Part shown: positions 1-64,000 of the stretch, one piece after another | How positions within the stretch are numbered: position 1 is the stretch's first letter | How the letters are laid out: every line of letters begins with the position of its first letter | Source of the DNA: an uncultured Methanosarcinales archaeon | GTDB taxonomy: Archaea; Nanobdellota; Nanobdellia; Woesearchaeales; ARS49 | DNA: 64,000 nucleotides | Reading direction: 5' to 3' | Assembly (NCBI GenBank): GCA_964637115.1 | Contig: CAZWVL010000003.1 | Location: forward strand, 64,001 to 128,000 | Program-made: the position numbers and the translations under genes | Notes under the pieces: model-generated | What the model was told of the DNA's origin: nothing | Databases searched by the model: none | Seen by the model: only the letters and a program-made list of their open reading frames with translations

Positions 1-524
1 CACCCTCTCTTTATGGCTTCAATACTGGTTCCTAAACTGCTTCTCATGCACCTGCTATATTCTCCATCACAGCCCTGCTCGCAAGTCTCCTGAGGCTTGC
101 AGAACTTTTCAATGCAGTTTTGAGCTTGGTTGCCATACATCTCTCGGCAAGAACTCTCACAATCTTCCTTGCAACGATCATGCATACAACGGATAAATAT
201 TTCAATTCCTTGTGCAGTAAGGCGTTTACACATCGTCGGGCAATCTTCCTTTGGCAGCAATCGTTTCGTTATCACATCAGGCTGAGGATGACATTTGTCG
301 GTGCACATTTTATCGCATTCCTCGCGCGAGCCTTCTTTATTTTCCAGACATTGACCTGTGCATACTGCAATACACTGCCCCCAGGTTGTTCCATAAACCT
401 CATCGGCAGAAGTAACTGCAACGCGTATTGTATTGGGATCAATAGTAACAACATCATAAGACTGAGCAAAAACAGAAACAGCAAAAACTAGCGTAACGAT
501 TGATAATAGAATGACTTTCTTCAT
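1..524 (-). CDS. Secreted Cys-rich protein with Cx3C(x3C) repeats, 3' end runs off the window (not in ORF track)
   Basis: Hand translation from ATG at 524: MKKVILLSIVTLVFAVSVFAQSYDVV...QCIAVCTGQCLE...ECDKMCTDKCH...; open to base 1; 17 Cys in 174 aa; SD-like GAGGGGTG upstream and TTTATAAA at 567-574. Confidence 0.8.
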   Translation of the reverse strand, partial: MKKVILLSIVTLVFAVSVFAQSYDVVTIDPNTIRVAVTSADEVYGTTWGQCIAVCTGQCLENKEGSREECDKMCTDKCHPQPDVITKRLLPKEDCPTMCKRLTAQGIEIFIRCMHDRCKEDCESSCREMYGNQAQNCIEKFCKPQETCEQGCDGEYSRCMRSSLGTSIEAIKRG

Positions 525-566
525 TATGACCACCCCTCTTAGTTCGTTTCAAAAAGTAGAACGCAC

Positions 567-574
567 TTTATAAA
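567..574 (-). promoter_or_regulatory. TATA box for the Cys-rich secreted protein gene
   Basis: TTTATAAA about 45 nt upstream of the ATG at 524; matches the archaeal TATA consensus. Confidence 0.55.
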
Positions 575-580
575 GATTAC

Positions 581-1579
581 TCACTCTTTCCTAGGAATAG
601 TCTGTTTCGGATACGTGCCTGGATTCATAAAAACCTTGTCAATCTTCACGCATAAGCCCTTATTTTCAGTCATCACCTGTTCAGTTGTCATAACTGCAGT
701 GCCCAATGCGACCAATTCATCTTTCAAACTCATCACAGCAACAATGTTATCCTTATCAATACTTGATTCGATCTTTACAACTCCAGGAACATTCAAGCTT
801 GCGCCATGGCAAACAGTGTCACATGCAGAATCCTGAATCCAAATTTTTGGCAGATGCTGAACTGCAAACTCAACAGGCCTGATGCAATGCCTTAAAAATT
901 TTTCATTACCCTCTTCTTTCCAAAATGCATAAGCATCTTCCAAATCCTGCAATGAAACCCAATCTTTCTCAGTAAAAGGACCTGCTTTTGTTCGAATAAG
1001 CTCTGCCATATGCGCGCCAACCTTCAACCTCTTTCCAACATCGTGGCACAGTTTCCTCACGTAAGTGCCAGCCTGCGAACCCATTCTAAAGAGCACATCC
1101 TGCTCGTCAATTTCTAAAATATCAAGATAATACACTTCACGTTCCCTTTCCTTTCTGACAACAGCAGATTTTACTGGAGGCATTTGCATTATTTTCCCAG
1201 TGAATTCTTTCAAAGCCTTTTCTAATTCTTCCTGCGGAACAGGCTTGTGCAAATGCATAATGCAAACATATTCTTTTCCAGCAGTAAGTAATGCCTGAAC
1301 GATTCTTGTCGCGCGAGTGGTTGCAACGGGAAGAACACCAGTAACGGCAGGATCCAAGCTTCCACCGTGGCCGGCTTTTTCAATGTGCAAAATTTTCTGC
1401 ACGTAATCAGAAGCCATATGAGAAGTCGGACCTTTTGGCTTGTTAAGATCAATTACGCCGTACTCAAGCAAATCCTGAATTTTTCTTTCGTCAGGAATAC
1501 AACCGTATCTCGCATCAGTCTCTGCTGCTCTCTTGACAAGAACTTCGCGCTTTATTTTTTCAAACGGTAACAAGCCCAT
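581..1579 (-). CDS. cbf5: H/ACA RNA-guided pseudouridine synthase Cbf5 (TruB family) with PUA domain
   Basis: LNKPKGPTSH, GHGGSLDPAVTG (catalytic Asp), GTYVRKLCHDVG, ELIRTKAGPF and C-terminal PUA (VCHGASLNVPGV). Confidence 0.95.
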   Translation of the reverse strand: MGLLPFEKIKREVLVKRAAETDARYGCIPDERKIQDLLEYGVIDLNKPKGPTSHMASDYVQKILHIEKAGHGGSLDPAVTGVLPVATTRATRIVQALLTAGKEYVCIMHLHKPVPQEELEKALKEFTGKIMQMPPVKSAVVRKEREREVYYLDILEIDEQDVLFRMGSQAGTYVRKLCHDVGKRLKVGAHMAELIRTKAGPFTEKDWVSLQDLEDAYAFWKEEGNEKFLRHCIRPVEFAVQHLPKIWIQDSACDTVCHGASLNVPGVVKIESSIDKDNIVAVMSLKDELVALGTAVMTTEQVMTENKGLCVKIDKVFMNPGTYPKQTIPRKE

Positions 1580-1610
1580 ATTCTTGAGAATTAATCAACG
1601 AGTTAAAAAC

Positions 1611-2057
1611 TTATGCTGGTTTGGTTTCAACTTTCTTTTCTGGCGTTTTCTTGACCGCAGGTGCCTTTGGAACTTCTGCTTTCGGCTCTGCTGGTTTAAC
1701 TTCTACTGGTGTTGCTGGTTTTGCTTCTGTCTTGCCGGTTACTTTCTCTGCAAGCTTCTTAACCATGCTTTTCTTCTCTTCCTTGACTTCCTGCACCATT
1801 GGTGAGCCAAAGAGTTGTGCCTTAACAACACCTTTGTCATCCTTGACAACATTAACCTTGACTCTTGAAGGAGGATTTCTCATTCCATGCTTCCACACTT
1901 CCAAATTTAATTCGGGCATCAGTCTGACGTCTTCGCTCTTCATATGTCTAACCAAGAATTCCTTGATAGTATTAATTGCCTTTTTCGCACGCCTATATCT
2001 CGGCGCTTTCAACCAGCCCCTTCTGAGCGGAATTATATAAGTTCTTTCAAGTGCCAT
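1611..2057 (-). CDS. rpl31e: 50S ribosomal protein L31e with Lys/Pro/Ala/Glu-rich C-terminal tail
   Basis: ERTYIIPLRR...RAKKAINTIKEFLVRHMK...LNLEVWKHGMRNPPSRVKV; follows L39e as in other archaea. Confidence 0.95.
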   Translation of the reverse strand: MALERTYIIPLRRGWLKAPRYRRAKKAINTIKEFLVRHMKSEDVRLMPELNLEVWKHGMRNPPSRVKVNVVKDDKGVVKAQLFGSPMVQEVKEEKKSMVKKLAEKVTGKTEAKPATPVEVKPAEPKAEVPKAPAVKKTPEKKVETKPA

Positions 2058-2058
2058 T

Positions 2059-2232
2059 TTAGACCTTCAACTTTGTCCTGCGCCAGCTTCGCTTGATAGC
2101 AGTATGTCTGCCTGGGTGAACTCTGCGACCTTTGCCGTAAGTTTTTGGCACGGTCCAGAACGGCGCCCATCTTGTCTGGCGCATACGCTTGACCAAACGT
2201 TTCTTTCTTGCAGGATGCTTGTGAGATGGCAT
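2059..2232 (-). CDS. rpl39e: 50S ribosomal protein L39e (57 aa, not in ORF track)
   Basis: Hand translation MPSHKHPARKKRLVKRMRQTRWAPFWTVPKTYGKGRRVHPGRHTAIKRSWRRTKLKV; the RSWRRTKL end and S19e-L39e-L31e order are diagnostic. Confidence 0.92.
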   Translation of the reverse strand: MPSHKHPARKKRLVKRMRQTRWAPFWTVPKTYGKGRRVHPGRHTAIKRSWRRTKLKV

Positions 2233-2233
2233 T

Positions 2234-2800
2234 TTATTGTGCAGCTACTGGAGCTTCCTCCTTTTTCTTTCTTGGAGCGCGAGGCTTCTTGACTTTTTCA
2301 ACAGGAACTTCTGTTTTTACTTCAGATGCTGTTTCCTTTGGAGCTTCTTTAGGCCTTGTCGGCAGGACAATTCCCTGCTCTTTCATAATCGCTGAAGCAG
2401 TATTTTCCAGTATTGCGTGGCCTTTCGGTGTTACGACACGGCCCTTGTGAACTCCTTTTGCTGTTTGCTTTGCAAGACCGGCTTTTTCCAACTGCTGCAA
2501 AATTTTTCTAATATTATTTCCACTTCCAGGATAGAAATGTTCAGGCGCCATTCCCTCATTCTTCCTGCCGCCATACAGCGTCTGAAGTTTGTGAGTTCCG
2601 ATAGGGCCCAGCATGAAAATTTTTCTCAAAATAGAAGCAGCACGCACGTGCCACCAATCACTTTGAACAGGAGCACGTTCTCTTGACATACCAGTCTTTA
2701 CAAACGGCGCCCAAGTTGCCGGCTTAATGTTGGCGTCCTTTTTCAGTTCCTCAGCAACGCGCTTGATAAGCAGCGTTGCATCAACGTCATGTGTTGCCAT
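2234..2800 (-). CDS. rps19e: 30S ribosomal protein S19e with C-terminal tail
   Basis: PATWAPFVKTGMSRERAPVQSDWWHVRAASILRK...LYGGRKNEGMAPEHFYPGSGNNIRKILQQLE; start placed at ATG 2800 (MATHDV) rather than 2824. Confidence 0.95.
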   Translation of the reverse strand: MATHDVDATLLIKRVAEELKKDANIKPATWAPFVKTGMSRERAPVQSDWWHVRAASILRKIFMLGPIGTHKLQTLYGGRKNEGMAPEHFYPGSGNNIRKILQQLEKAGLAKQTAKGVHKGRVVTPKGHAILENTASAIMKEQGIVLPTRPKEAPKETASEVKTEVPVEKVKKPRAPRKKKEEAPVAAQ

Positions 2801-2874
2801 ATTTGTTTGACCTCGCGGTCGCATTTGGATGTTCTATTGAAGCATCCAGAATATCTATTGGGCGAGAGGGGTGG

Positions 2875-2882
2875 TTTATAAA
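2875..2882. promoter_or_regulatory. TATA box in the divergent rps19e / 2969 intergenic region
   Basis: Palindromic TTTATAAA about 75 nt upstream of rps19e. Confidence 0.5.
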
Positions 2883-2968
2883 GTTTTCTAATAATATTCA
2901 GATGAGGCTTTGAATAGACTGATAGAGAAGGTGAAGGTTTTTATTTAGGTGATAGTTTAGCACTTGAT

Positions 2969-3316
2969 ATGGATACGCCTCAAAATATTGATGCTTTACT
3001 AAGTAGAATGCCCTCAACGGACTGGCGTTTAACGGAATGGCGTGGCGTTGACATTCTAGGCACATCAGATTCTGAAAATAACTATTATGCGTATTCACGG
3101 AAAGCAGCAATCTTTGTAGAACCGAAAGACGGCAAATCAGCCCCTTATTGTGATGGTTGTAAAATTCCTGTTAAGTTCAAAACTCAGAAACTTATCGGTA
3201 ATGACACAGATCCGCCTTGGGAAGACCAAAGAGAAGTTCCATACTGTTCTAAATGTCAACCCGAACCCAGCAGCTTATCAGTTGATGTTGGCGGTGGTTT
3301 CAGTATTTTTGATTGA
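2969..3316 (+). CDS. Hypothetical protein with two CxxC motifs (putative Zn ribbon)
   Basis: YCDGCKIP and YCSKCQPEP; fills the gap between rps19e and the Nudix gene. Confidence 0.6.
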   Translation: MDTPQNIDALLSRMPSTDWRLTEWRGVDILGTSDSENNYYAYSRKAAIFVEPKDGKSAPYCDGCKIPVKFKTQKLIGNDTDPPWEDQREVPYCSKCQPEPSSLSVDVGGGFSIFD

Positions 3317-3337
3317 AACCTCTACCTTTTCGGACGG

Positions 3338-3829
3338 TTACGGATACAATTTCTCAATCACGTGCGCCAATTCTGGATGCACCAGCTGATTTTTCTTCAC
3401 CATGTCTCTGACGTCTGCGACAGAAAACCATCTGCCGCCAGCGACTTCATCCTCATTAAATTTGAAAGGGCCCTCAGAAATGCCCCTGAAAACCTGCAAG
3501 AATTTGCGCATCTTGTAATGGTCGTACGGACTTTCGTGAATTTTCGTCAGAGGAATATTAATGCCCAGTTCCTCTTTCATCTCTCTTTTCGCAGCCTGCT
3601 CGTATGTCTCGCCTTTCTGCACGTGGCCGCCAGCAGAAGTAACCCAATGGCCAGGGCAGAATTCCTTTTTCGCACTTCTTTGTTGCAAAAATATTTCACC
3701 CTTGTCGTTGAAAATCATAACATGTACAATCCGATGATTCAAGCGCTTAGAATAAATTTCATCAATAGGTGCAGCGCCAACAACCTCGTTTTCTTCATCA
3801 ACAATATCCAAAAATTCCTGCATCACCAT
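3338..3829 (-). CDS. Nudix hydrolase (YfcD/Idi-like subgroup)
   Basis: Nudix box GHVQKGETYEQAAKREMKEELGI; N-terminal LDIVDEENEVVG and HRIVHVMIFN...QQRS. Confidence 0.9.
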   Translation of the reverse strand: MVMQEFLDIVDEENEVVGAAPIDEIYSKRLNHRIVHVMIFNDKGEIFLQQRSAKKEFCPGHWVTSAGGHVQKGETYEQAAKREMKEELGINIPLTKIHESPYDHYKMRKFLQVFRGISEGPFKFNEDEVAGGRWFSVADVRDMVKKNQLVHPELAHVIEKLYP

Positions 3830-3856
3830 TTTTCTATTCTTCAGAATGCGGAAATG

Positions 3857-4537
3857 CTATTTATGCTTTTCCATTGCGCGCTTCTTCAACTCTTTCGGCA
3901 TCAGCTCAATAGCATATCTTAGAGCCGTGCGCGGCATTTCTTTTTTGTGCTTCATCACAAAATCAAAAATTTCTTTTTGGTGCTTTTTACCAGCTTCGCG
4001 CAACGCCCAGCCGTACGCTTTCTGGATTAAGTCTTCCTTGTCGGGAAGAAGCTGTTCAGACACTTCAAAAATATCCTTGACATACAAGCCTCGCCTGCAC
4101 GGGTAGACGAACGAAACAGCAGAAGCTCTTCGCGTCCAAAGATTTTTTGACTTAGCCCAGCTCTTGATTTCAGGCAACAAAGAAGCATCTTTCTCCAACA
4201 ATGGACAGAGAACATTAAGACAAATGTCATCAACCTGCGCCCAGTTTGAAGCATACTTGTCCAGCCAGCGCTTCATCAAAGAAACGGTGGCAATCTTTCC
4301 CTGCTTTGACCACATAACTGCAACGACACTTTCCTCGTGCAATCCGGACTGCCACAATTCTTCACACAATTCTTCCAAATCACGGGCGTCCAGATTTTCC
4401 GGAAAGAAATCCTTCGCGATCTTTCTCAAAACCGGATAACGCACGCCATAAGCCTTGATAGGCTCCTTGAAAAACATGTTATAGTTGTAAGTTTTGTCAG
4501 CTTTTGACTTTAGTTCCGCACGAAGAGCATTCAGCAT
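3857..4537 (-). CDS. DNA alkylation repair protein (AlkD-like HEAT-repeat family)
   Basis: YGVRYPVLRKIAK, NWAQVDDIC, WTRRASAV, DLIQKAYGWALREAGK, MPRTALRYAIE; start trimmed to ATG 4537 to avoid overlap with thrS. Confidence 0.85.
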   Translation of the reverse strand: MLNALRAELKSKADKTYNYNMFFKEPIKAYGVRYPVLRKIAKDFFPENLDARDLEELCEELWQSGLHEESVVAVMWSKQGKIATVSLMKRWLDKYASNWAQVDDICLNVLCPLLEKDASLLPEIKSWAKSKNLWTRRASAVSFVYPCRRGLYVKDIFEVSEQLLPDKEDLIQKAYGWALREAGKKHQKEIFDFVMKHKKEMPRTALRYAIELMPKELKKRAMEKHK

Positions 4538-4589
4538 ACTGTTCGCATTTACAACAACATTTTTAAACATATTGCTATCACAAAAAAGT

Positions 4590-6488
4590 ATGCTCAAATT
4601 AACACTTCCAGACGGAAAAGTACTGCAGCTGCCAGACAAAAGCACAGGAATGCAGGCAGCAGAAGGCATAGGAAAGAAATTAGCAAAAGACGCACTGGCA
4701 ATCGAAGTAGACGGCGAAGTCAGAGACTTGATGAGGCAGATAGAAAAAGATGCAAAAATCAAAATTTTGACGTTTGCAGACCAAAAAGGAAAGGACACAT
4801 TAAGGCACAGCACGGCGCATGTCTTTGCTCACGCCGTCAAGCACTTGTATCCAAACGCCAAGCCAACCATTGGACCGCCAGTCGAAGAAGGATTCTATTA
4901 TGATTTTGATGATTTGAAAATCACTCCTGACGATTTTGCAAAAATAGAAGCAAAAATGCAGGAAATCGTAAATTTGAATTATCCTTTCGAGTGGCACGAA
5001 TGGACATTGGCAGACGTCAAGAAATTTGAAGGCGACAATCCATACAAAACAGAACTCGCTGAAGAATTCAAGAAAAAAGGATGGAAACTAACTGCTTACA
5101 AAGACGGTGATTTCATAGACTTGTGCGAAGGACCGCACGTGCCAAGCACCGGTTATGTTAAAGCGTTCAAATTAACAAAAATAGCGGCGGCATACTGGAG
5201 AGGAGATTCAAAGAATAAGCAACTTATTAGGATTTATGGCATATCCTTCCCGTCAACAAAAGAACTCCACGACTACGAGAAATTAATGGAAGAAACAGAA
5301 AAAAGAGACCACAGAAAAATCGGAGCACAACTGGAATTATTCATGACGCACGAATGGAGCCCGGGCTCAGTATTCCTGTTCCCAAAAGGGCAGATAATTT
5401 TCAATGAGCTCGTGAACTTCTTACACAGTGAATACTGGAAAAGAGGATATCAGGAAGTGCAAAGCCCGCAAATGTATAATAAAGCATTATGGGAAGCATC
5501 AGGACACTGGGCGCATTACAAGGAAAACATGTTTGTAATGGAAGTCGACGATGAAGAATTCTCGCTAAAGCCAATGAACTGCCCAGGACACGTATTAATG
5601 TTCAAGGCAAAAACGCGAAGCTACCGCGACCTTCCAGTAAGGTTTGCAGAATTCACCGCACTCCACAGAAACGAAGTCAGAGGAACACTTGGCGGAATGA
5701 CAAGAGTCAGAAGACTGCACCAGGATGATGCGCACATATTCTGCATGCCAGAACAAATACCTGAAGAAATCAGCGGCATTATCGATTTTTTCAAAACAGT
5801 TTATGAAAAAGTTTTCAAGATGAATTACATTGCAAAACTATCAACAAGGCCTGAAAAATTCATGGGCTCACCAGAAATCTGGGACAATGCGGAAAAAACC
5901 CTTGAAACACAGCTCAAAAACCATAAAATACAATACACAATAGACGCAGGAGGCGGAGCATTTTACGGCCCAAAAATAGATTTTTTTGTCAAAGATGCGC
6001 TCGGCAGGGAATGGCAGATTTGCACAGTACAGCTAGACTTCCAAATGCCGGCACGAATGGGAGCAGAATATGAGGGAGCAGACAACACGAAGCACACGTG
6101 CGTAATGATACACAGGGCAATCTTAGGAAGTCTGGAAAGATTCATCGGTGTAATGACTGAACATTATGCAGGAAAGTTCCCGCTCTGGCTCTCACCAGAA
6201 CAGGTTAGAGTATTATCAATCGCAGACAGGTTCAATGCAGACGCACAAAAACTAGTTGACGAAATGAAAAAACACAATATCAGAGCAACACTTGACGCTT
6301 CAGCAGAAACAATAAACAAAAAAGTCAGAAACGCGCAAATCGACCAAGTCAACTATATATTAGTCTTCGGCGAAAAAGAACAATCAGGAGCACTGCAGAT
6401 AAGAACAAGAGACAACAAAGTATTCGGGCCAGTAAAGAAAGAAGCGTTCATTGCAGACTTACTCAAAGAAATAGCAGAGAAGAAGTAA
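4590..6488 (+). CDS. thrS: Threonine--tRNA ligase, bacterial-type architecture (TGS + N2 editing + catalytic + anticodon-binding)
   Basis: MLKLTLPDG TGS start, RHSTAHVFAHA and DLCEGPH editing motifs, RDHRKIG, KPMNCPGH, HRNE, GAFYGPKID, HRAILGSLERF; start set at ATG 4590. Confidence 0.97.
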   Translation: MLKLTLPDGKVLQLPDKSTGMQAAEGIGKKLAKDALAIEVDGEVRDLMRQIEKDAKIKILTFADQKGKDTLRHSTAHVFAHAVKHLYPNAKPTIGPPVEEGFYYDFDDLKITPDDFAKIEAKMQEIVNLNYPFEWHEWTLADVKKFEGDNPYKTELAEEFKKKGWKLTAYKDGDFIDLCEGPHVPSTGYVKAFKLTKIAAAYWRGDSKNKQLIRIYGISFPSTKELHDYEKLMEETEKRDHRKIGAQLELFMTHEWSPGSVFLFPKGQIIFNELVNFLHSEYWKRGYQEVQSPQMYNKALWEASGHWAHYKENMFVMEVDDEEFSLKPMNCPGHVLMFKAKTRSYRDLPVRFAEFTALHRNEVRGTLGGMTRVRRLHQDDAHIFCMPEQIPEEISGIIDFFKTVYEKVFKMNYIAKLSTRPEKFMGSPEIWDNAEKTLETQLKNHKIQYTIDAGGGAFYGPKIDFFVKDALGREWQICTVQLDFQMPARMGAEYEGADNTKHTCVMIHRAILGSLERFIGVMTEHYAGKFPLWLSPEQVRVLSIADRFNADAQKLVDEMKKHNIRATLDASAETINKKVRNAQIDQVNYILVFGEKEQSGALQIRTRDNKVFGPVKKEAFIADLLKEIAEKK

Positions 6489-6552
6489 TACGGCAAGTCA
6501 TACACAACATTTAAATACATTGTAAGTGTGAATTAACCCAAAAGAGTGTAAA

Positions 6553-6957
6553 ATGAAAAGAGGACAACACGCTATCGGACTCGTATTATTAGGCATAGTG
6601 GCTATCATAGCAATCATAGGACTTGTTCTGCTCATCTCACGGCCAAGCAGCGCATACGTTCCACGGCCGGCATCACCACTCATCATCAGCACGCAAACAT
6701 TAAACTGGTACACACTTGTCGGCTTTACGCACAACTCAGGCAATCTGGGATGGTGCATGCAGCAAAGCGTGTCAAACGGCGGCTTCAAAGAAGCACTAAA
6801 CGGCGAAACACCAAACTGCTTGACTGTTTCTTCACAAATAGTTCCTGAAGATGTTTATCCGCTCTTTACGCAAGCAAGCCAAGGACAAGGATTTGCAACA
6901 GCATGCTTTACGTCATTCAACCAAGCACAACCACGCGTGTGCACAGGAGGTATTTAA
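6553..6957 (+). CDS. Small pilin-like protein with class III (prepilin-type) signal peptide
   Basis: MKRGQ followed by a hydrophobic stretch (HAIGLVLLGIVAIIAIIGLVLLIS); 4 Cys in the mature part. Confidence 0.7.
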   Translation: MKRGQHAIGLVLLGIVAIIAIIGLVLLISRPSSAYVPRPASPLIISTQTLNWYTLVGFTHNSGNLGWCMQQSVSNGGFKEALNGETPNCLTVSSQIVPEDVYPLFTQASQGQGFATACFTSFNQAQPRVCTGGI

Positions 6958-6958
6958 G

Positions 6959-7717
6959 ATGAAAAAAGGTCAAACCGGCATAGCATTAGTAATTCTAGGT
7001 GTCATCGCAATAATTGCGGTTATCGGATTGGTATTACTATTCACGCGCGCAAGCAAAACACAAGGCGCATTATTAACAGATTTGTCAATCGGTAACATTT
7101 ACGGCGGCGGCGCACCAAACCAAGGCGAAATGGGAATCTCCCCATTATATGGAACCGCTGAATATGAAAGATTTGGCGGCGGTGGCTATTCAGTCAGGCA
7201 GCCACTCAGAGAAATTCCTGGTTATATTTCATACCCAACAGCCATTGTTAACACCAAAGGAAGCAGAACACCTGCATACATAATCAGCGGCAAATTCGAA
7301 GGAGGAGCGCGCAGTGGCTTTGCAACTATTGCAGACGCATATGGTTGTGAATGGAGCTTAATCTCCGGTGCGAAAATGGGAGTTCCTCACGATGCATTCA
7401 ACTGCTATCAAGTTCCAAACAAGGGAGCAACAGCAGGCGGAGAAGTCAAAGGATTCTTCCCGCCAGACAGTTCAGCAGAAGCACGACCTGGAAAATCTGA
7501 CCTTGGCAACCAGGGCGGAGACGTATACTGCTACGCAAACAGCTATGGTGCAGAACAGCAAAAGCCGGACAGCGAGGACTTAGTCAGAGAGAACGTTCTC
7601 AATGCGGTCAGGAACAGCGTCCCCACCGAAAGATACGAGTGGACAACCACGTATGTAAACGGCTTGGAAGTCCCGGTCTGCTGGATCAGCGCGAAGACAT
7701 TCCCCTTCCCGCAATAA
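6959..7717 (+). CDS. Pilin-like protein with class III signal peptide
   Basis: MKKGQTGIALVILGVIAIIAVIGLVLLFT; ATG 6959 preceded by GGAGG; shares DAFxCYxVP...GGDVYCY with the next gene. Confidence 0.75.
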   Translation: MKKGQTGIALVILGVIAIIAVIGLVLLFTRASKTQGALLTDLSIGNIYGGGAPNQGEMGISPLYGTAEYERFGGGGYSVRQPLREIPGYISYPTAIVNTKGSRTPAYIISGKFEGGARSGFATIADAYGCEWSLISGAKMGVPHDAFNCYQVPNKGATAGGEVKGFFPPDSSAEARPGKSDLGNQGGDVYCYANSYGAEQQKPDSEDLVRENVLNAVRNSVPTERYEWTTTYVNGLEVPVCWISAKTFPFPQ

Positions 7718-7738
7718 TTTTTTATTTTTCATTTTTTT

Positions 7739-8344
7739 ATGACTACTAGCAATAAATTACTCCTGCTCGGTGCAATCGCAATAATTGCGATCGTAACCCT
7801 GGTTCTATTATTCACAAGCCAACTGTCAGGAATAACACAATTAGGAATTGGAGATTCTTACGGACCAGAGCCCGGAATTGTGCCATTAACAAAACTTCCT
7901 CCGCGCGTACCATTTGGCCCAACACCGGAATTTCCAGCAGGGCCAAGCGAAACTATTGGCACGAGCACACCATTCATGATATTCTTCAGAGGAGAATACG
8001 GCACAATTGCAGAAATGAGCAAATGCTGGAACGACTTATCTTTTTTCATGGCAGCACCACAAGACGCATTCAGCTGTTATTCTGTACCAACAAGCGGACC
8101 TGCATATGAAGTCACTGGATGGTTCTGGCCCACCAGCTCGGCAATGCCAAAACCATTATACCAAATAGGTGGAGACGTCTACTGCTACGAACAATTCCCA
8201 TATGAAAGATACAAATTATTTGACAAACTGAAAATTTATCTAGAACCAAAAGGCTGGCTAGTCGGACAAGTAAACGGAGAAGATGTCTTGCTCTGCCAAA
8301 AAGGAGCATACTTCATATATCCGCAAGGACTGCGAACATACTGA
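7739..8344 (+). CDS. Membrane-anchored paralog of 6959..7717
   Basis: N-terminal LLLLGAIAIIAIVTLVLLFT; DAFSCYSVPT...EVTGWFWPTSSA...GGDVYCY aligns by eye with DAFNCYQVPN...EVKGFFPPDSSA...GGDVYCY. Confidence 0.75.
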   Translation: MTTSNKLLLLGAIAIIAIVTLVLLFTSQLSGITQLGIGDSYGPEPGIVPLTKLPPRVPFGPTPEFPAGPSETIGTSTPFMIFFRGEYGTIAEMSKCWNDLSFFMAAPQDAFSCYSVPTSGPAYEVTGWFWPTSSAMPKPLYQIGGDVYCYEQFPYERYKLFDKLKIYLEPKGWLVGQVNGEDVLLCQKGAYFIYPQGLRTY

Positions 8345-8374
8345 TTTTTAAGTTTCACATATTTTCTTAAACCA

Positions 8375-8722
8375 ATGGAATACAAGCAAGTCATTCTGGT
8401 GCGAGACGACTTAAAATTAACGAAAGGAAAAATGTCAGCCCAATGCAGTCATGCTTCAGTCGCAGCAGTCCTGAAATCGCACAAAGACGACATCAAAAAA
8501 TGGCAGGAACAAGGAATGAAAAAAATAATTTTACGCGTGAAAGACATTCAGGAACTGCACGAATACAAACGAAAAGCAGAAGATGCAGGACTGGTTGTGG
8601 CTTTGATTACGGATGCGGGGCATACTCACTTAGAGCCGGGCACTGTTACGTGTTTAGGCATCGGTCCAGATAAAGTTGAGAAAATAGACAAAGTAACCGG
8701 CAAACTTTCTCTCATATCGTAG
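8375..8722 (+). CDS. pth2: Peptidyl-tRNA hydrolase Pth2 (archaeal/eukaryotic type)
   Basis: YKQVILVRDDLKLTKGKMSAQCSHAS, KKIILRV, DAGHTHLEPGTVTCLGIGPD. Confidence 0.95.
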   Translation: MEYKQVILVRDDLKLTKGKMSAQCSHASVAAVLKSHKDDIKKWQEQGMKKIILRVKDIQELHEYKRKAEDAGLVVALITDAGHTHLEPGTVTCLGIGPDKVEKIDKVTGKLSLIS

Positions 8723-8739
8723 TTACAGCAACCGTAATG

Positions 8740-8747
8740 TTTATAAA
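8740..8747 (+). promoter_or_regulatory. TATA box for rps6e
   Basis: TTTATAAA 24 nt upstream of ATG 8771. Confidence 0.6.
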
Positions 8748-8770
8748 CCCCCTTCTGAAAATTCACGACT

Positions 8771-9169
8771 ATGGTTAGTTTCAAGGTGGTTATCGGCACA
8801 AAACAAGGCAAGTGTGTCCAGAAGGACATACAAGATCCTGAAGCCAAAACATTTCTAGGAAAAAAGATAGGCGACACCATCTCAGGAGACCACATCGGTC
8901 TTGCAGGCTACGAGTTTATGGTAACGGGCGGAAGCGATTATTGTGGATTCCCAATGAGAAAAGATGTTGAAGGGTTTGCACGCAAACGAATTCTCGCAAT
9001 CAAAGGCATTGGCTTAAAGATGGAAGCAAAAGGAATCAGACAGCGCAAGACGGTCTGCGGCAATACAATCCATCCGAAAATAGCACAAGTAAACCTGAAA
9101 GTCACGAAAGAAGGCAAGGAACCTTTGGCAATACCAGCAGCAGAAAAGAAAGAAGAAGCGGCCAAGTAA
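8771..9169 (+). CDS. rps6e: 30S ribosomal protein S6e
   Basis: FLGKKIGDTISGDHIGLAGYEFMVTGGSDYCGFPMRKDV...RQRKTVCGNTI...AQVNLKV. Confidence 0.95.
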   Translation: MVSFKVVIGTKQGKCVQKDIQDPEAKTFLGKKIGDTISGDHIGLAGYEFMVTGGSDYCGFPMRKDVEGFARKRILAIKGIGLKMEAKGIRQRKTVCGNTIHPKIAQVNLKVTKEGKEPLAIPAAEKKEEAAK

Positions 9170-9216
9170 TACGACATTAAGTTTATATACAGCTAATTCT
9201 GTAAATAGCCCAAAAG

Positions 9217-10122
9217 ATGGCTGACGAAGAACTAGTAAAAAAGTTTGTAGAACTGCATTCACAAACAGAACAATTGCTAAACGATGACAAGATTGCTGAT
9301 GCAAAACAAAAATATCTTGACGTTGTCAATGCATATCACGAAATCGAGAAAAGCACCCTGGAACATTTCCACAAAGAATTAGCTTACGACCAGGTAACGC
9401 AACTGTTCAAAAAAGTAAATGAAGCAAAAGAACGCGTGAAGATACCATACCACCTGATTCTCGCAGCAGTTTTGATCATAGGATTCAGCATTGTCATCTT
9501 CTTCAAGCCAAGTATCGTCGGACTCGCAGGATTTGAAGACTTAATCAGACAGCCAACAGACTTAGTATTTACGGAAACAAAATTACAACAGGTTTCACTG
9601 CGCGACAGACCATTAACACTCGCAGCAAGCGGAGAATTTATTGGAAAAGTGAAGCTCTTCTACAAAAAAGGAGACAAGTTCGAATTAATATTTGATTCAG
9701 AAAAAAGCAAGAGCACAAACGGCAGCTTCACAGACGTATGCGAAGAAACCTGCGAAATAATTGCAGATTCAAACGCCATAGAACTATTTGCAGACGTTGA
9801 AAACGGAAGCAGGCTGCACGTCAAGGAACTATTGTACAAAATAGAGCGCAAAGACAACACAGCTCCCGCGTGGACAGGAACAACAAAAACATTTACGGCA
9901 AAGAAAGGCGCGACATTAACAATTGACTTAAATCAATATTTCACAGACGCAGAAACTGACCCATTGGTTTACTTAAGCACAACAGATGAAGGTCTTGAAG
10001 TAACTGTACAGAACAGCAAAGTCACGATAACGCCGAAAGCAGAAGGAACAAAAAACATAGTATTCATTTCTTCTGACTTGTTAGAAGTCACGAAGGTTCC
10101 GGTTACTATTGAAGTTAAGTGA
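9217..10122 (+). CDS. Single-pass membrane protein with N-terminal helical domain and C-terminal cadherin/Ig-like domain
   Basis: About 75 aa helical N-terminus, TM (LILAAVLIIGFSIVIFF), then NTAPAWTG...TLTIDLNQYFTDAETDPLVY...VTITP...FISSD, typical of cadherin-like repeats. Confidence 0.65.
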   Translation: MADEELVKKFVELHSQTEQLLNDDKIADAKQKYLDVVNAYHEIEKSTLEHFHKELAYDQVTQLFKKVNEAKERVKIPYHLILAAVLIIGFSIVIFFKPSIVGLAGFEDLIRQPTDLVFTETKLQQVSLRDRPLTLAASGEFIGKVKLFYKKGDKFELIFDSEKSKSTNGSFTDVCEETCEIIADSNAIELFADVENGSRLHVKELLYKIERKDNTAPAWTGTTKTFTAKKGATLTIDLNQYFTDAETDPLVYLSTTDEGLEVTVQNSKVTITPKAEGTKNIVFISSDLLEVTKVPVTIEVK

Positions 10123-10150
10123 AAAAGTTCTTTGCAACTATATAATATGC

Positions 10151-10279
10151 GCTATAGTAACATTTATATACCTTGAAGCAAGAGTTCCAAATACAAAAAA
10201 GGTGGTTTGCTATAGTAATCACTGGGGATTTATAGTATGAAAAGAGCAGCGTTGAACTCTGTTCAACTGGTCTTTTTTT
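10151..10279 (+). promoter_or_regulatory. Candidate control region of the surface operon: GCTATAGTAA direct repeats, TATA box, hairpin + T tract
   Basis: GCTATAGTAA at 10151-10160 and 10209-10218; TTTATATA at 10163-10170; GTTGAAC-tct-GTTCAAC at 10251-10267 followed by a T7 run. Confidence 0.5.
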
Positions 10280-10300
10280 CGTTTAAAGAGGGTGAAGTTC

Positions 10301-12457
10301 GTGACTAACGAAAAAAAGGGTCAGATTACTATTTTTATAATCATAGGTCTAATACTTCTTGTCATAATTGGCACGGCCATCTATCTCAGCACAAGAGAAG
10401 CTAGAAGACCATTCGAAGTAGCACGGCCGAAAGTAGCAGAGCTATCAACAGAAGTACAACCATTACGCGATTTTGTCGAATCCTGCATCCAACGACTGGC
10501 AACAGACGGTCTTAGAAAAATAGGAGACTCAGGAGGTTATGTAGACCAGAAATATCTCCAGTACAATATTCTTTCTCCAACCGAAGGCGAAGCAGTACAA
10601 ATGTCGCCCGGAGCAGGGCCGTCAGTAGCATACTGGTGGTATTTGAAAAGCAACAACAAATGCCAGCCACCAAACTGCGTTTTTGACTCGAAACGCCCAG
10701 GACTCAGAAGAGGGGATGGGCAGATAACAATCGAAGGACAACTTGACGAATACGTTACAAACAATCTGCGCACCTGCCTTGGAAACTTTGAAGACTACCA
10801 AAAACGAGGTTGCAAGGTGCAAGAACTTGATGATCCAAAAGTCACGGCAAACGTGGCAACAGACGACATATTCTTTGTAGGCAAGTACTCTTTAAGAGCA
10901 GTATGCGGCGGACACAGCTACGACATTGAAGACTATTACGTCACAATAGACCTGAACATCAGAGAAATCTACAATCTTGCAACAGAATTAACCAATTACG
11001 AAAAAGACTACAGACTGCTTGAAAGCGCAACCAAAAATCTAATCTACACCTTCAGCGATGTTGACTCAAGCAAACTTCCGCCACCGCGCGACCTGCAAGT
11101 AGGCCCGCCAAAACCAGGAGTGTTCTGGATAAAAAGCGAAGTAGCAAAGAAGCTTACAGGATTAGTTGCTGCTTACATTCCACTCATACAAACATCAGGT
11201 GTGAGTAACTATCACTACATTACAGCGCCAGAAGGAGTAAGAGACCCAGAAAACTTTGAACTGCTATATAACAGACAATTCTATCTGCCATTAAACTCAA
11301 CACACCCGAAATTAGGGGTAAGATTCAGCTATCTAGACTGGTGGAAGCCATACTTCAACCTGAACTGCAAAGGAGAACTTTGCAGAGCAGATTCTGGCAG
11401 CAATTTCGCACTGCTGCCAATAACAATCAACAGATACCAATTCGCATACGACTTCAGCTATCCTGTTCTGGTTGAAATCAGAAATTCAGAGGCGTTCAAC
11501 ACAGAAGGATACAGCTTCAACTTCTTTTTAGAACAAAACCTGAGAAACTCTGACGCGTTCACAACAGACGTTCCTGAATTCCAGGCAGCAGCAGCAAGAA
11601 CAGCACCATCAATTTTCTGCGATCCAAAACAACAAACCTCGGGAACAGTAAGCCTATTTGTCAAGGACGCTAAAAACCTGAAAGGAACGGAAGATGCGTC
11701 AGTCAGCTTCCTCTGCGGAGACAACGCGTGCATGTTCGGATCCACAAGAAACGGAAGCCTCTCAAGCAAATTCCCCCGCTGCGTAGGAGGAACACTGAGA
11801 ATAAACAAACAAGGATATGCGAGCTTCTCATCGCCCCTCGACACGCAAAGAGAAGAACCAATGAAAATTGACGTTTTACTCGAGCCAGTGCGCACAGTAA
11901 ATGCAACCGTACGAAATTTTGCACTAACGAAGGCAGGCAAACACGACCAGTGGGACTTCAGAGAAGGCGGATCATTAAGGCCGAGCGACAATCAAGAAAC
12001 AACCATACAATTAACGAGAATTGGAAACTCCTGGGAAGAATCATTCAGCTCAGTAGTCAGCTTAACCGGTGATGAAAGCAAAGAAATGTTCATCATACCG
12101 GGAAATTACAGCATAACAATAAACAGTTTCCTAAGAGAAAACCTGACCATACCACCAGACCAGCGCTGCTTCAAAATCAAAAAACTCTTCGGCAGCAAAC
12201 GAAAATGCTTCTGGGTGCCCCAAAACGCCATTGTCTTTAACGAGACCTCGCCATTCCCATACGGGGGAGCAGAATATGAGTATGAGTTCACAAGCTCAAT
12301 GCTAAGAGCAGCAAACAAGATAGAATTCAAACAATTCATCATTGCCATAGACCGAGTGCCAGAAGACAAACGAATTGTAGAAGATTTGAACCAAATCGAT
12401 AATGTAAACGCATATGCGCTGTCAAACCTTGACCGTATATACCCGGTGATAACATGA
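10301..12457 (+). CDS. Large class III-signal (KKGQ) protein A1, Cys-containing, paralog of 18186..20219
   Basis: GTG 10301 after GAGGGTGA gives MTNEKKGQITIFIIIGLILLVII; FVESCIQRLATDGL...GGYV, YQFAYDFSYPVLVEI and CGDNACMFGST match A2. Confidence 0.8.
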   Translation: MTNEKKGQITIFIIIGLILLVIIGTAIYLSTREARRPFEVARPKVAELSTEVQPLRDFVESCIQRLATDGLRKIGDSGGYVDQKYLQYNILSPTEGEAVQMSPGAGPSVAYWWYLKSNNKCQPPNCVFDSKRPGLRRGDGQITIEGQLDEYVTNNLRTCLGNFEDYQKRGCKVQELDDPKVTANVATDDIFFVGKYSLRAVCGGHSYDIEDYYVTIDLNIREIYNLATELTNYEKDYRLLESATKNLIYTFSDVDSSKLPPPRDLQVGPPKPGVFWIKSEVAKKLTGLVAAYIPLIQTSGVSNYHYITAPEGVRDPENFELLYNRQFYLPLNSTHPKLGVRFSYLDWWKPYFNLNCKGELCRADSGSNFALLPITINRYQFAYDFSYPVLVEIRNSEAFNTEGYSFNFFLEQNLRNSDAFTTDVPEFQAAAARTAPSIFCDPKQQTSGTVSLFVKDAKNLKGTEDASVSFLCGDNACMFGSTRNGSLSSKFPRCVGGTLRINKQGYASFSSPLDTQREEPMKIDVLLEPVRTVNATVRNFALTKAGKHDQWDFREGGSLRPSDNQETTIQLTRIGNSWEESFSSVVSLTGDESKEMFIIPGNYSITINSFLRENLTIPPDQRCFKIKKLFGSKRKCFWVPQNAIVFNETSPFPYGGAEYEYEFTSSMLRAANKIEFKQFIIAIDRVPEDKRIVEDLNQIDNVNAYALSNLDRIYPVIT

Positions 12458-15400
12458 GAAAGTTATGCATCATTGCCCTGTTTATGATGGCTCTGATAGT
12501 CAGCATACCGGTAGTATGGGCACAAGAACTAAGCATACAGCAATTCAACGGCAAAGGCAGCAGCAAAGGGGTAGCAAGAACACACGATGAGCTCACGATA
12601 GAAGTTCTCGCAAAGATTCCAGGCGAGGACATAATCAACGAAAGCCAAGTAAGACTATACGTGGAAGACAGCTATTCAAATTTTGATTCCTGCACGTCGG
12701 CAAGCGGCGGATATTACAAGTGCATTTTCCACGAACCAGACTTTGAAGCATACGAGCCAATCGTTTTCACGATAGAACTCCGAAATGACGCGGAAGACAT
12801 AGTGGGCAGCGAAGTAAAAACCCTAATTGTGGACGCTAATGGGCCAGTAATCAAAGATTTTACTGTTGAACCGAACGTGACAAGCGGGGAAGTTTCTGTT
12901 TCATACGTTGCAGAAGATTATGGTCTCAATTACGGAAGCACAGATCAGTGTGCAGGCATCAAACAAATCGTCATAACAGCAGGAAACATTAGCGTAACGG
13001 ACGCAGGCCAGCAAGAAGTATGCACAAAAGACAACACATTGCAACTAACTCTGACAAAACCAGGAAAGCAGCAAGTCTGCGCAACAGCAACAGACCACGC
13101 CAACTACGCCAGCGCGCCAAAATGCACGGAAGTAAGAGTGGACAAAGCTCCGCCAAACATTGAAAAACTGTCAATCTTAGACGACGAAGGATTCTTAATA
13201 ACACACGTGCACTCAGGCGAAGAAAGAACAGCAACAATTACTGCAACAATAAGCGATGACGGCGGAGTTGACAGCAACGAAGTCTACGGAAATTTCTTCC
13301 AATTAAATCCGAACCTTCCAGATGTAATTCCACCTGATTTAGCCTCAGGAGACCTTTACAGCTGGACAGGAATAGGAGTAAGCGAAGTCAGTCCTTGCCA
13401 GTTGAAAATAACGGCTAAAGACATTCTCGGAAATTTCGCGGAGAAACAATTCTCCTGCGACATAAGAGCAGACGATACTCCGCCAATCGTGAAAGGAATC
13501 ATTTCAGAAGCAAACAGAGGAGGAGTTCCGCTGTTTGGATACGGAACACCGCTCATTGTAGAACTTGAAGACCGCGATAATGCAGGCGGAGACGGCATAG
13601 GATTTGTAAGCAAAAAAGTCTACCTTGACATGCACGAGCTTGGAATTGGAAGCAACGTCCAGGCAGATGCCTGCTCACGTTATTCCGGGGCAACGTGGAG
13701 ATGCTTATGGTTCTTGACACCACCAGCAACAGTTCAAGAAAACACGTACCACATACAAGTTCTTGCAGACACAGCAGATGACTTGGGAAATACCGTCGGC
13801 AACGTAGCAGATTACGAGATAATCTACGACAACACAGGACCATACCCGCCACAAGTTCTTGACTTCAAGGTAATATCAGGAGAAGAAGGAGTAGAATATC
13901 GAGGCGGAGCAATCAAAGGAAGCTTTGTACAATACACAGTCAGATCAGCAGACTTCACAACAAGTTATGCAAACTTCACAGACATCGGAGGCAGCGCACA
14001 AACAGGAGCAACAACCTGCACTCCAACAACCGGCAATGCGAGTGACTGCATATTTGAAAGTTTAGTGGATTTAAGCGGACCATACACATCATACTTCACG
14101 TTCGTATTTGCAGACGATGCAAACAACACTGCACGAACAAACGCAACTCTTGAGATTTACGGCATTGATAATGAAACGAATGTCAAGTACTGGAAGTCAC
14201 CTCCAACAGTAACGTGCAGTCCATACGTCATTGACAGATCAACAGCATCACTAATTCCGCCAATAGCAACATGCAGAGTAGATTTAGAAACACCGCGCAG
14301 AGACATAACAACACTAGCAATTGCAGGGCCAACGGCGCCAGACGAATGCACTGGCGACATCGAACTTTTCTTGAATGATATTTACGTGACGAACACAGTA
14401 GAGGGCAGCACGCATCCATACGTGTTCATGAAGCTCGAACCAAGAGATTATGTGTTTAATGAACTAAACATCAACTGCCCGCTGTCAGTCTACAGCAAAC
14501 GCGCAGTTACTGCAGGCGGAAAAACAGTCCATTATGTCTCACCAGAACCGCAAGAAGTTCCAGTAAACATGACGCTTAAGTTCCACAGCAATCCTTTGGG
14601 TGAAATAAACGCGAACATCGACGACGAAATCAGAAGCGCAATGAAAGGAGGGCTGGCAAACGCGGCATGGATAAGCGACCTCCGCAAATGGCTCCACTAT
14701 GGAGAATTAATCTGCCAGATAAAAGTCCTCATCACCAACATCATCAGCGCGCTGTTTATGGTAAGCATAGTGCTTGGCATAACAGCAGTTGCGGTGAGAG
14801 CAACAGGTGTAGGAGCTGGCGCAGCAGAAGTGCCTGCTCAGGCAGCAAAAGCAACTTGCACCGCAGAAGAAGGAGGCTCGGAAAGCTACAAGATAAGCTT
14901 AGGATTCCTTGATTCAATCTGCTCAGTAATCAACTGCGCAGCAGTAAGCGGCAAAGGTTCAGGCATAGAAGCATACGCAGGAGGAGGAGTGCCCTGGTGC
15001 TCAAATATGCGGGCATACTTGCAAAACCTTGACCCAACAGGCCAAGGAGCACTCGACCTTGATGTCAAGAACTCACTCGTACTAAGCATAATATGTTTAT
15101 GCCTGCCAGGCATTATTTACAACTTAGACAAGCTCAGACAAATACAATGCTTTAAGGCAGTCTGTTTGCACGATGACGTCAAATTATCCGGCTATCCTGC
15201 AAGCTTCTGCGATGAAATGTACGGCTACATGATGTGCGCGTTTGTCATTGGAGAACTATTCTCCCTATTCCCATTCATAGCATTCTTCGACAAGATAATG
15301 AACATGGTATTAGACCTAATAACAAACCCAGTTGCACTATTCCTCACAGGACTCGGCTGGGTGTGCACACAAACCTGCTATACAATCGGCACGCAACCAG

Positions 15401-15561
15401 TATTATACACCGGTTGTGCGATATTGAAAACAGTATCGACAGTAGCAGAAGCAGTAGCAGCGTGGAAAACATACCAGAAAAACAAAGATTCATTCGGCAC
15501 AGTAGGAAACAACTACTGCGATAGAATGGAAGAACTGGAAGACGAGATGGGGGAAGGATGA
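12454..15561 (+). CDS. Large secreted protein B1: Ig-like repeats plus C-terminal Cys-rich hydrophobic helical domain
   Basis: Signal peptide MRKLCIIALFMMALIVSIPVVWA; repeated DxxxPxI Ig-boundary motifs; C-terminal hydrophobic segments with CLCLPGII; ATGA overlap with A1. Confidence 0.8.
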   Translation: MRKLCIIALFMMALIVSIPVVWAQELSIQQFNGKGSSKGVARTHDELTIEVLAKIPGEDIINESQVRLYVEDSYSNFDSCTSASGGYYKCIFHEPDFEAYEPIVFTIELRNDAEDIVGSEVKTLIVDANGPVIKDFTVEPNVTSGEVSVSYVAEDYGLNYGSTDQCAGIKQIVITAGNISVTDAGQQEVCTKDNTLQLTLTKPGKQQVCATATDHANYASAPKCTEVRVDKAPPNIEKLSILDDEGFLITHVHSGEERTATITATISDDGGVDSNEVYGNFFQLNPNLPDVIPPDLASGDLYSWTGIGVSEVSPCQLKITAKDILGNFAEKQFSCDIRADDTPPIVKGIISEANRGGVPLFGYGTPLIVELEDRDNAGGDGIGFVSKKVYLDMHELGIGSNVQADACSRYSGATWRCLWFLTPPATVQENTYHIQVLADTADDLGNTVGNVADYEIIYDNTGPYPPQVLDFKVISGEEGVEYRGGAIKGSFVQYTVRSADFTTSYANFTDIGGSAQTGATTCTPTTGNASDCIFESLVDLSGPYTSYFTFVFADDANNTARTNATLEIYGIDNETNVKYWKSPPTVTCSPYVIDRSTASLIPPIATCRVDLETPRRDITTLAIAGPTAPDECTGDIELFLNDIYVTNTVEGSTHPYVFMKLEPRDYVFNELNINCPLSVYSKRAVTAGGKTVHYVSPEPQEVPVNMTLKFHSNPLGEINANIDDEIRSAMKGGLANAAWISDLRKWLHYGELICQIKVLITNIISALFMVSIVLGITAVAVRATGVGAGAAEVPAQAAKATCTAEEGGSESYKISLGFLDSICSVINCAAVSGKGSGIEAYAGGGVPWCSNMRAYLQNLDPTGQGALDLDVKNSLVLSIICLCLPGIIYNLDKLRQIQCFKAVCLHDDVKLSGYPASFCDEMYGYMMCAFVIGELFSLFPFIAFFDKIMNMVLDLITNPVALFLTGLGWVCTQTCYTIGTQPVLYTGCAILKTVSTVAEAVAAWKTYQKNKDSFGTVGNNYCDRMEELEDEMGEG

Positions 15562-17306
15562 GAAAAATCCTCATTATTATTCTGATTGTACTCCTGGTTG
15601 GGTCGGTGATAGTTGAAGCTCAACAAACGTCATCCTCTGGAATTACTGTCACCCGTCGCGTGGAACCAGGCACACAGCCAGCAGCTGCTGCAAAACCAGG
15701 TGTAAAACCACCTACGCAGTACAATTACGTTGCTGAGAGGGACATTTCAAAAGATGAACCAGTTGTTGTAACAACAGGCGGCATTAGATACTACGAGTAC
15801 AAATTTGATACAGATATACGTAAAGGAGATACAATCGCATCACCAGATGCATTAGACACCAAAGTTCTGCAACAAATTCCTCCAGAAGTAAAAAAAGAAA
15901 CTGACAAAAACCGAGAATATACGTATACTTCTGAAACCAACACCTTCGTTTGGTCAAAAGATAAACCAAAAGACGAATATATTATTGAAACAAAGACCGA
16001 CCTCAAAGTAAGCGACGACGGCGAAAGCACAACCAGAGAAACCACACAATCAGTGTATGATAAAACACCTGAAAAAGAAAAGGGCGAATACGTTGAAGGA
16101 TCAAAGCGCACAGAAATTAAAGAAACAAAAACAGCGTCAAAAACAGATCCAAAAACAGGAAAAACAACCGAACGACAAGTGATTGCCAACGAAGGCAGAA
16201 GACTCTATGACAAGCAGGGCAATGAAATCGGAATCCTCTGGACCGGCTATTCAGCATCCGAAAAAAACCCATTGGTGAGCGAGAAAACTTCACTTACCTT
16301 TGTGGGTAAGGATGGTCATACATACTATTATGCTACCCGAGACCCGGACGGCAATCAAGTCATTATGGTAAATGAGCTGGATAAGATGAAAGAAGCCGGG
16401 TTTACAGACGAACAAATAAATCAAGCTAGAGTTGATATCGTCGCGTCAGGCGTCATTGGATTCTTGGATTCTCTAAAAGTGCTCACCTGGCAGCAAAGCC
16501 TCGGCAGATTCATGAGGGCATACTACGAATTTGCAGGATTAAGACAATTATCATCATTATTATGGCCAAGTTATGATGCGGAAGTGCAGGCAAGAAAAGC
16601 AGAAATCCAGCAAAAATTCTGCATTACAGCAGGCATAACAAACTGCGCAATCTCAAAAATATGCGGCACAATATATCCAATCGGTGCAGACAACGTCCTT
16701 GCAGGCAGAGGGCCAGGAGGCAAATTTGTATCCAGCGCCTCACTCAACGCAGAGCGCTCAATCCCAATAGAAGTAGAAGGAATGACAAGACAACAAATGA
16801 TAGACTTGTTCGGCAATGCAACAGTCATCAAAGGAGTGCTTGTAAACCTCACAGACCCGGCATTTGATCCAAGAGTACTTGGCAGGATGAAACTCAGGCT
16901 CTACCACGTGCAGTATAGCGTAACAAACAATGCAGAAGATGAAAAGGAACTCAAGTACAACCTGCACTTCAGAAGAGTTGGAGAACAATTGAACTCAAGC
17001 TATGGAAAACCAGTCTACCAGTCGCGCTGGTGGACAGACAACGCGCCAACATTATCCTATCTTGCAACCGCACGCGACCACATTTACAAGTTCAGCGCAA
17101 CAGAATATGATAATGTATGCCTGGAGTTTGACCCAAAACTGCCGTCAGGACACGCAGCATTCTCAGACATGGTCGATGAATTATGCGTGCCATTCATAGA
17201 ATACGCAGGCGGGCCAACAGAAATAACGCCAGGCGCACAAGCAGCAGCAGGAACACAGCCTGCCCCAGGAGCACCTGTTTCAAGCGTGCCAGGAGCAGCG
17301 GTATGA
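15558..17306 (+). CDS. Secreted/membrane-anchored protein C with charged low-complexity N-half and Cys-containing C-half
   Basis: MRKILIIILIVLLVGSVIVEA signal; K/E/T-rich region aa 20-230; ATGA overlaps at both ends. Confidence 0.75.
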   Translation: MRKILIIILIVLLVGSVIVEAQQTSSSGITVTRRVEPGTQPAAAAKPGVKPPTQYNYVAERDISKDEPVVVTTGGIRYYEYKFDTDIRKGDTIASPDALDTKVLQQIPPEVKKETDKNREYTYTSETNTFVWSKDKPKDEYIIETKTDLKVSDDGESTTRETTQSVYDKTPEKEKGEYVEGSKRTEIKETKTASKTDPKTGKTTERQVIANEGRRLYDKQGNEIGILWTGYSASEKNPLVSEKTSLTFVGKDGHTYYYATRDPDGNQVIMVNELDKMKEAGFTDEQINQARVDIVASGVIGFLDSLKVLTWQQSLGRFMRAYYEFAGLRQLSSLLWPSYDAEVQARKAEIQQKFCITAGITNCAISKICGTIYPIGADNVLAGRGPGGKFVSSASLNAERSIPIEVEGMTRQQMIDLFGNATVIKGVLVNLTDPAFDPRVLGRMKLRLYHVQYSVTNNAEDEKELKYNLHFRRVGEQLNSSYGKPVYQSRWWTDNAPTLSYLATARDHIYKFSATEYDNVCLEFDPKLPSGHAAFSDMVDELCVPFIEYAGGPTEITPGAQAAAGTQPAPGAPVSSVPGAAV

Positions 17307-18184
17307 AAATTGGAACGCCAAGAATTATTGGAATTTTATTGATAATAATAGCAGCGCTTGTTTACTTCACCGGACTAAAAGGGTGGTTTGGATTGGGAAT
17401 AGCAGGACTCATTTTGCTGATAGCTTCATTAAATTACACGCAAAAAATGCTAGACCAGTTGATAGAAGCAGTCTCAGAATGGAAAACACTGTTTATCACA
17501 GCACTCTACGACGCAATCTGCTGGCTATTGATATTCGGCAGCGTATACTTCTTCCAATGGAGACTACAGGTAAAATCAGCAATAGCACAGGCAGGCACGG
17601 TACTCACCAGAGAAGCAATGGCGAGTCCACAGTTAACTGCTCAAAACGCAACCCAACTCCAAGGATTCTTCTTTTTCATCCTCACAAGCGCAATCATACT
17701 ATTGGTTTTCAGTTTCCTGGCATATTCGATCTCACGCGGATTCATCTGGACAACAATCGCCAAACAAAAAGCGGATAAAAAATTCTTCACCAGATGGCTT
17801 GGACTGAATGCAATCTGGTGGATAATCTGGACTCCAATATTCCTCATAATCATATTCGCCCTTAAAGGAAGCCCATTGACAAAAGGAGCAATCCTGTTCA
17901 TAATGATGATAGCAGCATACTTCACACCGCTAGTACAAGTTTTGTTCCTGCGGACGAGAAAAATAGGTTACAGTCTCGCAAACGGACTAGGGTGGGGATT
18001 ATCAAAACTGCATCTGCTTATAGTGCCTTATACGTACGCGTTTGTCATATACATAATAATTTACCAATTGTTCAGATTATTTCAAAACACTACAGCAATG
18101 CGGCCAGTATCAATGCTGTTTGTCGTGCTATTCATCGCGTGGCTGAGAATATACCTCTATCACATTATCAAACAATTCAAGTAA
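17303..18184 (+). CDS. Polytopic membrane protein D1
   Basis: About 7-8 hydrophobic segments; start reset to ATG 17303 (MKIGTPRII), which overlaps the upstream stop as ATGA. Confidence 0.8.
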   Translation: MKIGTPRIIGILLIIIAALVYFTGLKGWFGLGIAGLILLIASLNYTQKMLDQLIEAVSEWKTLFITALYDAICWLLIFGSVYFFQWRLQVKSAIAQAGTVLTREAMASPQLTAQNATQLQGFFFFILTSAIILLVFSFLAYSISRGFIWTTIAKQKADKKFFTRWLGLNAIWWIIWTPIFLIIIFALKGSPLTKGAILFIMMIAAYFTPLVQVLFLRTRKIGYSLANGLGWGLSKLHLLIVPYTYAFVIYIIIYQLFRLFQNTTAMRPVSMLFVVLFIAWLRIYLYHIIKQFK

Positions 18185-18185
18185 A

Positions 18186-20219
18186 ATGAACAAAAAAAAG
18201 GGGCAGATAACAATTTTCATAATCATCGGAATAATTCTATTACTCAGCATAGGAGTAGGCCTATATTTCTACCAAAAAAGAGTTACTGCACCGATCAGAA
18301 GCATAGTTGCCGTTCCCGAAGATGTCCAGCAAATCTACGATTATGTCGCAACCTGCACAAGCCAAATAGCAAAAGATGGACTGATATTACAGGGAACGCA
18401 AGGCGGCTACATCGACGTTCCACCAATAATTCAAAAAAATCCAAACGCATTCATCGCAGCAGACCCTGCAGGTATAGCAAAAACACCATTATGGTACTAT
18501 GAAGGCGAAGACAGAACACCAACATTAGAATTCCAACAACGAGAACTCGCAGTATACGTGAAACAAAATTTACCGGCCTGCGTTGGAAACTTTATGTCAT
18601 TCAAAGACCGCTTTGAAATAATTCCAAAAAGCGATATAATTCCGGTAATCACGTACACGGAAGAAGAAGTAATTGTAGAAATAAAATGGCAGCTCGATAT
18701 CAGAGTGCAAGGCAGGCCAACACAGCTGGACGCATTTGTAGTCAGCTTCCCTCTCAAATACAAAGCAATGTACGAATTAGCCAAGCAAACAATGGAAACA
18801 GAAAACAAAGAAGGATGGTTTGAAAATCTGACAATAGACCTAATGACTGCAAATTCCAAAATACCATTCTCGGGAATGGAACTAAGCTGCGGAACAAAAA
18901 CCTGGCATATACAAGAAGTGAAAAAACAAGTACAAAGAATGCTGTACTACAACCTGCCCCTTATCAGGGTAGCAAACACAAATTATCCTCCGCCACTCGC
19001 CTCACTCAGGACATATGCTAATCTTAAATCACAGGCAGCAGACATAAGAGCAGACCTTGAAAAAGACAAAGAGCCAAACTGGCCTGAAAACCCTCCGGCA
19101 GACGTGTATGAAATGAACAGAATGATGTTTGACGCAGGAGCCAAAAAAACAGACTTGAAAACGGCGTTTACGTACCTGTCAAACTGGCCGTTATTCATTA
19201 ACGCGCAGCCAAACAGCGGGGGAGTGTTAAGCACGGCAAACATGAAAGGACCGCGCAAATACCTAAGATTCCTCTGCATCAACCAATGGCACTTCACATA
19301 CGACCTGATTTATCCAGTCAAAATGCAGATAAAAGATGATAATGCGTTCAACGGCGAAGGATTCGTGTTCCAAATGGGATTCCCAGTCATAATAGAAGAC
19401 AATGAAGAAAGCAGAGTATTCTTCGGCATCAGAAGATTTGTAATCCCTGATGTAGGCACGGAATTCTGCACAAACTACGGCACGCAATCAATAGAAGTCA
19501 GAGCAAAAGGATTTGTCGAAGGAGGAATAGTAGCAGAAGAACTGGATGACGCAAACATAACATACACTTGCCTGAATAAAGAATGCCTGCTCGGCAAAAC
19601 ATACAGTGATGGCTCGGGAATAATCAGGCTAAACTCATACCTCCCAGAAGGATGCGCAAATCCTCTGCTGACTGCGCAGAAAGAAGGATACCTGCCGGCC
19701 AAAAAGTACGTGGACAAAGACTATGTGGAACTAATGATGACAAAGCTCAAACGAATGCCATACAAAATAGAAGTGCATCCATACGACTCAATCAACAAGC
19801 GCTCGATGGCAGACGTGTACTCAAAACTTCCAAAAACAATGCACGCAACAGTTACAATCAGTTTGCGCAACCAATCATTTGACCAATACAAAAGCTATCC
19901 GGCAAATGGTACGCAATTCCAAGCAGAAGGAACAACAGACCTTTCAGACATAAGCGAAGTAACAAAAGATGAAGTAGACTTTGTCTACGACGACGCACAA
20001 TATGACATCGACATACTATTGTTCAAAGGAAACACAGTGGTGGGAGGATACCACAGAGAGAATATCACAATCTCCTACGAAGATGTTGCGTCAGCAAGCG
20101 CTGTAACGTTCAAAGTCTTCGAATGGAGACCACTGCCAGAAGGCGAAAAACAGGCACAAATGTTCCTGTACTTGTATGAAACAAAACACGAGGATTTAGG
20201 ACCAAGCTTCCATGGATAA
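18186..20219 (+). CDS. Large class III-signal (KKKGQ) protein A2, paralog of A1
   Basis: MNKKKGQITIFIIIGIILLLSIGVGLYFY; YVATCTSQIAKDGL...GGYI, WHFTYDLIYPVKMQI and CLNKECLLGKT. Confidence 0.8.
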   Translation: MNKKKGQITIFIIIGIILLLSIGVGLYFYQKRVTAPIRSIVAVPEDVQQIYDYVATCTSQIAKDGLILQGTQGGYIDVPPIIQKNPNAFIAADPAGIAKTPLWYYEGEDRTPTLEFQQRELAVYVKQNLPACVGNFMSFKDRFEIIPKSDIIPVITYTEEEVIVEIKWQLDIRVQGRPTQLDAFVVSFPLKYKAMYELAKQTMETENKEGWFENLTIDLMTANSKIPFSGMELSCGTKTWHIQEVKKQVQRMLYYNLPLIRVANTNYPPPLASLRTYANLKSQAADIRADLEKDKEPNWPENPPADVYEMNRMMFDAGAKKTDLKTAFTYLSNWPLFINAQPNSGGVLSTANMKGPRKYLRFLCINQWHFTYDLIYPVKMQIKDDNAFNGEGFVFQMGFPVIIEDNEESRVFFGIRRFVIPDVGTEFCTNYGTQSIEVRAKGFVEGGIVAEELDDANITYTCLNKECLLGKTYSDGSGIIRLNSYLPEGCANPLLTAQKEGYLPAKKYVDKDYVELMMTKLKRMPYKIEVHPYDSINKRSMADVYSKLPKTMHATVTISLRNQSFDQYKSYPANGTQFQAEGTTDLSDISEVTKDEVDFVYDDAQYDIDILLFKGNTVVGGYHRENITISYEDVASASAVTFKVFEWRPLPEGEKQAQMFLYLYETKHEDLGPSFHG

Positions 20220-23200
20220 GAACACGAAAGAAGAAAAGAGGAAAGTGAATTATTTGACGCGCTCTTTGAGTGAATTTTTCTCCCCCACACTTTGTAAGGG
20301 GGAGAAAAATTCACCCCATCATAGAACTCTTGCGCGGCGGCAGCTTGGGTCAGTGGCATTATTCATGGCATTCCTCATCATCATGCTTCCAATAGTTGAT
20401 GCTCAAGCAATTGGCGACCAGCCAACAGCACAGGGAGAAGAAACAACAGTCAAACCACTGTTTGTAAACGCAACCATTCCACGATATCCGCGCACAATGA
20501 AGATAGACATTGCAGGAATTACAAAACCAGGAGCAACTATTACGATCAATATCAACGGCGCTGATGTCAAAAAAGACATCATTGATGATGGAACATTTTT
20601 GTTCAAGCAAGTCCAACTGCAGGCAAGCAACGCAATAATCATTACAGCAGAACTCGGCGGCGAAACAGCAACACAAACATACCAAGCAGACGTTGACAAT
20701 TCTCCGCCGCTCATCAATATCACGACAACACCCGTAGTAACGGCAGCAAGCTCAACAGTCAAGGTCAAGGTTTCAGAACCAGTCAATCTGACAGTGCAGG
20801 CAGGAAATCAAACAAATAAATCATACTCGCTCCAGGCAGGAAGCAACGACGTTAAAATAGAACTGCAGCCAGGCGAAAACATGGTCGGCTTTACGGCAGT
20901 TGATAGAGCCGGATTTAAATCATTCATTGAAGAAAGAATCGTTTACGACACAGGACCGCCAAGATTTGAAAAAACAAACCTGAACCAATTGTCTCCGACA
21001 TACAGGCAAGAAGTGGAAGTCAAGGGCAAACTATCAGAACCCGGCAGCGTAACAGCATTTGTCAACGGCAAACCACAAAAAACAGAAGCAACAGCTTCGG
21101 ATGGAAGTTTCTCGATAAAAGTAAAACTTGAAAGATCGCTTTCGGTAACTGCAGGCTCACAATCAGCTTCAGGAGTCACGGGAGGAGCAGTATCAATAGA
21201 ACAAGGCATCCAATGGAAAAGCAAACTAAGGCTCGAGGCAATCGACGCAGCAGGACTAAAAGCAACAACGGAAGAAGTTGAGATAGCATATTCCATCTGC
21301 GGAAGCGGCACGTGGATAGACGTCCAATTAACAGACCCAATGCCGGACATACTCAATCCAAGACTGATAATTGAAGGCATACAGCAAGTCGGCATAGGCT
21401 TCAACTACACATACAGAGGCGGCGCAAAAGCAGAAATCGATGCAAGAAGCATCAGAATAAGAACATTAATGCTTTCTCCAGAAGTCAGGAAAGAATTTGA
21501 CAACAATCTGGTGATGGTACGGGCTCCAAACGTAAGAGCTCAGCGCGCAACCAAGCCTAGCGGAGTAGGCTACATACAAGTAAACTTCAATCCTTTAGAA
21601 GACCCGTGGAGCCTGCCTGAAAAAGACGGTAAAAAAGAAGAAGCGCCTGCAAACGCAACAATGTTCGATCGTGAACAAAGAATCTCCCAACACAGAGAAG
21701 GAGACTGCATCACGCCCGGCTTTGGCTGCATGAAACTATTCCTTGAACTTGAAATTCCATTCACAGAAACAACCAGGAAAATGGCCTACGACCCGATTGT
21801 GCGCGGCACACTTGAAAAAGATGTCGTGGAGCCATTAACACAAAGAACGTGCATAGATGTCAACATTGCGATAGACAAAAGAGTTCCTCCGGATGTATTG
21901 CCATCAGGACTTTTGCGAGCATCCAGCGAATTCCTCGGGGCAGTCATACAAGGCATAGACAAAGTATTAATGCCAATCCAGACAATCGGAAAGTACTTGT
22001 TTTACACGTGTGTAGCTGGACAATTCCTGTCACTAGTTCCAATCGTTCTCGAAAAATACAACTGCGAGTTCAGAAAAGTAGCGGACGTTTTAGCAGGAGG
22101 AGAAGGCGCATTTGACCCCAATGTAGCAGCAATCAACGCCTGCGACGCAGAATATGGTGCAGGTTCAGACGCAGCAGACAACTGCAACACCTGCCATAAA
22201 TGGAAAGACTACCGCAAAAAATTTGTCAGAACATACAGACAAATCTGCGACAGAGTAATGTGCCCGGCAGCACCATCACTGCAGTATTATCTCAAAACCA
22301 GAGGCAGAGAATCACCAACAGAAGTCAAAGCAGAAAATGCAAAAGCTGATCCCGTGATTGCCCAATACGCCCAAGGCGGCAAACTCTTTGCCGGCAGCGA
22401 CTGCGCAGCATGGGTTGACGTGAACAAGCGCAAAGAAGAAAGAGGCACGAAGAAACCAGTACTTGCTCCACGATTATTCTTCACCACTGATGAAATTCAA
22501 AAAATCTATGATAACTGGCTCAAACATCAGTCAAACACTGCAGGAGAAACAGAAACAGGCGGCGTAAACTGCGCAGGACTGCACCCTGCAACACCAGAAT
22601 GCTGCGGATATGAGTATATGCAGGAATGGAGTTCAGCGTGCGGAACAAGCGCACTCGGGCAAAGCCTGGATACTTTTGACGAAATAAAAGAAAGCACCTG
22701 CCTCGCAGCACAACGATCAGGCAAGAACGAAATAGGAGGATTAGAAGGAGAATCAATACAGTGCAACAAACTGTTGAATGCAGCCAGCGGATTCTGCGAG
22801 AAAAACGGAATGCCGCCTTTGACGCCAATTAGAGTAACGACAATTGATGCGAGAAAAGCAGAGTCATTAGAACTGCAAAAATACGCAGAAAGCAACGACC
22901 TCTACATCATCGTGCAGGATAAAGGCGCGGCGAGCTCCATTTTAGGCGTAGTACCAACAGGCCAGTCACAAGGATACTCAATCAAGCTGGGCTTAATAAT
23001 AAAAACATTGGAGTTCCAAAAAAGCGACAAGCCGGAAATAATTGCAACAAGCGAACGCTCCAAGCTCACAGAAAAACTTGACGTGATAGAATATCCGGAG
23101 TATACAGCATTCCAAACATCATTCTTCAGCCAGGAACAGATAGACGTTTACAGAGAAAAAGCAGCAATTCCACCAGATTTCAAAAAAACACTCTGTGATG

Positions 23201-26200
23201 CAGCAGGCAAAAAATTCGGTCAGTGCAACATTGATGAAAAGTACATTTACGCCCAAGTAATTCAGGCCATTGGAAGCCCAGACAAAGACTACATCATCAA
23301 GCCAAACGAAGGGCTGATAAACTCAGTCAGATGCCTTTGCATCCCAACAATTGTTGGATACCTCAAATTATGGAGAGGAATAATGGGAGCAGTAAAAAGC
23401 TGCATTGACACCATACTCCTGACTGGCGACGGAGAGAATGGAATGTGCCAGGCACTCGTCAGCAGATACGTCTGCGATTTATTGTATGACGCGCTTGCCT
23501 GCTTCACGCAAAAATTCGGCACAGGACAAGGAAGAGTAGAAAAAGAAGGCGGCGGAGACATAATGGGGGCGTTAGTTTCTGCAGGAAGCGAAATGCAAAG
23601 AGAAGTGCAAGGCAGATATGGAGAAACAGGGCTTTACAAAGCAGTATTTGTCGACAGAAAATTAGTACACTCAATCTGCATGTGGGCGTTCACAGGAACG
23701 TGGAACTTCGACTTGGGAGCAATATTTGACCAAGCAATAGACGAAATCCCGATCAGCAGCCAGGCATTGCTAACACCGTGCAACAGAAGATTCGTAAGCT
23801 TCAACCCAACAACAAGACCAGGAGGACTGGTAACGTGGGTGTATCACTTCGGGTCATTCTTCGCAGCAGGAGCAGACGCAGAAATAGAATTGCACCTTGT
23901 CTGCAGCGATGATTTCACGTGCAAAGAATCAGACGGCTTTGAAAACGGCAAGTGCGACTGCCAAGGCAAAGGAAAAAGAGATATTGTTATCAGGCCGGAA
24001 AACCTTCCAACAAGAGCAAAGAAAAACCAAATCCTGAGCGAAGAAATATTCTTCACGATGCAAGCAGGCAGCGGAGAGAGCAATGTTCGATATGACAAAG
24101 CATACCTCCTCTACAGGTGGAAAGAAGCAAACAAACAGATGAAAGAAGACAAGACAGAACCCTGCTCAATTGGATTAACAGGCGGCGGTGGAAGCATGCC
24201 TGCATTCTGCAGATGGGATCCGTTCACAGTAAGCTTCAGGTGCCAGTTTGGCGAAGCGGCAGGAGGAATACGCTTCAAATCAGGAAAACCAGACTACAAA
24301 CATCCGACAGTAAAAGGCGGAGTTTTCGCACTTGACGAAAGCGTTAGTGTAGAACTGCAGATGCAGCAAGACTATCCAGGCGGAGAAAAGTACAACAAAT
24401 ACTTGCAGTACACCATACTAGGCCCAGGCAACAAAGAACTTGCCACTAACAAAGACAGAGGACTAATATTATTACAGACAAATGGCGATTACAATAAGCG
24501 ATTATCAGCAGACGGCACGCCACCAGTGCCAATAGAAATAAAACGAGAATGGTTCACAACAGTAGAAGCAGGAAAAACCTTTTCGGCCAGACAATGGGCA
24601 AAATCACCACAAAATCCAACAGGCACAGCAGCAGACAACAAAGTAATTGAAGATGTGCAATTGGTAGGACTTGTAGGAGCAGTAGCAGCACAAAAGCAGT
24701 TCGTGCTTGAGCTAACAAGACAAGGCGACAAAATAAATTATGCAGTCTACACAGCTGGCACGAACGACAAGCCAGGAGTGGGGGAAAAGGGCGGATTCTA
24801 CGTTGCAACACCAGCACTCTGCACAGGCACAATTTCTGGAACGAAAATTACGTGCACACCATCAATAGCTCCAAGACCAGGGCAACCACCACAGCCGCAA
24901 GACACTCTAACAATAACACTCAAAGCAGATCCTCTTTACCCAACAGTAGACGAACTAATCCAGCTGCACATAAACATGAACATTCCAAGAACATTAGCAG
25001 CTGACCCGTGCAAAGGAGACGTAAACAACAGGTATCAACAATCATTCAAAATGATGCTGATGGCATACGATGCAGATAATTATGGATCACCATCAGAACA
25101 AGTAGCAGTAGACCCGTATACAGGAGCGGAAGCGGTGTTTGAAATTCCATTTTATGCCATGTGCGCAACGGCAGATGAATTAAAGCCGCTGGAAGGAATA
25201 CTTGGGCCAGCAGAAATATTGGCAGGACTGAGCAAGGACATAAACGCGTGGTTAGCACCAGAAAAAGATTACAAGACCAAACTCGAAGGATTTGTCTCGC
25301 AACCACTCAAGATAGAACAAACTACGAGTGTGCAAAATCAACTCGACCAGATAATCTTTGGCGAAACGGCAAATTCAGTTGTACTCGAGAAATACAAAAC
25401 CAATCTGAAGAATATAACAGGAATGGATGCAGTAAAAGCAGCAGTTGAAGAATTATACAATATTATCAGACCTCCATTCCACGCTGAACTCGATTTGCGC
25501 AATGTTGTCGGCTTGTCAATTGATGCCAAAAATGTTATCACAAACGAGCTTAAAGGCACGCCAAACGTGACAAAAATACAGGATGCGCTCAGACCAATCA
25601 TACCAGAACTTCAGAAAGCACTCGAAGCAAAACAGAAATTACTAACTTTGCTGCCAGCAGCTGCAGGCGAAAAAGGAGCCTGCCCAAGCGGAAAACAAGT
25701 TCCAGAAAAAACAGGAGAATATTATCTCTGTGCAACATCCTTGCCATCAGACAAATGGGTTGAAGTAACGGACAGGCAATGCTACGCAGTTGAAAAACAA
25801 ACATGCTACAAATTGTCGGCTTCAAACCTCTGTTACGACAAAAACACGAATGGAGACACGTTCCACTGCGACACAGAATGCAAAGGAAACTCAGAAACAT
25901 CAAGTGAGCAACGCATTTGTCCGAAGAAAGAAGAGCCAACGTGTTGTGTAGTCAAGTCAACAATTGCGCAAAAACTCCTGCAACTGAAAAACCAAATCGG
26001 CCAGCAGCAAGGCGATGATGAAAGCTTCAGGTCAAGCATTACCACAACAAGGACAAATGAAGAATTAATTACATATCTGGTTGGAACAGGCGATATAAAT
26101 GTCCCAACACTGATATCAGAGCTGAAAGCATATGCGTCTTTGAAAAATCTTGAAAGAGAAGGGCTCTCAAGTGTTGTTGGGTCATCAGGCCTGACACCCA

Positions 26201-27444
26201 CTGATGAAGTCAGACGTTTCATTGGCATGGATGAAGATTATGCCTGGAAAACAACATTTATGGTATTTGGAATACCTTTTGAACTTCACGCTTTGTCGGT
26301 ATCGGTTGAAAACTTGAATAAAATGAAAGACGACCTAGTGGCAATGGCACAAGCGCCGCCAACAGCGCCAAACGGACCATCTCCTGAAAACATAAAAGCA
26401 GCCATTGCCCGCATTTCATTGGAAGTTGGCGTTATTAAGGCAACGCGCGCACTTGCCATCAATTCGCTTGACAAAGACCTAGGCATCATACCAAAGACTA
26501 CAGAAGAAGTTGTAAAAGAAACTGCTGGTGCAGCGCCGGCAGCAGCGTCAGTTGCAGCCCCGCCAAAACTTCCGCTCAGCATCAACGGCAAAACAGACCT
26601 TGCAATTATTACAAAAGGAACAGATATTCAAGTCAAAATAATACTTCCAAAAAACGTACAAGCCTTTGAGTACATTGAATTATTCGCATACAAAAGCAAT
26701 GTTCACATTGCCACCTGGGACCTCAGAAACAACTACAATCCAAGCACGGGTGAGGCAACATATATGTTAGGCCCAGACCAGTACGCCAATTTTGTAATAG
26801 GCGAAACATACGAATTTGACATGGCGTATAATCCGCCGCACACAATTGGAAACAAAGTACAAGTGAGAATAATTGTTCCGCCATGCGGAGACGGAAAAAT
26901 AGACCAAGGAGAAGTATGCGACAGAAAGAGCGATGGAACAGTAATAGCAAGCAATGAAATGGTTTACAATCCAACCACATTTACTGCATACTGGCAGATT
27001 TATGCACCATCGATGGGACCATTCGGAGCGACTGAATATAGAGTATTGTTCAGCAAAAACATGCAGACGTTCTGTAATGATATCATTGGAGAAGATTGTG
27101 ATGACAAGGTGGAATACTCTGCAGAAAAAGGATGGTGTTCAGGAGACTGCAAGAAATTCATGCCAAGAGTTGGGTGCGTAGATGATGACACAATCGGCGA
27201 CAGCGGAAGAGCAGCATATCTCACGCCAGAATTCTATTACGAAGGCACGGAAAAAAAGATGAACAACGTATGGTGGTATCTCTTCAGCGATCCAAACGCG
27301 GGAAGAAATGGATGCTATCCAACCACTGAAGAGGCAGGATTGCCTCCATACAACGATAAATGGACAGAAGCACCAGTTCCAATAGACTATCCGCAATTTA
27401 TGACCAAGCCCGCTCCTTTCCAACCTCCAACGGCACAACCATGA
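20212..27444 (+). CDS. Giant 2410-aa surface protein B2: Ig-like repeats, Cys-rich hydrophobic domain, coiled regions, CGDG..E.CD repeat
   Basis: Hydrophobic signal VALFMAFLIIMLPIVDA; Ig-like N-terminus; CLCIPTIVGYL segment homologous to B1; PPCGDGKIDQGEVCD near the C-terminus. Confidence 0.8.
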   Translation: MDKNTKEEKRKVNYLTRSLSEFFSPTLCKGEKNSPHHRTLARRQLGSVALFMAFLIIMLPIVDAQAIGDQPTAQGEETTVKPLFVNATIPRYPRTMKIDIAGITKPGATITININGADVKKDIIDDGTFLFKQVQLQASNAIIITAELGGETATQTYQADVDNSPPLINITTTPVVTAASSTVKVKVSEPVNLTVQAGNQTNKSYSLQAGSNDVKIELQPGENMVGFTAVDRAGFKSFIEERIVYDTGPPRFEKTNLNQLSPTYRQEVEVKGKLSEPGSVTAFVNGKPQKTEATASDGSFSIKVKLERSLSVTAGSQSASGVTGGAVSIEQGIQWKSKLRLEAIDAAGLKATTEEVEIAYSICGSGTWIDVQLTDPMPDILNPRLIIEGIQQVGIGFNYTYRGGAKAEIDARSIRIRTLMLSPEVRKEFDNNLVMVRAPNVRAQRATKPSGVGYIQVNFNPLEDPWSLPEKDGKKEEAPANATMFDREQRISQHREGDCITPGFGCMKLFLELEIPFTETTRKMAYDPIVRGTLEKDVVEPLTQRTCIDVNIAIDKRVPPDVLPSGLLRASSEFLGAVIQGIDKVLMPIQTIGKYLFYTCVAGQFLSLVPIVLEKYNCEFRKVADVLAGGEGAFDPNVAAINACDAEYGAGSDAADNCNTCHKWKDYRKKFVRTYRQICDRVMCPAAPSLQYYLKTRGRESPTEVKAENAKADPVIAQYAQGGKLFAGSDCAAWVDVNKRKEERGTKKPVLAPRLFFTTDEIQKIYDNWLKHQSNTAGETETGGVNCAGLHPATPECCGYEYMQEWSSACGTSALGQSLDTFDEIKESTCLAAQRSGKNEIGGLEGESIQCNKLLNAASGFCEKNGMPPLTPIRVTTIDARKAESLELQKYAESNDLYIIVQDKGAASSILGVVPTGQSQGYSIKLGLIIKTLEFQKSDKPEIIATSERSKLTEKLDVIEYPEYTAFQTSFFSQEQIDVYREKAAIPPDFKKTLCDAAGKKFGQCNIDEKYIYAQVIQAIGSPDKDYIIKPNEGLINSVRCLCIPTIVGYLKLWRGIMGAVKSCIDTILLTGDGENGMCQALVSRYVCDLLYDALACFTQKFGTGQGRVEKEGGGDIMGALVSAGSEMQREVQGRYGETGLYKAVFVDRKLVHSICMWAFTGTWNFDLGAIFDQAIDEIPISSQALLTPCNRRFVSFNPTTRPGGLVTWVYHFGSFFAAGADAEIELHLVCSDDFTCKESDGFENGKCDCQGKGKRDIVIRPENLPTRAKKNQILSEEIFFTMQAGSGESNVRYDKAYLLYRWKEANKQMKEDKTEPCSIGLTGGGGSMPAFCRWDPFTVSFRCQFGEAAGGIRFKSGKPDYKHPTVKGGVFALDESVSVELQMQQDYPGGEKYNKYLQYTILGPGNKELATNKDRGLILLQTNGDYNKRLSADGTPPVPIEIKREWFTTVEAGKTFSARQWAKSPQNPTGTAADNKVIEDVQLVGLVGAVAAQKQFVLELTRQGDKINYAVYTAGTNDKPGVGEKGGFYVATPALCTGTISGTKITCTPSIAPRPGQPPQPQDTLTITLKADPLYPTVDELIQLHINMNIPRTLAADPCKGDVNNRYQQSFKMMLMAYDADNYGSPSEQVAVDPYTGAEAVFEIPFYAMCATADELKPLEGILGPAEILAGLSKDINAWLAPEKDYKTKLEGFVSQPLKIEQTTSVQNQLDQIIFGETANSVVLEKYKTNLKNITGMDAVKAAVEELYNIIRPPFHAELDLRNVVGLSIDAKNVITNELKGTPNVTKIQDALRPIIPELQKALEAKQKLLTLLPAAAGEKGACPSGKQVPEKTGEYYLCATSLPSDKWVEVTDRQCYAVEKQTCYKLSASNLCYDKNTNGDTFHCDTECKGNSETSSEQRICPKKEEPTCCVVKSTIAQKLLQLKNQIGQQQGDDESFRSSITTTRTNEELITYLVGTGDINVPTLISELKAYASLKNLEREGLSSVVGSSGLTPTDEVRRFIGMDEDYAWKTTFMVFGIPFELHALSVSVENLNKMKDDLVAMAQAPPTAPNGPSPENIKAAIARISLEVGVIKATRALAINSLDKDLGIIPKTTEEVVKETAGAAPAAASVAAPPKLPLSINGKTDLAIITKGTDIQVKIILPKNVQAFEYIELFAYKSNVHIATWDLRNNYNPSTGEATYMLGPDQYANFVIGETYEFDMAYNPPHTIGNKVQVRIIVPPCGDGKIDQGEVCDRKSDGTVIASNEMVYNPTTFTAYWQIYAPSMGPFGATEYRVLFSKNMQTFCNDIIGEDCDDKVEYSAEKGWCSGDCKKFMPRVGCVDDDTIGDSGRAAYLTPEFYYEGTEKKMNNVWWYLFSDPNAGRNGCYPTTEEAGLPPYNDKWTEAPVPIDYPQFMTKPAPFQPPTAQP
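20270..20314. repeat. Perfect 17-bp inverted repeat at the 5' end of the giant gene
   Basis: GTGAATTTTTCTCCCCC (20270-20286) / GGGGGAGAAAAATTCAC (20298-20314), 11-nt loop. Confidence 0.9.
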
Positions 27445-28250
27445 CCCTAATTACAACCCTCCCCCTCGCCTGGAAGGCATTCACTGAAAACAAGAAGTAT
27501 TTGATATGGATAATCCTAATAGAATTCGTATTCCTCTTTGTTCTAACTCAAATACATTTGATGTACTTCGTGCCAAGCGCAGAAGCAGCAGCAAGAGCAG
27601 GAGAAATAATGACGCAAGAAGTACAGAAATTGCCGGAAACAGAAATTTATCAGCTTGAAACACTGCTTGTGAAAAATGAAGGCTTTATGACAGCATACAA
27701 CGAGTTGCTTGCCTATATGGGCTTTTTCATAATAAGCCTGTTTATTGCATTTGTTGTTTTCAGAACTCCATTATGGTATATCTCGCACAAAAGCATACTG
27801 AAGAAAATGCCCTGGAAACCAGTGCTGATAAAGTTTCCATTGCTTTCACTGTTCTGGTTTGTAGTGCTGGTAATAGCTTTTTCACTTTACAGCATTGGCA
27901 CAGGCAGCACAACAACAGTACTGCCAATTTTCAGCCCGTTCTGGGTGACGATACTAATGTACATAGTATTTCTGGCTATCTTTTACTTCTCCCAAATCAG
28001 TTTTGCTCTCATCCCGTCACAACAAACCTTTAAGAATACGTTCATCTATGGCACTAGACATGCAAAAACAATCATTCCAGCATTCCTCGTCAACGCAATC
28101 ATTACTTTCATTGTCTGCTCATTGCCATTCAACTGGATTACAACAAAACCACTCATCTCGCTCGCAATCATACTCATCATCACAATTCCAGCACTTGCAT
28201 TTGCAAGACTGCACATCATAGTAGCAACATGGCAAAAACCGCAATCATAA
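27441..28250 (+). CDS. Polytopic membrane protein D2, probable paralog of D1
   Basis: About 6 hydrophobic segments with D1-like spacing; start reset to ATG 27441 (ATGA overlap with the B2 stop). Confidence 0.75.
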   Translation: MTLITTLPLAWKAFTENKKYLIWIILIEFVFLFVLTQIHLMYFVPSAEAAARAGEIMTQEVQKLPETEIYQLETLLVKNEGFMTAYNELLAYMGFFIISLFIAFVVFRTPLWYISHKSILKKMPWKPVLIKFPLLSLFWFVVLVIAFSLYSIGTGSTTTVLPIFSPFWVTILMYIVFLAIFYFSQISFALIPSQQTFKNTFIYGTRHAKTIIPAFLVNAIITFIVCSLPFNWITTKPLISLAIILIITIPALAFARLHIIVATWQKPQS

Positions 28251-28828
28251 CAATATTGCTGATATTCGTAGTAGTTCTGTTAGTTTACATAGCAGTCAGA
28301 CAGCCAGCAGTTGTAACAACGCCCGCACAGCCAACGCCAATACAGCAGCTAACGCCAAGGGCGCCAGCAATAGAAGTCGGCGTGCCAACGCAAAAAGCGC
28401 CCGTGACAAAACAACCGGCAGCAGGAATTGAAATAGAAAAAGTCATACCGCAAGAAGTAAACTTCTGGATAAATGACATAAGAGCGCCAGAAACAACCAC
28501 GTATGCAGAAGGATTAAACTTCATACCAATCAAGCAAAGCGACATCAAAACATTTGCAGGAAGCTTTGGACCATACTTTGAAGACCCGACTCCGCATATG
28601 AAAGTAGTCCTTTGCGCAGAATATTACAAAGTCGCTGCAGCACCAGCCTGCGAAGTCGTGCAATTAGTATTCCAAGACAAGTATGCAACGTTCGCACGCG
28701 GATACCAATTTGACGAGTACATAGGCGGAATGGCAGCAAAAGACTACGTTGCCTATTACACAATTTACGCCGGAGAAGCTCCAGTTGGATACAGCAACAA
28801 AGCGGTCATTAGAACAGTAAGAGATTAA
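28229..28828 (+). CDS. N-anchored protein E with Pro/Thr linker and globular C-terminal domain
   Basis: TAIITILLIFVVVLLVYIAV TM, PAVVTTPAQPTPIQQ linker, Cys pair (LCAEYY...PACEVV). Confidence 0.75.
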   Translation: MAKTAIITILLIFVVVLLVYIAVRQPAVVTTPAQPTPIQQLTPRAPAIEVGVPTQKAPVTKQPAAGIEIEKVIPQEVNFWINDIRAPETTTYAEGLNFIPIKQSDIKTFAGSFGPYFEDPTPHMKVVLCAEYYKVAAAPACEVVQLVFQDKYATFARGYQFDEYIGGMAAKDYVAYYTIYAGEAPVGYSNKAVIRTVRD

Positions 28829-28932
28829 ATTCCGATTTTTTCCATCTTTTTTGAAATTCTTCCAACTCTCATCGTAAACTTTCCAACATTTTCGTCGATG
28901 AATCCATTAAGGAGTTCTGTTTGTTACTTTTT

Positions 28933-28977
28933 GGCCTGCGCGCCTGCACCGGTGCTCGCTCAGCAGACGTGCAGGCC
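28933..28977. other. GC-rich stem-loop immediately upstream of a small ORF
   Basis: GCCTGCAC (28942-28949) / GTGCAGGC (28969-28976); alternative 5' arm GGCCTGC (28933-28939); inner TGCT/AGCA stem. Confidence 0.5.
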
Positions 28978-28984
28978 GCTCACA

Positions 28985-29137
28985 ATGAAATGGGAAGTAA
29001 CAATCGCTGAATTTGAAGATGCAGAAGGAAAGAAATACAAAGTGACACGGCGAATGCCGGAATTATTTGTTGCTGAAACAAAGATCTTTACTTCAAAAGA
29101 AGCAGCAAAAAAGCAATTTGAGGAATGGCTACGCTAA
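28985..29137 (+). CDS. Small hypothetical protein (50 aa)
   Basis: MKWEVTIAEFEDAEGKKYKVTRRMPELFVAETKIFTSKEAAKKQFEEWLR; protein-like composition; start trimmed from 28898. Confidence 0.6.
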   Translation: MKWEVTIAEFEDAEGKKYKVTRRMPELFVAETKIFTSKEAAKKQFEEWLR

Positions 29138-29434
29138 TTCGGCTTCTTTTTTCTTCAACAATTCAACCAGCTCCGGCTGCTTGTAAAAGAACGTGTCGGG
29201 GACATTTATAGAGATAATTCTCTTCTTCAATATAAATTCAGGAAACCGTTTGGCAAGTTCTGTCCGCTGTTCTTCTTCCATTACCACAATTTCATCAGCC
29301 CATGATATTTCTTCAGCAGACACAGGCTTTTCGCAGTACAATCCAGCAGACTTAGTCTCAAATTTACTTCTGAAAACTTCGGCAGCAGTAGGGCTCCTGT
29401 GCCTGTTTTGATTACAGATAAACAAGACTTTCAT
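29129..29434 (-). CDS. Low-molecular-weight protein-tyrosine-phosphatase-like protein (short form)
   Basis: N-terminal VLFICNQNRHRSPTAAE (Cx5RS P-loop), SAG, WADEIVVME, IPD-like VPD. Confidence 0.85.
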   Translation of the reverse strand: MKVLFICNQNRHRSPTAAEVFRSKFETKSAGLYCEKPVSAEEISWADEIVVMEEEQRTELAKRFPEFILKKRIISINVPDTFFYKQPELVELLKKKEAELA

Positions 29435-29486
29435 GCATTAGCTTATATTCCAAACCTTTAAAAAGCTTCCTCGAGAAAACACGCTT

Positions 29487-30458
29487 ATGAACCTCCAAGG
29501 ACTAGGCAAAGTAGATGACTATCAGAAATTGCTCGACATAGCTTTCAAGAACGGAGTAGCAAGCGCTTCAGAATCCAGAGCGCAGACAACTAGTCCAAAT
29601 AAGATGGTTAGAAGCAGGCGCATCGAAATAGCGCGCATAGAATCTGTTGGCAAGTCTCTTATCAACAGCCTTGACTTTATAGGCAGATGCTTTCCTTCAT
29701 TAGACCAATTAGCACCCTTTTATCAAGAACTAGTCAAGTGCACTCTTGATTACGGAATGCTCAAACAGAGTTTGGGAGCACTTGCATGGGCAAAAAAACA
29801 GATAACGGGATTATTGCACAAGTACACAAAAGAAATTTCACAAGCAAGAATACTCGGACAGTTCAACAAACTGCGCATTGCATTCTCAGGAAGAACATGC
29901 TCAGTCATGAAACAGATAAAAGACAATCTTGAGTATCTTGAATATTGCAGAAAAACAATGAAAGGATATCCTTCACTCAAGACGAAAGTAAATACCATAG
30001 TCATTGCAGGCTCGCCAAACGTCGGCAAGAGCACCCTTCTTGCAGCATTAACTGGAAGCAAGCCAAAAACAGCGAGCTATCCGTTCACAACACTAAAACT
30101 CAATCTGGGCTATGACTCAGAAGAGAATCAGTACATCGACACTCCAGGACTTCTTGACAGGCCGTTTGAAAAAAGAAATCCAATAGAGCGGCAAGCAATA
30201 CTTGCACTCAGGCACGTTGCAACAGTCATTGTATTCGTTGTAGACCCAACAGAAACCTGCGGCTATCCATTAACAGAACAGCAGAATTTACTTGACGATA
30301 TCAAAAAATTATTCGACAAGCCAATAATTCTTGTAGCAAACAAAGCAGACACGGGTGCGAAGTACAAGAACGCCATAGAAGTCAGCGCCAAAGAAGGAAC
30401 TGGCCTTGACAAATTAAAAAAAGAAATTACTTCCTTGCTTTCTCGCCAAACCAAATAA
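29487..30458 (+). CDS. nog1: NOG1-family GTP-binding protein
   Basis: GSPNVGKS (G1), YPFTT (G2), DTPGLLDRP (G3), ANKAD (G4), plus the N-terminal helical NOG1 domain with FPSLDQLAPFYQEL. Confidence 0.9.
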   Translation: MNLQGLGKVDDYQKLLDIAFKNGVASASESRAQTTSPNKMVRSRRIEIARIESVGKSLINSLDFIGRCFPSLDQLAPFYQELVKCTLDYGMLKQSLGALAWAKKQITGLLHKYTKEISQARILGQFNKLRIAFSGRTCSVMKQIKDNLEYLEYCRKTMKGYPSLKTKVNTIVIAGSPNVGKSTLLAALTGSKPKTASYPFTTLKLNLGYDSEENQYIDTPGLLDRPFEKRNPIERQAILALRHVATVIVFVVDPTETCGYPLTEQQNLLDDIKKLFDKPIILVANKADTGAKYKNAIEVSAKEGTGLDKLKKEITSLLSRQTK

Positions 30459-30876
30459 GCGCGACGCCCAAAATAATGTAGATGCCTGCAATCAGCCATG
30501 CCTTAGGAACATAAGAATCAATATATTTCTGCAATAATGGCGTGATTTTTCCAAACATACTCAAAAATTCTCCCATACGACGTGGACCTGCAAATGAAAC
30601 GATAACTGCCAACAGGCCAGGAATTAAAGTGAATAAGCCAAGCACGCGCAACGCAATTTTCTTTGTTTTGGAGAAATAAAACACAAGCGCAAAACCCAAA
30701 ATAATTGAGCCAAGCGCAATTCCAAACGCATACCGTGCGTCAACCAATTGATTTGGTGTTAAGGCCAATGGCAGCAACGGAATCAGTGCAGTAAGTCCGA
30801 AAAAATAGAACAGGCGCGCAATAATGCTGATGACTTGCAAGACAACCAGCTCTTTCACCCGCTTTTCTAACTTCAT
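30427..30876 (-). CDS. Hypothetical membrane protein (about 4 TM)
   Basis: Hydrophobic segments throughout; start set at ATG 30876 (MKLEKRV). Confidence 0.7.
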   Translation of the reverse strand: MKLEKRVKELVVLQVISIIARLFYFFGLTALIPLLPLALTPNQLVDARYAFGIALGSIILGFALVFYFSKTKKIALRVLGLFTLIPGLLAVIVSFAGPRRMGEFLSMFGKITPLLQKYIDSYVPKAWLIAGIYIILGVALIWFGEKARK

Positions 30877-30935
30877 ACTATTCTTGCGCAACTAAAAGTA
30901 TAAAAAGATATCTCTGCGCGAATCATATCAGTAAA

Positions 30936-31229
30936 TTATGCGGTTCTAGCGTAAGGCAAGGAAAGTTCCAAGGCCGATTCCAACAATTCAGGTTTAGGAG
31001 GCAGGTTATTTATCAGGCGCGTGAAGTAAGCACAAACATTATTCCGCGCAACATCAAAACGGTCAGCAGTCATGTCCAAACTGCTTCTTACGGGGCCCAG
31101 CTCAGAACGATATTTAGAATGTACGACGTTGAATTGCCTATTCACTCCAGAATAGCCCTGCAGGTCATTAGTTCGTGCGCACCTCACCAAGCGCACTACC
31201 AGCTCGTACAGCTGGGATTCCTGCACCAT
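30936..31229 (-). CDS. Hypothetical protein (97 aa)
   Basis: ORF fills an intergenic gap; no motif recognised. Confidence 0.5.
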   Translation of the reverse strand: MVQESQLYELVVRLVRCARTNDLQGYSGVNRQFNVVHSKYRSELGPVRSSLDMTADRFDVARNNVCAYFTRLINNLPPKPELLESALELSLPYARTA

Positions 31230-31261
31230 AACGAAAATACATGTCTTTCTAGAATAAAAAG

Positions 31262-33571
31262 CTATTGCTCCCTATGAATGAAATTCAGCAATGTAATCAC
31301 CAAAATGCCCATTGCAGCAACCAAGAAAAGCGCAATCTGGACGCCTTTTGAAGCAGCAACGTCCTGTGGTTCATCAGTCACTGCCCAGCCAACGCGGGGG
31401 AAATCAATGTTAGGCATATCAGGTATAGTGCACGCACCATTATTGCAGCCAACTGGGCATTGGTATGGTTCAACAATACTGGGCACGCCGTTGTTGCAGA
31501 AAAGCTCAAGAATATAACAATTTGTTGGCTGGCATGAGGTGACATTTTGATAAGCTCCTTCTGCTATAATTGCGCAAGTATCAGCCATATTAACATCTGA
31601 TCCATTAACGTTTGCCGCAATGATTCCTTTCGCAAAGTAATTATTCCCGTTATCAGAATCGGTACATACAGGTGCAGCAATCGTGCAACCTGCAGGGCTA
31701 CGGGATACAATCAATTCTCCGGGCGTTGTACAAGAATAGGTTACGCAACAACCGCCCTGGCAGCTCGAGCATGACTGCATCTGGCCGGTGCTATTGACAA
31801 AACTAGTACAGTTAGTGGTCGGGTTTGTACTGCATCCAGAAGTTCCGGGAACAACCATTGCATTAATTGAAGGCCCAAGCATAAAGCTGGCACAAGCGCC
31901 ATTAGAGCATTGTGCGTTTGAAGGACAGCTCGTCCAGTTACTACCCACGCTACCGCCGAAAGCCTGTTTATCACCACAGTAGCATTCTAACAACTGGTTA
32001 GTGCCATTGGAAGCCTCAAATTCCTGCGAAGTTGAGCACCTATCAGAACAAACTATGCCTCCGCCCGTGGCATTTCCCTTTTCAGTAATATTCCACCCGC
32101 CATCGGAGTCGGAACACGAAACATTTGTAATGTTAGTGATGTTGGTCAAATTAGTAATGTTAGTAAGATTAATGGAAATGCTAGTTGTGATGTTCAAGCA
32201 ATTACAACTCACGCAAACTAATCCAGCGGCGCAGATAGGAGTACCTGGATCGCCGCACTGCTCACCAATGTCTGCCCGGCCGTTTCCACATTCTGCCTGA
32301 ATAAACGGAGCAACAATACACTTGCACTTATCATCACACGCACCGGTGTTAGTAATTTGCCCAGCCGCGTTCCTGACAAAACACGCAGTTGAAATCAACT
32401 GGCCAGTCACAGGGTCACGAATTCCAGGAGGCTCACAATCCTCAATAACGCCTGCAGCATTCGGCTTCTGAATTAATTTATCCCCGCAAGTGCCAGCGTT
32501 TGCTGGCCCTTTAATGCCGCACATGCAATCAGGCTTGCAAACACCAGGGCAAGCAGCATCATTGTTTTTATCACACTGCTCGCCAGCGTCAAGCGCCCCA
32601 TTACCACACTGCACCACAGGAGCAGGAACAAGCAACTTCAACTTATTCAGCAAATCACAATCAGACTGATACTTAATGCCATAAACACCGATCTTTGCAT
32701 CATCAACAGTGCTGGCATATGTTGTGACTGTTAGCCAGTTTGCGCCGGAAAGCCAGAAAAACATCACCCTTCCAGATACAGTTTCGAGGAAACCACATAC
32801 ATTTCCGCGTTTTGTCCACTTTTGCTCAAAAACTGCAATACTAGTTTCTTTTAGAAGATTCTTCTTGAAATTCTCGACATTTTTAGTTTGCAATACAGAC
32901 ACGTCAGTTTTCACGCCATTCAAATGCTCATAGAATGCCGTATATAATGTTCCGCCAGCATCGCCCGCTGTTTCAGTCTTTGATGACGACTTATATCTGT
33001 TATTCTCAATATCTTTCTCAATCAAAATGTCAGAATACTGGGCGCCAGACATTTCAAACGCGCCCAATTGCCACTTTTTATTGTTGCAATCCCAAATCTT
33101 AAAACCATTATCGTCACGCTTTTCAGTATCGATACACCAGTAGATGACTATATAATTAGGCCCTGGCAAGAAACGATCAGTAGAGATAGGGACAATGAAA
33201 GTTGCTTTGTCCTCTGCCCAAGTTTTCACAATCTTGCCGCTCTGCGAAGTGTCAGCAAACACTTTCTCCCAAAACTTATACTTTTTGTTAAACGCATATG
33301 AAATGGCGTGCACGTAAAACTTTGTCTTGACTGAAGCGGGCTTTTCAACAACAACCTTAACTTTGTCGCCGGCCTTCACCAAAGTCGGATCAATGTCAGT
33401 GTACTTTATTTCACCTGCCCACTTCGGCAAAGCACCAGGAGAAATTGGTACGCCCCCATACGCCTTTCCAGCAGCAGATTCTTCGCCAGGCGGCGGAGGA
33501 TTAGGAGGAAATTCGTCTGCACACGCAACTAGCAAAAAAAGAACAATAACAAAAGGAATCAAACTTTTCAT
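31262..33571 (-). CDS. Large Cys-rich surface protein with lipobox-like signal, CGNG..E.C repeats, CxDSDxG repeats, N-glycosylation cluster and C-terminal TM
   Basis: LLVAC then PPNPPPPG; CGNGALDAGEQCD, CGNGRADIGEQCG; CSDSDGG, CTDSDNGNNYFAKG; NITTSISINLTNITNLTNITNITNVS; terminal IALFLVAAMGILVITLL. Confidence 0.8.
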   Translation of the reverse strand: MKSLIPFVIVLFLLVACADEFPPNPPPPGEESAAGKAYGGVPISPGALPKWAGEIKYTDIDPTLVKAGDKVKVVVEKPASVKTKFYVHAISYAFNKKYKFWEKVFADTSQSGKIVKTWAEDKATFIVPISTDRFLPGPNYIVIYWCIDTEKRDDNGFKIWDCNNKKWQLGAFEMSGAQYSDILIEKDIENNRYKSSSKTETAGDAGGTLYTAFYEHLNGVKTDVSVLQTKNVENFKKNLLKETSIAVFEQKWTKRGNVCGFLETVSGRVMFFWLSGANWLTVTTYASTVDDAKIGVYGIKYQSDCDLLNKLKLLVPAPVVQCGNGALDAGEQCDKNNDAACPGVCKPDCMCGIKGPANAGTCGDKLIQKPNAAGVIEDCEPPGIRDPVTGQLISTACFVRNAAGQITNTGACDDKCKCIVAPFIQAECGNGRADIGEQCGDPGTPICAAGLVCVSCNCLNITTSISINLTNITNLTNITNITNVSCSDSDGGWNITEKGNATGGGIVCSDRCSTSQEFEASNGTNQLLECYCGDKQAFGGSVGSNWTSCPSNAQCSNGACASFMLGPSINAMVVPGTSGCSTNPTTNCTSFVNSTGQMQSCSSCQGGCCVTYSCTTPGELIVSRSPAGCTIAAPVCTDSDNGNNYFAKGIIAANVNGSDVNMADTCAIIAEGAYQNVTSCQPTNCYILELFCNNGVPSIVEPYQCPVGCNNGACTIPDMPNIDFPRVGWAVTDEPQDVAASKGVQIALFLVAAMGILVITLLNFIHREQ

Positions 33572-34464
33572 GGCTTTTTCAAATCTGACGGGTATTTCTT
33601 CAAGTAAGCGCCGATTATTTCAGCGTTAGCGGCTTCTTTCTCAAATGTTTCCACATAAACAATTTCCTTGCCACTGGACCAAACTGCAATCCTGTGGTCC
33701 TCCTCAGAGAGGAAGAGCGCCAAGTTATGACCGGCATGCGTCTTCCAGCCATTAACGATAATATCTTTGAACATGGTAGCAAGAGTCTTGTCCAATTCCT
33801 GACGGTTGTTGAAGTCAAAGATATGCACCAAAACAACAACACCGGTTTTCGGTTCACGGTACTTGGCATCGTATCTAATAACATTAATGTCTGCAAAATT
33901 ATCCTTCTCAGCAGTTGTTGACATCACCTTAAATGGACCAACAGTCATATTAAGCACGAACTGCTCAACGTTTGCCAGCTCTGGAATCTTGCCAGTCGCC
34001 TTGCCCTTGACTGTAAACTTAACAAGCATCCACTTCTTGCCGTTGCACTCCCACTTGCCGGCAGCTTTCGAACAGGCATAAACAACAAAGTAGTTTTCGC
34101 CCTCAACAAACTTGGAAGCATCAACCGTCACGCTTCCAATGGCCTGGCCTTTCAACCACTGCTCAGCTGCTTCGCCCTGCAGGGAAAACTTCTCCCAAGT
34201 TCTCGTAACTGAGTTAAAGACATAGCCGTTAGAATAAACGTAGTCAAAGTTTGAAACAGAAACAACAACACCATCACCAAAATACGCTTCAGAAGGCGTA
34301 ATAGCAACATTTTTTGCCTCAGCAGCCCAGGATGGCATTCCTGCAGCCATGCCTGCTATCGCTTTTCCAATTTCTCCGCCCGGAGGAGGAGGGTTGGGAG
34401 GCAGCTCATCCTTGCACGCTACAAGTAAGAATAGTAACAATACTGCAAGTGCAACACGTTTCAT
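33568..34464 (-). CDS. Lipobox-like secreted protein, paralog of the N-terminal domain of 31262..33571
   Basis: LLVACKDELPPNPPPPGGEIGKA; WEKF...ENYFVVYAC...WECNGKKW aligns with WEKV...PNYIVIYWC...WDCNNKKW; ATGA overlap. Confidence 0.8.
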   Translation of the reverse strand: MKRVALAVLLLFLLVACKDELPPNPPPPGGEIGKAIAGMAAGMPSWAAEAKNVAITPSEAYFGDGVVVSVSNFDYVYSNGYVFNSVTRTWEKFSLQGEAAEQWLKGQAIGSVTVDASKFVEGENYFVVYACSKAAGKWECNGKKWMLVKFTVKGKATGKIPELANVEQFVLNMTVGPFKVMSTTAEKDNFADINVIRYDAKYREPKTGVVVLVHIFDFNNRQELDKTLATMFKDIIVNGWKTHAGHNLALFLSEEDHRIAVWSSGKEIVYVETFEKEAANAEIIGAYLKKYPSDLKKP

Positions 34465-34513
34465 AGTCTACCTCTTTTTGCTTGAAAACTAATTTGTATC
34501 TTTATAAATGTTA

Positions 34514-35212
34514 TTACTTAGGTATTTCTTTGATGCGTTCATCAATGAACTTCTCGTTCCAGCCATTGGCAAGCAAGTGCATTCTCAATGTTTCCTGCTT
34601 GTATCCGGCATTCGTGTAATTCATCAAATACTGCCTGACTAGTTTCTTATCTTCCACTTCTTCTTTCTTCTTATGAGCGATACTTGCAGTAATCATGCCT
34701 GCAATAATGATGAGAGCCAGTACGGATAACGTGACGCTCAGGATTGCATTCTTCTTTTGAGAACCCTGCAAGTTTGTGATAGCATCAAAGAAAGGAGCCT
34801 CAAAAGAAGGCCTTTGCTTCAAGTTTTCAATATCGACCGTGGCAGCAGTCATCTGACTCTGCACGGCGTCAAGCCGTGAAGACATATCAGAAGCAATTTT
34901 CAACTGCGCTTCAGCAGTTGCTAATCTCTGCTCCCAAGCAGGCAGCAAGTTCAACTTCTGCTCGATGGAATCCAATCTGGCAAGAAGAGCCTGCATGTCC
35001 TCAGATTTTGGAGCTGGTTTGGGCGGCGTAACAATTGCTGGTGGAGAAACATTAACTGCTGGCAGAACCTGGTCTGATTCCATTCCTGGAGGCGCAGGAG
35101 GCTCTGGAAGATCCAACGGCTGGAAACCCGTTAACGAATTATGTCCATTAGAAGCAGCCAAAAACAATGTCAGCGCTGCTATGATTAGTATTGCTGCCAC
35201 ACTCTTTTTCAT
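34514..35212 (-). CDS. Membrane protein with signal, Pro-rich linker, coiled coil and second TM
   Basis: N-terminal hydrophobic segment, PEPPAPPG, heptad-like LARLDSIEQKL...LKIASDMSSRLDAVQSQM, TM AILSVTLSVLALIIIAGMITA. Confidence 0.75.
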   Translation of the reverse strand: MKKSVAAILIIAALTLFLAASNGHNSLTGFQPLDLPEPPAPPGMESDQVLPAVNVSPPAIVTPPKPAPKSEDMQALLARLDSIEQKLNLLPAWEQRLATAEAQLKIASDMSSRLDAVQSQMTAATVDIENLKQRPSFEAPFFDAITNLQGSQKKNAILSVTLSVLALIIIAGMITASIAHKKKEEVEDKKLVRQYLMNYTNAGYKQETLRMHLLANGWNEKFIDERIKEIPK

Positions 35213-35355
35213 ATATGCGTTCTAGTGATAATTACTATTTAAAGGTTTATGGTACGGCTTAACGCAATATTTTTAAATAGGAGGGCTATTGTTAAATATC
35301 AAAAGTGGGTTGATATGGTATAGGTCTGTGTAGCAGTTAGCCAGAGAGTAACACA

Positions 35356-36882
35356 GTGGAAAAAGAGAGGTTTGTGGGAATAGTTGCTATCGTATTTACT
35401 TTGTTAGTTCTTAGTGTCACGATTGTTTCAGCACAGCCAGCAAGCCCATTAGAAGGAGGAATTGTGCACAGGTTTTTTAATTGGATTTTAAATTTCTTTT
35501 CCTCGTCAGCCAGCATTACTGGCGCGCAAGTGAGCGAACCACTTGAAAGTCCGCCAGTGTTTGGATTAATGCAAACACCAACGCCGACTTCGACTCCGAC
35601 TTCTACTCCGACAAGTACTCCGACGTCTACTCCGACATCCACTCCTACTTCAACGCCAACGTCTACGCCGACTTCAACTCCTACGAGTACTCCGACGTCA
35701 ACGCCTACTTCTACGCCTACGAGTACTCCGACGTCAACACCAACCTCTACACCAACGTCAACCCCGACAAGTACTCCGACGTCTACTCCAACTTCGACTC
35801 CGACTTCTACTCCAACATCTACTCCTACTTCAACGCCGACCAGCACTCCAACTTCAACGCCGACTTCAACCCCGACAAGCACGCCGACTTCTACTCCTAC
35901 ATCAACTCCTACAAGCACTCCGACTTCAACTCCAACGTCAACGCCAACAAGTACTCCGACTTCTACACCAACGTCAACTCCAACAAGCACTCCGACGTCC
36001 ACTCCAACATCGACTCCGACTTCTACTCCTACTTCAACGCCTACACGTACTCCAACTTCGACTCCAACGAGTACGCCAACGTCAACACCAACATCTACTC
36101 CAACTTCGACTCCGACTTCAACTCCTACAAGTACTCCGACGTCTACACCAACTTCAACACCAACGTCAACTCCAACTTCCACTCCCACTTCAACGCCTAC
36201 ACGTACGCCAACGTCAACTCCTACTTCAACTCCGACAAGTACTCCGACATCTACGCCGACTTCTACTCCGACCGCAACGCCAACGTCTGTTGCGCCTCCT
36301 CCGCCTCCGCCACCACCTCCTCCGCCTCCTCCGCCTCCTCCTGTATCACAAAGCAGACCTACAGGCAATACAAATTCAGCTTCGCCTAATCAGGGATGCT
36401 GTTGCACCGGAATTTGCAGTGCCAATTGCAATGGATGCGGTACTTGTGGCGCCTTGGGTCCTCTGTCCTCTTCCAATCCATGTCCAGGGCAAACACTAAA
36501 TACCCAATTTAAGACATGCTGCGGAAAATCATCACTAGCTCCAACTCCACCTCAAAAAACACTGGCACCAACGCCTCAGCCGACGTCAATGTCAACCTCA
36601 TCTGGCCCTGATGAAGCCAAGGGCGAGGAAATTGCGGATGCGGGTTGGGGAGCAGTGAATGTAGCGCCTCCTCCATTGCCCGAGACACAAAATCTGGGAG
36701 AAGTGGTGGGCGAACAGGGTCCAATGGGGGCTTTCGCAGGAAAAACAAACACTAGAGGCGCCTTAATTGCGGGCATCACGATAATACTCGGTCTTGTGGC
36801 AGTAATCTGGGTGCTCGTATACAGGCACAAGCCTCCAAAAAACATCATGTCGTTTAAGTTCAAATTCTCAAAGAAACGGTAA
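35356..36882 (+). CDS. Mucin-like (TPTS)n surface protein 1 with poly-Pro, Cys domain and C-terminal TM
   Basis: GTG start MEKERFVGIV; roughly 60 TPTS units; about 16 consecutive Pro; CCCTGICSANCNGCGTC; TM followed by basic tail. Confidence 0.85.
   Translation: MEKERFVGIVAIVFTLLVLSVTIVSAQPASPLEGGIVHRFFNWILNFFSSSASITGAQVSEPLESPPVFGLMQTPTPTSTPTSTPTSTPTSTPTSTPTSTPTSTPTSTPTSTPTSTPTSTPTSTPTSTPTSTPTSTPTSTPTSTPTSTPTSTPTSTPTSTPTSTPTSTPTSTPTSTPTSTPTSTPTSTPTSTPTSTPTSTPTSTPTSTPTSTPTSTPTSTPTSTPTSTPTRTPTSTPTSTPTSTPTSTPTSTPTSTPTSTPTSTPTSTPTSTPTSTPTSTPTRTPTSTPTSTPTSTPTSTPTSTPTATPTSVAPPPPPPPPPPPPPPPPVSQSRPTGNTNSASPNQGCCCTGICSANCNGCGTCGALGPLSSSNPCPGQTLNTQFKTCCGKSSLAPTPPQKTLAPTPQPTSMSTSSGPDEAKGEEIADAGWGAVNVAPPPLPETQNLGEVVGEQGPMGAFAGKTNTRGALIAGITIILGLVAVIWVLVYRHKPPKNIMSFKFKFSKKR
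35575..36288 (+). repeat. Degenerate 12-bp tandem repeat encoding TPTS
   Basis: Units such as ACTCCGACTTCT / ACGCCAACGTCA / ACTCCTACAAGT; synonymous variation including TCN and AGY Ser codons. Confidence 0.95.
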
Positions 36883-36962
36883 AATAGTCGCAAATACCTT
36901 ATTGTTTATGAATTAATTTAATATTTGAAATCAATTTTGAAATCTTGTTAATGTTTTAAAAA

Positions 36963-36994
36963 CATAACGTTTTTAAATACTATGTTCTATTCGT
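36963..36994 (+). promoter_or_regulatory. Duplicated promoter motif of the TPTS gene family
   Basis: CATAACGTTTTTAAAT...CTATTCGT here and at 39436-39465; partial TTTTTAAATAG...CTATTGT at 35270-35292. Confidence 0.6.
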
Positions 36995-37059
36995 TCTATA
37001 TCAAAAATTGGTTGATGAGTTCAAGGGTTGCGTATAACAATTAGTTAGTGAGAGTTACA

Positions 37060-39423
37060 GTGGAAAAAGAGAGGTTTGTGGGCATAATTGCGATATTATT
37101 TACTTTATTAGTTCTAAGTGTTAATATTGTTTCAGCACAACCTGCCAGCCCATTGGAAGGAGGACTCGTGCACAAGCTTTTTGCGTGGGTTGCAGACTTT
37201 TTCGTATCATCGTCCAGCATAACCGGCGCGCAAGTGATCGAACCGCCATTTGAGAGTCCACCTGTGTTTGGATTAATGCAAACACCAACCCCAACTTCAA
37301 CACCAACTTCTACACCGACGTCAACGCCAACGTCAACTCCTACAAGTACGCCAACGTCAACTCCAACATCGACTCCTACAAGTACTCCGACGTCTACTCC
37401 TACTTCAACGCCAACCAGCACTCCAACGTCTACACCAACTTCTACTCCGACAAGTACGCCTACGTCAACGCCTACTTCAACTCCAACCTCAACTCCGACA
37501 CCAACTTCAACTCCTACTTCAACGCCGACTTCTACACCGACATCAACACCAACCTCTACTCCGACTCCAACTCCTACTTCAACGCCGACTTCTACACCGA
37601 CATCTACGCCAACAAGTACACCGACTTCAACTCCGACAAGTACGCCGACAAGTACACCAACGTCTACTCCAACTTCAACGCCAACCAGCACTCCAACTCC
37701 TACCTCAACACCGACATCAACTCCGACACCAACTTCTACTCCAACCAGTACTCCGACGTCTACTCCTACTTCAACGCCAACCAGCACTCCAACGTCTACA
37801 CCAACTTCTACTCCGACATCAACTTCAACTCCTACAAGCACGCCAACGTCAACTCCAACATCAACTCCTACTTCAACGCCAACGTCTACACCGACCAGTA
37901 CTCCGACTTCTACACCAACTTCAACTCCGACAAGTACGCCGACTTCGACTCCTACTTCAACTCCGACTCCAACAAGCACGCCAACTTCTACACCGACATC
38001 AACACCAACCTCTACTCCGACAAGTACGCCGACATCTACGCCAACAAGCACTCCAACGTCTACACCAACGTCAACTCCGACACCGACTTCAACTCCAACC
38101 TCAACACCGACTTCAACGCCAACGTCAACTCCAACAAGTACGCCTACTTCAACTCCGACATCTACGCCAACGAGTACTCCGACTTCGACTCCTACTTCAA
38201 CTCCTACGAGTACTCCAACTTCAACGCCAACCTCTACTCCAACTTCGACACCAACGTCAACTCCTACAAGCACTCCAACATCAACACCAACAAGCACACC
38301 AACGTCTACTCCAACTTCAACTCCGACTAGTACTCCAACTCCTACCTCAACGCCAACTTCAACGCCTACTTCAACCCCAACAAGTACACCAACTTCGACG
38401 CCTACAAGTACTCCGACTTCGACTCCAACTTCAACGCCAACAAGCACTCCAACGAGTACACCGACTTCAACTCCAACTTCTACGCCGACTTCTACTCCAA
38501 CCCGTACACCAACTTCGACTCCGACATCAACACCAACCTCTACTCCGACGAGCACTCCAACCAGTACTCCTACGTCAACACCAACTTCAACTCCAACTAG
38601 AACACCAACGTCAACACCTACTTCGACTCCGACTTCAACGCCAACAAGTACGCCAACTTCTACACCAACATCAACCCCAACCAGCACTCCAACTCCTATT
38701 ACGCCAACATTACCCCCGGGAGTTGGCAGTACATCTACAGGTAGTGGAAGCAGCCCATACACTACTTCTAACCCAATCTATTGTAATTGTGTGATCGCAG
38801 GCTCGGACCCCAAAAAACCAAAGTATTCTCCCTCGGGATGTATCCTACCTCCCAGTATGCGCGGCAACACTCCATTATGTTCAGCGACGATCGGTTCAGA
38901 AGCAGCATTAGTCACGGGAGGAATAGACAAAACCAAGGCATGTATGAAGATGTGCGCTGTGGATGGTGGGACTGTATGTCAGTGTGAAATTCAGTGCATT
39001 TATGGATCTGAAACTTACATTAAAGACTGTGAGAGAGATGGCGGTGATCCTTGTGATTGCATTAGAATGTATACAAGCAGCGGTCTTCAAGATGCAGCTC
39101 CAAGTTCTGAGACTATAGAAGAGGAGACTGTGCAGGAAGAGCCTGTGCAGGAGGAGACTGACACTTCAAATGATGACAATGGCGATATTGCTCCTTCAAG
39201 TGTTACTATCCAGACGGCTATGAATCGGGAATCTTATTGGACTAAATCAGGCCTTGGAAAAGCAGCAGGTGCGTTCACGCAAAGAACAAACGTCAGAGGA
39301 GCGTTAATAGCAGGTGTAGCATTATTATTGGGACTTGTGGCAATAATCTGGGCGCTCCTGTACAGAAACAAGGTTAATAGAAGTTCTAAGCCGGCAAAAC
39401 TTAATCGTGCCAAGAAACGATAA
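37060..39423 (+). CDS. Mucin-like (TPTS)n surface protein 2 with Cys domain, acidic linker and C-terminal TM
   Basis: GTG 37060 gives MEKERFVGII matching the paralogs; over 100 TPTS units; Cys-rich domain; GAFTQRTNVRGALIAG + TM. Confidence 0.85.
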   Translation: MEKERFVGIIAILFTLLVLSVNIVSAQPASPLEGGLVHKLFAWVADFFVSSSSITGAQVIEPPFESPPVFGLMQTPTPTSTPTSTPTSTPTSTPTSTPTSTPTSTPTSTPTSTPTSTPTSTPTSTPTSTPTSTPTSTPTSTPTSTPTPTSTPTSTPTSTPTSTPTSTPTPTPTSTPTSTPTSTPTSTPTSTPTSTPTSTPTSTPTSTPTSTPTPTSTPTSTPTPTSTPTSTPTSTPTSTPTSTPTSTPTSTPTSTSTPTSTPTSTPTSTPTSTPTSTPTSTPTSTPTSTPTSTPTSTPTSTPTPTSTPTSTPTSTPTSTPTSTPTSTPTSTPTSTPTSTPTPTSTPTSTPTSTPTSTPTSTPTSTPTSTPTSTPTSTPTSTPTSTPTSTPTSTPTSTPTSTPTSTPTSTPTSTPTSTPTSTPTSTPTPTSTPTSTPTSTPTSTPTSTPTSTPTSTPTSTPTSTPTSTPTSTPTSTPTSTPTRTPTSTPTSTPTSTPTSTPTSTPTSTPTSTPTRTPTSTPTSTPTSTPTSTPTSTPTSTPTSTPTPITPTLPPGVGSTSTGSGSSPYTTSNPIYCNCVIAGSDPKKPKYSPSGCILPPSMRGNTPLCSATIGSEAALVTGGIDKTKACMKMCAVDGGTVCQCEIQCIYGSETYIKDCERDGGDPCDCIRMYTSSGLQDAAPSSETIEEETVQEEPVQEETDTSNDDNGDIAPSSVTIQTAMNRESYWTKSGLGKAAGAFTQRTNVRGALIAGVALLLGLVAIIWALLYRNKVNRSSKPAKLNRAKKR
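37282..38697 (+). repeat. Degenerate 12-bp tandem repeat encoding TPTS (about 1.4 kb)
   Basis: Same unit as at 35575 with occasional TP insertions and T-to-R changes. Confidence 0.95.
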
Positions 39424-39479
39424 AACCGTGACTATCATAACGTTTTTAAAATCCTGCCTATTCGTATGCTGAGAGAGAA

Positions 39480-40691
39480 GTGGAAAAAGAGAAGAGTGTA
39501 GGGATTGTTGCAATCGTGTTCACTTTGTTAGTTCTTAGTGTTACGGTTGTTTCAGCTGCGCAGTCAGCAACTTCAGAAAAAGGATTTTTCTCCAAATTTG
39601 TTGATTGGATAAAGAGCTTCTTCACTTCATCAGGCGTAACTGGCGCACAAGTGAGCATTCCACAAACAAGTCCTCCAACATTTGGACTGATGCAGACAGA
39701 AACGCCTACCGAAACTCCTACGTCTACGCCAACAGAAACTCCAACTGAGACTCCTACTTCTACTGTAACACCTACCGAAACTCCTACTTCTACCGCTACA
39801 CCTACAGAAACTCCAACTTCAACTCCTACTTCGACACCAACTGCCATTCCAACAGGCATTCCAACCTCAACGCCAACGCCGACAGGTACGCCAACTATGA
39901 CTTGTGGACGATGCGAAACCCTAGTATGCCCGACACCCACGCCGACACCGACAGAGCAGGTGCCAGATAGCGTGATTCAACAGGTTCCACCACCTGCATG
40001 CACGTGCGTGCCAATTCCAGGCTGTAGCCAAGTTTCTGGCGGAACCAATCCAATGCAAGCTCCTTTTTGCAGAAAAGGTTCGGAATATGATTTAATTGAA
40101 TTTTTGAAAAGAAATCCAGGTCCGGTTCGCTATAGCAGCAATGAAAAATGGCATTACATTGACAACGAAGGTACCAAAAGAGAATTAAAAAGAGAGGGAA
40201 TCCTAACGGTTGGCCCATTGTGTTGCGCAGATTGCTGTAGCGCGTTCTGCAGTGAAATAGATCCAAGATTCCTTTGCCTTGCACCTGTAATTTATGATGA
40301 GAAAAATAATCCGGTAATGCTCCAAGCTCCACACATTTGCAGGCACGCAGTGATTCCATTGGATGCGGAAAAGTGCAAAGATGTAGGAGGGCTGGCTTGC
40401 CTTAGAGGTTTGCCAGTTGTTGGTAAGGAGCCATCAACGGGGAAAGAGAGGAGATCTAAAACGGACGAGTCTGCCCAGCAGATAACTTCAAAACGGTCTA
40501 AGCAAAGCCCTGCTGCTGAAAATCAAATGCCAATCAGTGCGCCAGGCGTCGGGACAAGCACGGGTGCATTTGCAGGAAACGCGAACTCCAGAGGTGCATT
40601 GATAGCAGGCAATGTACTATTGCTTATACTTGTGGCAATTATCTGGGTGCTCGTGTATAGGAGAATGCCTCCAAAAAGTTCTGACATTTGA
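39480..40691 (+). CDS. Mucin-like surface protein 3 with short (TPTE)n stalk and a larger Cys-rich domain
   Basis: MEKEKSVGIV..., TGAQV, TETPTETPTS repeats, GAFAGNANSRGALIAG + TM. Confidence 0.85.
   Translation: MEKEKSVGIVAIVFTLLVLSVTVVSAAQSATSEKGFFSKFVDWIKSFFTSSGVTGAQVSIPQTSPPTFGLMQTETPTETPTSTPTETPTETPTSTVTPTETPTSTATPTETPTSTPTSTPTAIPTGIPTSTPTPTGTPTMTCGRCETLVCPTPTPTPTEQVPDSVIQQVPPPACTCVPIPGCSQVSGGTNPMQAPFCRKGSEYDLIEFLKRNPGPVRYSSNEKWHYIDNEGTKRELKREGILTVGPLCCADCCSAFCSEIDPRFLCLAPVIYDEKNNPVMLQAPHICRHAVIPLDAEKCKDVGGLACLRGLPVVGKEPSTGKERRSKTDESAQQITSKRSKQSPAAENQMPISAPGVGTSTGAFAGNANSRGALIAGNVLLLILVAIIWVLVYRRMPPKSSDI
39696..39897 (+). repeat. Short TPTE/TPTS coding repeat
   Basis: ACAGAAACGCCT / ACCGAAACTCCT units. 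Confidence 0.85.
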
Positions 40692-40779
40692 AAAACTATG
40701 ACTTTTTTGTCACAAAGGGTTAAATCTTAAGGAAACATAGAGTTCTATATTGTGACAACAATGTCACGGAGACATCACT

Positions 40780-40989
40780 ATGGCAAACGAAGAACAAATA
40801 GGTTTTCACAAAGGAGCACTGACAACCCTTGCCAAAGAACGGCAGGAAATGGTTAGAATCCTACAGATAGTAGAACAACTAATGCAAGCACACATAAAAG
40901 CACTCAAAGACATGGGTGTAGACTTGGAAGCAGAAGCGGCAAAAACAGAGAAAAAACCGCTTGAAGAAAAGCTCAAGAGAGGAGTATAA
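40780..40989 (+). CDS. Small helical/coiled-coil protein (69 aa)
   Basis: MANEEQIGFHKGALTTLAKERQEMVRILQIVEQLMQAHIKAL; GGAG SD; stop overlaps the next start (TAATG). Confidence 0.7.
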   Translation: MANEEQIGFHKGALTTLAKERQEMVRILQIVEQLMQAHIKALKDMGVDLEAEAAKTEKKPLEEKLKRGV

Positions 40990-41702
40990 TGTACGGAATG
41001 GGTGGGTACGGCGGAAGTTCCGGATATGGAAGCTCTGGCTACTCACAAACATCAGGATACAGCAGTGCAGCAGGATATTCTTCATCTAACAGTTATGCGG
41101 GCAGTTCTGCAGGACCAGGAAACTATCAAGCATCAGAACAAGCACAAATGTCCCACACAGAAGACTTCCTGGCAGAAAACAGACCGTGGACACCAATAAT
41201 ATCAAACTTAGGCGAAGTCAAGGAAATCGTTGAACAAACCTTTGAAAAAATGACTGGCCAGGAATTTCCGCAAGACAGCATCAAAATAATAATTTGTGAT
41301 GAAAAGCAATTCAAAGAATTAAGCCCCAACACAAGTCCAGGAGTAGTCGGATTCAGCTTCAACAAATACGGAAAAGGAATATCAGAAATATACATTAAAC
41401 AAGACCATCTTGACTCAGTATTGCTAACAATCGGACACGAACTAGGCCACGTACTCGGACCAACACTACCAAACGGACAAGATGAAGAAGCAAAAGCACA
41501 TGCATTTTCATTAGCTTGGATTGAAACAATACGCGATAATAATATTGGCGGATTGCAGCCAAACATTGCGCCAAACCCGGCACACAATGGCCTGCACGAC
41601 GTCGCATTTGATTTTGTAAAGTACTTAATGAACACCGGCTCGAGTTCATTTGATATTTTTAAAACACTCGCACATGGACTAACAAGCATAGTAGCAACAT
41701 GA
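40989..41702 (+). CDS. HExxH-motif protein (putative zinc metallopeptidase fold) with Gly/Ser/Tyr-rich N-terminus
   Basis: LLTIGHELGHVLG followed by DEEAKAHAF (downstream Glu as possible third ligand); N-terminal (GYS)-rich low complexity. Confidence 0.7.
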   Translation: MYGMGGYGGSSGYGSSGYSQTSGYSSAAGYSSSNSYAGSSAGPGNYQASEQAQMSHTEDFLAENRPWTPIISNLGEVKEIVEQTFEKMTGQEFPQDSIKIIICDEKQFKELSPNTSPGVVGFSFNKYGKGISEIYIKQDHLDSVLLTIGHELGHVLGPTLPNGQDEEAKAHAFSLAWIETIRDNNIGGLQPNIAPNPAHNGLHDVAFDFVKYLMNTGSSSFDIFKTLAHGLTSIVAT

Positions 41703-41712
41703 GGTACTAACA

Positions 41713-43635
41713 ATGGCAAAGAAAAAGGAAACAAAGACAGAGACAAAAGAAGCAAAGTACGAAAAACCAGCCGAAGCTCAAAAAGAATCAAAGTATGAAA
41801 AGAAAGAAGAAGCAAAAACAGAGCCAGAACTTCCATCTAACTTGCCGCCAGAAGTTGTAGAAAAACTCAAGGTCATAAAAGAAAAAATCACGACATTCCA
41901 GAAAAGAATAGTAGAGAAGTTTGACAAATACATCGTGGGTGTGGCTTTATTACCCCCGCCAAGGCCGCCGGCACCAAATCTTCCGCCAGAAATTTTTGCT
42001 GAAGAACAAAAACGTTATGAGGAAGAAAAAGACAAGTACGCCACATTAGTTCTTATTGATGATACGGAGCCAACAAAGATGACCAAAGGAGAGCTCAGAG
42101 ACAAGCTCTCAGCCATCATGGACGCAACATCAAAAGAAATAGATCCAAACATCTATCCGCAGACATTACTTTTATCTGAACTATGGCAGAACTGCTATGA
42201 TGGAAAGTACGACTTATTGCAATTAATCGGCATGAGCGCGCCAATATACGATACTGGAATGCTCGGCGCCATAAGAATAGCAGAACTTCATAAAACAATG
42301 GTTCTCAAGAAATTCGAGAAATACATTGTAGCATATGTCATGGCAGGCTCATTAGTCCAAGGCAGAGCAACCAAAGACTCAGACATCGACGTTTTCCTTG
42401 TCATAGACGACACTGACGTCAAAAAAATGACGAGAGCAGAACTCAGAGACAAGCTCCGCGCAATAATCATTGGCATGGGAGCAGAAGCAGGAGAAATAAC
42501 TGGAATACGAAACAAGATAAACATCCAGATTTACATCCTGACAGACTTCTGGGACAGCATCAGAGAAAGTAATCCGGTCATATTTACCTTCCTGCGAGAT
42601 GGAGTGCCCTTCTACGACAGAGGAATCTTCATGCCGTGGAAACAACTCCTGAAAATGGGCAAGATCAAGCCATCAGCAGAAGCAATAGACATCTTCATGA
42701 GCTCAGGAGAACAAACACTTGACAGAGTAAAGTTCAAACTGCGAGACATTGGCACGGAAGATTTCTTCTGGGGAATCCACACGCCAACACAAGCAGCGCT
42801 CATGTTATATGGAATTCCGCCACCAGCACCAAAAGAAACATGCGGAGTACTAAGAGAAGTCTTTGTCAAAAAAGAAGGACTCCTTGAAGAAGAATACGTG
42901 AAAATACTCGAAAACGTCATTCAAGTACGCAAGGACATCGAGCACGGAATCAGGAAAGACATTACTGGCAAGGAAATCGACAAACTCTTGGAAGACTCAG
43001 AAAAGTACACGAAAAGATTGAAGAGACTCTTTACCCAGATTGAGAAATTAAAAGAAGAAGAGAGCATGATAAACACGTACGACACGATGCAAACCATACT
43101 GCGCGACGTGCTTAAAATGGAAAAAATAGAAACTGCGGCAGAAGGAGAACTTGCACACGTCTTTGAAGAAAAGATGATATCAACAGGAAAAATACCGGCA
43201 AAATTCTTAAGAAATTTGCACGCGCTCATCAAGGCAAAAGCAGACTACGATGCAGGAAAACTAAGCAAGTCAGAAGTTGATAAAGTGCAGAAAGACAGCA
43301 GCGAGCTAATCCGCTTCCTCATTGATTACATGCACCGCAAGAAAGCTCACGAGCTCGAACGCGCAAAAGTAAGAGTCAAGCACGGCCAGAAATACGGCGA
43401 AATAACAATCTTAGGCAATACTGCGTTTATAGTGCGAGACATGGACAGTCCGGACAGGATAATGGAAAAAGCACCTGTCAATTCAGATGGAAGCCTCGGA
43501 AACACAGGACCGTGCACGCCAGAAGAATTCGAACAGGCATTAGCCAAATTGGTTCCAGTAAGAATAACACTCAAAGAACCACTGTTCGAGAGCTTAAAAC
43601 GCTTTTTTGGCAAGGACTACGAAGTACTTGTTTGA
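41713..43635 (+). CDS. Multidomain nucleotidyltransferase: degenerate MNT + MNT + HEPN (Rx4H) + degenerate HEPN-like + C-terminal domain
   Basis: GSLVQGRATKDSDIDVFLVIDD (Pol-beta-type GS/DxD/D); internal repeat LVLIDDTEPTKMTKGELRDKL vs LVIDDTDVKKMTRAELRDKL; RKDIEH at 42928-42945; KADYD in the next helical block. Confidence 0.8.
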   Translation: MAKKKETKTETKEAKYEKPAEAQKESKYEKKEEAKTEPELPSNLPPEVVEKLKVIKEKITTFQKRIVEKFDKYIVGVALLPPPRPPAPNLPPEIFAEEQKRYEEEKDKYATLVLIDDTEPTKMTKGELRDKLSAIMDATSKEIDPNIYPQTLLLSELWQNCYDGKYDLLQLIGMSAPIYDTGMLGAIRIAELHKTMVLKKFEKYIVAYVMAGSLVQGRATKDSDIDVFLVIDDTDVKKMTRAELRDKLRAIIIGMGAEAGEITGIRNKINIQIYILTDFWDSIRESNPVIFTFLRDGVPFYDRGIFMPWKQLLKMGKIKPSAEAIDIFMSSGEQTLDRVKFKLRDIGTEDFFWGIHTPTQAALMLYGIPPPAPKETCGVLREVFVKKEGLLEEEYVKILENVIQVRKDIEHGIRKDITGKEIDKLLEDSEKYTKRLKRLFTQIEKLKEEESMINTYDTMQTILRDVLKMEKIETAAEGELAHVFEEKMISTGKIPAKFLRNLHALIKAKADYDAGKLSKSEVDKVQKDSSELIRFLIDYMHRKKAHELERAKVRVKHGQKYGEITILGNTAFIVRDMDSPDRIMEKAPVNSDGSLGNTGPCTPEEFEQALAKLVPVRITLKEPLFESLKRFFGKDYEVLV

Positions 43636-43677
43636 TTTCCAATAATCTTATAAAAGCACTAGTTACAACGCTGTTCT

Positions 43678-44352
43678 ATGGAGTCAGAAAAGGAATTTAA
43701 AGATGAACTTAAGGCAACACTGCCTTTATACAAGATAGCCGGAGGAATTATTCTGTTTCTCCTAATATTAGGCATCATTGTTGCACTTGTAACTGAAAAA
43801 AAAGCACCGGCACCGCAGCCGATAGCTGCCAAAATAACACCTCCGCCAGTGCAAGAAAATATTACAGTTAATCTTACAGATACAAATCTCACAATAATGC
43901 CTGTAACAAATGTTACTAATGCGACCATAAATGTAGCACAGAATCTTACTAATGTAACATCTGATATGCCAAATTTAACTGTAACGCCGCCGCCAGCAGT
44001 GTACAATTACACGTGGGAAGCCATCACTATTACCTTCCCCAATACGCTCAAACGCATAACGCACACAGTTACAACGCACCACTATATTGACATTAAAGAG
44101 GCAGATGGAACACCGGTTACTAACGGAGAGCAATTTGCCTTGTTAATCAATTTCAAGGACAATTTTGGACGCAATACGGAACTCAAGCCATCCTTTGAAA
44201 ACAGCAAATGGCTCATCTCAACACTAATTCCCAATCCGGGCAATTACACACTCATTGTTACGCTAAAGTGCGCGGAAAAGAAAGGACACTGCCAGCGCCT
44301 CTATGATGAAACGGGCAGCACGGCGAAATCATTCGATTTTGAAGTTATTTGA
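43678..44352 (+). CDS. Single-pass membrane protein with dense N-glycosylation sequons and C-terminal beta domain
   Basis: TM IAGGIILFLLILGIIVALV; 8 NxT sequons in about 45 aa (NITVNLTDTNLT...NVTNAT...NLTNVT...NLT). Confidence 0.75.
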   Translation: MESEKEFKDELKATLPLYKIAGGIILFLLILGIIVALVTEKKAPAPQPIAAKITPPPVQENITVNLTDTNLTIMPVTNVTNATINVAQNLTNVTSDMPNLTVTPPPAVYNYTWEAITITFPNTLKRITHTVTTHHYIDIKEADGTPVTNGEQFALLINFKDNFGRNTELKPSFENSKWLISTLIPNPGNYTLIVTLKCAEKKGHCQRLYDETGSTAKSFDFEVI

Positions 44353-44379
44353 TTCACCCCTTCTTCGTTGTCCATAACG

Positions 44380-44479
44380 TCAAGAACTGCCAATATTTAT
44401 TGTGAATTGTGGCAGTTCTTGAGCGTGCTCGGAAATATATGCATGTATTACTCACGTGTGGTTATATATTTCCGACACG
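44380..44479. other. Two adjacent long inverted repeats in an intergenic region (possible structured RNA or cruciform)
   Basis: TCAAGAACTGCCA (44380-44392) / TGGCAGTTCTTGA (44410-44422); TCGGAAATATAT (44429-44440) / ATATATTTCCGA (44464-44475), extended by CGTG/CACG. Confidence 0.8.
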
Positions 44480-44509
44480 TTAATAAAGAAAGAGCGCCTT
44501 AAAACTACT

Positions 44510-44962
44510 ATGTACAGGGTAAGCACGGGGTACACAGTTGCGGATGCAATGACGCAAGAGCCGGTTACGATTTCACCAAACAAAACACTGCGTGAAGCGT
44601 CAAAAATAATGGCAAAAGAACACGTTGGCTCGCTGCTTGTAAAAGAAGAAGATAAAATAATCGGTATTCTGACAGAACAAGACATTGTGCGCAAAGGAGT
44701 GGCAGGATCAGGAAACACTGCACTCAAAAAAGTCAAGGAAGTAATGGAGACAAACCTTACTACAACAACACCGGATGAAGACATATTTGAAGCACTGCGC
44801 ATAATGAGAGACTACAACATCAGACACTTGCCCGTAATACACCAAGGAAATTTTGTTGGTTTGGTAACGTTAAAAGACATTCTAAAAATAGAGCCGGACC
44901 TGTACGAGATAATGGTTGAAAGGATAGAATTGAGAGAAGCGGAGCGAAAGCCAGTTAAATAA
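44510..44962 (+). CDS. CBS-domain pair protein
   Basis: VADAMTQEPVTISP, IIGILTEQDIVRK, VKEVME, IRHLPVI, VGLVTLKDIL; start set at ATG 44510. Confidence 0.9.
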   Translation: MYRVSTGYTVADAMTQEPVTISPNKTLREASKIMAKEHVGSLLVKEEDKIIGILTEQDIVRKGVAGSGNTALKKVKEVMETNLTTTTPDEDIFEALRIMRDYNIRHLPVIHQGNFVGLVTLKDILKIEPDLYEIMVERIELREAERKPVK

Positions 44963-44983
44963 GCCCTTTTCTTTTTATCGTCT

Positions 44984-45913
44984 ATGGAATTCCCAAAACT
45001 AAACGGCAAAGCAGTACTCTCGCCAATGTCCGGGGTGACGGACGTTGCATTCAGAGCGCTCGCCAAAAAATACGGCGCGGCCATAACTTACACGGAATTT
45101 GTAAGCAGCACTTCTCTAGTGCGCGGAAACAAAGTAGCCTGGAGAATGGTTGAGACAGATTCTATCGAACAGCCCGTGGCCGTGCAATTATTCGGCCACA
45201 GCGAAGAAGATATAGTCAAGGCAGCACAAGAATTGCAAGACAAATTCGACGTGATAGATGTAAACTGCGGATGCCCGGCTTGGAAAGTCATCAAAACAGG
45301 AGCAGGCAGCGAAATGTTGAAACAACCTGAAAAAATTGCAAGCTTTATCAGAAAACTTGTGAAAGCCGTGAAAAAGCCAGTTACGGTCAAGATAAGAATT
45401 GGCATTGATGATAAAACTATCAATGCAGTAGAAGTTGCGAAATTAGTCGAAGAAGCAGGAGCAGCAGCCATTGCAATACACGGCAGGACGCAGCAGCAAG
45501 GCTACACTGGAAGCGCAAACTGGGATATAATAAAACAAGTCAAGCAAGCCGTAAAAATTCCAGTAATCGGAAATGGAGACGTCTTTACGCCCGAGCAATT
45601 CAAACAAAGATTTGAGGAAAGCGGAGTGGATGCCATCATGATAGCGCGCGGCGCAATAGGCAATCCGTATATCTTCAAGCAAATTGACGATTACATGAAG
45701 ACTGGAAAGTATGAAAAAGCCAATTCGATAGCATTATTCTTTGAATATCTTGAGCTGGCCAGAAAGCACAATATACAATTTAACGAAATCAAAGGCCACG
45801 CCATACAGTTCACCAAAGGAATTGTCGGCGGCAGCGATTTAAGGCAAAAACTTGCACAATGCCAGACAATAGAACAGATAGAAAATGTGCTTAAGCCGAA
45901 GCTGACAATCTAA
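44984..45913 (+). CDS. dus: tRNA-dihydrouridine synthase (Dus family)
   Basis: LSPMSGVTDVAFR, VAVQLFG, IDVNCGCP (catalytic Cys), PVTVKIRIG, IHGRT, IGNGDV, IMIARGAIGNPYIF. Confidence 0.92.
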   Translation: MEFPKLNGKAVLSPMSGVTDVAFRALAKKYGAAITYTEFVSSTSLVRGNKVAWRMVETDSIEQPVAVQLFGHSEEDIVKAAQELQDKFDVIDVNCGCPAWKVIKTGAGSEMLKQPEKIASFIRKLVKAVKKPVTVKIRIGIDDKTINAVEVAKLVEEAGAAAIAIHGRTQQQGYTGSANWDIIKQVKQAVKIPVIGNGDVFTPEQFKQRFEESGVDAIMIARGAIGNPYIFKQIDDYMKTGKYEKANSIALFFEYLELARKHNIQFNEIKGHAIQFTKGIVGGSDLRQKLAQCQTIEQIENVLKPKLTI

Positions 45914-45957
45914 AAATATAGAATTCTTTATATTGCCTTCATTTTTACACTAATACG

Positions 45958-46413
45958 ATGAAAATCAGAAAAGCGACACTCAAGGACTTTGAAAAGCTCA
46001 AGAAAATACGAGCAGAATTCTTTTTACTTGAAGCTTCTACCGATGAAAGACTTAACCGTGGATTTGTCAAGCGCGGACTTCCGATTTCCCTCGGCAAAAG
46101 CCTCAGATGCAAAGACGAAATACATTTCGTTGCTGAAGAGAAAGGCGAATTCATCGGCTATTCAGCAGTGGAGATTACAAACAATAATGGTTGGGTGCGA
46201 TACAAAAAGCAAGGGCATCTATACAATTTGTATGTTTTGCCTAAATATCAAGGAAAGAGAATTGGTACGCTTCTATTAAAAAAGTCATTAGAATGGTTCA
46301 AGGAAAAAAACATTAAAGACTTGAAAATATTGGCTTATACTTGGAACACGAGAGCACAAAAACTGTACAGAAAGCATGGATACACAGACTACATGCTGAT
46401 GATGAAAAAATAA
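45958..46413 (+). CDS. GNAT-family N-acetyltransferase
   Basis: KIRKATLKD start; LYNLYVLPKYQGKRIGTLLL (motif A); NTRAQKLYRKHGY. Confidence 0.9.
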   Translation: MKIRKATLKDFEKLKKIRAEFFLLEASTDERLNRGFVKRGLPISLGKSLRCKDEIHFVAEEKGEFIGYSAVEITNNNGWVRYKKQGHLYNLYVLPKYQGKRIGTLLLKKSLEWFKEKNIKDLKILAYTWNTRAQKLYRKHGYTDYMLMMKK

Positions 46414-46474
46414 CTTTTTTGGCATATTTAACCTTTACGAAAGCCATTTTAATAATGATTTATTTTCAGCTGCA

Positions 46475-47278
46475 ATGGACGTTAAAATAATACCGCTTGA
46501 ACTGACTGCTGAAGACACTTTCTTTGACATCATTATGAAAGGCGCGCATATTTTTTCCAAAGGAAAAATGGACCAAGTTAAGCACGTCAGCATTGATTCA
46601 ACAATTGCATTTCGTCCTGAAGATCCGCAGAGGATTGACTTGTATGCATCTTTCTCCCGCAAAACGCCAAAATATATCAGCGTGACTCTTGAATATGACA
46701 AACAGCACAATATCGCGGACAGTGCGCTACATGACGTGTTAGTGAATATTCCATCCAGAAGATACAAAATGACTGCTAGGCAGAACTTAAACGTGTCTAT
46801 AGAGGAAAGACTGACAAGAGAACCAGCACGCGTCAGAATAGATGCGCCATTTGAATGGGGTATTGCGGATGTTTCCCTGCCAAAAGAAGCAAACTGGATT
46901 GATACAGGCGTGCTAACAGGCATACTTGATAATCTTGGTCTGAGATATAGACAAGATGATCATCTGAAAGTAAAAGCTTTGAAATTCCGCTGGACACCAT
47001 TGAACAACTTGATTTCCGCCTATGAGTTTTTTGTAAAGAATAATTTCGAAACTGAATTAGTTCTTGAACTGGGGCCAATAACTGCAATTCTCAAAAATGA
47101 AAACGAAAAGCAAACCCTGAAATATTCTCTTTATTCATTTTTCGGGGTCGGGAAAAATTTTTCAGACGGATTTCAGAAAATGTTTGAAAGACATCTCTCA
47201 TTCACAGGCAGCGGCAGACCTTTTATGCTCAAAGAGCAATTCTCAGAACTCAAGAGCGAAGGAGTGGATTACAAATAA
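46475..47278 (+). CDS. Hypothetical protein (267 aa)
   Basis: Long ORF filling the gap; no motif recognised. Confidence 0.6.
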   Translation: MDVKIIPLELTAEDTFFDIIMKGAHIFSKGKMDQVKHVSIDSTIAFRPEDPQRIDLYASFSRKTPKYISVTLEYDKQHNIADSALHDVLVNIPSRRYKMTARQNLNVSIEERLTREPARVRIDAPFEWGIADVSLPKEANWIDTGVLTGILDNLGLRYRQDDHLKVKALKFRWTPLNNLISAYEFFVKNNFETELVLELGPITAILKNENEKQTLKYSLYSFFGVGKNFSDGFQKMFERHLSFTGSGRPFMLKEQFSELKSEGVDYK

Positions 47279-47289
47279 AAAAAATAAAA

Positions 47290-47703
47290 TTAGGCCCAAA
47301 CGGCCAAAATCCAGGTCATCACAATAAGCGAGACCAGATAGTGCAATGAGTTAATCACAAACAGTTTGATAGGCTTTCCTTCCCAAAGATAAGAGCCTAG
47401 CTGCATCGGTGCAACAAGACCAAGCCAGAGCCAGAACGCCAATTGGGCTGACGTGGCAAACGTGGTTGCTGCCAGATAATCAACAAAGTGCGACAACACA
47501 TATGCTGTAACTAACGTTGCGATAAAACCCAAGGTCATAGCACGGGAAGGACTTACTTTCATCTTCTTGACAGACTTTGGAGTGAAGCCCATTATTTTCA
47601 TCCATTGCTTTCCAAACAAGGGGCCATACCAAATCATGCCGATTGCCATACTTGCAATCGATGCCACTAGAACTGCCAGATAATTTATCATAACTTCTGC
47701 CAT
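47290..47703 (-). CDS. DUF1761-family membrane protein
   Basis: INYLAVLVASIASMAIGMIWYGPLFGKQWMK; GAGGTGA SD supports ATG 47703. Confidence 0.8.
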   Translation of the reverse strand: MAEVMINYLAVLVASIASMAIGMIWYGPLFGKQWMKIMGFTPKSVKKMKVSPSRAMTLGFIATLVTAYVLSHFVDYLAATTFATSAQLAFWLWLGLVAPMQLGSYLWEGKPIKLFVINSLHYLVSLIVMTWILAVWA

Positions 47704-47746
47704 AATATTCACCTCATATGGCATAAACGAAGGAGGATTTAAAAAG

Positions 47747-48379
47747 CTATTTGCGGATTACAATATCCTTCTGGTCAAATCGCACCTTTAAATTCTGCGC
47801 TGCTTTGTCATCAGCTGCACGGTATCCTATGGTGCACAGCACTGTCGAAGCTAGATTATGCTTCTTCAGCTCGAGCACTTCGTCAAACTTGGCAGGGTCG
47901 AAGCCCTCCATAGGGCACGCGTCAATGCGTTTCTGAGCGGCAGTAAACAGTAAAAAGCCAAGCGCGATATACGATTGATGCTTGCTCCACTCAAGAATTG
48001 CATCCTTTGAACGGCTCTTCACATCACCAGTCATCATGTCCTGGTAGCCCTTCAATGCCTCAACGGTTGTCTTGCGCTGCTTTGCAATCTCATCAACATA
48101 ATGCTGAACGTAATTCTCATCGACATCAGTTCTCGTGGCAAGCACAATCAGATGTGAGGCGTCTGTTATTTGAGGCTGATTCCATGCATGCTCGCGAAGC
48201 TTTTTGCGAAGCACAGGATCTGTTACGACTACAAACTTCCACGGCTGCAAGCCATACGAAGAGGGTGCCAAACGACCGGCTTCAAGTATTTCGTTCAAGT
48301 CTTCTTCTGACACTTTCTTTTCCGTGTCAAACTTCTTTGTGGCGTACCGCCAGTTTAGTGCTCTTATGATGTCTGTCAT
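47747..48379 (-). CDS. NAD(P)H-dependent nitroreductase (NfsB-like)
   Basis: LNWRYATKKFD, LAPSSYGLQPWKFVVV, NQPQITDASHL, IDACPMEGFD, IGYR. Confidence 0.92.
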   Translation of the reverse strand: MTDIIRALNWRYATKKFDTEKKVSEEDLNEILEAGRLAPSSYGLQPWKFVVVTDPVLRKKLREHAWNQPQITDASHLIVLATRTDVDENYVQHYVDEIAKQRKTTVEALKGYQDMMTGDVKSRSKDAILEWSKHQSYIALGFLLFTAAQKRIDACPMEGFDPAKFDEVLELKKHNLASTVLCTIGYRAADDKAAQNLKVRFDQKDIVIRK

Positions 48380-48428
48380 ACCATGATGGCTGCAACATTT
48401 AAATATAAACTTAACGAATCATACGTCC

Positions 48429-48803
48429 ATGCACGTAGAAGGCATAAAACGAATGGTGGACCGGCAATTAGAGCACGGCAAGAAAGAGGAAGAATTGAAG
48501 AAAAAAGAGATTGACTCTTTGTTCAAGGAACGATCGCGTGTTCATGTAATTGTCAGAGGCAGAGTGCACGGCGTATTCTATCGGGACTATGTAAAAAAAG
48601 AAGCAGACAAAATGGGCATAACCGGATGGGTCAGAAATATTGATGATGGTGGAGTTGAGATTGTCGCAGAAGGAGACAAAACCTGTTTGCGGCAGTTTAT
48701 TGTTCTCTGCGAAAAAGGAAGTCCTCTTGCAACTGTAACGAAACTCGATTACGAATGGGAAGAATATTCAGGAAAGTTTAATGATTTTTATATCAAGTAT
48801 TAA
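48429..48803 (+). CDS. acyP: Acylphosphatase with N-terminal charged extension
   Basis: VRGRVHGVFYR and GWVRN..DGGVEIVAEG catalytic motifs. Confidence 0.85.
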   Translation: MHVEGIKRMVDRQLEHGKKEEELKKKEIDSLFKERSRVHVIVRGRVHGVFYRDYVKKEADKMGITGWVRNIDDGGVEIVAEGDKTCLRQFIVLCEKGSPLATVTKLDYEWEEYSGKFNDFYIKY

Positions 48804-48806
48804 TCA

Positions 48807-48953
48807 TCACTTTTCAAAAGAACCGAAATGTTTCCCATCTGTGCATTCACACACTTCCAGCGGCTGGTTATGCTTCAGGCACGTCATAGCCTGGCATGCG
48901 CCGGCTTTTTGCGAGACACCCTTACAACCGCCTGTGCAAATAAAGTGTTTCAT
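48807..48953 (-). CDS. Small Cys/His-rich protein (48 aa, not in ORF track), last gene of the dehydrogenase operon
   Basis: MKHFICTGGCKGVSQKAGACQAMTCLKHNQPLEVCECTDGKHFGSFEK; ATG 2 nt after the E2 stop; 6 Cys + 3 His. Confidence 0.7.
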   Translation of the reverse strand: MKHFICTGGCKGVSQKAGACQAMTCLKHNQPLEVCECTDGKHFGSFEK

Positions 48954-48955
48954 GG

Positions 48956-50218
48956 CTAATATCCCATCAACAGTGCATCCGGGTCTTCCAAATGGCGCTT
49001 GATTTCATTCACGAACTTTGCAGCAAGTGCGCCGTCAATTATCCTGTGGTCAAAAGACAAGGACATCGGAAGCATTTTTCTTATTTCTATCTTGCCATCA
49101 ACAACAACCGGCTTCTCGGATATCCTGCCCAAAGCAAGAATAGCGCACTCTGGATAATTGATGACTGGAGTAGCAAATTCGCCTCCAAGACTGCCGATGT
49201 TAGTAATGGTAAAAGTGCCACCCTGCAAGTCCTTCAACTGGATTTCCCTTGTTCTGGCAAGCTCTGCCATGCGCCAAATATCACGGGCGATTTCGAGAAT
49301 GGTTTTCTCGTTCGCATTATGGATAACCGGCACCATCAAGCCAGCCTGCGTATCAACAGCAATGCCAATATGATAAAATTGCTTGATAACAATCTCCTGC
49401 TTTTCATCGTCCAAACTTGAGTTCACATATGGGAATTCTTTAAGAGCAAGCGTGCACGCTTTGACTATAAACGGCATGAATGTCAGGTGGACGCCTTTCT
49501 TTTCAGCTTCTTCCTTTTCCTTCTCCCTGTAAGCTGCAAGCTTGGTAACGTCAGCGTAGTCCATATGAGTAACGTGTGCGGCCTTGCTCAGACTTTCACG
49601 CATATTCTCTGCAATTGTTCGGCGAATGCCTTTTAATGGAATGCGCAGGACTCTTCCGAATTTTTCAAACGTAACTGTAGGGCCAGGAGCGGCTTTAACT
49701 GCCTGGCCTGCACCTCGCCTAATATCATCCTCGGTAATTCTTCCGCCAGGGCCAGTTCCTTGCACTTTTGAAATATCAACGTTCATTTCCTGAGCAAGCT
49801 TTCTGATAGCTGGCAGGACTGCAACAGAAGGTTCAGCAGCTTTCTTCGGCGTAATTGGAGTAACTTTTTTCTCTTCCTCTTCAGGCGCTTCTTCCAATTG
49901 ACCGATAACTGTCGTAGAGACTTTTTTTGCAGGCGCAACAGGTTTTGCAGGTGCTGCTGCAACTTTTGCTATTTTCTCCCCTACTTCTCCAATCGTGCAA
50001 AGCACATCTCCAACATGAATCTTCTCTCCTGGACTGCCATTTATTTTTAGAATCGTTCCAGTTTTTGGACTCGGTACTTGAACAACGGCCTTGTCAGTCT
50101 CCAATTCAACAATCGGCTGATGCTCCTCAACTTTATCGCCTTCCTTAACAAGCCATTTGATTAATTCTCCCTCAGCAATACCCTCTCCCAAGTCCGGCAG
50201 CCTGAAATCGTATGCCAC
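48956..50218 (-). CDS. pdhC: 2-oxoacid dehydrogenase E2 (dihydrolipoamide acyltransferase)
   Basis: Lipoyl domain ETDKAVV, E3-binding domain (GTGPGGRITEDD), catalytic DHRIIDG. Confidence 0.95.
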   Translation of the reverse strand: MAYDFRLPDLGEGIAEGELIKWLVKEGDKVEEHQPIVELETDKAVVQVPSPKTGTILKINGSPGEKIHVGDVLCTIGEVGEKIAKVAAAPAKPVAPAKKVSTTVIGQLEEAPEEEEKKVTPITPKKAAEPSVAVLPAIRKLAQEMNVDISKVQGTGPGGRITEDDIRRGAGQAVKAAPGPTVTFEKFGRVLRIPLKGIRRTIAENMRESLSKAAHVTHMDYADVTKLAAYREKEKEEAEKKGVHLTFMPFIVKACTLALKEFPYVNSSLDDEKQEIVIKQFYHIGIAVDTQAGLMVPVIHNANEKTILEIARDIWRMAELARTREIQLKDLQGGTFTITNIGSLGGEFATPVINYPECAILALGRISEKPVVVDGKIEIRKMLPMSLSFDHRIIDGALAAKFVNEIKRHLEDPDALLMGY

Positions 50219-51195
50219 TAGAACTTCATCACCTTTTCAATAGCTTTTCCAATCTTTTCAGGATTAGGCAAGTAGGCGTCTTCCAACTTAAAGTATGGGA
50301 ATGGAGTATCGTAGCCCGTTACTCTTAAGACTGGGGCTTTCAAAAATAATAACAATTTTTCCTGAATTCTGGCAGCAATCTCTGCGCCGAAACCAAGAGT
50401 GTGCGGAGCTTCGTGCACGACAATAGCTCTTCCAGTCTTTTGCACGCTTGCAAGAATTGTGTCCCAATCACAAGGATTCAAAGTTCTAACGTCAATCACT
50501 TCTGCACGAATGCCATTAGCAGCAGAAGCATCAGCAGCTTTAGTTGTTTCTCTAACCATAGCGCCCCAGCTGATAAGTGTTAAGTCTGCGCCCTCTCGTA
50601 GAATGTTTGCCTTGCCAATTTCAACAGTGTACGCTCCCTCAGGCACTTCATCCCTGATAGCACGGTAAATTCTCTTTGGCTCCATAAAAATAACAGGGTC
50701 TGGATCGCGAATAGCTGCAATAAGCAAACCTTTTGTGTCATACGGATTGCTGGGAATCACAACTTTCAAGCCAGGAGTGTGAACAAAATAACTCTCAGGA
50801 CTCTCATTATGGTGCTCCAATGCGCGAATTCCGCCACCATAAGGGAAACGCAGCACAAGAGGACAAGTTATTTTTCCTCTTGTCCTATTTCTTATCCTTG
50901 CAGCATGCGAGAACAACTGGTCGTATGCAGGATAAGTAAAACCGTCAAACTGAATCTCGCACACAGGCTTCAAACCCATCACTGCCATACCAATGCTTGT
51001 TCCAACAATGCCGGATTCCGCTAAAGGAGTATCGATAACACGATGGTTGCCATACTTCTTGTACAAACCATCAGTTGCGCGGAAAACACCGCCGTCAACA
51101 CCAACATCCTCTCCTAGAACAATGACTTTTTCATCTCGGCCCATCTCAACGTCCAAAGCATCCCGCACAGCTTCAACGATAGTTAATTTTGCCAT
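50218..51195 (-). CDS. pdhB: 2-oxoacid dehydrogenase E1 beta subunit
   Basis: GEDVGVDGGVFRATDGL, DTPLAESGIVG, ALEHHNESPE, DPDPVIFMEPK. Confidence 0.95.
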   Translation of the reverse strand: MAKLTIVEAVRDALDVEMGRDEKVIVLGEDVGVDGGVFRATDGLYKKYGNHRVIDTPLAESGIVGTSIGMAVMGLKPVCEIQFDGFTYPAYDQLFSHAARIRNRTRGKITCPLVLRFPYGGGIRALEHHNESPESYFVHTPGLKVVIPSNPYDTKGLLIAAIRDPDPVIFMEPKRIYRAIRDEVPEGAYTVEIGKANILREGADLTLISWGAMVRETTKAADASAANGIRAEVIDVRTLNPCDWDTILASVQKTGRAIVVHEAPHTLGFGAEIAARIQEKLLLFLKAPVLRVTGYDTPFPYFKLEDAYLPNPEKIGKAIEKVMKF

Positions 51196-52262
51196 TCATC
51201 CCTCTGCTCTTTAAGATTTGGCGTCAATTTGGAATAAACGGAATCAAACATGTCTGTAGGAATGGGCTTGTGTTTCTCAGCTTCAACAACGCCTTGATCA
51301 ACGATCCTCTTGCATTCTGCCTGTACTGCTGCCTCAAATTTTTCGTCCCACAATTTCTTCTTTTTCAAGTAAATTTGGAAGCGTTTCAGTGGTTCTTTTT
51401 CCAACCACGCCTTCAGCACTTTTGGATCCTGATATCTTGTAGGATCATCTGCAGTCGTATGAGGAGTAATACGATATGAAACACACTCTATAAGAGTCGG
51501 CCCTTTGTCAGCACGCGCCTTGTCCATTGCCTGCTTTACAACAGAATAGACTGCGAGAATGTCATTGCCGTCAACCTGAATTCCATCAAAACCGTAACCG
51601 ATTGCTTTTTGTGCCAAAGTCTCAGCCCTTGTCTGGCAGCCGCCCCAAGTTTTATCATAACAAGTGCGAGGCACGCTGATAGCCCAGTGATTATTTCTTA
51701 TAACGATAACAGAAGGTGTAACGAAAGCGCCGGCAAAATTCAAACCTTCATTAAAATCGCCAGTGCTTGTGGAAGCATCGCCAACAAAAGTCAATGTTGC
51801 AGATTTCTGCTTCTTAATTTTCATTCCAAGAGCAGCACCAACACCGTGCAAAGTCTGCGTGCCAACAGGAATGCAGACAGGCATAATATTCGATTTTTCG
51901 GGCAAGGCCATCCCATCCTCAGAGCCTCCCCAGTGCATAAGAAGATTTTTGACAGGAACTCCTCTCATCAAAAATGCTATATGCTCCCTGTAATCAGGAA
52001 AAATCCAGTCCTCGCCCTTGCAGGCGAAAACAGAGCCAACATGAACAGCCTCTTCACCCAGACTCTGAGCATAAGTGCCAATCCTGCCTTCTCTCTGCAA
52101 AGCCAAGGCAGTGTTGTCAAATGTTCTTTCAAGAACCAACCACTTGTACAAATCCCTCAATTCCTGCGGAGAAAGCTTTGGCTCCAACTTCTTGTCAACA
52201 TTACCCTTTTCGTCAACAATCTGGACGTACTTGACCGTAAACTTGCCTACAATCTTCTGCAT
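51183..52262 (-). CDS. pdhA: 2-oxoacid dehydrogenase E1 alpha subunit
   Basis: LQREGRIGTY, PDYRE, ThDP motif variant GDASTSTGDFNEGLNFAG...NNHWAIS, PHTTADDPTRY. Pyruvate vs branched-chain specificity not resolvable by eye. Confidence 0.93.
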   Translation of the reverse strand: MQKIVGKFTVKYVQIVDEKGNVDKKLEPKLSPQELRDLYKWLVLERTFDNTALALQREGRIGTYAQSLGEEAVHVGSVFACKGEDWIFPDYREHIAFLMRGVPVKNLLMHWGGSEDGMALPEKSNIMPVCIPVGTQTLHGVGAALGMKIKKQKSATLTFVGDASTSTGDFNEGLNFAGAFVTPSVIVIRNNHWAISVPRTCYDKTWGGCQTRAETLAQKAIGYGFDGIQVDGNDILAVYSVVKQAMDKARADKGPTLIECVSYRITPHTTADDPTRYQDPKVLKAWLEKEPLKRFQIYLKKKKLWDEKFEAAVQAECKRIVDQGVVEAEKHKPIPTDMFDSVYSKLTPNLKEQRDEWQN

Positions 52263-52301
52263 ACAACCTCTTTTTAACAGACAAAATAGAAATTACTGCG
52301 T

Positions 52302-53159
52302 TTATAAGGCTTTCGTTGAAGAGAAATCGTAAATGGTCCTTCCTTTAAGGCTATCAGGAGCGTGCTTTAATCGGTCAGGATATTTGCCCCAGGTAAATGC
52401 GCACAGTTCGCCTTTCCGTTCTTTGCCTGTGCCTTTCAGGTGCTCTGCATTCCTGTAGTTTTCAGCCATTTCCTTGATTTTAACCCACTCTTGCTCTGTA
52501 AACGGCTTCTCGTAATAAGCACACTTGTCCATAAATGATTGCTTTACTGCATCACAAACATCTTTGGGCGATTTGTCTGTTAATTTACGCAAGAATGTGA
52601 AATGCTTTTGCAGCTCTTTCTTTGGCAGGCCATAAATATTCTTCAAAATCTTAAAATTAGGATCGTAGAAAATACTTCCGTGAATGAGGTATGGTGTTCC
52701 AGGTTTGGCCTGCGCCTGCACCGCAGTGCCTGCAATCTTGCGGTACTGCCCTCCTCTGCTCGGCACAAATATTGAAGTGCCCAGATTGGAAAGTGTTTTA
52801 ATTCCAAGAGAATCTATGCCATCCATAACCCAGCTCTTTGCCAACAGAGTTGCACGCATGATATCAATTTTTGAATCTTCGTCAATGCACGAGAATGCAA
52901 ACGTTACATCTTGCTGATCGTGCGGTAAAATCTCGCCGCCTGTTGGACGGCGAAAAACTGGCGTTCCATTCCTGCAGGAATCCGGAAGAGTCGCATAATT
53001 AATGCCTTTTCCTATTGTTACAGTAAAAGGTTCAAAATGAGAAAGCATCAAAGTTGGGTCACGAAGTGTTGTAAGAAACTCGTGTGCAGCCATAGTGGTA
53101 GCGCCGTCTAATCTGAGAACTTCAGGAATTACCCGAATGTACAACTGGTTTGCCATCAT
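52302..53159 (-). CDS. Lipoate-protein ligase / octanoyltransferase family catalytic domain
   Basis: FRRPTGGEILPHD, KIAGTA, HGSI; no obvious LplA C-terminal domain; sits inside the lipA-E1-E2 operon; start uncertain (53156/53159/53177). Confidence 0.8.
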   Translation of the reverse strand: MMANQLYIRVIPEVLRLDGATTMAAHEFLTTLRDPTLMLSHFEPFTVTIGKGINYATLPDSCRNGTPVFRRPTGGEILPHDQQDVTFAFSCIDEDSKIDIMRATLLAKSWVMDGIDSLGIKTLSNLGTSIFVPSRGGQYRKIAGTAVQAQAKPGTPYLIHGSIFYDPNFKILKNIYGLPKKELQKHFTFLRKLTDKSPKDVCDAVKQSFMDKCAYYEKPFTEQEWVKIKEMAENYRNAEHLKGTGKERKGELCAFTWGKYPDRLKHAPDSLKGRTIYDFSSTKAL

Positions 53160-54075
53160 TTCCAGGGTGCTTACCATGCAATGCGTGTTTTATGAACAAC
53201 TCTCCTGCGCGATAGGAACTTCGTACAAAAGGTCCTGCCGCAACAAAGAGGAACCCCTTGCTCTCTGCAATACCCTTTAGCCTATTAAATTTATCGGGGT
53301 GAACGTATTCTGCAACAGTCAGATGCCAGGAGCTGGGTCGCAAATATTGCCCCATTGTCAGAATCTGAACACCGGCAGAGCGCAACTCGTCCATTGCGGA
53401 AATAACCTGCTCTTCCGTCTCTCCAATGCCAAGCATGATTGAAGACTTTGTGATAATATTTGGATTGAGTTCTTTTACGTGCTTTAAAACGAATAAACTC
53501 TGGTCCATATTCGCCCGCGGGTCTCGAACTTTTCTCTGCAAATCTCTGACAGTCTCTATATTGTGAGCATAAACATCAGGACCGGCCTCTACAACAGTCT
53601 TAATTGCGTCTTTGTTGCCTTTGAAGTCAGGTGTGAGTACTTCAACCAGTGCATTTGGGTGACGCTTCTTAATTTCTTTGATGCACAAAGCAAAATGTGC
53701 AGCACCACCGTCAGGTAAATCATCTCTCGTGACAGATGTAAGCACTGTATAATCAAGCCCCATTTCTGCAATCGCTTCTGCAAGTTTAACCGGCTCTTTA
53801 GCATCCAATGGCTTGGCAGGATACGCAGTCTTAATATGACAGAACTTGCACGCCCTTGTGCAGACATCGCCCATTAATAAAAAAGTGGCCGTGCCTTCAT
53901 TTGCCCAGCACTCAGGAATGTTTGGACAATGGCTTTCTTCGCAGACGGTATAAAGGTTTCTTTTTCTTAAGGCATTCTTGATTTTGTCAAACTTTTCACC
54001 AGAATATAATTTGATTTTCAGCCATTCGGGCTTTCGTTCAAGAAAATACACTCTCGTAGCTTCCGGATGTCTCAT
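53122..54075 (-). CDS. lipA: Lipoyl synthase (radical SAM), bacterial LipA type
   Basis: CEESHCPNIPEC (Cx4Cx5C), CTRACKFC (Cx3Cx2C), HNIETV, GQYLRPS, VRSSY. Confidence 0.96.
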   Translation of the reverse strand: MRHPEATRVYFLERKPEWLKIKLYSGEKFDKIKNALRKRNLYTVCEESHCPNIPECWANEGTATFLLMGDVCTRACKFCHIKTAYPAKPLDAKEPVKLAEAIAEMGLDYTVLTSVTRDDLPDGGAAHFALCIKEIKKRHPNALVEVLTPDFKGNKDAIKTVVEAGPDVYAHNIETVRDLQRKVRDPRANMDQSLFVLKHVKELNPNIITKSSIMLGIGETEEQVISAMDELRSAGVQILTMGQYLRPSSWHLTVAEYVHPDKFNRLKGIAESKGFLFVAAGPFVRSSYRAGELFIKHALHGKHPGNDGKPVVHSGNS

Positions 54076-54608
54076 GCTATTGGCAGTGCTCCCAACGCCG
54101 CGCCTATAAGGTATCCAGCGATTGCGGCAGCCATTCCGACAACAGCCATTTCAATCGCAGACTTGAACGGATTAGTGCCGGTATATTTTGCTTTTATCGC
54201 TCCGCTGGCGAACAAAACCAATGTTGAGAATCCCAAAGCAGTCCAAAATGCCTGCTGGACTGGAATGAATATAAAAGGAATCAAAGGAATTAATGAGCCA
54301 ACAATTGCAGCAATTCCGACAACAAAAGCATCCCTGATTGGATGAGCAAATTCTTCAGAAATATGATTTCTTCTCTTACGATAATATTCCTTTCCAGCTT
54401 TCCCGCTGGTGTATGCAACAGCTGCCATTGAAATCGACTCTGCAAAAGTTGCTGCCAAGCCGGAAATGAGAATGATGTATTTGCTCTGTGTCGCAGTTGC
54501 AATGGCAAGAACAATGCCCAAGACATTAACTAACCCATCCTGGCCGCCCAGAATCAAATCACGAATAATGGCAGAGCCTGAACTATGATTCACCGCTTTT
54601 TTTGGCAT
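54072..54608 (-). CDS. VIT1/CCC1-family metal (Fe/Mn) transporter, short form
   Basis: IRDLILGGQDGLV, GLAATFAESISMAAVAY, GSLIPLIPF; ATGA overlap with lipA. Confidence 0.88.
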   Translation of the reverse strand: MPKKAVNHSSGSAIIRDLILGGQDGLVNVLGIVLAIATATQSKYIILISGLAATFAESISMAAVAYTSGKAGKEYYRKRRNHISEEFAHPIRDAFVVGIAAIVGSLIPLIPFIFIPVQQAFWTALGFSTLVLFASGAIKAKYTGTNPFKSAIEMAVVGMAAAIAGYLIGAALGALPIA

Positions 54609-54687
54609 GATTTATGCTATAGGGGTTTGTTTAAAAACATTATATTGTAATTGTGCAGTAGTAAATTTAGAAAAGCTTAAATAAGAA

Positions 54688-55266
54688 ATGCATGTAGATT
54701 GCAATATGAGTGAAGACTTTGCAGCGATACCAACACTAATGAGGCCGCCCTCAGTTGAACAGGTTTTGGAACTTGATTCAATTGTTAATCCTGAAACAGG
54801 AAAACCATGGCTAACAAAATCAGGAGCTGAACTTAAAGTTCTAGCAGCACTGCCTTACTTGTGGATGCAGAGATTTACAACTTATGATCCTAATGAACTC
54901 AGATCAATGCCGGAAAAATTTGATATAAGAGGCTTCCGTGTGTATGAAGTCGACAGGATTCCAAAAGGAAAGATTGGAGGAACAGAATTCCACAGAATAA
55001 GGCAAGAAATCATCTTTTGCACAGAAGGAACAGTAGACTGGGAATGCGAAGACATCTACGGAAAAACAAGAACTTTTAGACTCGGCAAAGACAAGAGTAT
55101 CTACATGCCACCATTCATCAAGCATAGTTATCGAACACCAGAAGATGGGCCGGAGAGTTCAGGACTTAGCATCATCTGCAATACGCTCTTCGATCCAAAA
55201 GACAAACGCACGCACGACTCATTTTCACAAGAAGTATTCGAAGAATTGCAGAAGTATTTCAGGTGA
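54688..55266 (+). CDS. Cupin-fold protein, WxcM/FdtA-like sugar isomerase family
   Basis: IRGFRVYEV, GGTEFHRIRQEIIFCTEG, IYMPPFIKHSY, ICNTLFDP. Confidence 0.65.
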   Translation: MHVDCNMSEDFAAIPTLMRPPSVEQVLELDSIVNPETGKPWLTKSGAELKVLAALPYLWMQRFTTYDPNELRSMPEKFDIRGFRVYEVDRIPKGKIGGTEFHRIRQEIIFCTEGTVDWECEDIYGKTRTFRLGKDKSIYMPPFIKHSYRTPEDGPESSGLSIICNTLFDPKDKRTHDSFSQEVFEELQKYFR

Positions 55267-55290
55267 GAGTTGGTTTAAAAAGATTTAGGC

Positions 55291-55749
55291 TTAGTTTTTA
55301 TGCAAAGTGTGAATTCCTTTCGGACCGTTGCCTTTAATGATGACATATTTGGGCGGCCATGCTGGTTCCAAAAGAATGCGAATCCAGGTTGGCGTGAATC
55401 TGAAGAATTTAATTTGAGAATCAGTATAGTATCCAGAACCTTCTCCGTGCTTTGCTATAAGGCGTTTTTTTGCTGCCTCGGCTTCTACGCCTGACAGTTC
55501 TGCCACTGTTCCGTCCATTTGAATGGTATGGGGATCCTGCGTAATCACAATACTCGCCTGCGGATTTGACTTCAAATTTGCATACTTTCTGTAAGTGGGA
55601 AATGTTTCAAAATATAGATTGCTTTCAGCATCTGATACATATTCAATGGTTGCCGCTTCCGGCTTTCCAGTTAAAGATGCTGTTGCAAGTACGCAGAGAT
55701 TGTTCTCAGCAAGCAATTTTTTGAATACTTCTTCAGCTTTTGTGCCCAT
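55291..55749 (-). CDS. Pyridoxamine-5'-phosphate-oxidase-like FMN-binding protein
   Basis: CVLATASLTGKPEAATIEY, LYFET, RKYANLKSNPQASIVI, FFRFTP; start set at ATG 55749. Confidence 0.8.
   Translation of the reverse strand: MGTKAEEVFKKLLAENNLCVLATASLTGKPEAATIEYVSDAESNLYFETFPTYRKYANLKSNPQASIVITQDPHTIQMDGTVAELSGVEAEAAKKRLIAKHGEGSGYYTDSQIKFFRFTPTWIRILLEPAWPPKYVIIKGNGPKGIHTLHKN

Positions 55750-64000: not shown

What the first reader, a model, noticed from the sequence alone, without database searches (positions are those of the whole stretch)
10301..28828. 18.5-kb translationally coupled, internally duplicated surface operon: candidate undescribed contact/attachment machine
Seen: eight co-oriented genes with essentially no intergenic space (ATGA overlaps at 12454, 15558, 17303 and 27441; 8- and 22-bp overlaps; one 1-bp gap). 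The order is A1-B1-C-D1-A2-B2-D2-E. A1 and A2 are roughly 700-aa paralogs with KGQ prepilin-type signals; B1 and B2 are large Ig/Cys proteins sharing a hydrophobic domain; D1 and D2 are polytopic membrane proteins. No ATPase, TadC-like platform or peptidase is encoded inside. Known: class III signals mark proteins processed by prepilin peptidases for type IV filament systems, and DPANN archaea depend on host contact. Inference: two related modules forming a pilus-tip/membrane complex for host recognition, attachment or conduit formation. I recognise no named system that matches.
Basis: partly seen in the sequence, partly recalled or inferred. Interest (0 to 1): 0.85.

Follow-up and report, generated by a model that had tools for sequence, protein, structure and literature searches.

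The report
Conserved duplicated pilin-anchored surface operon
This 18.5-kb operon of a tiny uncultivated Woesearchaeota archaeon encodes two ancient copies of a surface module: a large pilin-type anchor protein, a giant cysteine-rich protein and a membrane protein. The module is kept in almost every relative and matches no described system, so it is a strong but untested candidate for how these cells attach to partners.

Summary
Eight co-oriented, overlapping genes (A1-B1-C-D1-A2-B2-D2-E) lie at 10292-28828, and every stated junction is confirmed. The duplication is real: A1~A2 (BLASTP E 3e-23), D1~D2 (profile E 3e-12), and B1~B2 through the N-terminal Ig region plus a 72-residue Cys/hydrophobic module.

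No protein hits Pfam, NCBIfam, PHROGs or PDB sequences.

The unit is conserved. The full eight-gene order recurs in all 5 same-family genomes examined. Two modules occur in other families of the order. More distant families of the class keep one module, with A always directly followed by a giant B and often by D. The A family was found in 282 of 301 sampled genomes of the phylum, and the B core in about 1,670 50%-identity clusters.

A carries a conserved class III signal ([KR][GAS]Q, Gln +1 in 98%), a novel alpha/beta domain and two CnaB-like sandwiches. B1 is six Ig-like domains plus a helical Cys-rich domain. The C-terminal third of B2 is hypervariable.

The peptidase, ATPase and platform are encoded elsewhere in the genome.

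Best reading (0.55): a type IV-pilin-anchored giant adhesin complex. The function is inferred, not shown. This scan noted the same operon earlier in another genome (e1-4641077).

The parts
10292..12457 (+). A1: a 721-aa (718 aa from GTG 10301) class III signal protein, paralogue of A2
   Evidence: ORF. The N-terminus reads NEKKGQITIFIIIG. It shares 26% identity with A2 (E 3e-23). It has no Pfam or NCBIfam hit. Orthologues show 77% (same genus) to 23% identity, always upstream of B1. An SD-like AAAGAGGG precedes both candidate GTG starts.
12454..15561 (+). B1: a 1035-aa exported protein with a signal peptide, six Ig/PKD/FN3-like domains and a C-terminal helical, hydrophobic, Cys-rich domain (719-1035)
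15558..17306 (+). C: a 582-aa exported protein with a low-complexity Lys/Glu/Thr-rich N-terminal half and a conserved C-terminal domain (about 315-560)
   Evidence: ORF and signal peptide. Orthologues are found only through the C-terminal part. It evolves fast, with 47% identity to the same-genus orthologue against 72-84% for its neighbours. HMM hits in G215 and G148.
17303..18184 (+). D1: a 293-aa polytopic membrane protein (7 hydrophobic helices)
   Evidence: It is homologous to D2 by hhalign (97.6%, E 3e-12). It has no Pfam hit, either alone or across 27 family members.
18186..20219 (+). A2: a 677-aa class III signal protein with an N-terminal hydrophobic helix (5-34), an alpha/beta domain (45-430) and two CnaB/transthyretin-like beta-sandwiches (430-522 and 523-654)
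20212..27444 (+). B2: a 2410-aa exported giant with 59 Cys
   Evidence: Orthologues of 1,500-3,000 aa directly follow A in 30 loci. It has no family hit.
23179..24291 (+). Conserved Cys-rich core of B2 (residues 990-1360), which contains the module shared with B1
   Evidence: This is the most conserved stretch across the class. Alignment A4 has 5 invariant Cys. A profile search found 1,668 50%-identity clusters, 1,382 of them at E <= 1e-30. Most are proteins of about 1,800-3,700 aa with the core in the middle; shorter ones of 660-1,500 aa also occur.
25159..27441 (+). Hypervariable C-terminal third of B2 (residues about 1650-2410)
   Evidence: Alignment occupancy is 0.2-0.4 across 30 orthologues. 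Identity to the same-genus orthologue is about 30-45% here (7% in one 100-residue window), against 72-93% for residues 100-1600.
27441..28250 (+). D2: a 269-aa polytopic membrane protein (6 hydrophobic helices)
   Evidence: It shares 84% identity with the same-genus orthologue. The ESM Atlas finds only unnamed Woesearchaeota/Nanobdellota clusters.
28229..28828 (+). E: a 199-aa protein with an N-terminal anchor, a Pro/Gln/Ala-rich linker and a small C-terminal domain
   Evidence: Orthologues were found only in same-family genomes. T-rich runs follow the stop codon.
20258..20318 (.). Palindromic repeat element of about 58 nt inserted in frame in the 5' end of B2, lengthening the n-region of its signal peptide by about 40 aa
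   Evidence: A perfect 17-nt inverted repeat lies at 20270-20286 / 20298-20314. Four other copies occur in the genome. Orthologues lack the extension. Metagenome contigs break at 20258 and 20315.

Best explanation
This is a lineage-wide cell-surface complex of Woesearchaeales, built from an ancient module that this order carries twice.

In each module, A is made with a class III (prepilin-type) signal. The genome's single A24 prepilin peptidase would cut it after the Gly/Ala/Ser that precedes the conserved Gln. A would then be held by its N-terminal hydrophobic helix, either in the membrane or in a short type IV filament assembled by the single ATPase/platform pair encoded elsewhere. A's CnaB-like stalk and novel alpha/beta domain would carry the Sec-exported giant protein B. 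B has a conserved Cys-rich core and, in B2, a hypervariable C-terminal third that would face the outside and bind a partner cell or surface. D, a 6-7-helix membrane protein, would be the membrane-embedded assembly or docking partner. C and E would be lineage-specific accessories.

Shown here: the gene anatomy, the paralogy, the conservation as a unit, the signal motif, the folds of A2 and of the B1 ectodomain, and the presence of the processing and assembly genes in the genome.

Inferred: processing, physical association, location on the cell and the adhesive role.
For: (1) Signal. The class III signal is conserved. Across 59 A proteins of the class, Gln +1 is kept in 98% and Gly15 in 100%, and the N-termini read [KR][GAS]Q[ILV][TS]xF[IV][IV][IL]G.

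(2) Machinery. The own genome has one A24 peptidase (C3:7069-7923), one T2SSE ATPase and a weak T2SSF platform next to it. The peptidase is present in 21 of 21 A-positive genomes tested.

(3) Pilin context. The N-terminal 200 residues of A occur in shorter pilin-context proteins. A3 (490 aa, E 2e-31) sits in a second locus of the same genome, beside a 1,699-aa 82-Cys giant and four small class-III-signal ORFs. A 175-aa version occurs in G004.

(4) Coupling. A and B are coupled almost everywhere. A is directly followed by B in about 30 loci from about 25 families, and the two overlap by 4 nt in 7 of the 9 A2/B2 junctions measured.

(6) Conserved scaffold, variable end. Against the same-genus orthologues, A2 is 80% and D2 84% identical. 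B2 is 72-93% identical over residues 100-1600 but only about 30-45% from residue 1700 on, and C is 47%.

(7) Literature. In Nanobdellati (DPANN), type IV filament genes are scattered, and Epd-like (Gln +1) pilins are the common type (PMC13705601).
Against: No pilin or class III signal HMM matches A, and the A2 domain 45-430 has no clear pilin fold match. A protein of about 700 aa is far larger than known archaeal pilins.

No ATPase, platform or small pilin lies in the operon. The flanks are housekeeping genes (ThrRS, PTH2, S6e, NOG1), and A and D are about as conserved as those genes. That pattern fits a constitutive structural element as well as it fits an adhesin.

The prepilin peptidase is also present in 17 of 19 genomes where A was not found, so its presence does not discriminate.

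No binding, expression or localisation data exist.
Confidence: 0.55

Rival explanations
1. A constitutive envelope scaffold, analogous to an S-layer or sheath. A would be the membrane-anchored stalk, like SlaB but anchored at its N-terminus. B would be the outer canopy, D a membrane base, and there would be no role in partner recognition.
Against: B is Cys-rich and poor in N-glycosylation sequons (9 in 2,410 aa), which is unlike known archaeal S-layer proteins (my own knowledge of those families). The genome encodes separate S_layer_C-domain proteins. Annotated S-layer genes, not this cluster, are listed among the top-expressed Woesearchaeota genes in PMC11606122. The matches to S-layer structures rest on generic beta-sandwiches. 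The hypervariable B2 tail fits a ligand-facing end better than a lattice.
Confidence: 0.2
2. A membrane-active contact machine. The disulfide-stapled hydrophobic helical module shared by B1 and B2 would insert into, or extract lipid from, the partner cell's membrane, as a conduit, a fusion-like bridge or a lipid-scavenging device. A and D would be the base in the symbiont's own membrane.
For: The module is conserved: B1 866-937 matches B2 1026-1097 (89%, E 2e-6). The Cys residues of the B core are invariant across the class. B1 719-1035 is predicted to be all-helical, with a 46-residue helix that contains a charge-free 24-residue hydrophobic stretch followed by a Gly/Ala-rich turn. Both proteins are exported by Sec signals, so conserved Cys pairs would be expected to form disulfides outside the cell (inference).
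Against: The helical domain is modelled with low confidence (pLDDT 45-70). No pore-former, fusogen or lipid-transfer fold or family was matched. The hydrophobic helices may simply anchor B1 in the cell's own membrane.
Confidence: 0.12
3. A bindosome-like or enzymatic capture system. A would be a class-III-signal-anchored binding protein or hydrolase, as with the Sulfolobus sugar-binding proteins, and B would be a scaffold used for nutrient acquisition.
For: Large non-pilin proteins with class III signals are known from the Sulfolobus bindosome (PMC4858521). The A2 domain 45-430 is a compact alpha/beta domain of unknown fold.
Against: No solute-binding or enzyme family is matched. Across the class only Glu213 and Asn406 are conserved polar residues; the other invariant positions are Cys, Trp, Gly, Pro and aromatic residues. 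No transporter gene lies in the operon.
Confidence: 0.08
4. Cargo of a mobile element or provirus.
For: A small palindromic repeat element lies in the 5' end of B2. The BFVD matches are to phage baseplate and tail proteins.
Against: The operon keeps the same chromosomal flanks (S6e, a 301-aa protein, NOG1) in G043 and G026 (G055 and G149 keep only the upstream neighbour), and it is present in nearly all genomes of the phylum sampled. GC content is uniform. There are no PHROG hits, no integrase and no reverse transcriptase. The BFVD matches have TM scores of 0.15 or less and rest on beta-sandwiches.
Confidence: 0.02

Closest known systems
Bacterial type IVa pilus tip (priming) complex: minor pilins FimU-PilVWX plus the large non-pilin adhesin PilY1
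   Same: Pilin-type (class III signal) proteins are encoded next to, and presumed to hold, a large Sec-exported adhesin. The assembly ATPase, platform and peptidase are encoded elsewhere.
   Different: There is no sequence or fold relation. B lacks the PilY1 beta-propeller, vWA and DUF2341 domains. A is about 700 aa rather than a small minor pilin. The module includes a polytopic membrane protein (D) and is duplicated.
Epd pili / archaeal type IV filament 'system 1' of Methanococcus maripaludis (EppA-processed pilins with Gln at +1)
   Same: Both have the [KR]G-Q signal with a conserved Gln +1. System-1-type pilins are the common type in Nanobdellati, whose type IV filament genes are scattered (PMC13705601).
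   Different: Epd pilins are small filament subunits. A has no detectable similarity to them, and no Class_IIIsignal or DUF361-type HMM matches it. An EppA-type peptidase was not distinguished from PibD/FlaK here.
Sulfolobus S-layer pair SlaA/SlaB
   Different: SlaB is anchored by a C-terminal helix after a coiled coil, whereas A is anchored at its N-terminus by a prepilin-type helix. There is no sequence relation, and B is Cys-rich. The genome has separate S_layer_C-domain proteins.
Sulfolobus bindosome (class III signal sugar-binding proteins assembled by the Bas system)
   Same: Large non-filament proteins carry prepilin-type signals and stay at the cell surface. Accessory membrane proteins are part of the system (PMC4858521).
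   Different: A has no solute-binding domain, and no BasEF-type genes or transporter lie nearby.

Membership tests
Type IV filament pilin-like proteins (class III signal peptide substrates) | Short basic n-region, Gly/Ala at -1, and a hydrophobic helix of about 20 residues directly after the cleavage site | tested here: met
   A1 reads NEKKG/QITIFIIIGLILLVIIGTAIYL and A2 reads NKKKG/QITIFIIIGIILLLSIGVGLYF. The motif is kept in about 30 orthologous loci, and Gln +1 is kept in 98% of 59 sequences.
Type IV filament pilin-like proteins (class III signal peptide substrates) | Recognised by curated pilin or class III signal models (Pfam, NCBIfam) | tested here: inconclusive
   No hit at E <= 0.1. 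These short models often miss divergent archaeal pilins, so this does not exclude membership.
Type IV filament pilin-like proteins (class III signal peptide substrates) | Prepilin peptidase (A24), assembly ATPase and platform protein present in the genome | tested here: met
   Peptidase_A24 at C3:7090 (55 bits). T2SSE at C4:1098-3353 (56-58 bits). An adjacent 710-aa, 7-helix protein gives a sub-threshold T2SSF match.
Type IV filament pilin-like proteins (class III signal peptide substrates) | Pilin fold: a long N-terminal helix packed on an antiparallel beta-sheet | tested here: inconclusive
   The A2 model has helices 5-34 and 45-71 followed by strands 144-188. No pilin structure was matched, because the list is filled by the CnaB-like domain.
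Type IV filament pilin-like proteins (class III signal peptide substrates) | Cleavage by the peptidase and incorporation into a filament | not testable with these tools
   Needs proteomics, biochemistry or imaging.
PilY1-type pilus tip adhesins | C-terminal beta-propeller, vWA or DUF2341 domains | tested here: not met
   B1 and B2 give no such Pfam or NCBIfam hit. The B1 model is an Ig chain plus a helical domain.
Archaeal S-layer proteins | S-layer domains (S_layer_N / S_layer_C, SlaA/SlaB-like architecture) with a C-terminal anchor | tested here: not met
   None of the eight proteins has an S-layer family hit. S_layer_C hits lie elsewhere in the genome. The only similarity to SlaB is one beta-sandwich.
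Bindosome-type class III signal binding proteins | Solute-binding protein domain after the class III signal | tested here: not met
   No SBP family hit, and no match of the A profile in the PDB.

The most novel reading that the evidence does not exclude
The A-B-D module is the defining host-contact organelle of Woesearchaeales, Pacearchaeales and related DPANN archaea. A pilin-anchored giant protein would use its disulfide-stapled hydrophobic helical core to engage or breach the partner's membrane, for a conduit, a fusion-like bridge or lipid extraction, while the hypervariable B2 tail would set partner specificity.
Probability: 0.12. Interest if true: 0.9.

Novelty: new variant of a known kind. 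Interest (0 to 1): 0.72.

Why it matters
Woesearchaeota and their relatives are among the most abundant uncultivated archaea, and they are thought to depend on partner cells. No attachment or exchange apparatus is known for them.

This operon takes up 1.5% of a 1.27-Mb genome. It is kept in order across the family and as a core module across the class, yet it consists entirely of proteins with no described family. It therefore gives concrete, testable targets:
- an N-terminal peptide of A that would prove prepilin processing;
- antibodies or tags for cryo-ET;
- the variable B2 tail as a probe for host identity.

If the membrane-active reading holds, it would point to a new way for cells to connect.

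Tried and rejected

**Expression.** No RNA holder is listed for the operon, so there are no expression data.

**Read laying.** Only contigs were available. Identical contigs occur in samples that are not the source. I do not use summed depth to rank genes.

**Apparent A2-B2 fusion.** The fusion seen in G191 (2,618-2,644 aa) is an artefact: the junction is a run of masked or unknown bases.

**Diversity-generating retroelement.** I considered one as the cause of the variable B2 tail. The genome has no reverse transcriptase and no template-like repeat of the B2 3' region.

**Family and structure searches with no significant hit.**
- Pfam, NCBIfam and PHROGs on all eight proteins.
- Pfam on 27 D-family members.
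- PDB sequence profiles for A, B1, the B core and D.

**ESM Atlas.** It returned only unnamed archaeal clusters. The nearest named leads for D2 (DUF7847 at 0.84, UPF0259 at 0.83) fall below the level I would trust.

**Fold searches.**
- For A2 and B1 only generic beta-sandwich and Ig matches came back. The A2 domain 45-430 and the B1 helical domain remain effectively untested.
- BFVD matches (baseplate J-like and similar) have TM scores of 0.15 or less.

**Alignment.** An alignment of the B2 N-termini across the class was too poor to use (14% column identity).

**Literature.** Five searches found no description of this cluster.
Full report
**1. Observation**

The ORF listing finds eight + strand ORFs that fill 10292-28828:
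- A1, 10292-12457. A second GTG at 10301 follows an SD-like AAAGAGGG.
- B1, 12454-15561.
- C, 15558-17306.
- D1, 17303-18184.
- A2, 18186-20219.
- B2, 20212-27444.
- D2, 27441-28250.
- E, 28229-28828.

Reading the junctions directly confirms four ATGA start/stop overlaps, an 8-nt overlap, a 22-nt overlap and a 1-nt gap. A hairpin plus T-run and TATA-like boxes precede A1. T-runs follow E. The stated boundaries are therefore plausible as one transcription unit.

The flanks are archaeal housekeeping genes: ThrRS, PTH2 and S6e upstream, and a NOG1-type GTPase downstream. GC content is even across the window.

The window is contig C3:64001-128000 of a 1.27-Mb genome that is 98% complete. Homologues are named Candidatus Woesearchaeota, Nanoarchaeia or Nanoarchaeota. 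The DNA occurs in freshwater-sediment metagenomes.

**2. The duplication is real**

- A1 and A2 align over 576 residues at 26% identity (E 3e-23).
- D1 and D2 are not related by BLASTP, but profiles built from orthologues are (hhalign 97.6%, E 3e-12, 237 columns).
- B1 and B2 share the signal peptide and N-terminal Ig region (97%, E 5e-11). They also share a 72-residue Cys/hydrophobic module, B1 866-937 against B2 1026-1097 (89%, E 2e-6).
- C and E have no paralogue in the operon.

**3. No known family**

None of the eight proteins reaches significance in Pfam, NCBIfam or PHROGs. Profiles of A, B1, the B core and D find nothing among PDB sequences. Scanning 27 D-family members against Pfam also finds nothing.

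**4. Conservation as a unit**

*Distribution.* The A2 protein finds a relative in 282 of 301 sampled genomes of the phylum (211 of 224 genera), usually in several copies. That tally includes two unpublished genomes, G243 and G244. No other claim here rests on them. A pattern scan of one genome per species found at least 420 loci.

*Gene order.* I fetched 30 loci and mapped them with BLAST and family HMMs.
- In all five same-family genomes examined (G043, G026, G055, G191, G149) the order is A1-B1-C-D1-A2-B2, followed by D2-E in all but G055. G043 and G026 keep both flanks (S6e and a 301-aa protein upstream, NOG1 downstream).
- Other families of the order (G215, G148, G109, G004, G009, G298) keep two modules with small rearrangements.
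- In 12 loci from families of the wider class there is a single module. A of 637-716 aa is followed directly by a giant Cys-rich B of 1,760-3,005 aa, and D follows in at least five of them.

*Junctions.* The A2/B2 junction is a 4-nt overlap in 7 of the 9 loci measured.

*B core.* A profile of the B core (alignment A4) finds 1,668 clusters at 50% identity, 1,382 of them at E <= 1e-30. Most are proteins of about 1,800-3,700 aa with the core in the middle; shorter ones of 660-1,500 aa also occur.

**5. Anatomy of the proteins**

*A2.* The AF2 model has pLDDT 88.
- An N-terminal hydrophobic helix spans 5-34, followed by a flexible link.
- A compact alpha/beta domain spans 45-430 and has no clear structural match.
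- Across 59 A sequences of the class, the conserved positions (at least 90%) are Gln7 (the +1 residue), Gly15, six Cys, Trp, Gly, Pro and aromatic residues. Only Glu213 and Asn406 are polar. This looks structural rather than catalytic.

*B1.* The AF2 model has pLDDT 78.
- An all-helical, Cys-rich, partly hydrophobic domain follows (719-1035). It is modelled with low confidence.

*B2.*
- The most conserved part across the class is residues 1001-1250.
- The last 760 residues or so are lineage-specific.
- Even against the same-genus orthologue, identity falls from 72-93% (residues 100-1600) to about 30-45% from residue 1700 on.
- C is also fast-evolving (47%, against 72-84% for its neighbours).

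*D1 and D2.* They have 6-7 hydrophobic helices. Their only Atlas neighbours are unnamed archaeal clusters.

**6. Link to type IV filament machinery**

- The genome encodes one A24 prepilin peptidase (C3:7069-7923). On contig C4 it encodes one T2SSE-type ATPase (751 aa) directly followed by a 710-aa, 7-helix protein with a sub-threshold T2SSF match.
- A motif scan of the whole genome finds only 12 ORFs with a [KR]G[QA]+hydrophobic N-terminus. They include A1, A2 and a third A-like protein, A3, at C4:81519-82991. A3 matches the first 200 positions of the A profile (E 2e-31).
- A3 sits in a compact minus-strand operon with a 1,699-aa, 82-Cys giant (not homologous to B1 or B2) and four small class-III-signal ORFs. 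This layout recalls bacterial operons that encode minor pilins together with PilY1.
- A 175-aa protein in G004 also matches the N-terminal part of A.
- Two small KGQ-signal ORFs lie 3 kb upstream of the operon in the window, at 6553-6957 and 6917-7717.
- The peptidase is present in 21 of 21 A-positive genomes tested. It is also present in 17 of 19 genomes where A was not found, so this result is compatible but not discriminating.
- A 2026 survey states that type IV filament genes are scattered in Nanobdellati and that system-1 (Epd-like) pilins are the common type there. It does not describe this cluster (PMC13705601).

**7. Interpretation**

The best-supported reading is a pilin-anchored giant adhesin complex.
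- A is processed by the prepilin peptidase and held by its N-terminal helix, in the membrane or in a short filament.
- A carries B on the cell surface.
- D is the membrane partner.
- The variable B2 tail, and perhaps C, faces the environment or a host.

What is shown is the anatomy, the conservation, the signal motif and the presence of the processing and assembly genes. Processing, association, location and function are inferred. I put this reading at 0.55.

The main rival (0.2) is a constitutive envelope scaffold similar to SlaA/SlaB. Three points weigh against it: B is Cys-rich and poor in sequons; the genome has separate S_layer_C proteins; and annotated S-layer genes are listed among the most expressed Woesearchaeota genes in the one available metatranscriptome study (PMC11606122).

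A membrane-active reading (0.12) rests on the conserved Cys-stapled hydrophobic helical module. It remains possible, but the module is poorly modelled.

Bindosome-like or enzymatic roles (0.08) and a mobile or viral origin (0.02) have little support.

**8. Novelty**

The literature searches and two reviews of archaeal type IV pili gave no description of this cluster.

Earlier notes of this scan report the same duplicated operon in another genome (e1-4641077). They also report many related 'pilin-like plus giant Cys-rich' operons in Woesearchaeota. I verified the conservation independently here.

I class the finding as a new variant of a known kind, namely surface complexes that depend on type IV filament machinery. 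Every component is a new family.

**9. Limits**

- Only two structure jobs were allowed, so the A2 domain 45-430, the B core and D were not folded alone.
- No RNA data exist for this organism.

Noticed in passing
window 20258-20318: A palindromic element of about 58 nt (perfect 17-nt inverted repeat, 11-nt loop) is inserted in frame just after the B2 start codon. It adds about 40 residues that orthologues lack. Related copies (78-88% identity) lie at C22:5147-5203, C4:61889-61950, C4:82865-82904 (the 5' end of the A3 ORF) and C11:2213-2268. Metagenome contigs break exactly at its borders. It looks like a small MITE- or REP-like repeat family.
   Followed up: partly
own genome, contig C4:73748-85770, minus strand (locus L074): This is a second surface operon. 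It encodes two Cys-rich exported proteins (567 and 374 aa), an A-like class III signal protein (490 aa), a 1,699-aa giant with 82 Cys and one bacterial TSP3 repeat, and four small class-III-signal (pilin-like) ORFs of 164-371 aa. All are overlapping or adjacent.
   Followed up: partly
window 6553-6957 and 6917-7717: Two small ORFs have MKRGQ/MKKGQ class III signal N-termini and no Pfam hit. They lie between ThrRS and PTH2, 3 kb upstream of the operon, and are candidate filament pilins.
   Followed up: partly
window 9217-10122: A 301-aa protein with one membrane helix and a weak Ig-like C-terminal domain is conserved directly upstream of A1 in four same-family genomes (84-32% identity). It may belong to the system, although a hairpin plus T-run separates it from A1.
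   Followed up: partly
own genome, C2:145670-146479 (locus L076): A third D-family paralogue (269 aa, 6 helices, HMM E 5e-14) lies away from any A or B gene.
   Followed up: no
own genome, C1:9111-9887 and C13:21351-22130: The N-terminal 34 residues shown for these two pilin-like ORFs (258 and 259 aa) are identical on the two contigs. This points to a repeat or an assembly duplication. The genome's contamination estimate is 4.25%.
   Followed up: no
loci L077, L080, L082, L085, L089, L105 and others: Several public records that carry close homologues of A2 are titled 'uncultured Methanosarcinales archaeon' or 'Candidatus Binatia bacterium'. The gene content matches Woesearchaeota, so these automatic names are probably wrong.
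   Followed up: no
window 31262-35212, minus strand: Three consecutive ORFs (769, 298 and 232 aa) have no significant Pfam hit. They lie next to the mucin-like stalk paralogues noted by another reader at 35213-40691. This window is unusually rich in orphan surface genes.
   Followed up: no

Follow-up and report, generated by a model that had tools for sequence, protein, structure and literature searches.

The window, a 64,000-nucleotide stretch of DNA from an uncultured archaeon of the Woesearchaeales, encodes two very large secreted proteins, here called B1 and B2, and raises the question of what their shared cysteine-rich helical segment does. An earlier note on this DNA had read the segment as a Cys-stapled hydrophobic helical domain, perhaps inserting into a target membrane as a translocator, pore or fusion-like element, or acting as a TraN-like mating-pair stabiliser, rather than serving as an ordinary anchor. 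Our analysis favors another role: the segment, which we term the hub, is probably a disulfide-stapled extracellular docking platform that binds the neighboring protein C covalently, and neither a transmembrane (TM) anchor nor a membrane attacker.

The hub lies in a conserved operon of surface proteins

The operon and the parts of B1 and B2 discussed below are as follows.

10292..12457, + strand: A1, 721 aa, with a class-III (prepilin-like) KKGQ N-terminus
12454..15561, + strand: B1 gene, product of 1035 aa by translation
14662..15558, + strand: B1 hub domain, aa 737-1035, defined by an all-helical AF2 model, profile search and Cys covariation and parity
14704..14823, + strand: long first helix and Gly/Ala-rich turn of B1, aa 751-790, KD19 2.62 (TM-grade in the window's B1)
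15058..15237, + strand: shared motif block of B1, aa 869-928, the B2-homologous part, from hhalign with controls
15558..17306, + strand: protein C gene, 582 aa with 5 Cys and a Sec signal peptide; putative covalent partner of the B1 hub
17303..18184, + strand: D1, polytopic membrane protein by hydropathy
18186..20219, + strand: A2, 677 aa, with a class-III-like N-terminus
20212..27444, + strand: B2 gene, 2410-aa product with a signal peptide
21889..23991, + strand: conserved core of B2, aa 560-1260, from an AF2 model, VIA alignments and Cys conservation
23296..23502, + strand: motif-block counterpart in B2, aa 1029-1097 (CLCIP ... C ... C-x8-C), by hhalign
27441..28250, + strand: D2, polytopic membrane protein

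B1 carries a Sec-type signal peptide, as had been noted earlier, followed by Ig-like ectodomain repeats and the C-terminal Cys-helical hub. The conserved Cys map assigns 8 local Cys pairs to the repeats, and Big_3_3 Ig-like Pfam matches were found in 12 of 27 B1 homologs. The start of B1 overlaps A1 as ATGA, and the junction between B1 and protein C is also an ATGA overlap, the two genes being translationally coupled. A1 and A2 are paralogous (E 3e-23); BLAST found no similarity between D1 and D2. The order A1-B1-C-D1-A2-B2 is retained in relatives down to 29-31% identity, and L001 and L003-L005 also keep a gene in the D1 position. Small proteins encoded upstream have KGQ-type prepilin-like N-termini like those of A1 and A2, and one prepilin peptidase and one T2SSE-type ATPase are encoded elsewhere in the genome. 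Scans of all operon proteins against Pfam, NCBIfam and PHROG returned nothing relevant.

B1 and B2 share a homologous module

The B1 and B2 segments that the earlier note had set side by side all lie where it placed them. In B1, aa 767 (nt 14752) marks the start of the Gly/Ala-rich hydrophobic stretch; the segment with CLCLP (aa 881) begins at nt 15073, and the one with C-x8-C is found at aa 918 (nt 15205). These two segments have their counterparts in B2 at positions aa 1034 (nt 23311) and aa 1078 (nt 23443). The B1 motif block reads CLCLP-G-I-I-Y-N-L-D-K-x-R-Q-I-Q-C ... C-x8-C, with C883, P885, G886, N890, K893, R895, Q896, C899, C904, C919 and C928 invariant.

Pairwise evidence for a common origin is borderline by itself. 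Smith-Waterman alignment of the two quoted segments scored 54 versus 26.9 +/- 4.7 for shuffles, and the B1 C-terminus against whole B2 scored 60 versus 41.4 +/- 4.7, with one shuffle reaching 61. BLASTP of B1 against B2 did not find the module and returned N-terminal Ig-like similarity only (E 8e-6). HMMER likewise gave no direct B1-B2 link, the window's own genome yielding one match to the B1 profile. At the sequence level, profile comparison settles the homology. Using hhalign, 28 B1 tails matched 83 B2 cores with a probability of 86.6% (E 4.5e-6); with 163 B1 sequences the probability was 80% (E 1.4e-5) over 60 columns that include both motifs and align B1 869-928 with B2 1029-1097. The real comparisons scored 49-54 versus 12-27 for the reversed and ten column-permuted controls, the E values of which were 0.014-0.8 at best. 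A collinear C-x4-C match (B1 823-828, B2 679-684) is weak alone (E 0.06-0.1).

The likeness could in principle reflect convergence, or chance arising from a Cys-rich hydrophobic composition, a reading that would fit both the BLASTP miss and hhalign probabilities below 95%. We consider it very improbable, because no control profile exceeded 27, a single collinear alignment holds both motifs, the N-termini of B1 and B2 are also alike, and the two proteins belong to paralogous A-B-D modules, as the A1/A2 match indicates. The clean controls at E values of about 1e-5 thus bear out the earlier claim of a Cys-rich helical module common to B1 and B2.

To delimit the B1-type hub family, we used a profile of seven B1 C-terminal domains together with the invariant Cys set and a C-[LIV]-P-G motif. 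The family comprises 1241 representatives at 50% identity, including the window's own B1 (profile E 1.8e-126), and was detected in 177 of the 301 genomes sampled from the phylum, almost all of them belonging to the window's own order. The hub is internal in 23 proteins of 1340-1870 aa, which did not match the B2 core HMM; 86 other proteins matched the B2 core query (aa 560-1260) at E <= 0.001. Judged by sequence, none of the libraries searched, among them Pfam, NCBIfam and PHROG, contains an annotated relative of the hub domain family. Among PDB sequences, hub profiles found no match and B2 profiles found FN3 domains in B2 homologs only, and the top score of an ESM Atlas feature search (0.81) fell inside the chance range. 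A Pfam SP24 match on aa 944-1004 scored 18 bits, below the cut-off of 30, and was judged compositional. Literature searches returned no description of the hub domain or the operon.

The hub is predicted to be an all-helical, disulfide-locked domain

The AF2 model of the B1 hub consists of helices only (pLDDT 69, falling to ~50 over the last 90 residues). The B2 core was likewise modeled as a helical bundle (pLDDT 71.6, with 82-93 for aa 570-740), made up of the first helices (aa 565-683) and, beyond an intervening mixed alpha/beta stretch of roughly aa 700-1030, the CLCIP helices (aa 1044-1096). The core contains 29 conserved Cys. VIA alignments of the B2 core to small bundles cover model residues 2..533. 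The all-helical bundles are consistent with the earlier suggestion that the segments are helices of a folded, disulfide-locked domain.

The hub of the window's B1 contains 15 Cys, consisting of 11 family-invariant residues and two optional pairs. Supporting the assignment of pairs, Cys 849 and 881 covary across the family (38 both, 92 neither, 26 discordant), as do Cys 802 and 975 (118 both, 22 neither, 16 discordant). The 802-975 pair, found in ~75% of members, joins the hairpin arm to the C-terminal helices. This paired gain and loss, together with the Cys parity described below, backs the description 'Cys-stapled', and the cysteines are presumably oxidised.

Fold searches, which are uninformative for helical bundles, returned only generic helical hairpins at E >= 0.29 (Foldseek of both models against PDB and of the B1 hub against BFVD) and nothing above the helical background in VIA-align wide with both models (Z <= 8.1). 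No saposin, TraN, fusexin or viral fusion protein was among the matches listed by Foldseek, VIA-align and BFVD, these being matches to the whole models. The sole pore-forming toxin among the matches listed was YaxB (Z 6.1, rmsd 4.2, 135 aligned residues), within the helical background.

Several known architectures resemble the hub in part. Saposin-like proteins (SAPLIP; saposins, NK-lysin and amoebapores) are also extracytoplasmic bundles of amphipathic or hydrophobic helices with several disulfides. They have ~80 aa, four or five helices and six Cys in three nested disulfides, and are covered by Pfam SapB_1/SapB_2. The hub differs in its size (~300 aa), its 11-17 Cys, its CxC-P motif and its one unpaired Cys; no Pfam SAPLIP match was detected even at E <= 10, and the 11 invariant hub Cys are spaced otherwise. 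The colicin pore domain, the diphtheria toxin T domain and the Bcl-2 family similarly place a long uncharged helix within an amphipathic-helix bundle of a soluble secreted protein. Such domains must refold to insert, and we know of none with such dense internal disulfides. In contrast, the 5-8 predicted disulfides would lock the hub bundle, its hydrophobic helix is not conserved and no fold match rose above background. The hub fits a colicin-type pore-former poorly: instead of a conserved free hydrophobic hairpin, we found variable hydrophobicity and an arm tied by 802-975.

The remaining candidates were rejected. In class I viral fusion proteins, one chain unites a conserved fusion peptide with heptad-repeat helices and has a further, separate TM anchor at its C-terminus. 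The Gly/Ala-rich turn of the hub occurs in 2% of the family, no second anchor is present, and neither BFVD nor PDB gave a match. Class II fusogens (fusexin, HAP2, archaeal Fsx1) are built of three beta-rich domains, of which domain II bears a fusion loop at its tip, a fold that the predicted all-alpha module rules out. TraN is a Cys-rich outer-membrane mating-pair stabiliser of conjugative plasmids of didermic bacteria. The hub has no Pfam TraN match and an all-alpha predicted fold, and its archaeal host is assumed to be without an outer membrane. The membrane-inserting and TraN-like activities proposed in the earlier note found no backing.

Cysteine parity suggests a covalent partner

The number of hub Cys is 11, 13, 15 or 17, and hence odd, in 97% of 103 full-length B1 proteins, in which the ectodomain count is even in 98%; as an internal control, the B2 count is even in 93% of 74 proteins, all of these percentages overstating independence since the sequences counted are related. 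Similarly, the Cys number of the mature protein C is odd in all 22 family members. Some relatives combine the hub and a tail of at least 450 aa in a single chain, and here the Cys number is even in 18 of 22, typically with 11 or 13 in the hub and 5 or 7 in the tail. Consistently, the tail end of the long hub proteins is homologous to the C-terminal module of protein C (hhalign 96.8%, E 2.2e-10; reversed control, E 0.35), a link that HMMER did not make. An odd hub and an odd protein C, an even B2 and mostly even single-chain fusions together point to covalent binding between hub and protein C, and we infer that a B1-protein C disulfide exists. Odd parity could also reflect homodimers, a free thiol or a metal ligand.

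TM-grade hydrophobicity is not a conserved feature of the hub

In the window's B1, the first helix has 23 uncharged residues and a KD19 of 2.62, and two further segments have hydropathy scores of 1.8-2.1. Among 163 representatives, KD19 >= 1.6 was reached by helix 1 in 49%, by the motif helix, which bears the invariant P-G, N, K, R and Q, in 26%, and by the post-motif helix in 17%. The B2 family mean is at most 1.4, and B2 itself has no TM-grade segment except a marginal one at aa 595-613. The term 'hydrophobic' used earlier therefore suits the window's B1 but neither B2 nor the B1 family at large. The Gly/Ala-rich hydrophobic hairpin is likewise present in the window's B1, where the turn (aa 776-801) has a G+A content of 0.50 versus a family median of 0.27, but is not a family trait. 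Two full-length members, P0028 and P0010, have no TM-grade candidate segment, and 19 of 22 scored long hub relatives have none past the signal peptide.

An ordinary C-terminal TM anchor was rejected on these data, as the earlier note had anticipated: a hydrophobic helix of ~20 residues is not kept across orthologs, ~250 Cys-rich residues follow the first hydrophobic helix in B1, the C-terminus is acidic rather than a short basic tail, and both B2 and the long relatives have the domain within the chain instead of at its end. A three-pass topology was also rejected on family evidence. A narrower version is that the first helix, possibly together with both later segments, anchors B1 to its own membrane in the window's lineage only, as a monotopic or re-entrant element of an otherwise soluble family fold. 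Indeed, a KD19 of 2.6-2.7 without charge over 23 residues recurs in P0011 and P0012, the Sec translocon might integrate such segments of the window's B1, and the domain closes B1 at the C-terminal end, where archaeal surface proteins usually have their anchor. We consider this unlikely, however, as homologs 48-49% identical over the domain lack a TM-grade first helix (P0010) or have a marginal one (P0017, 1.61), and a single pass would place the disulfide-paired remainder of the domain in the cytoplasm; the internal position of the homologous module and the acidic C-terminus also count against it. Far less likely still is a polytopic anchor with a cytoplasmic Cys-rich metal-binding domain, in which the covarying Cys would be metal ligands. 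Both covarying pairs would fall on the same cytoplasmic side in the three-pass model, and no DsbA/Thioredoxin_4-type oxidase was found in the organism's own genome, but the three TM helices needed are missing from most family members, B2 and the long relatives keep the module without TM segments, Cys pairing in the Ig-like ectodomain is equally strict, and in our judgement the Cys spacing does not suggest a metal site.

More in line with the earlier note, the hub might be membrane-active, with a buried hydrophobic helix or hairpin that is freed on contact and inserts into the membrane of a host cell, where it would act as translocator, pore or fusion element. DPANN archaea rely on contact with host cells (PMC11329633, PMC8204110), a very hydrophobic long helix is followed by the Gly/Ala-rich turn inside the secreted B1, the first core helix of B2 includes an uncharged window of 19 residues in 73% of homologs, and the limited power of fold searches on helical bundles leaves room for such a function. 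Yet the helix is TM-grade in only about half of the family and the turn is rarer still, the 802-975 pair and the 5-8 disulfides would hinder the refolding that such toxins need, neither PDB nor BFVD gave a pore-former or fusogen above background, and B1 lacks a second anchor of its own. We regard this activity as decidedly unlikely. Equally doubtful to us is a related proposal, in which the hub forms the core of an undescribed Woesearchaeota cell-contact machine whose hydrophobic helix and turn were adapted, in this lineage, to a partner membrane as a tether, translocator or fusogen.

Discussion

The docking-platform reading, which we prefer, would account for the data as follows. The B1 hub would lie outside the cytoplasm as an all-alpha domain that 5-8 disulfides (7 in the window's B1) lock in place, and B2 would carry a homologous, less hydrophobic hub as its central core, enlarged by a big insertion. 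The hydrophobic hub helices would be buried within the bundle or at subunit interfaces. One invariant hub Cys would stay unpaired, most likely to enter an intermolecular disulfide with the single unpaired Cys of protein C, while the pilin-like A proteins and polytopic D proteins would hold the complex on the cell. A role in assembly is what this architecture suggests.

The Epd pili of Methanococcus and the Sulfolobus bindosome also include class-III-signal, prepilin-like proteins, as does this operon. The operon proteins differ from both in having no pilin, bindosome or other Pfam/NCBIfam match, and the hub has no counterpart there. The 'module 98' of Castelle et al. 2021 (PMC8204110), a set of lineage-specific Woesearchaeota/Pacearchaeota families that are mostly predicted to be membrane-bound or extracellular, is probably the published bin that holds these proteins, although that paper gives no description of the hub domain, its disulfide logic or the operon. 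One family named there, fam00969, has a lytic transglycosylase domain (PMC8204110); it was not matched here, as no SLT match was found in B1, B2 or their listed homologs.

The hub emerges as the conserved center of the two largest proteins in a surface operon that is nearly universal in the order. Woesearchaeota, which rank among the most widely distributed uncultured archaea, presumably live attached to other cells; we know of no component of their contact surface that is understood. With these results, what was a set of hypothetical proteins becomes an assembly model open to testing, in which an extracellular disulfide-locked hub, neither anchor nor pore-former, and protein C would each contribute one spare Cys. 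The domain family defined here could enter databases, and the bookkeeping of Cys parity may offer an inexpensive means of predicting which secreted proteins of uncultured organisms are covalent partners.

Gene block and genome context

The genome is that of a DPANN archaeon (1.27 Mb, 98% complete), and the closest named homologs belong to Candidatus Woesearchaeota and Nanoarchaeia MAGs. The block consists of co-directional, overlapping genes, with B1 as the second.

Genes of the co-directional block (window coordinates)
10292-12457: A1, first of the block
12454-15561: B1, 1035 aa, with the shared module within its last 320 codons
15558-17306: C, third of the block
17303-18184: D1, polytopic membrane protein
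18186-20219: A2, A1 paralog
20212-27444: B2, 2410 aa
27441-28250: D2, polytopic membrane protein
28229-28828: E, last of the block

The paralogs A1 and A2 (E = 3e-23) both have KKGQ class-III-like N-termini; B1, B2 and C carry Sec-type signal peptides. ATGA overlaps join A1 to B1 and B1 to C. Relatives with as little as 29-31% identity keep the order A1-B1-C-D1-A2-B2, often with a threonyl-tRNA synthetase gene upstream, as in the window. Searches of all block proteins against Pfam, NCBIfam and PHROGs returned no match except weak Ig-like hits, and a literature search found no description of this operon. The B2 ORF starts 42 codons ahead of the signal-peptide h-region (window 20212-20340, B2 aa 1-43); in several homologs this region ends, by script estimate, inside the first 16-25 residues. 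The true start may lie downstream, or the N-terminal extension may be lineage-specific.

B1 and B2 share a helical module

The earlier note proposed a Cys-stapled helical domain common to B1 and B2; it falls in the C-terminal Cys-rich helical domain of B1 (aa 737-1035, hereafter the hub) and in the core of B2 (aa 560-1260). The segments quoted from both proteins were located where they had been placed. BLASTP of B1 against B2 aligned the N-terminal Ig-like parts only (E = 8e-6). Pairwise statistics for the module were borderline: Smith-Waterman alignment of the two segments scored 54 against 26.9 ± 4.7 for shuffles, and the B1 tail aligned to the whole of B2 scored 60 against 41.4 ± 4.7, with one shuffle reaching 61. 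Profile comparison confirmed the module. In hhalign, 28 B1 tails matched 83 B2 cores with a probability of 86.6% (E = 4.5e-6), and 163 B1 sequences gave 80% (E = 1.4e-5) over 60 local columns (B1 869-928 to B2 1029-1097) that contain both motifs of the earlier note, CLC[LI]P and C-x8-C. As controls, profiles were reversed and the B2 profile was column-permuted ten times; these scored 12-27 (E = 0.014-0.8), whereas the real pair scored 49-54, and a chance resemblance is hardly credible. A further collinear match, the C-x4-C element (B1 823-828, B2 679-684), carries little weight by itself (E = 0.06-0.1).

The profile homology implies that the B1 domain (~300 aa) is a compact version of the B2 core (~700 aa), in which a large insertion separates the first helices from the CLCIP helices. 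Small four-helix-bundle templates align across residues 2 to 533 of the B2 model, which means that its two helical parts pack together. A third, weak hhalign match (E = 0.2) pairs the last helices of B1 (window 15277-15447, aa 942-998) with the first core helix of B2 (21925-22095, aa 572-628); it may be the trace of a circular permutation or an internal repeat, or be meaningless.

Family range and predicted fold

A profile built from seven B1 C-terminal domains (A4) recovered, at E ≤ 1e-3, 1241 representatives at 50% identity, of which 438 reach E ≤ 1e-30. Almost all of the best 150 are ~1000-1100 aa long with the domain C-terminal, or are fragments. Matches occur in 177 of 301 sampled genomes of the phylum. 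In the window's family 22 of 24 genomes have one, and the range extends to most families of the order; outside that order, the class gave weak matches only. The 301-genome tallies take in two unpublished genomes (G243 and G244), which are excluded from the other loci and sequences. Castelle et al. 2021 (PMC8204110) reported a module of 51 families specific to Woese-/Pacearchaeota, mostly unknown and largely extracellular or membrane-associated; the hub domain is not described there. Searches of the PDB by sequence and of the ESM Atlas with the hub yielded no relative and no lead, respectively.

The AF2 model of the B1 hub contains helices only (pLDDT 69), and that of the B2 core a helical bundle with a mixed alpha/beta stretch (pLDDT 71.6; 82-93 for aa 570-740). 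Foldseek against the PDB and exhaustive VIA-align with both models, and Foldseek against BFVD with the B1 hub, found generic hairpins and bundles only (Foldseek E ≥ 0.29, VIA Z ≤ 8.1), all inside the stated background for helical models. The searches support no known fold, the novelty of a fold not being provable by such means; in sequence and predicted fold, the hub matches nothing known. Pfam SP24, a negevirus virion membrane protein, reached a sub-threshold score on window 15283-15465 (B1 aa 944-1004; E = 0.0024-0.005, 17-18 bits, cut-off 30), and negevirus ORF3 ranked 46th in the BFVD search (E = 3.8). Both probably reflect hydrophobic composition.

Cysteine pairing in the hub

In the B1 protein of the window, the Ig-like ectodomain contains eight local Cys pairs, and the hub holds 15 Cys, of which 11 are at least 98% conserved in 163 hub sequences. 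Cys849 and Cys881 (the first Cys of CLC) covary, with both present in 38 sequences, neither in 92 and 26 discordant, as do Cys802 and Cys975 (118 both, 22 neither, 16 discordant). Such joint gain and loss favors the earlier description of the domain as Cys-stapled. Among 103 full-length B1 representatives, the hub count is 11, 13, 15 or 17 in 97% and the ectodomain count even in 98%. Change in steps of two is the hallmark of disulfides, and the constant odd remainder would leave one hub Cys without a partner inside B1. Protein C has an odd mature Cys count in all 22 sequences examined (range 5 to 17); for B2, the internal control, 93% of 74 homologs have an even count.

No DsbA/Thioredoxin_4-type gene was found in the window's 98%-complete genome, although its surface proteins contain dozens of Cys in strict pairs. 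In L001, a distant relative, a DsbA-like gene (L001:1-527) lies ~7 kb upstream of the operon.

Hydrophobicity and location of the hub

In the window's B1, the first long helix has a peak 19-residue hydropathy (KD19) of 2.62 and 23 uncharged residues, and two later segments reach 1.8-2.1. The TM-grade mark of 1.6 is attained across 163 representatives by helix 1 in just 49%, the motif helix in 26% and the post-motif helix in 17%, in line with the earlier view that these are not ordinary anchors; full-length members such as the homologs P0028 and P0010 have no TM-grade helix 1. P-G, N, K, R and Q are invariant in the motif helix, and the B2 equivalents are amphipathic (family mean KD19 ≤ 1.4). 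In other families of the order, the hub (E = 1e-27 to 1e-33) lies mid-chain in secreted proteins of 1340-1870 aa, and 19 of 22 scored long proteins lack any TM-grade segment beyond the signal peptide. With exported sequence on either side and no TM helix in the chain, such a module must be outside the cell. An anchor was accordingly rejected at the family level, and the hydrophobicity of the window's B1 is that of a buried helix at its extreme in one lineage.

A real membrane-embedded anchor within this hydrophobic sub-lineage seems unlikely. Insertion into a target membrane, as originally suggested, is less likely still: the Gly/Ala-rich hairpin cited for it is present in B1 (G+A 0.50), but the family median is 0.27 and only 2% reach 0.5; the pair 802-975 ties the first hairpin, by its second arm, to the C-terminal helices, and the hairpin is therefore not free; and structure prediction and fold searches lent a pore or fusion reading no support. 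A cytoplasmic metal-binding domain is very improbable.

Single-chain relatives and a putative B1-C link

In the long relatives, an Ig-like N-terminus is followed by the hub and then by a tail of 450-1000 aa, and the last ~90 residues of the tail share homology with the C-terminal module of C (hhalign 78% with four tails; 96.8%, E = 2.2e-10 with 23; reversed control E = 0.35). Total Cys count is even in 18 of 22 long proteins (signal peptide recognised by script, tail of at least 450 aa), typically split into 12 in the ectodomain, 11 or 13 in the hub and 5 or 7 in the tail. With hub and C-type module in one polypeptide, the two odd counts cancel. In those genomes the long gene precedes an A1-like gene, and may be an ortholog of B1 plus C or a further paralog. 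Loci L011-L034, from other Woesearchaeales families (e.g. L012:3036-7871; L034, minus strand), encode long hub proteins of 1340-1870 aa, usually between a methionyl-tRNA-synthetase-like gene and the A1-like gene; the gene order is B-A, versus A-B-C-D.

Other features of the window

31262-33571 (-): 769-aa protein with 47 Cys, a lipoprotein-like N-terminal signal ending in Cys and a C-terminal TM helix
33568-34464 (-): 298-aa neighbour sharing its N-terminal region
35337-40691: overlapping long ORFs on both strands; strong negative GC skew, down to -0.36

The 769-aa protein has repeated CGNG..GEQCD-type units, and a similar CGDG...GEVCD unit lies at the C-terminal end of B2; Pfam matched neither this protein nor its neighbour. 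In 35337-40691, the sole match of the minus-strand ORFs is Yae1_N, a GxxxG-repeat family (E = 7e-11 and 4e-12), plus-strand ORFs match nothing and Rfam detects no RNA. The region probably encodes repetitive Gly-rich proteins with shadow ORFs.

Interpretation

The best-supported reading, which we consider reasonably likely, is that the hub is an extracytoplasmic, disulfide-stapled helical domain that would form the structural core of both B1 and B2, with one free Cys of the B1 hub offered for a covalent link to protein C. The oxidised state of the hub cysteines and a B1-C disulfide bond are suggested by Cys counts and covariation; a role of the hub in assembly is inferred from architecture. Homodimers or a free thiol would produce the same parity. 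The analysis adds to the B1-B2 resemblance a module homology backed by controls, the size and range of the family, the rejection of an anchor at the family level, the lack of any support for a pore or fusion role, and a Cys-parity and fusion argument for a covalent link between B1 and C.
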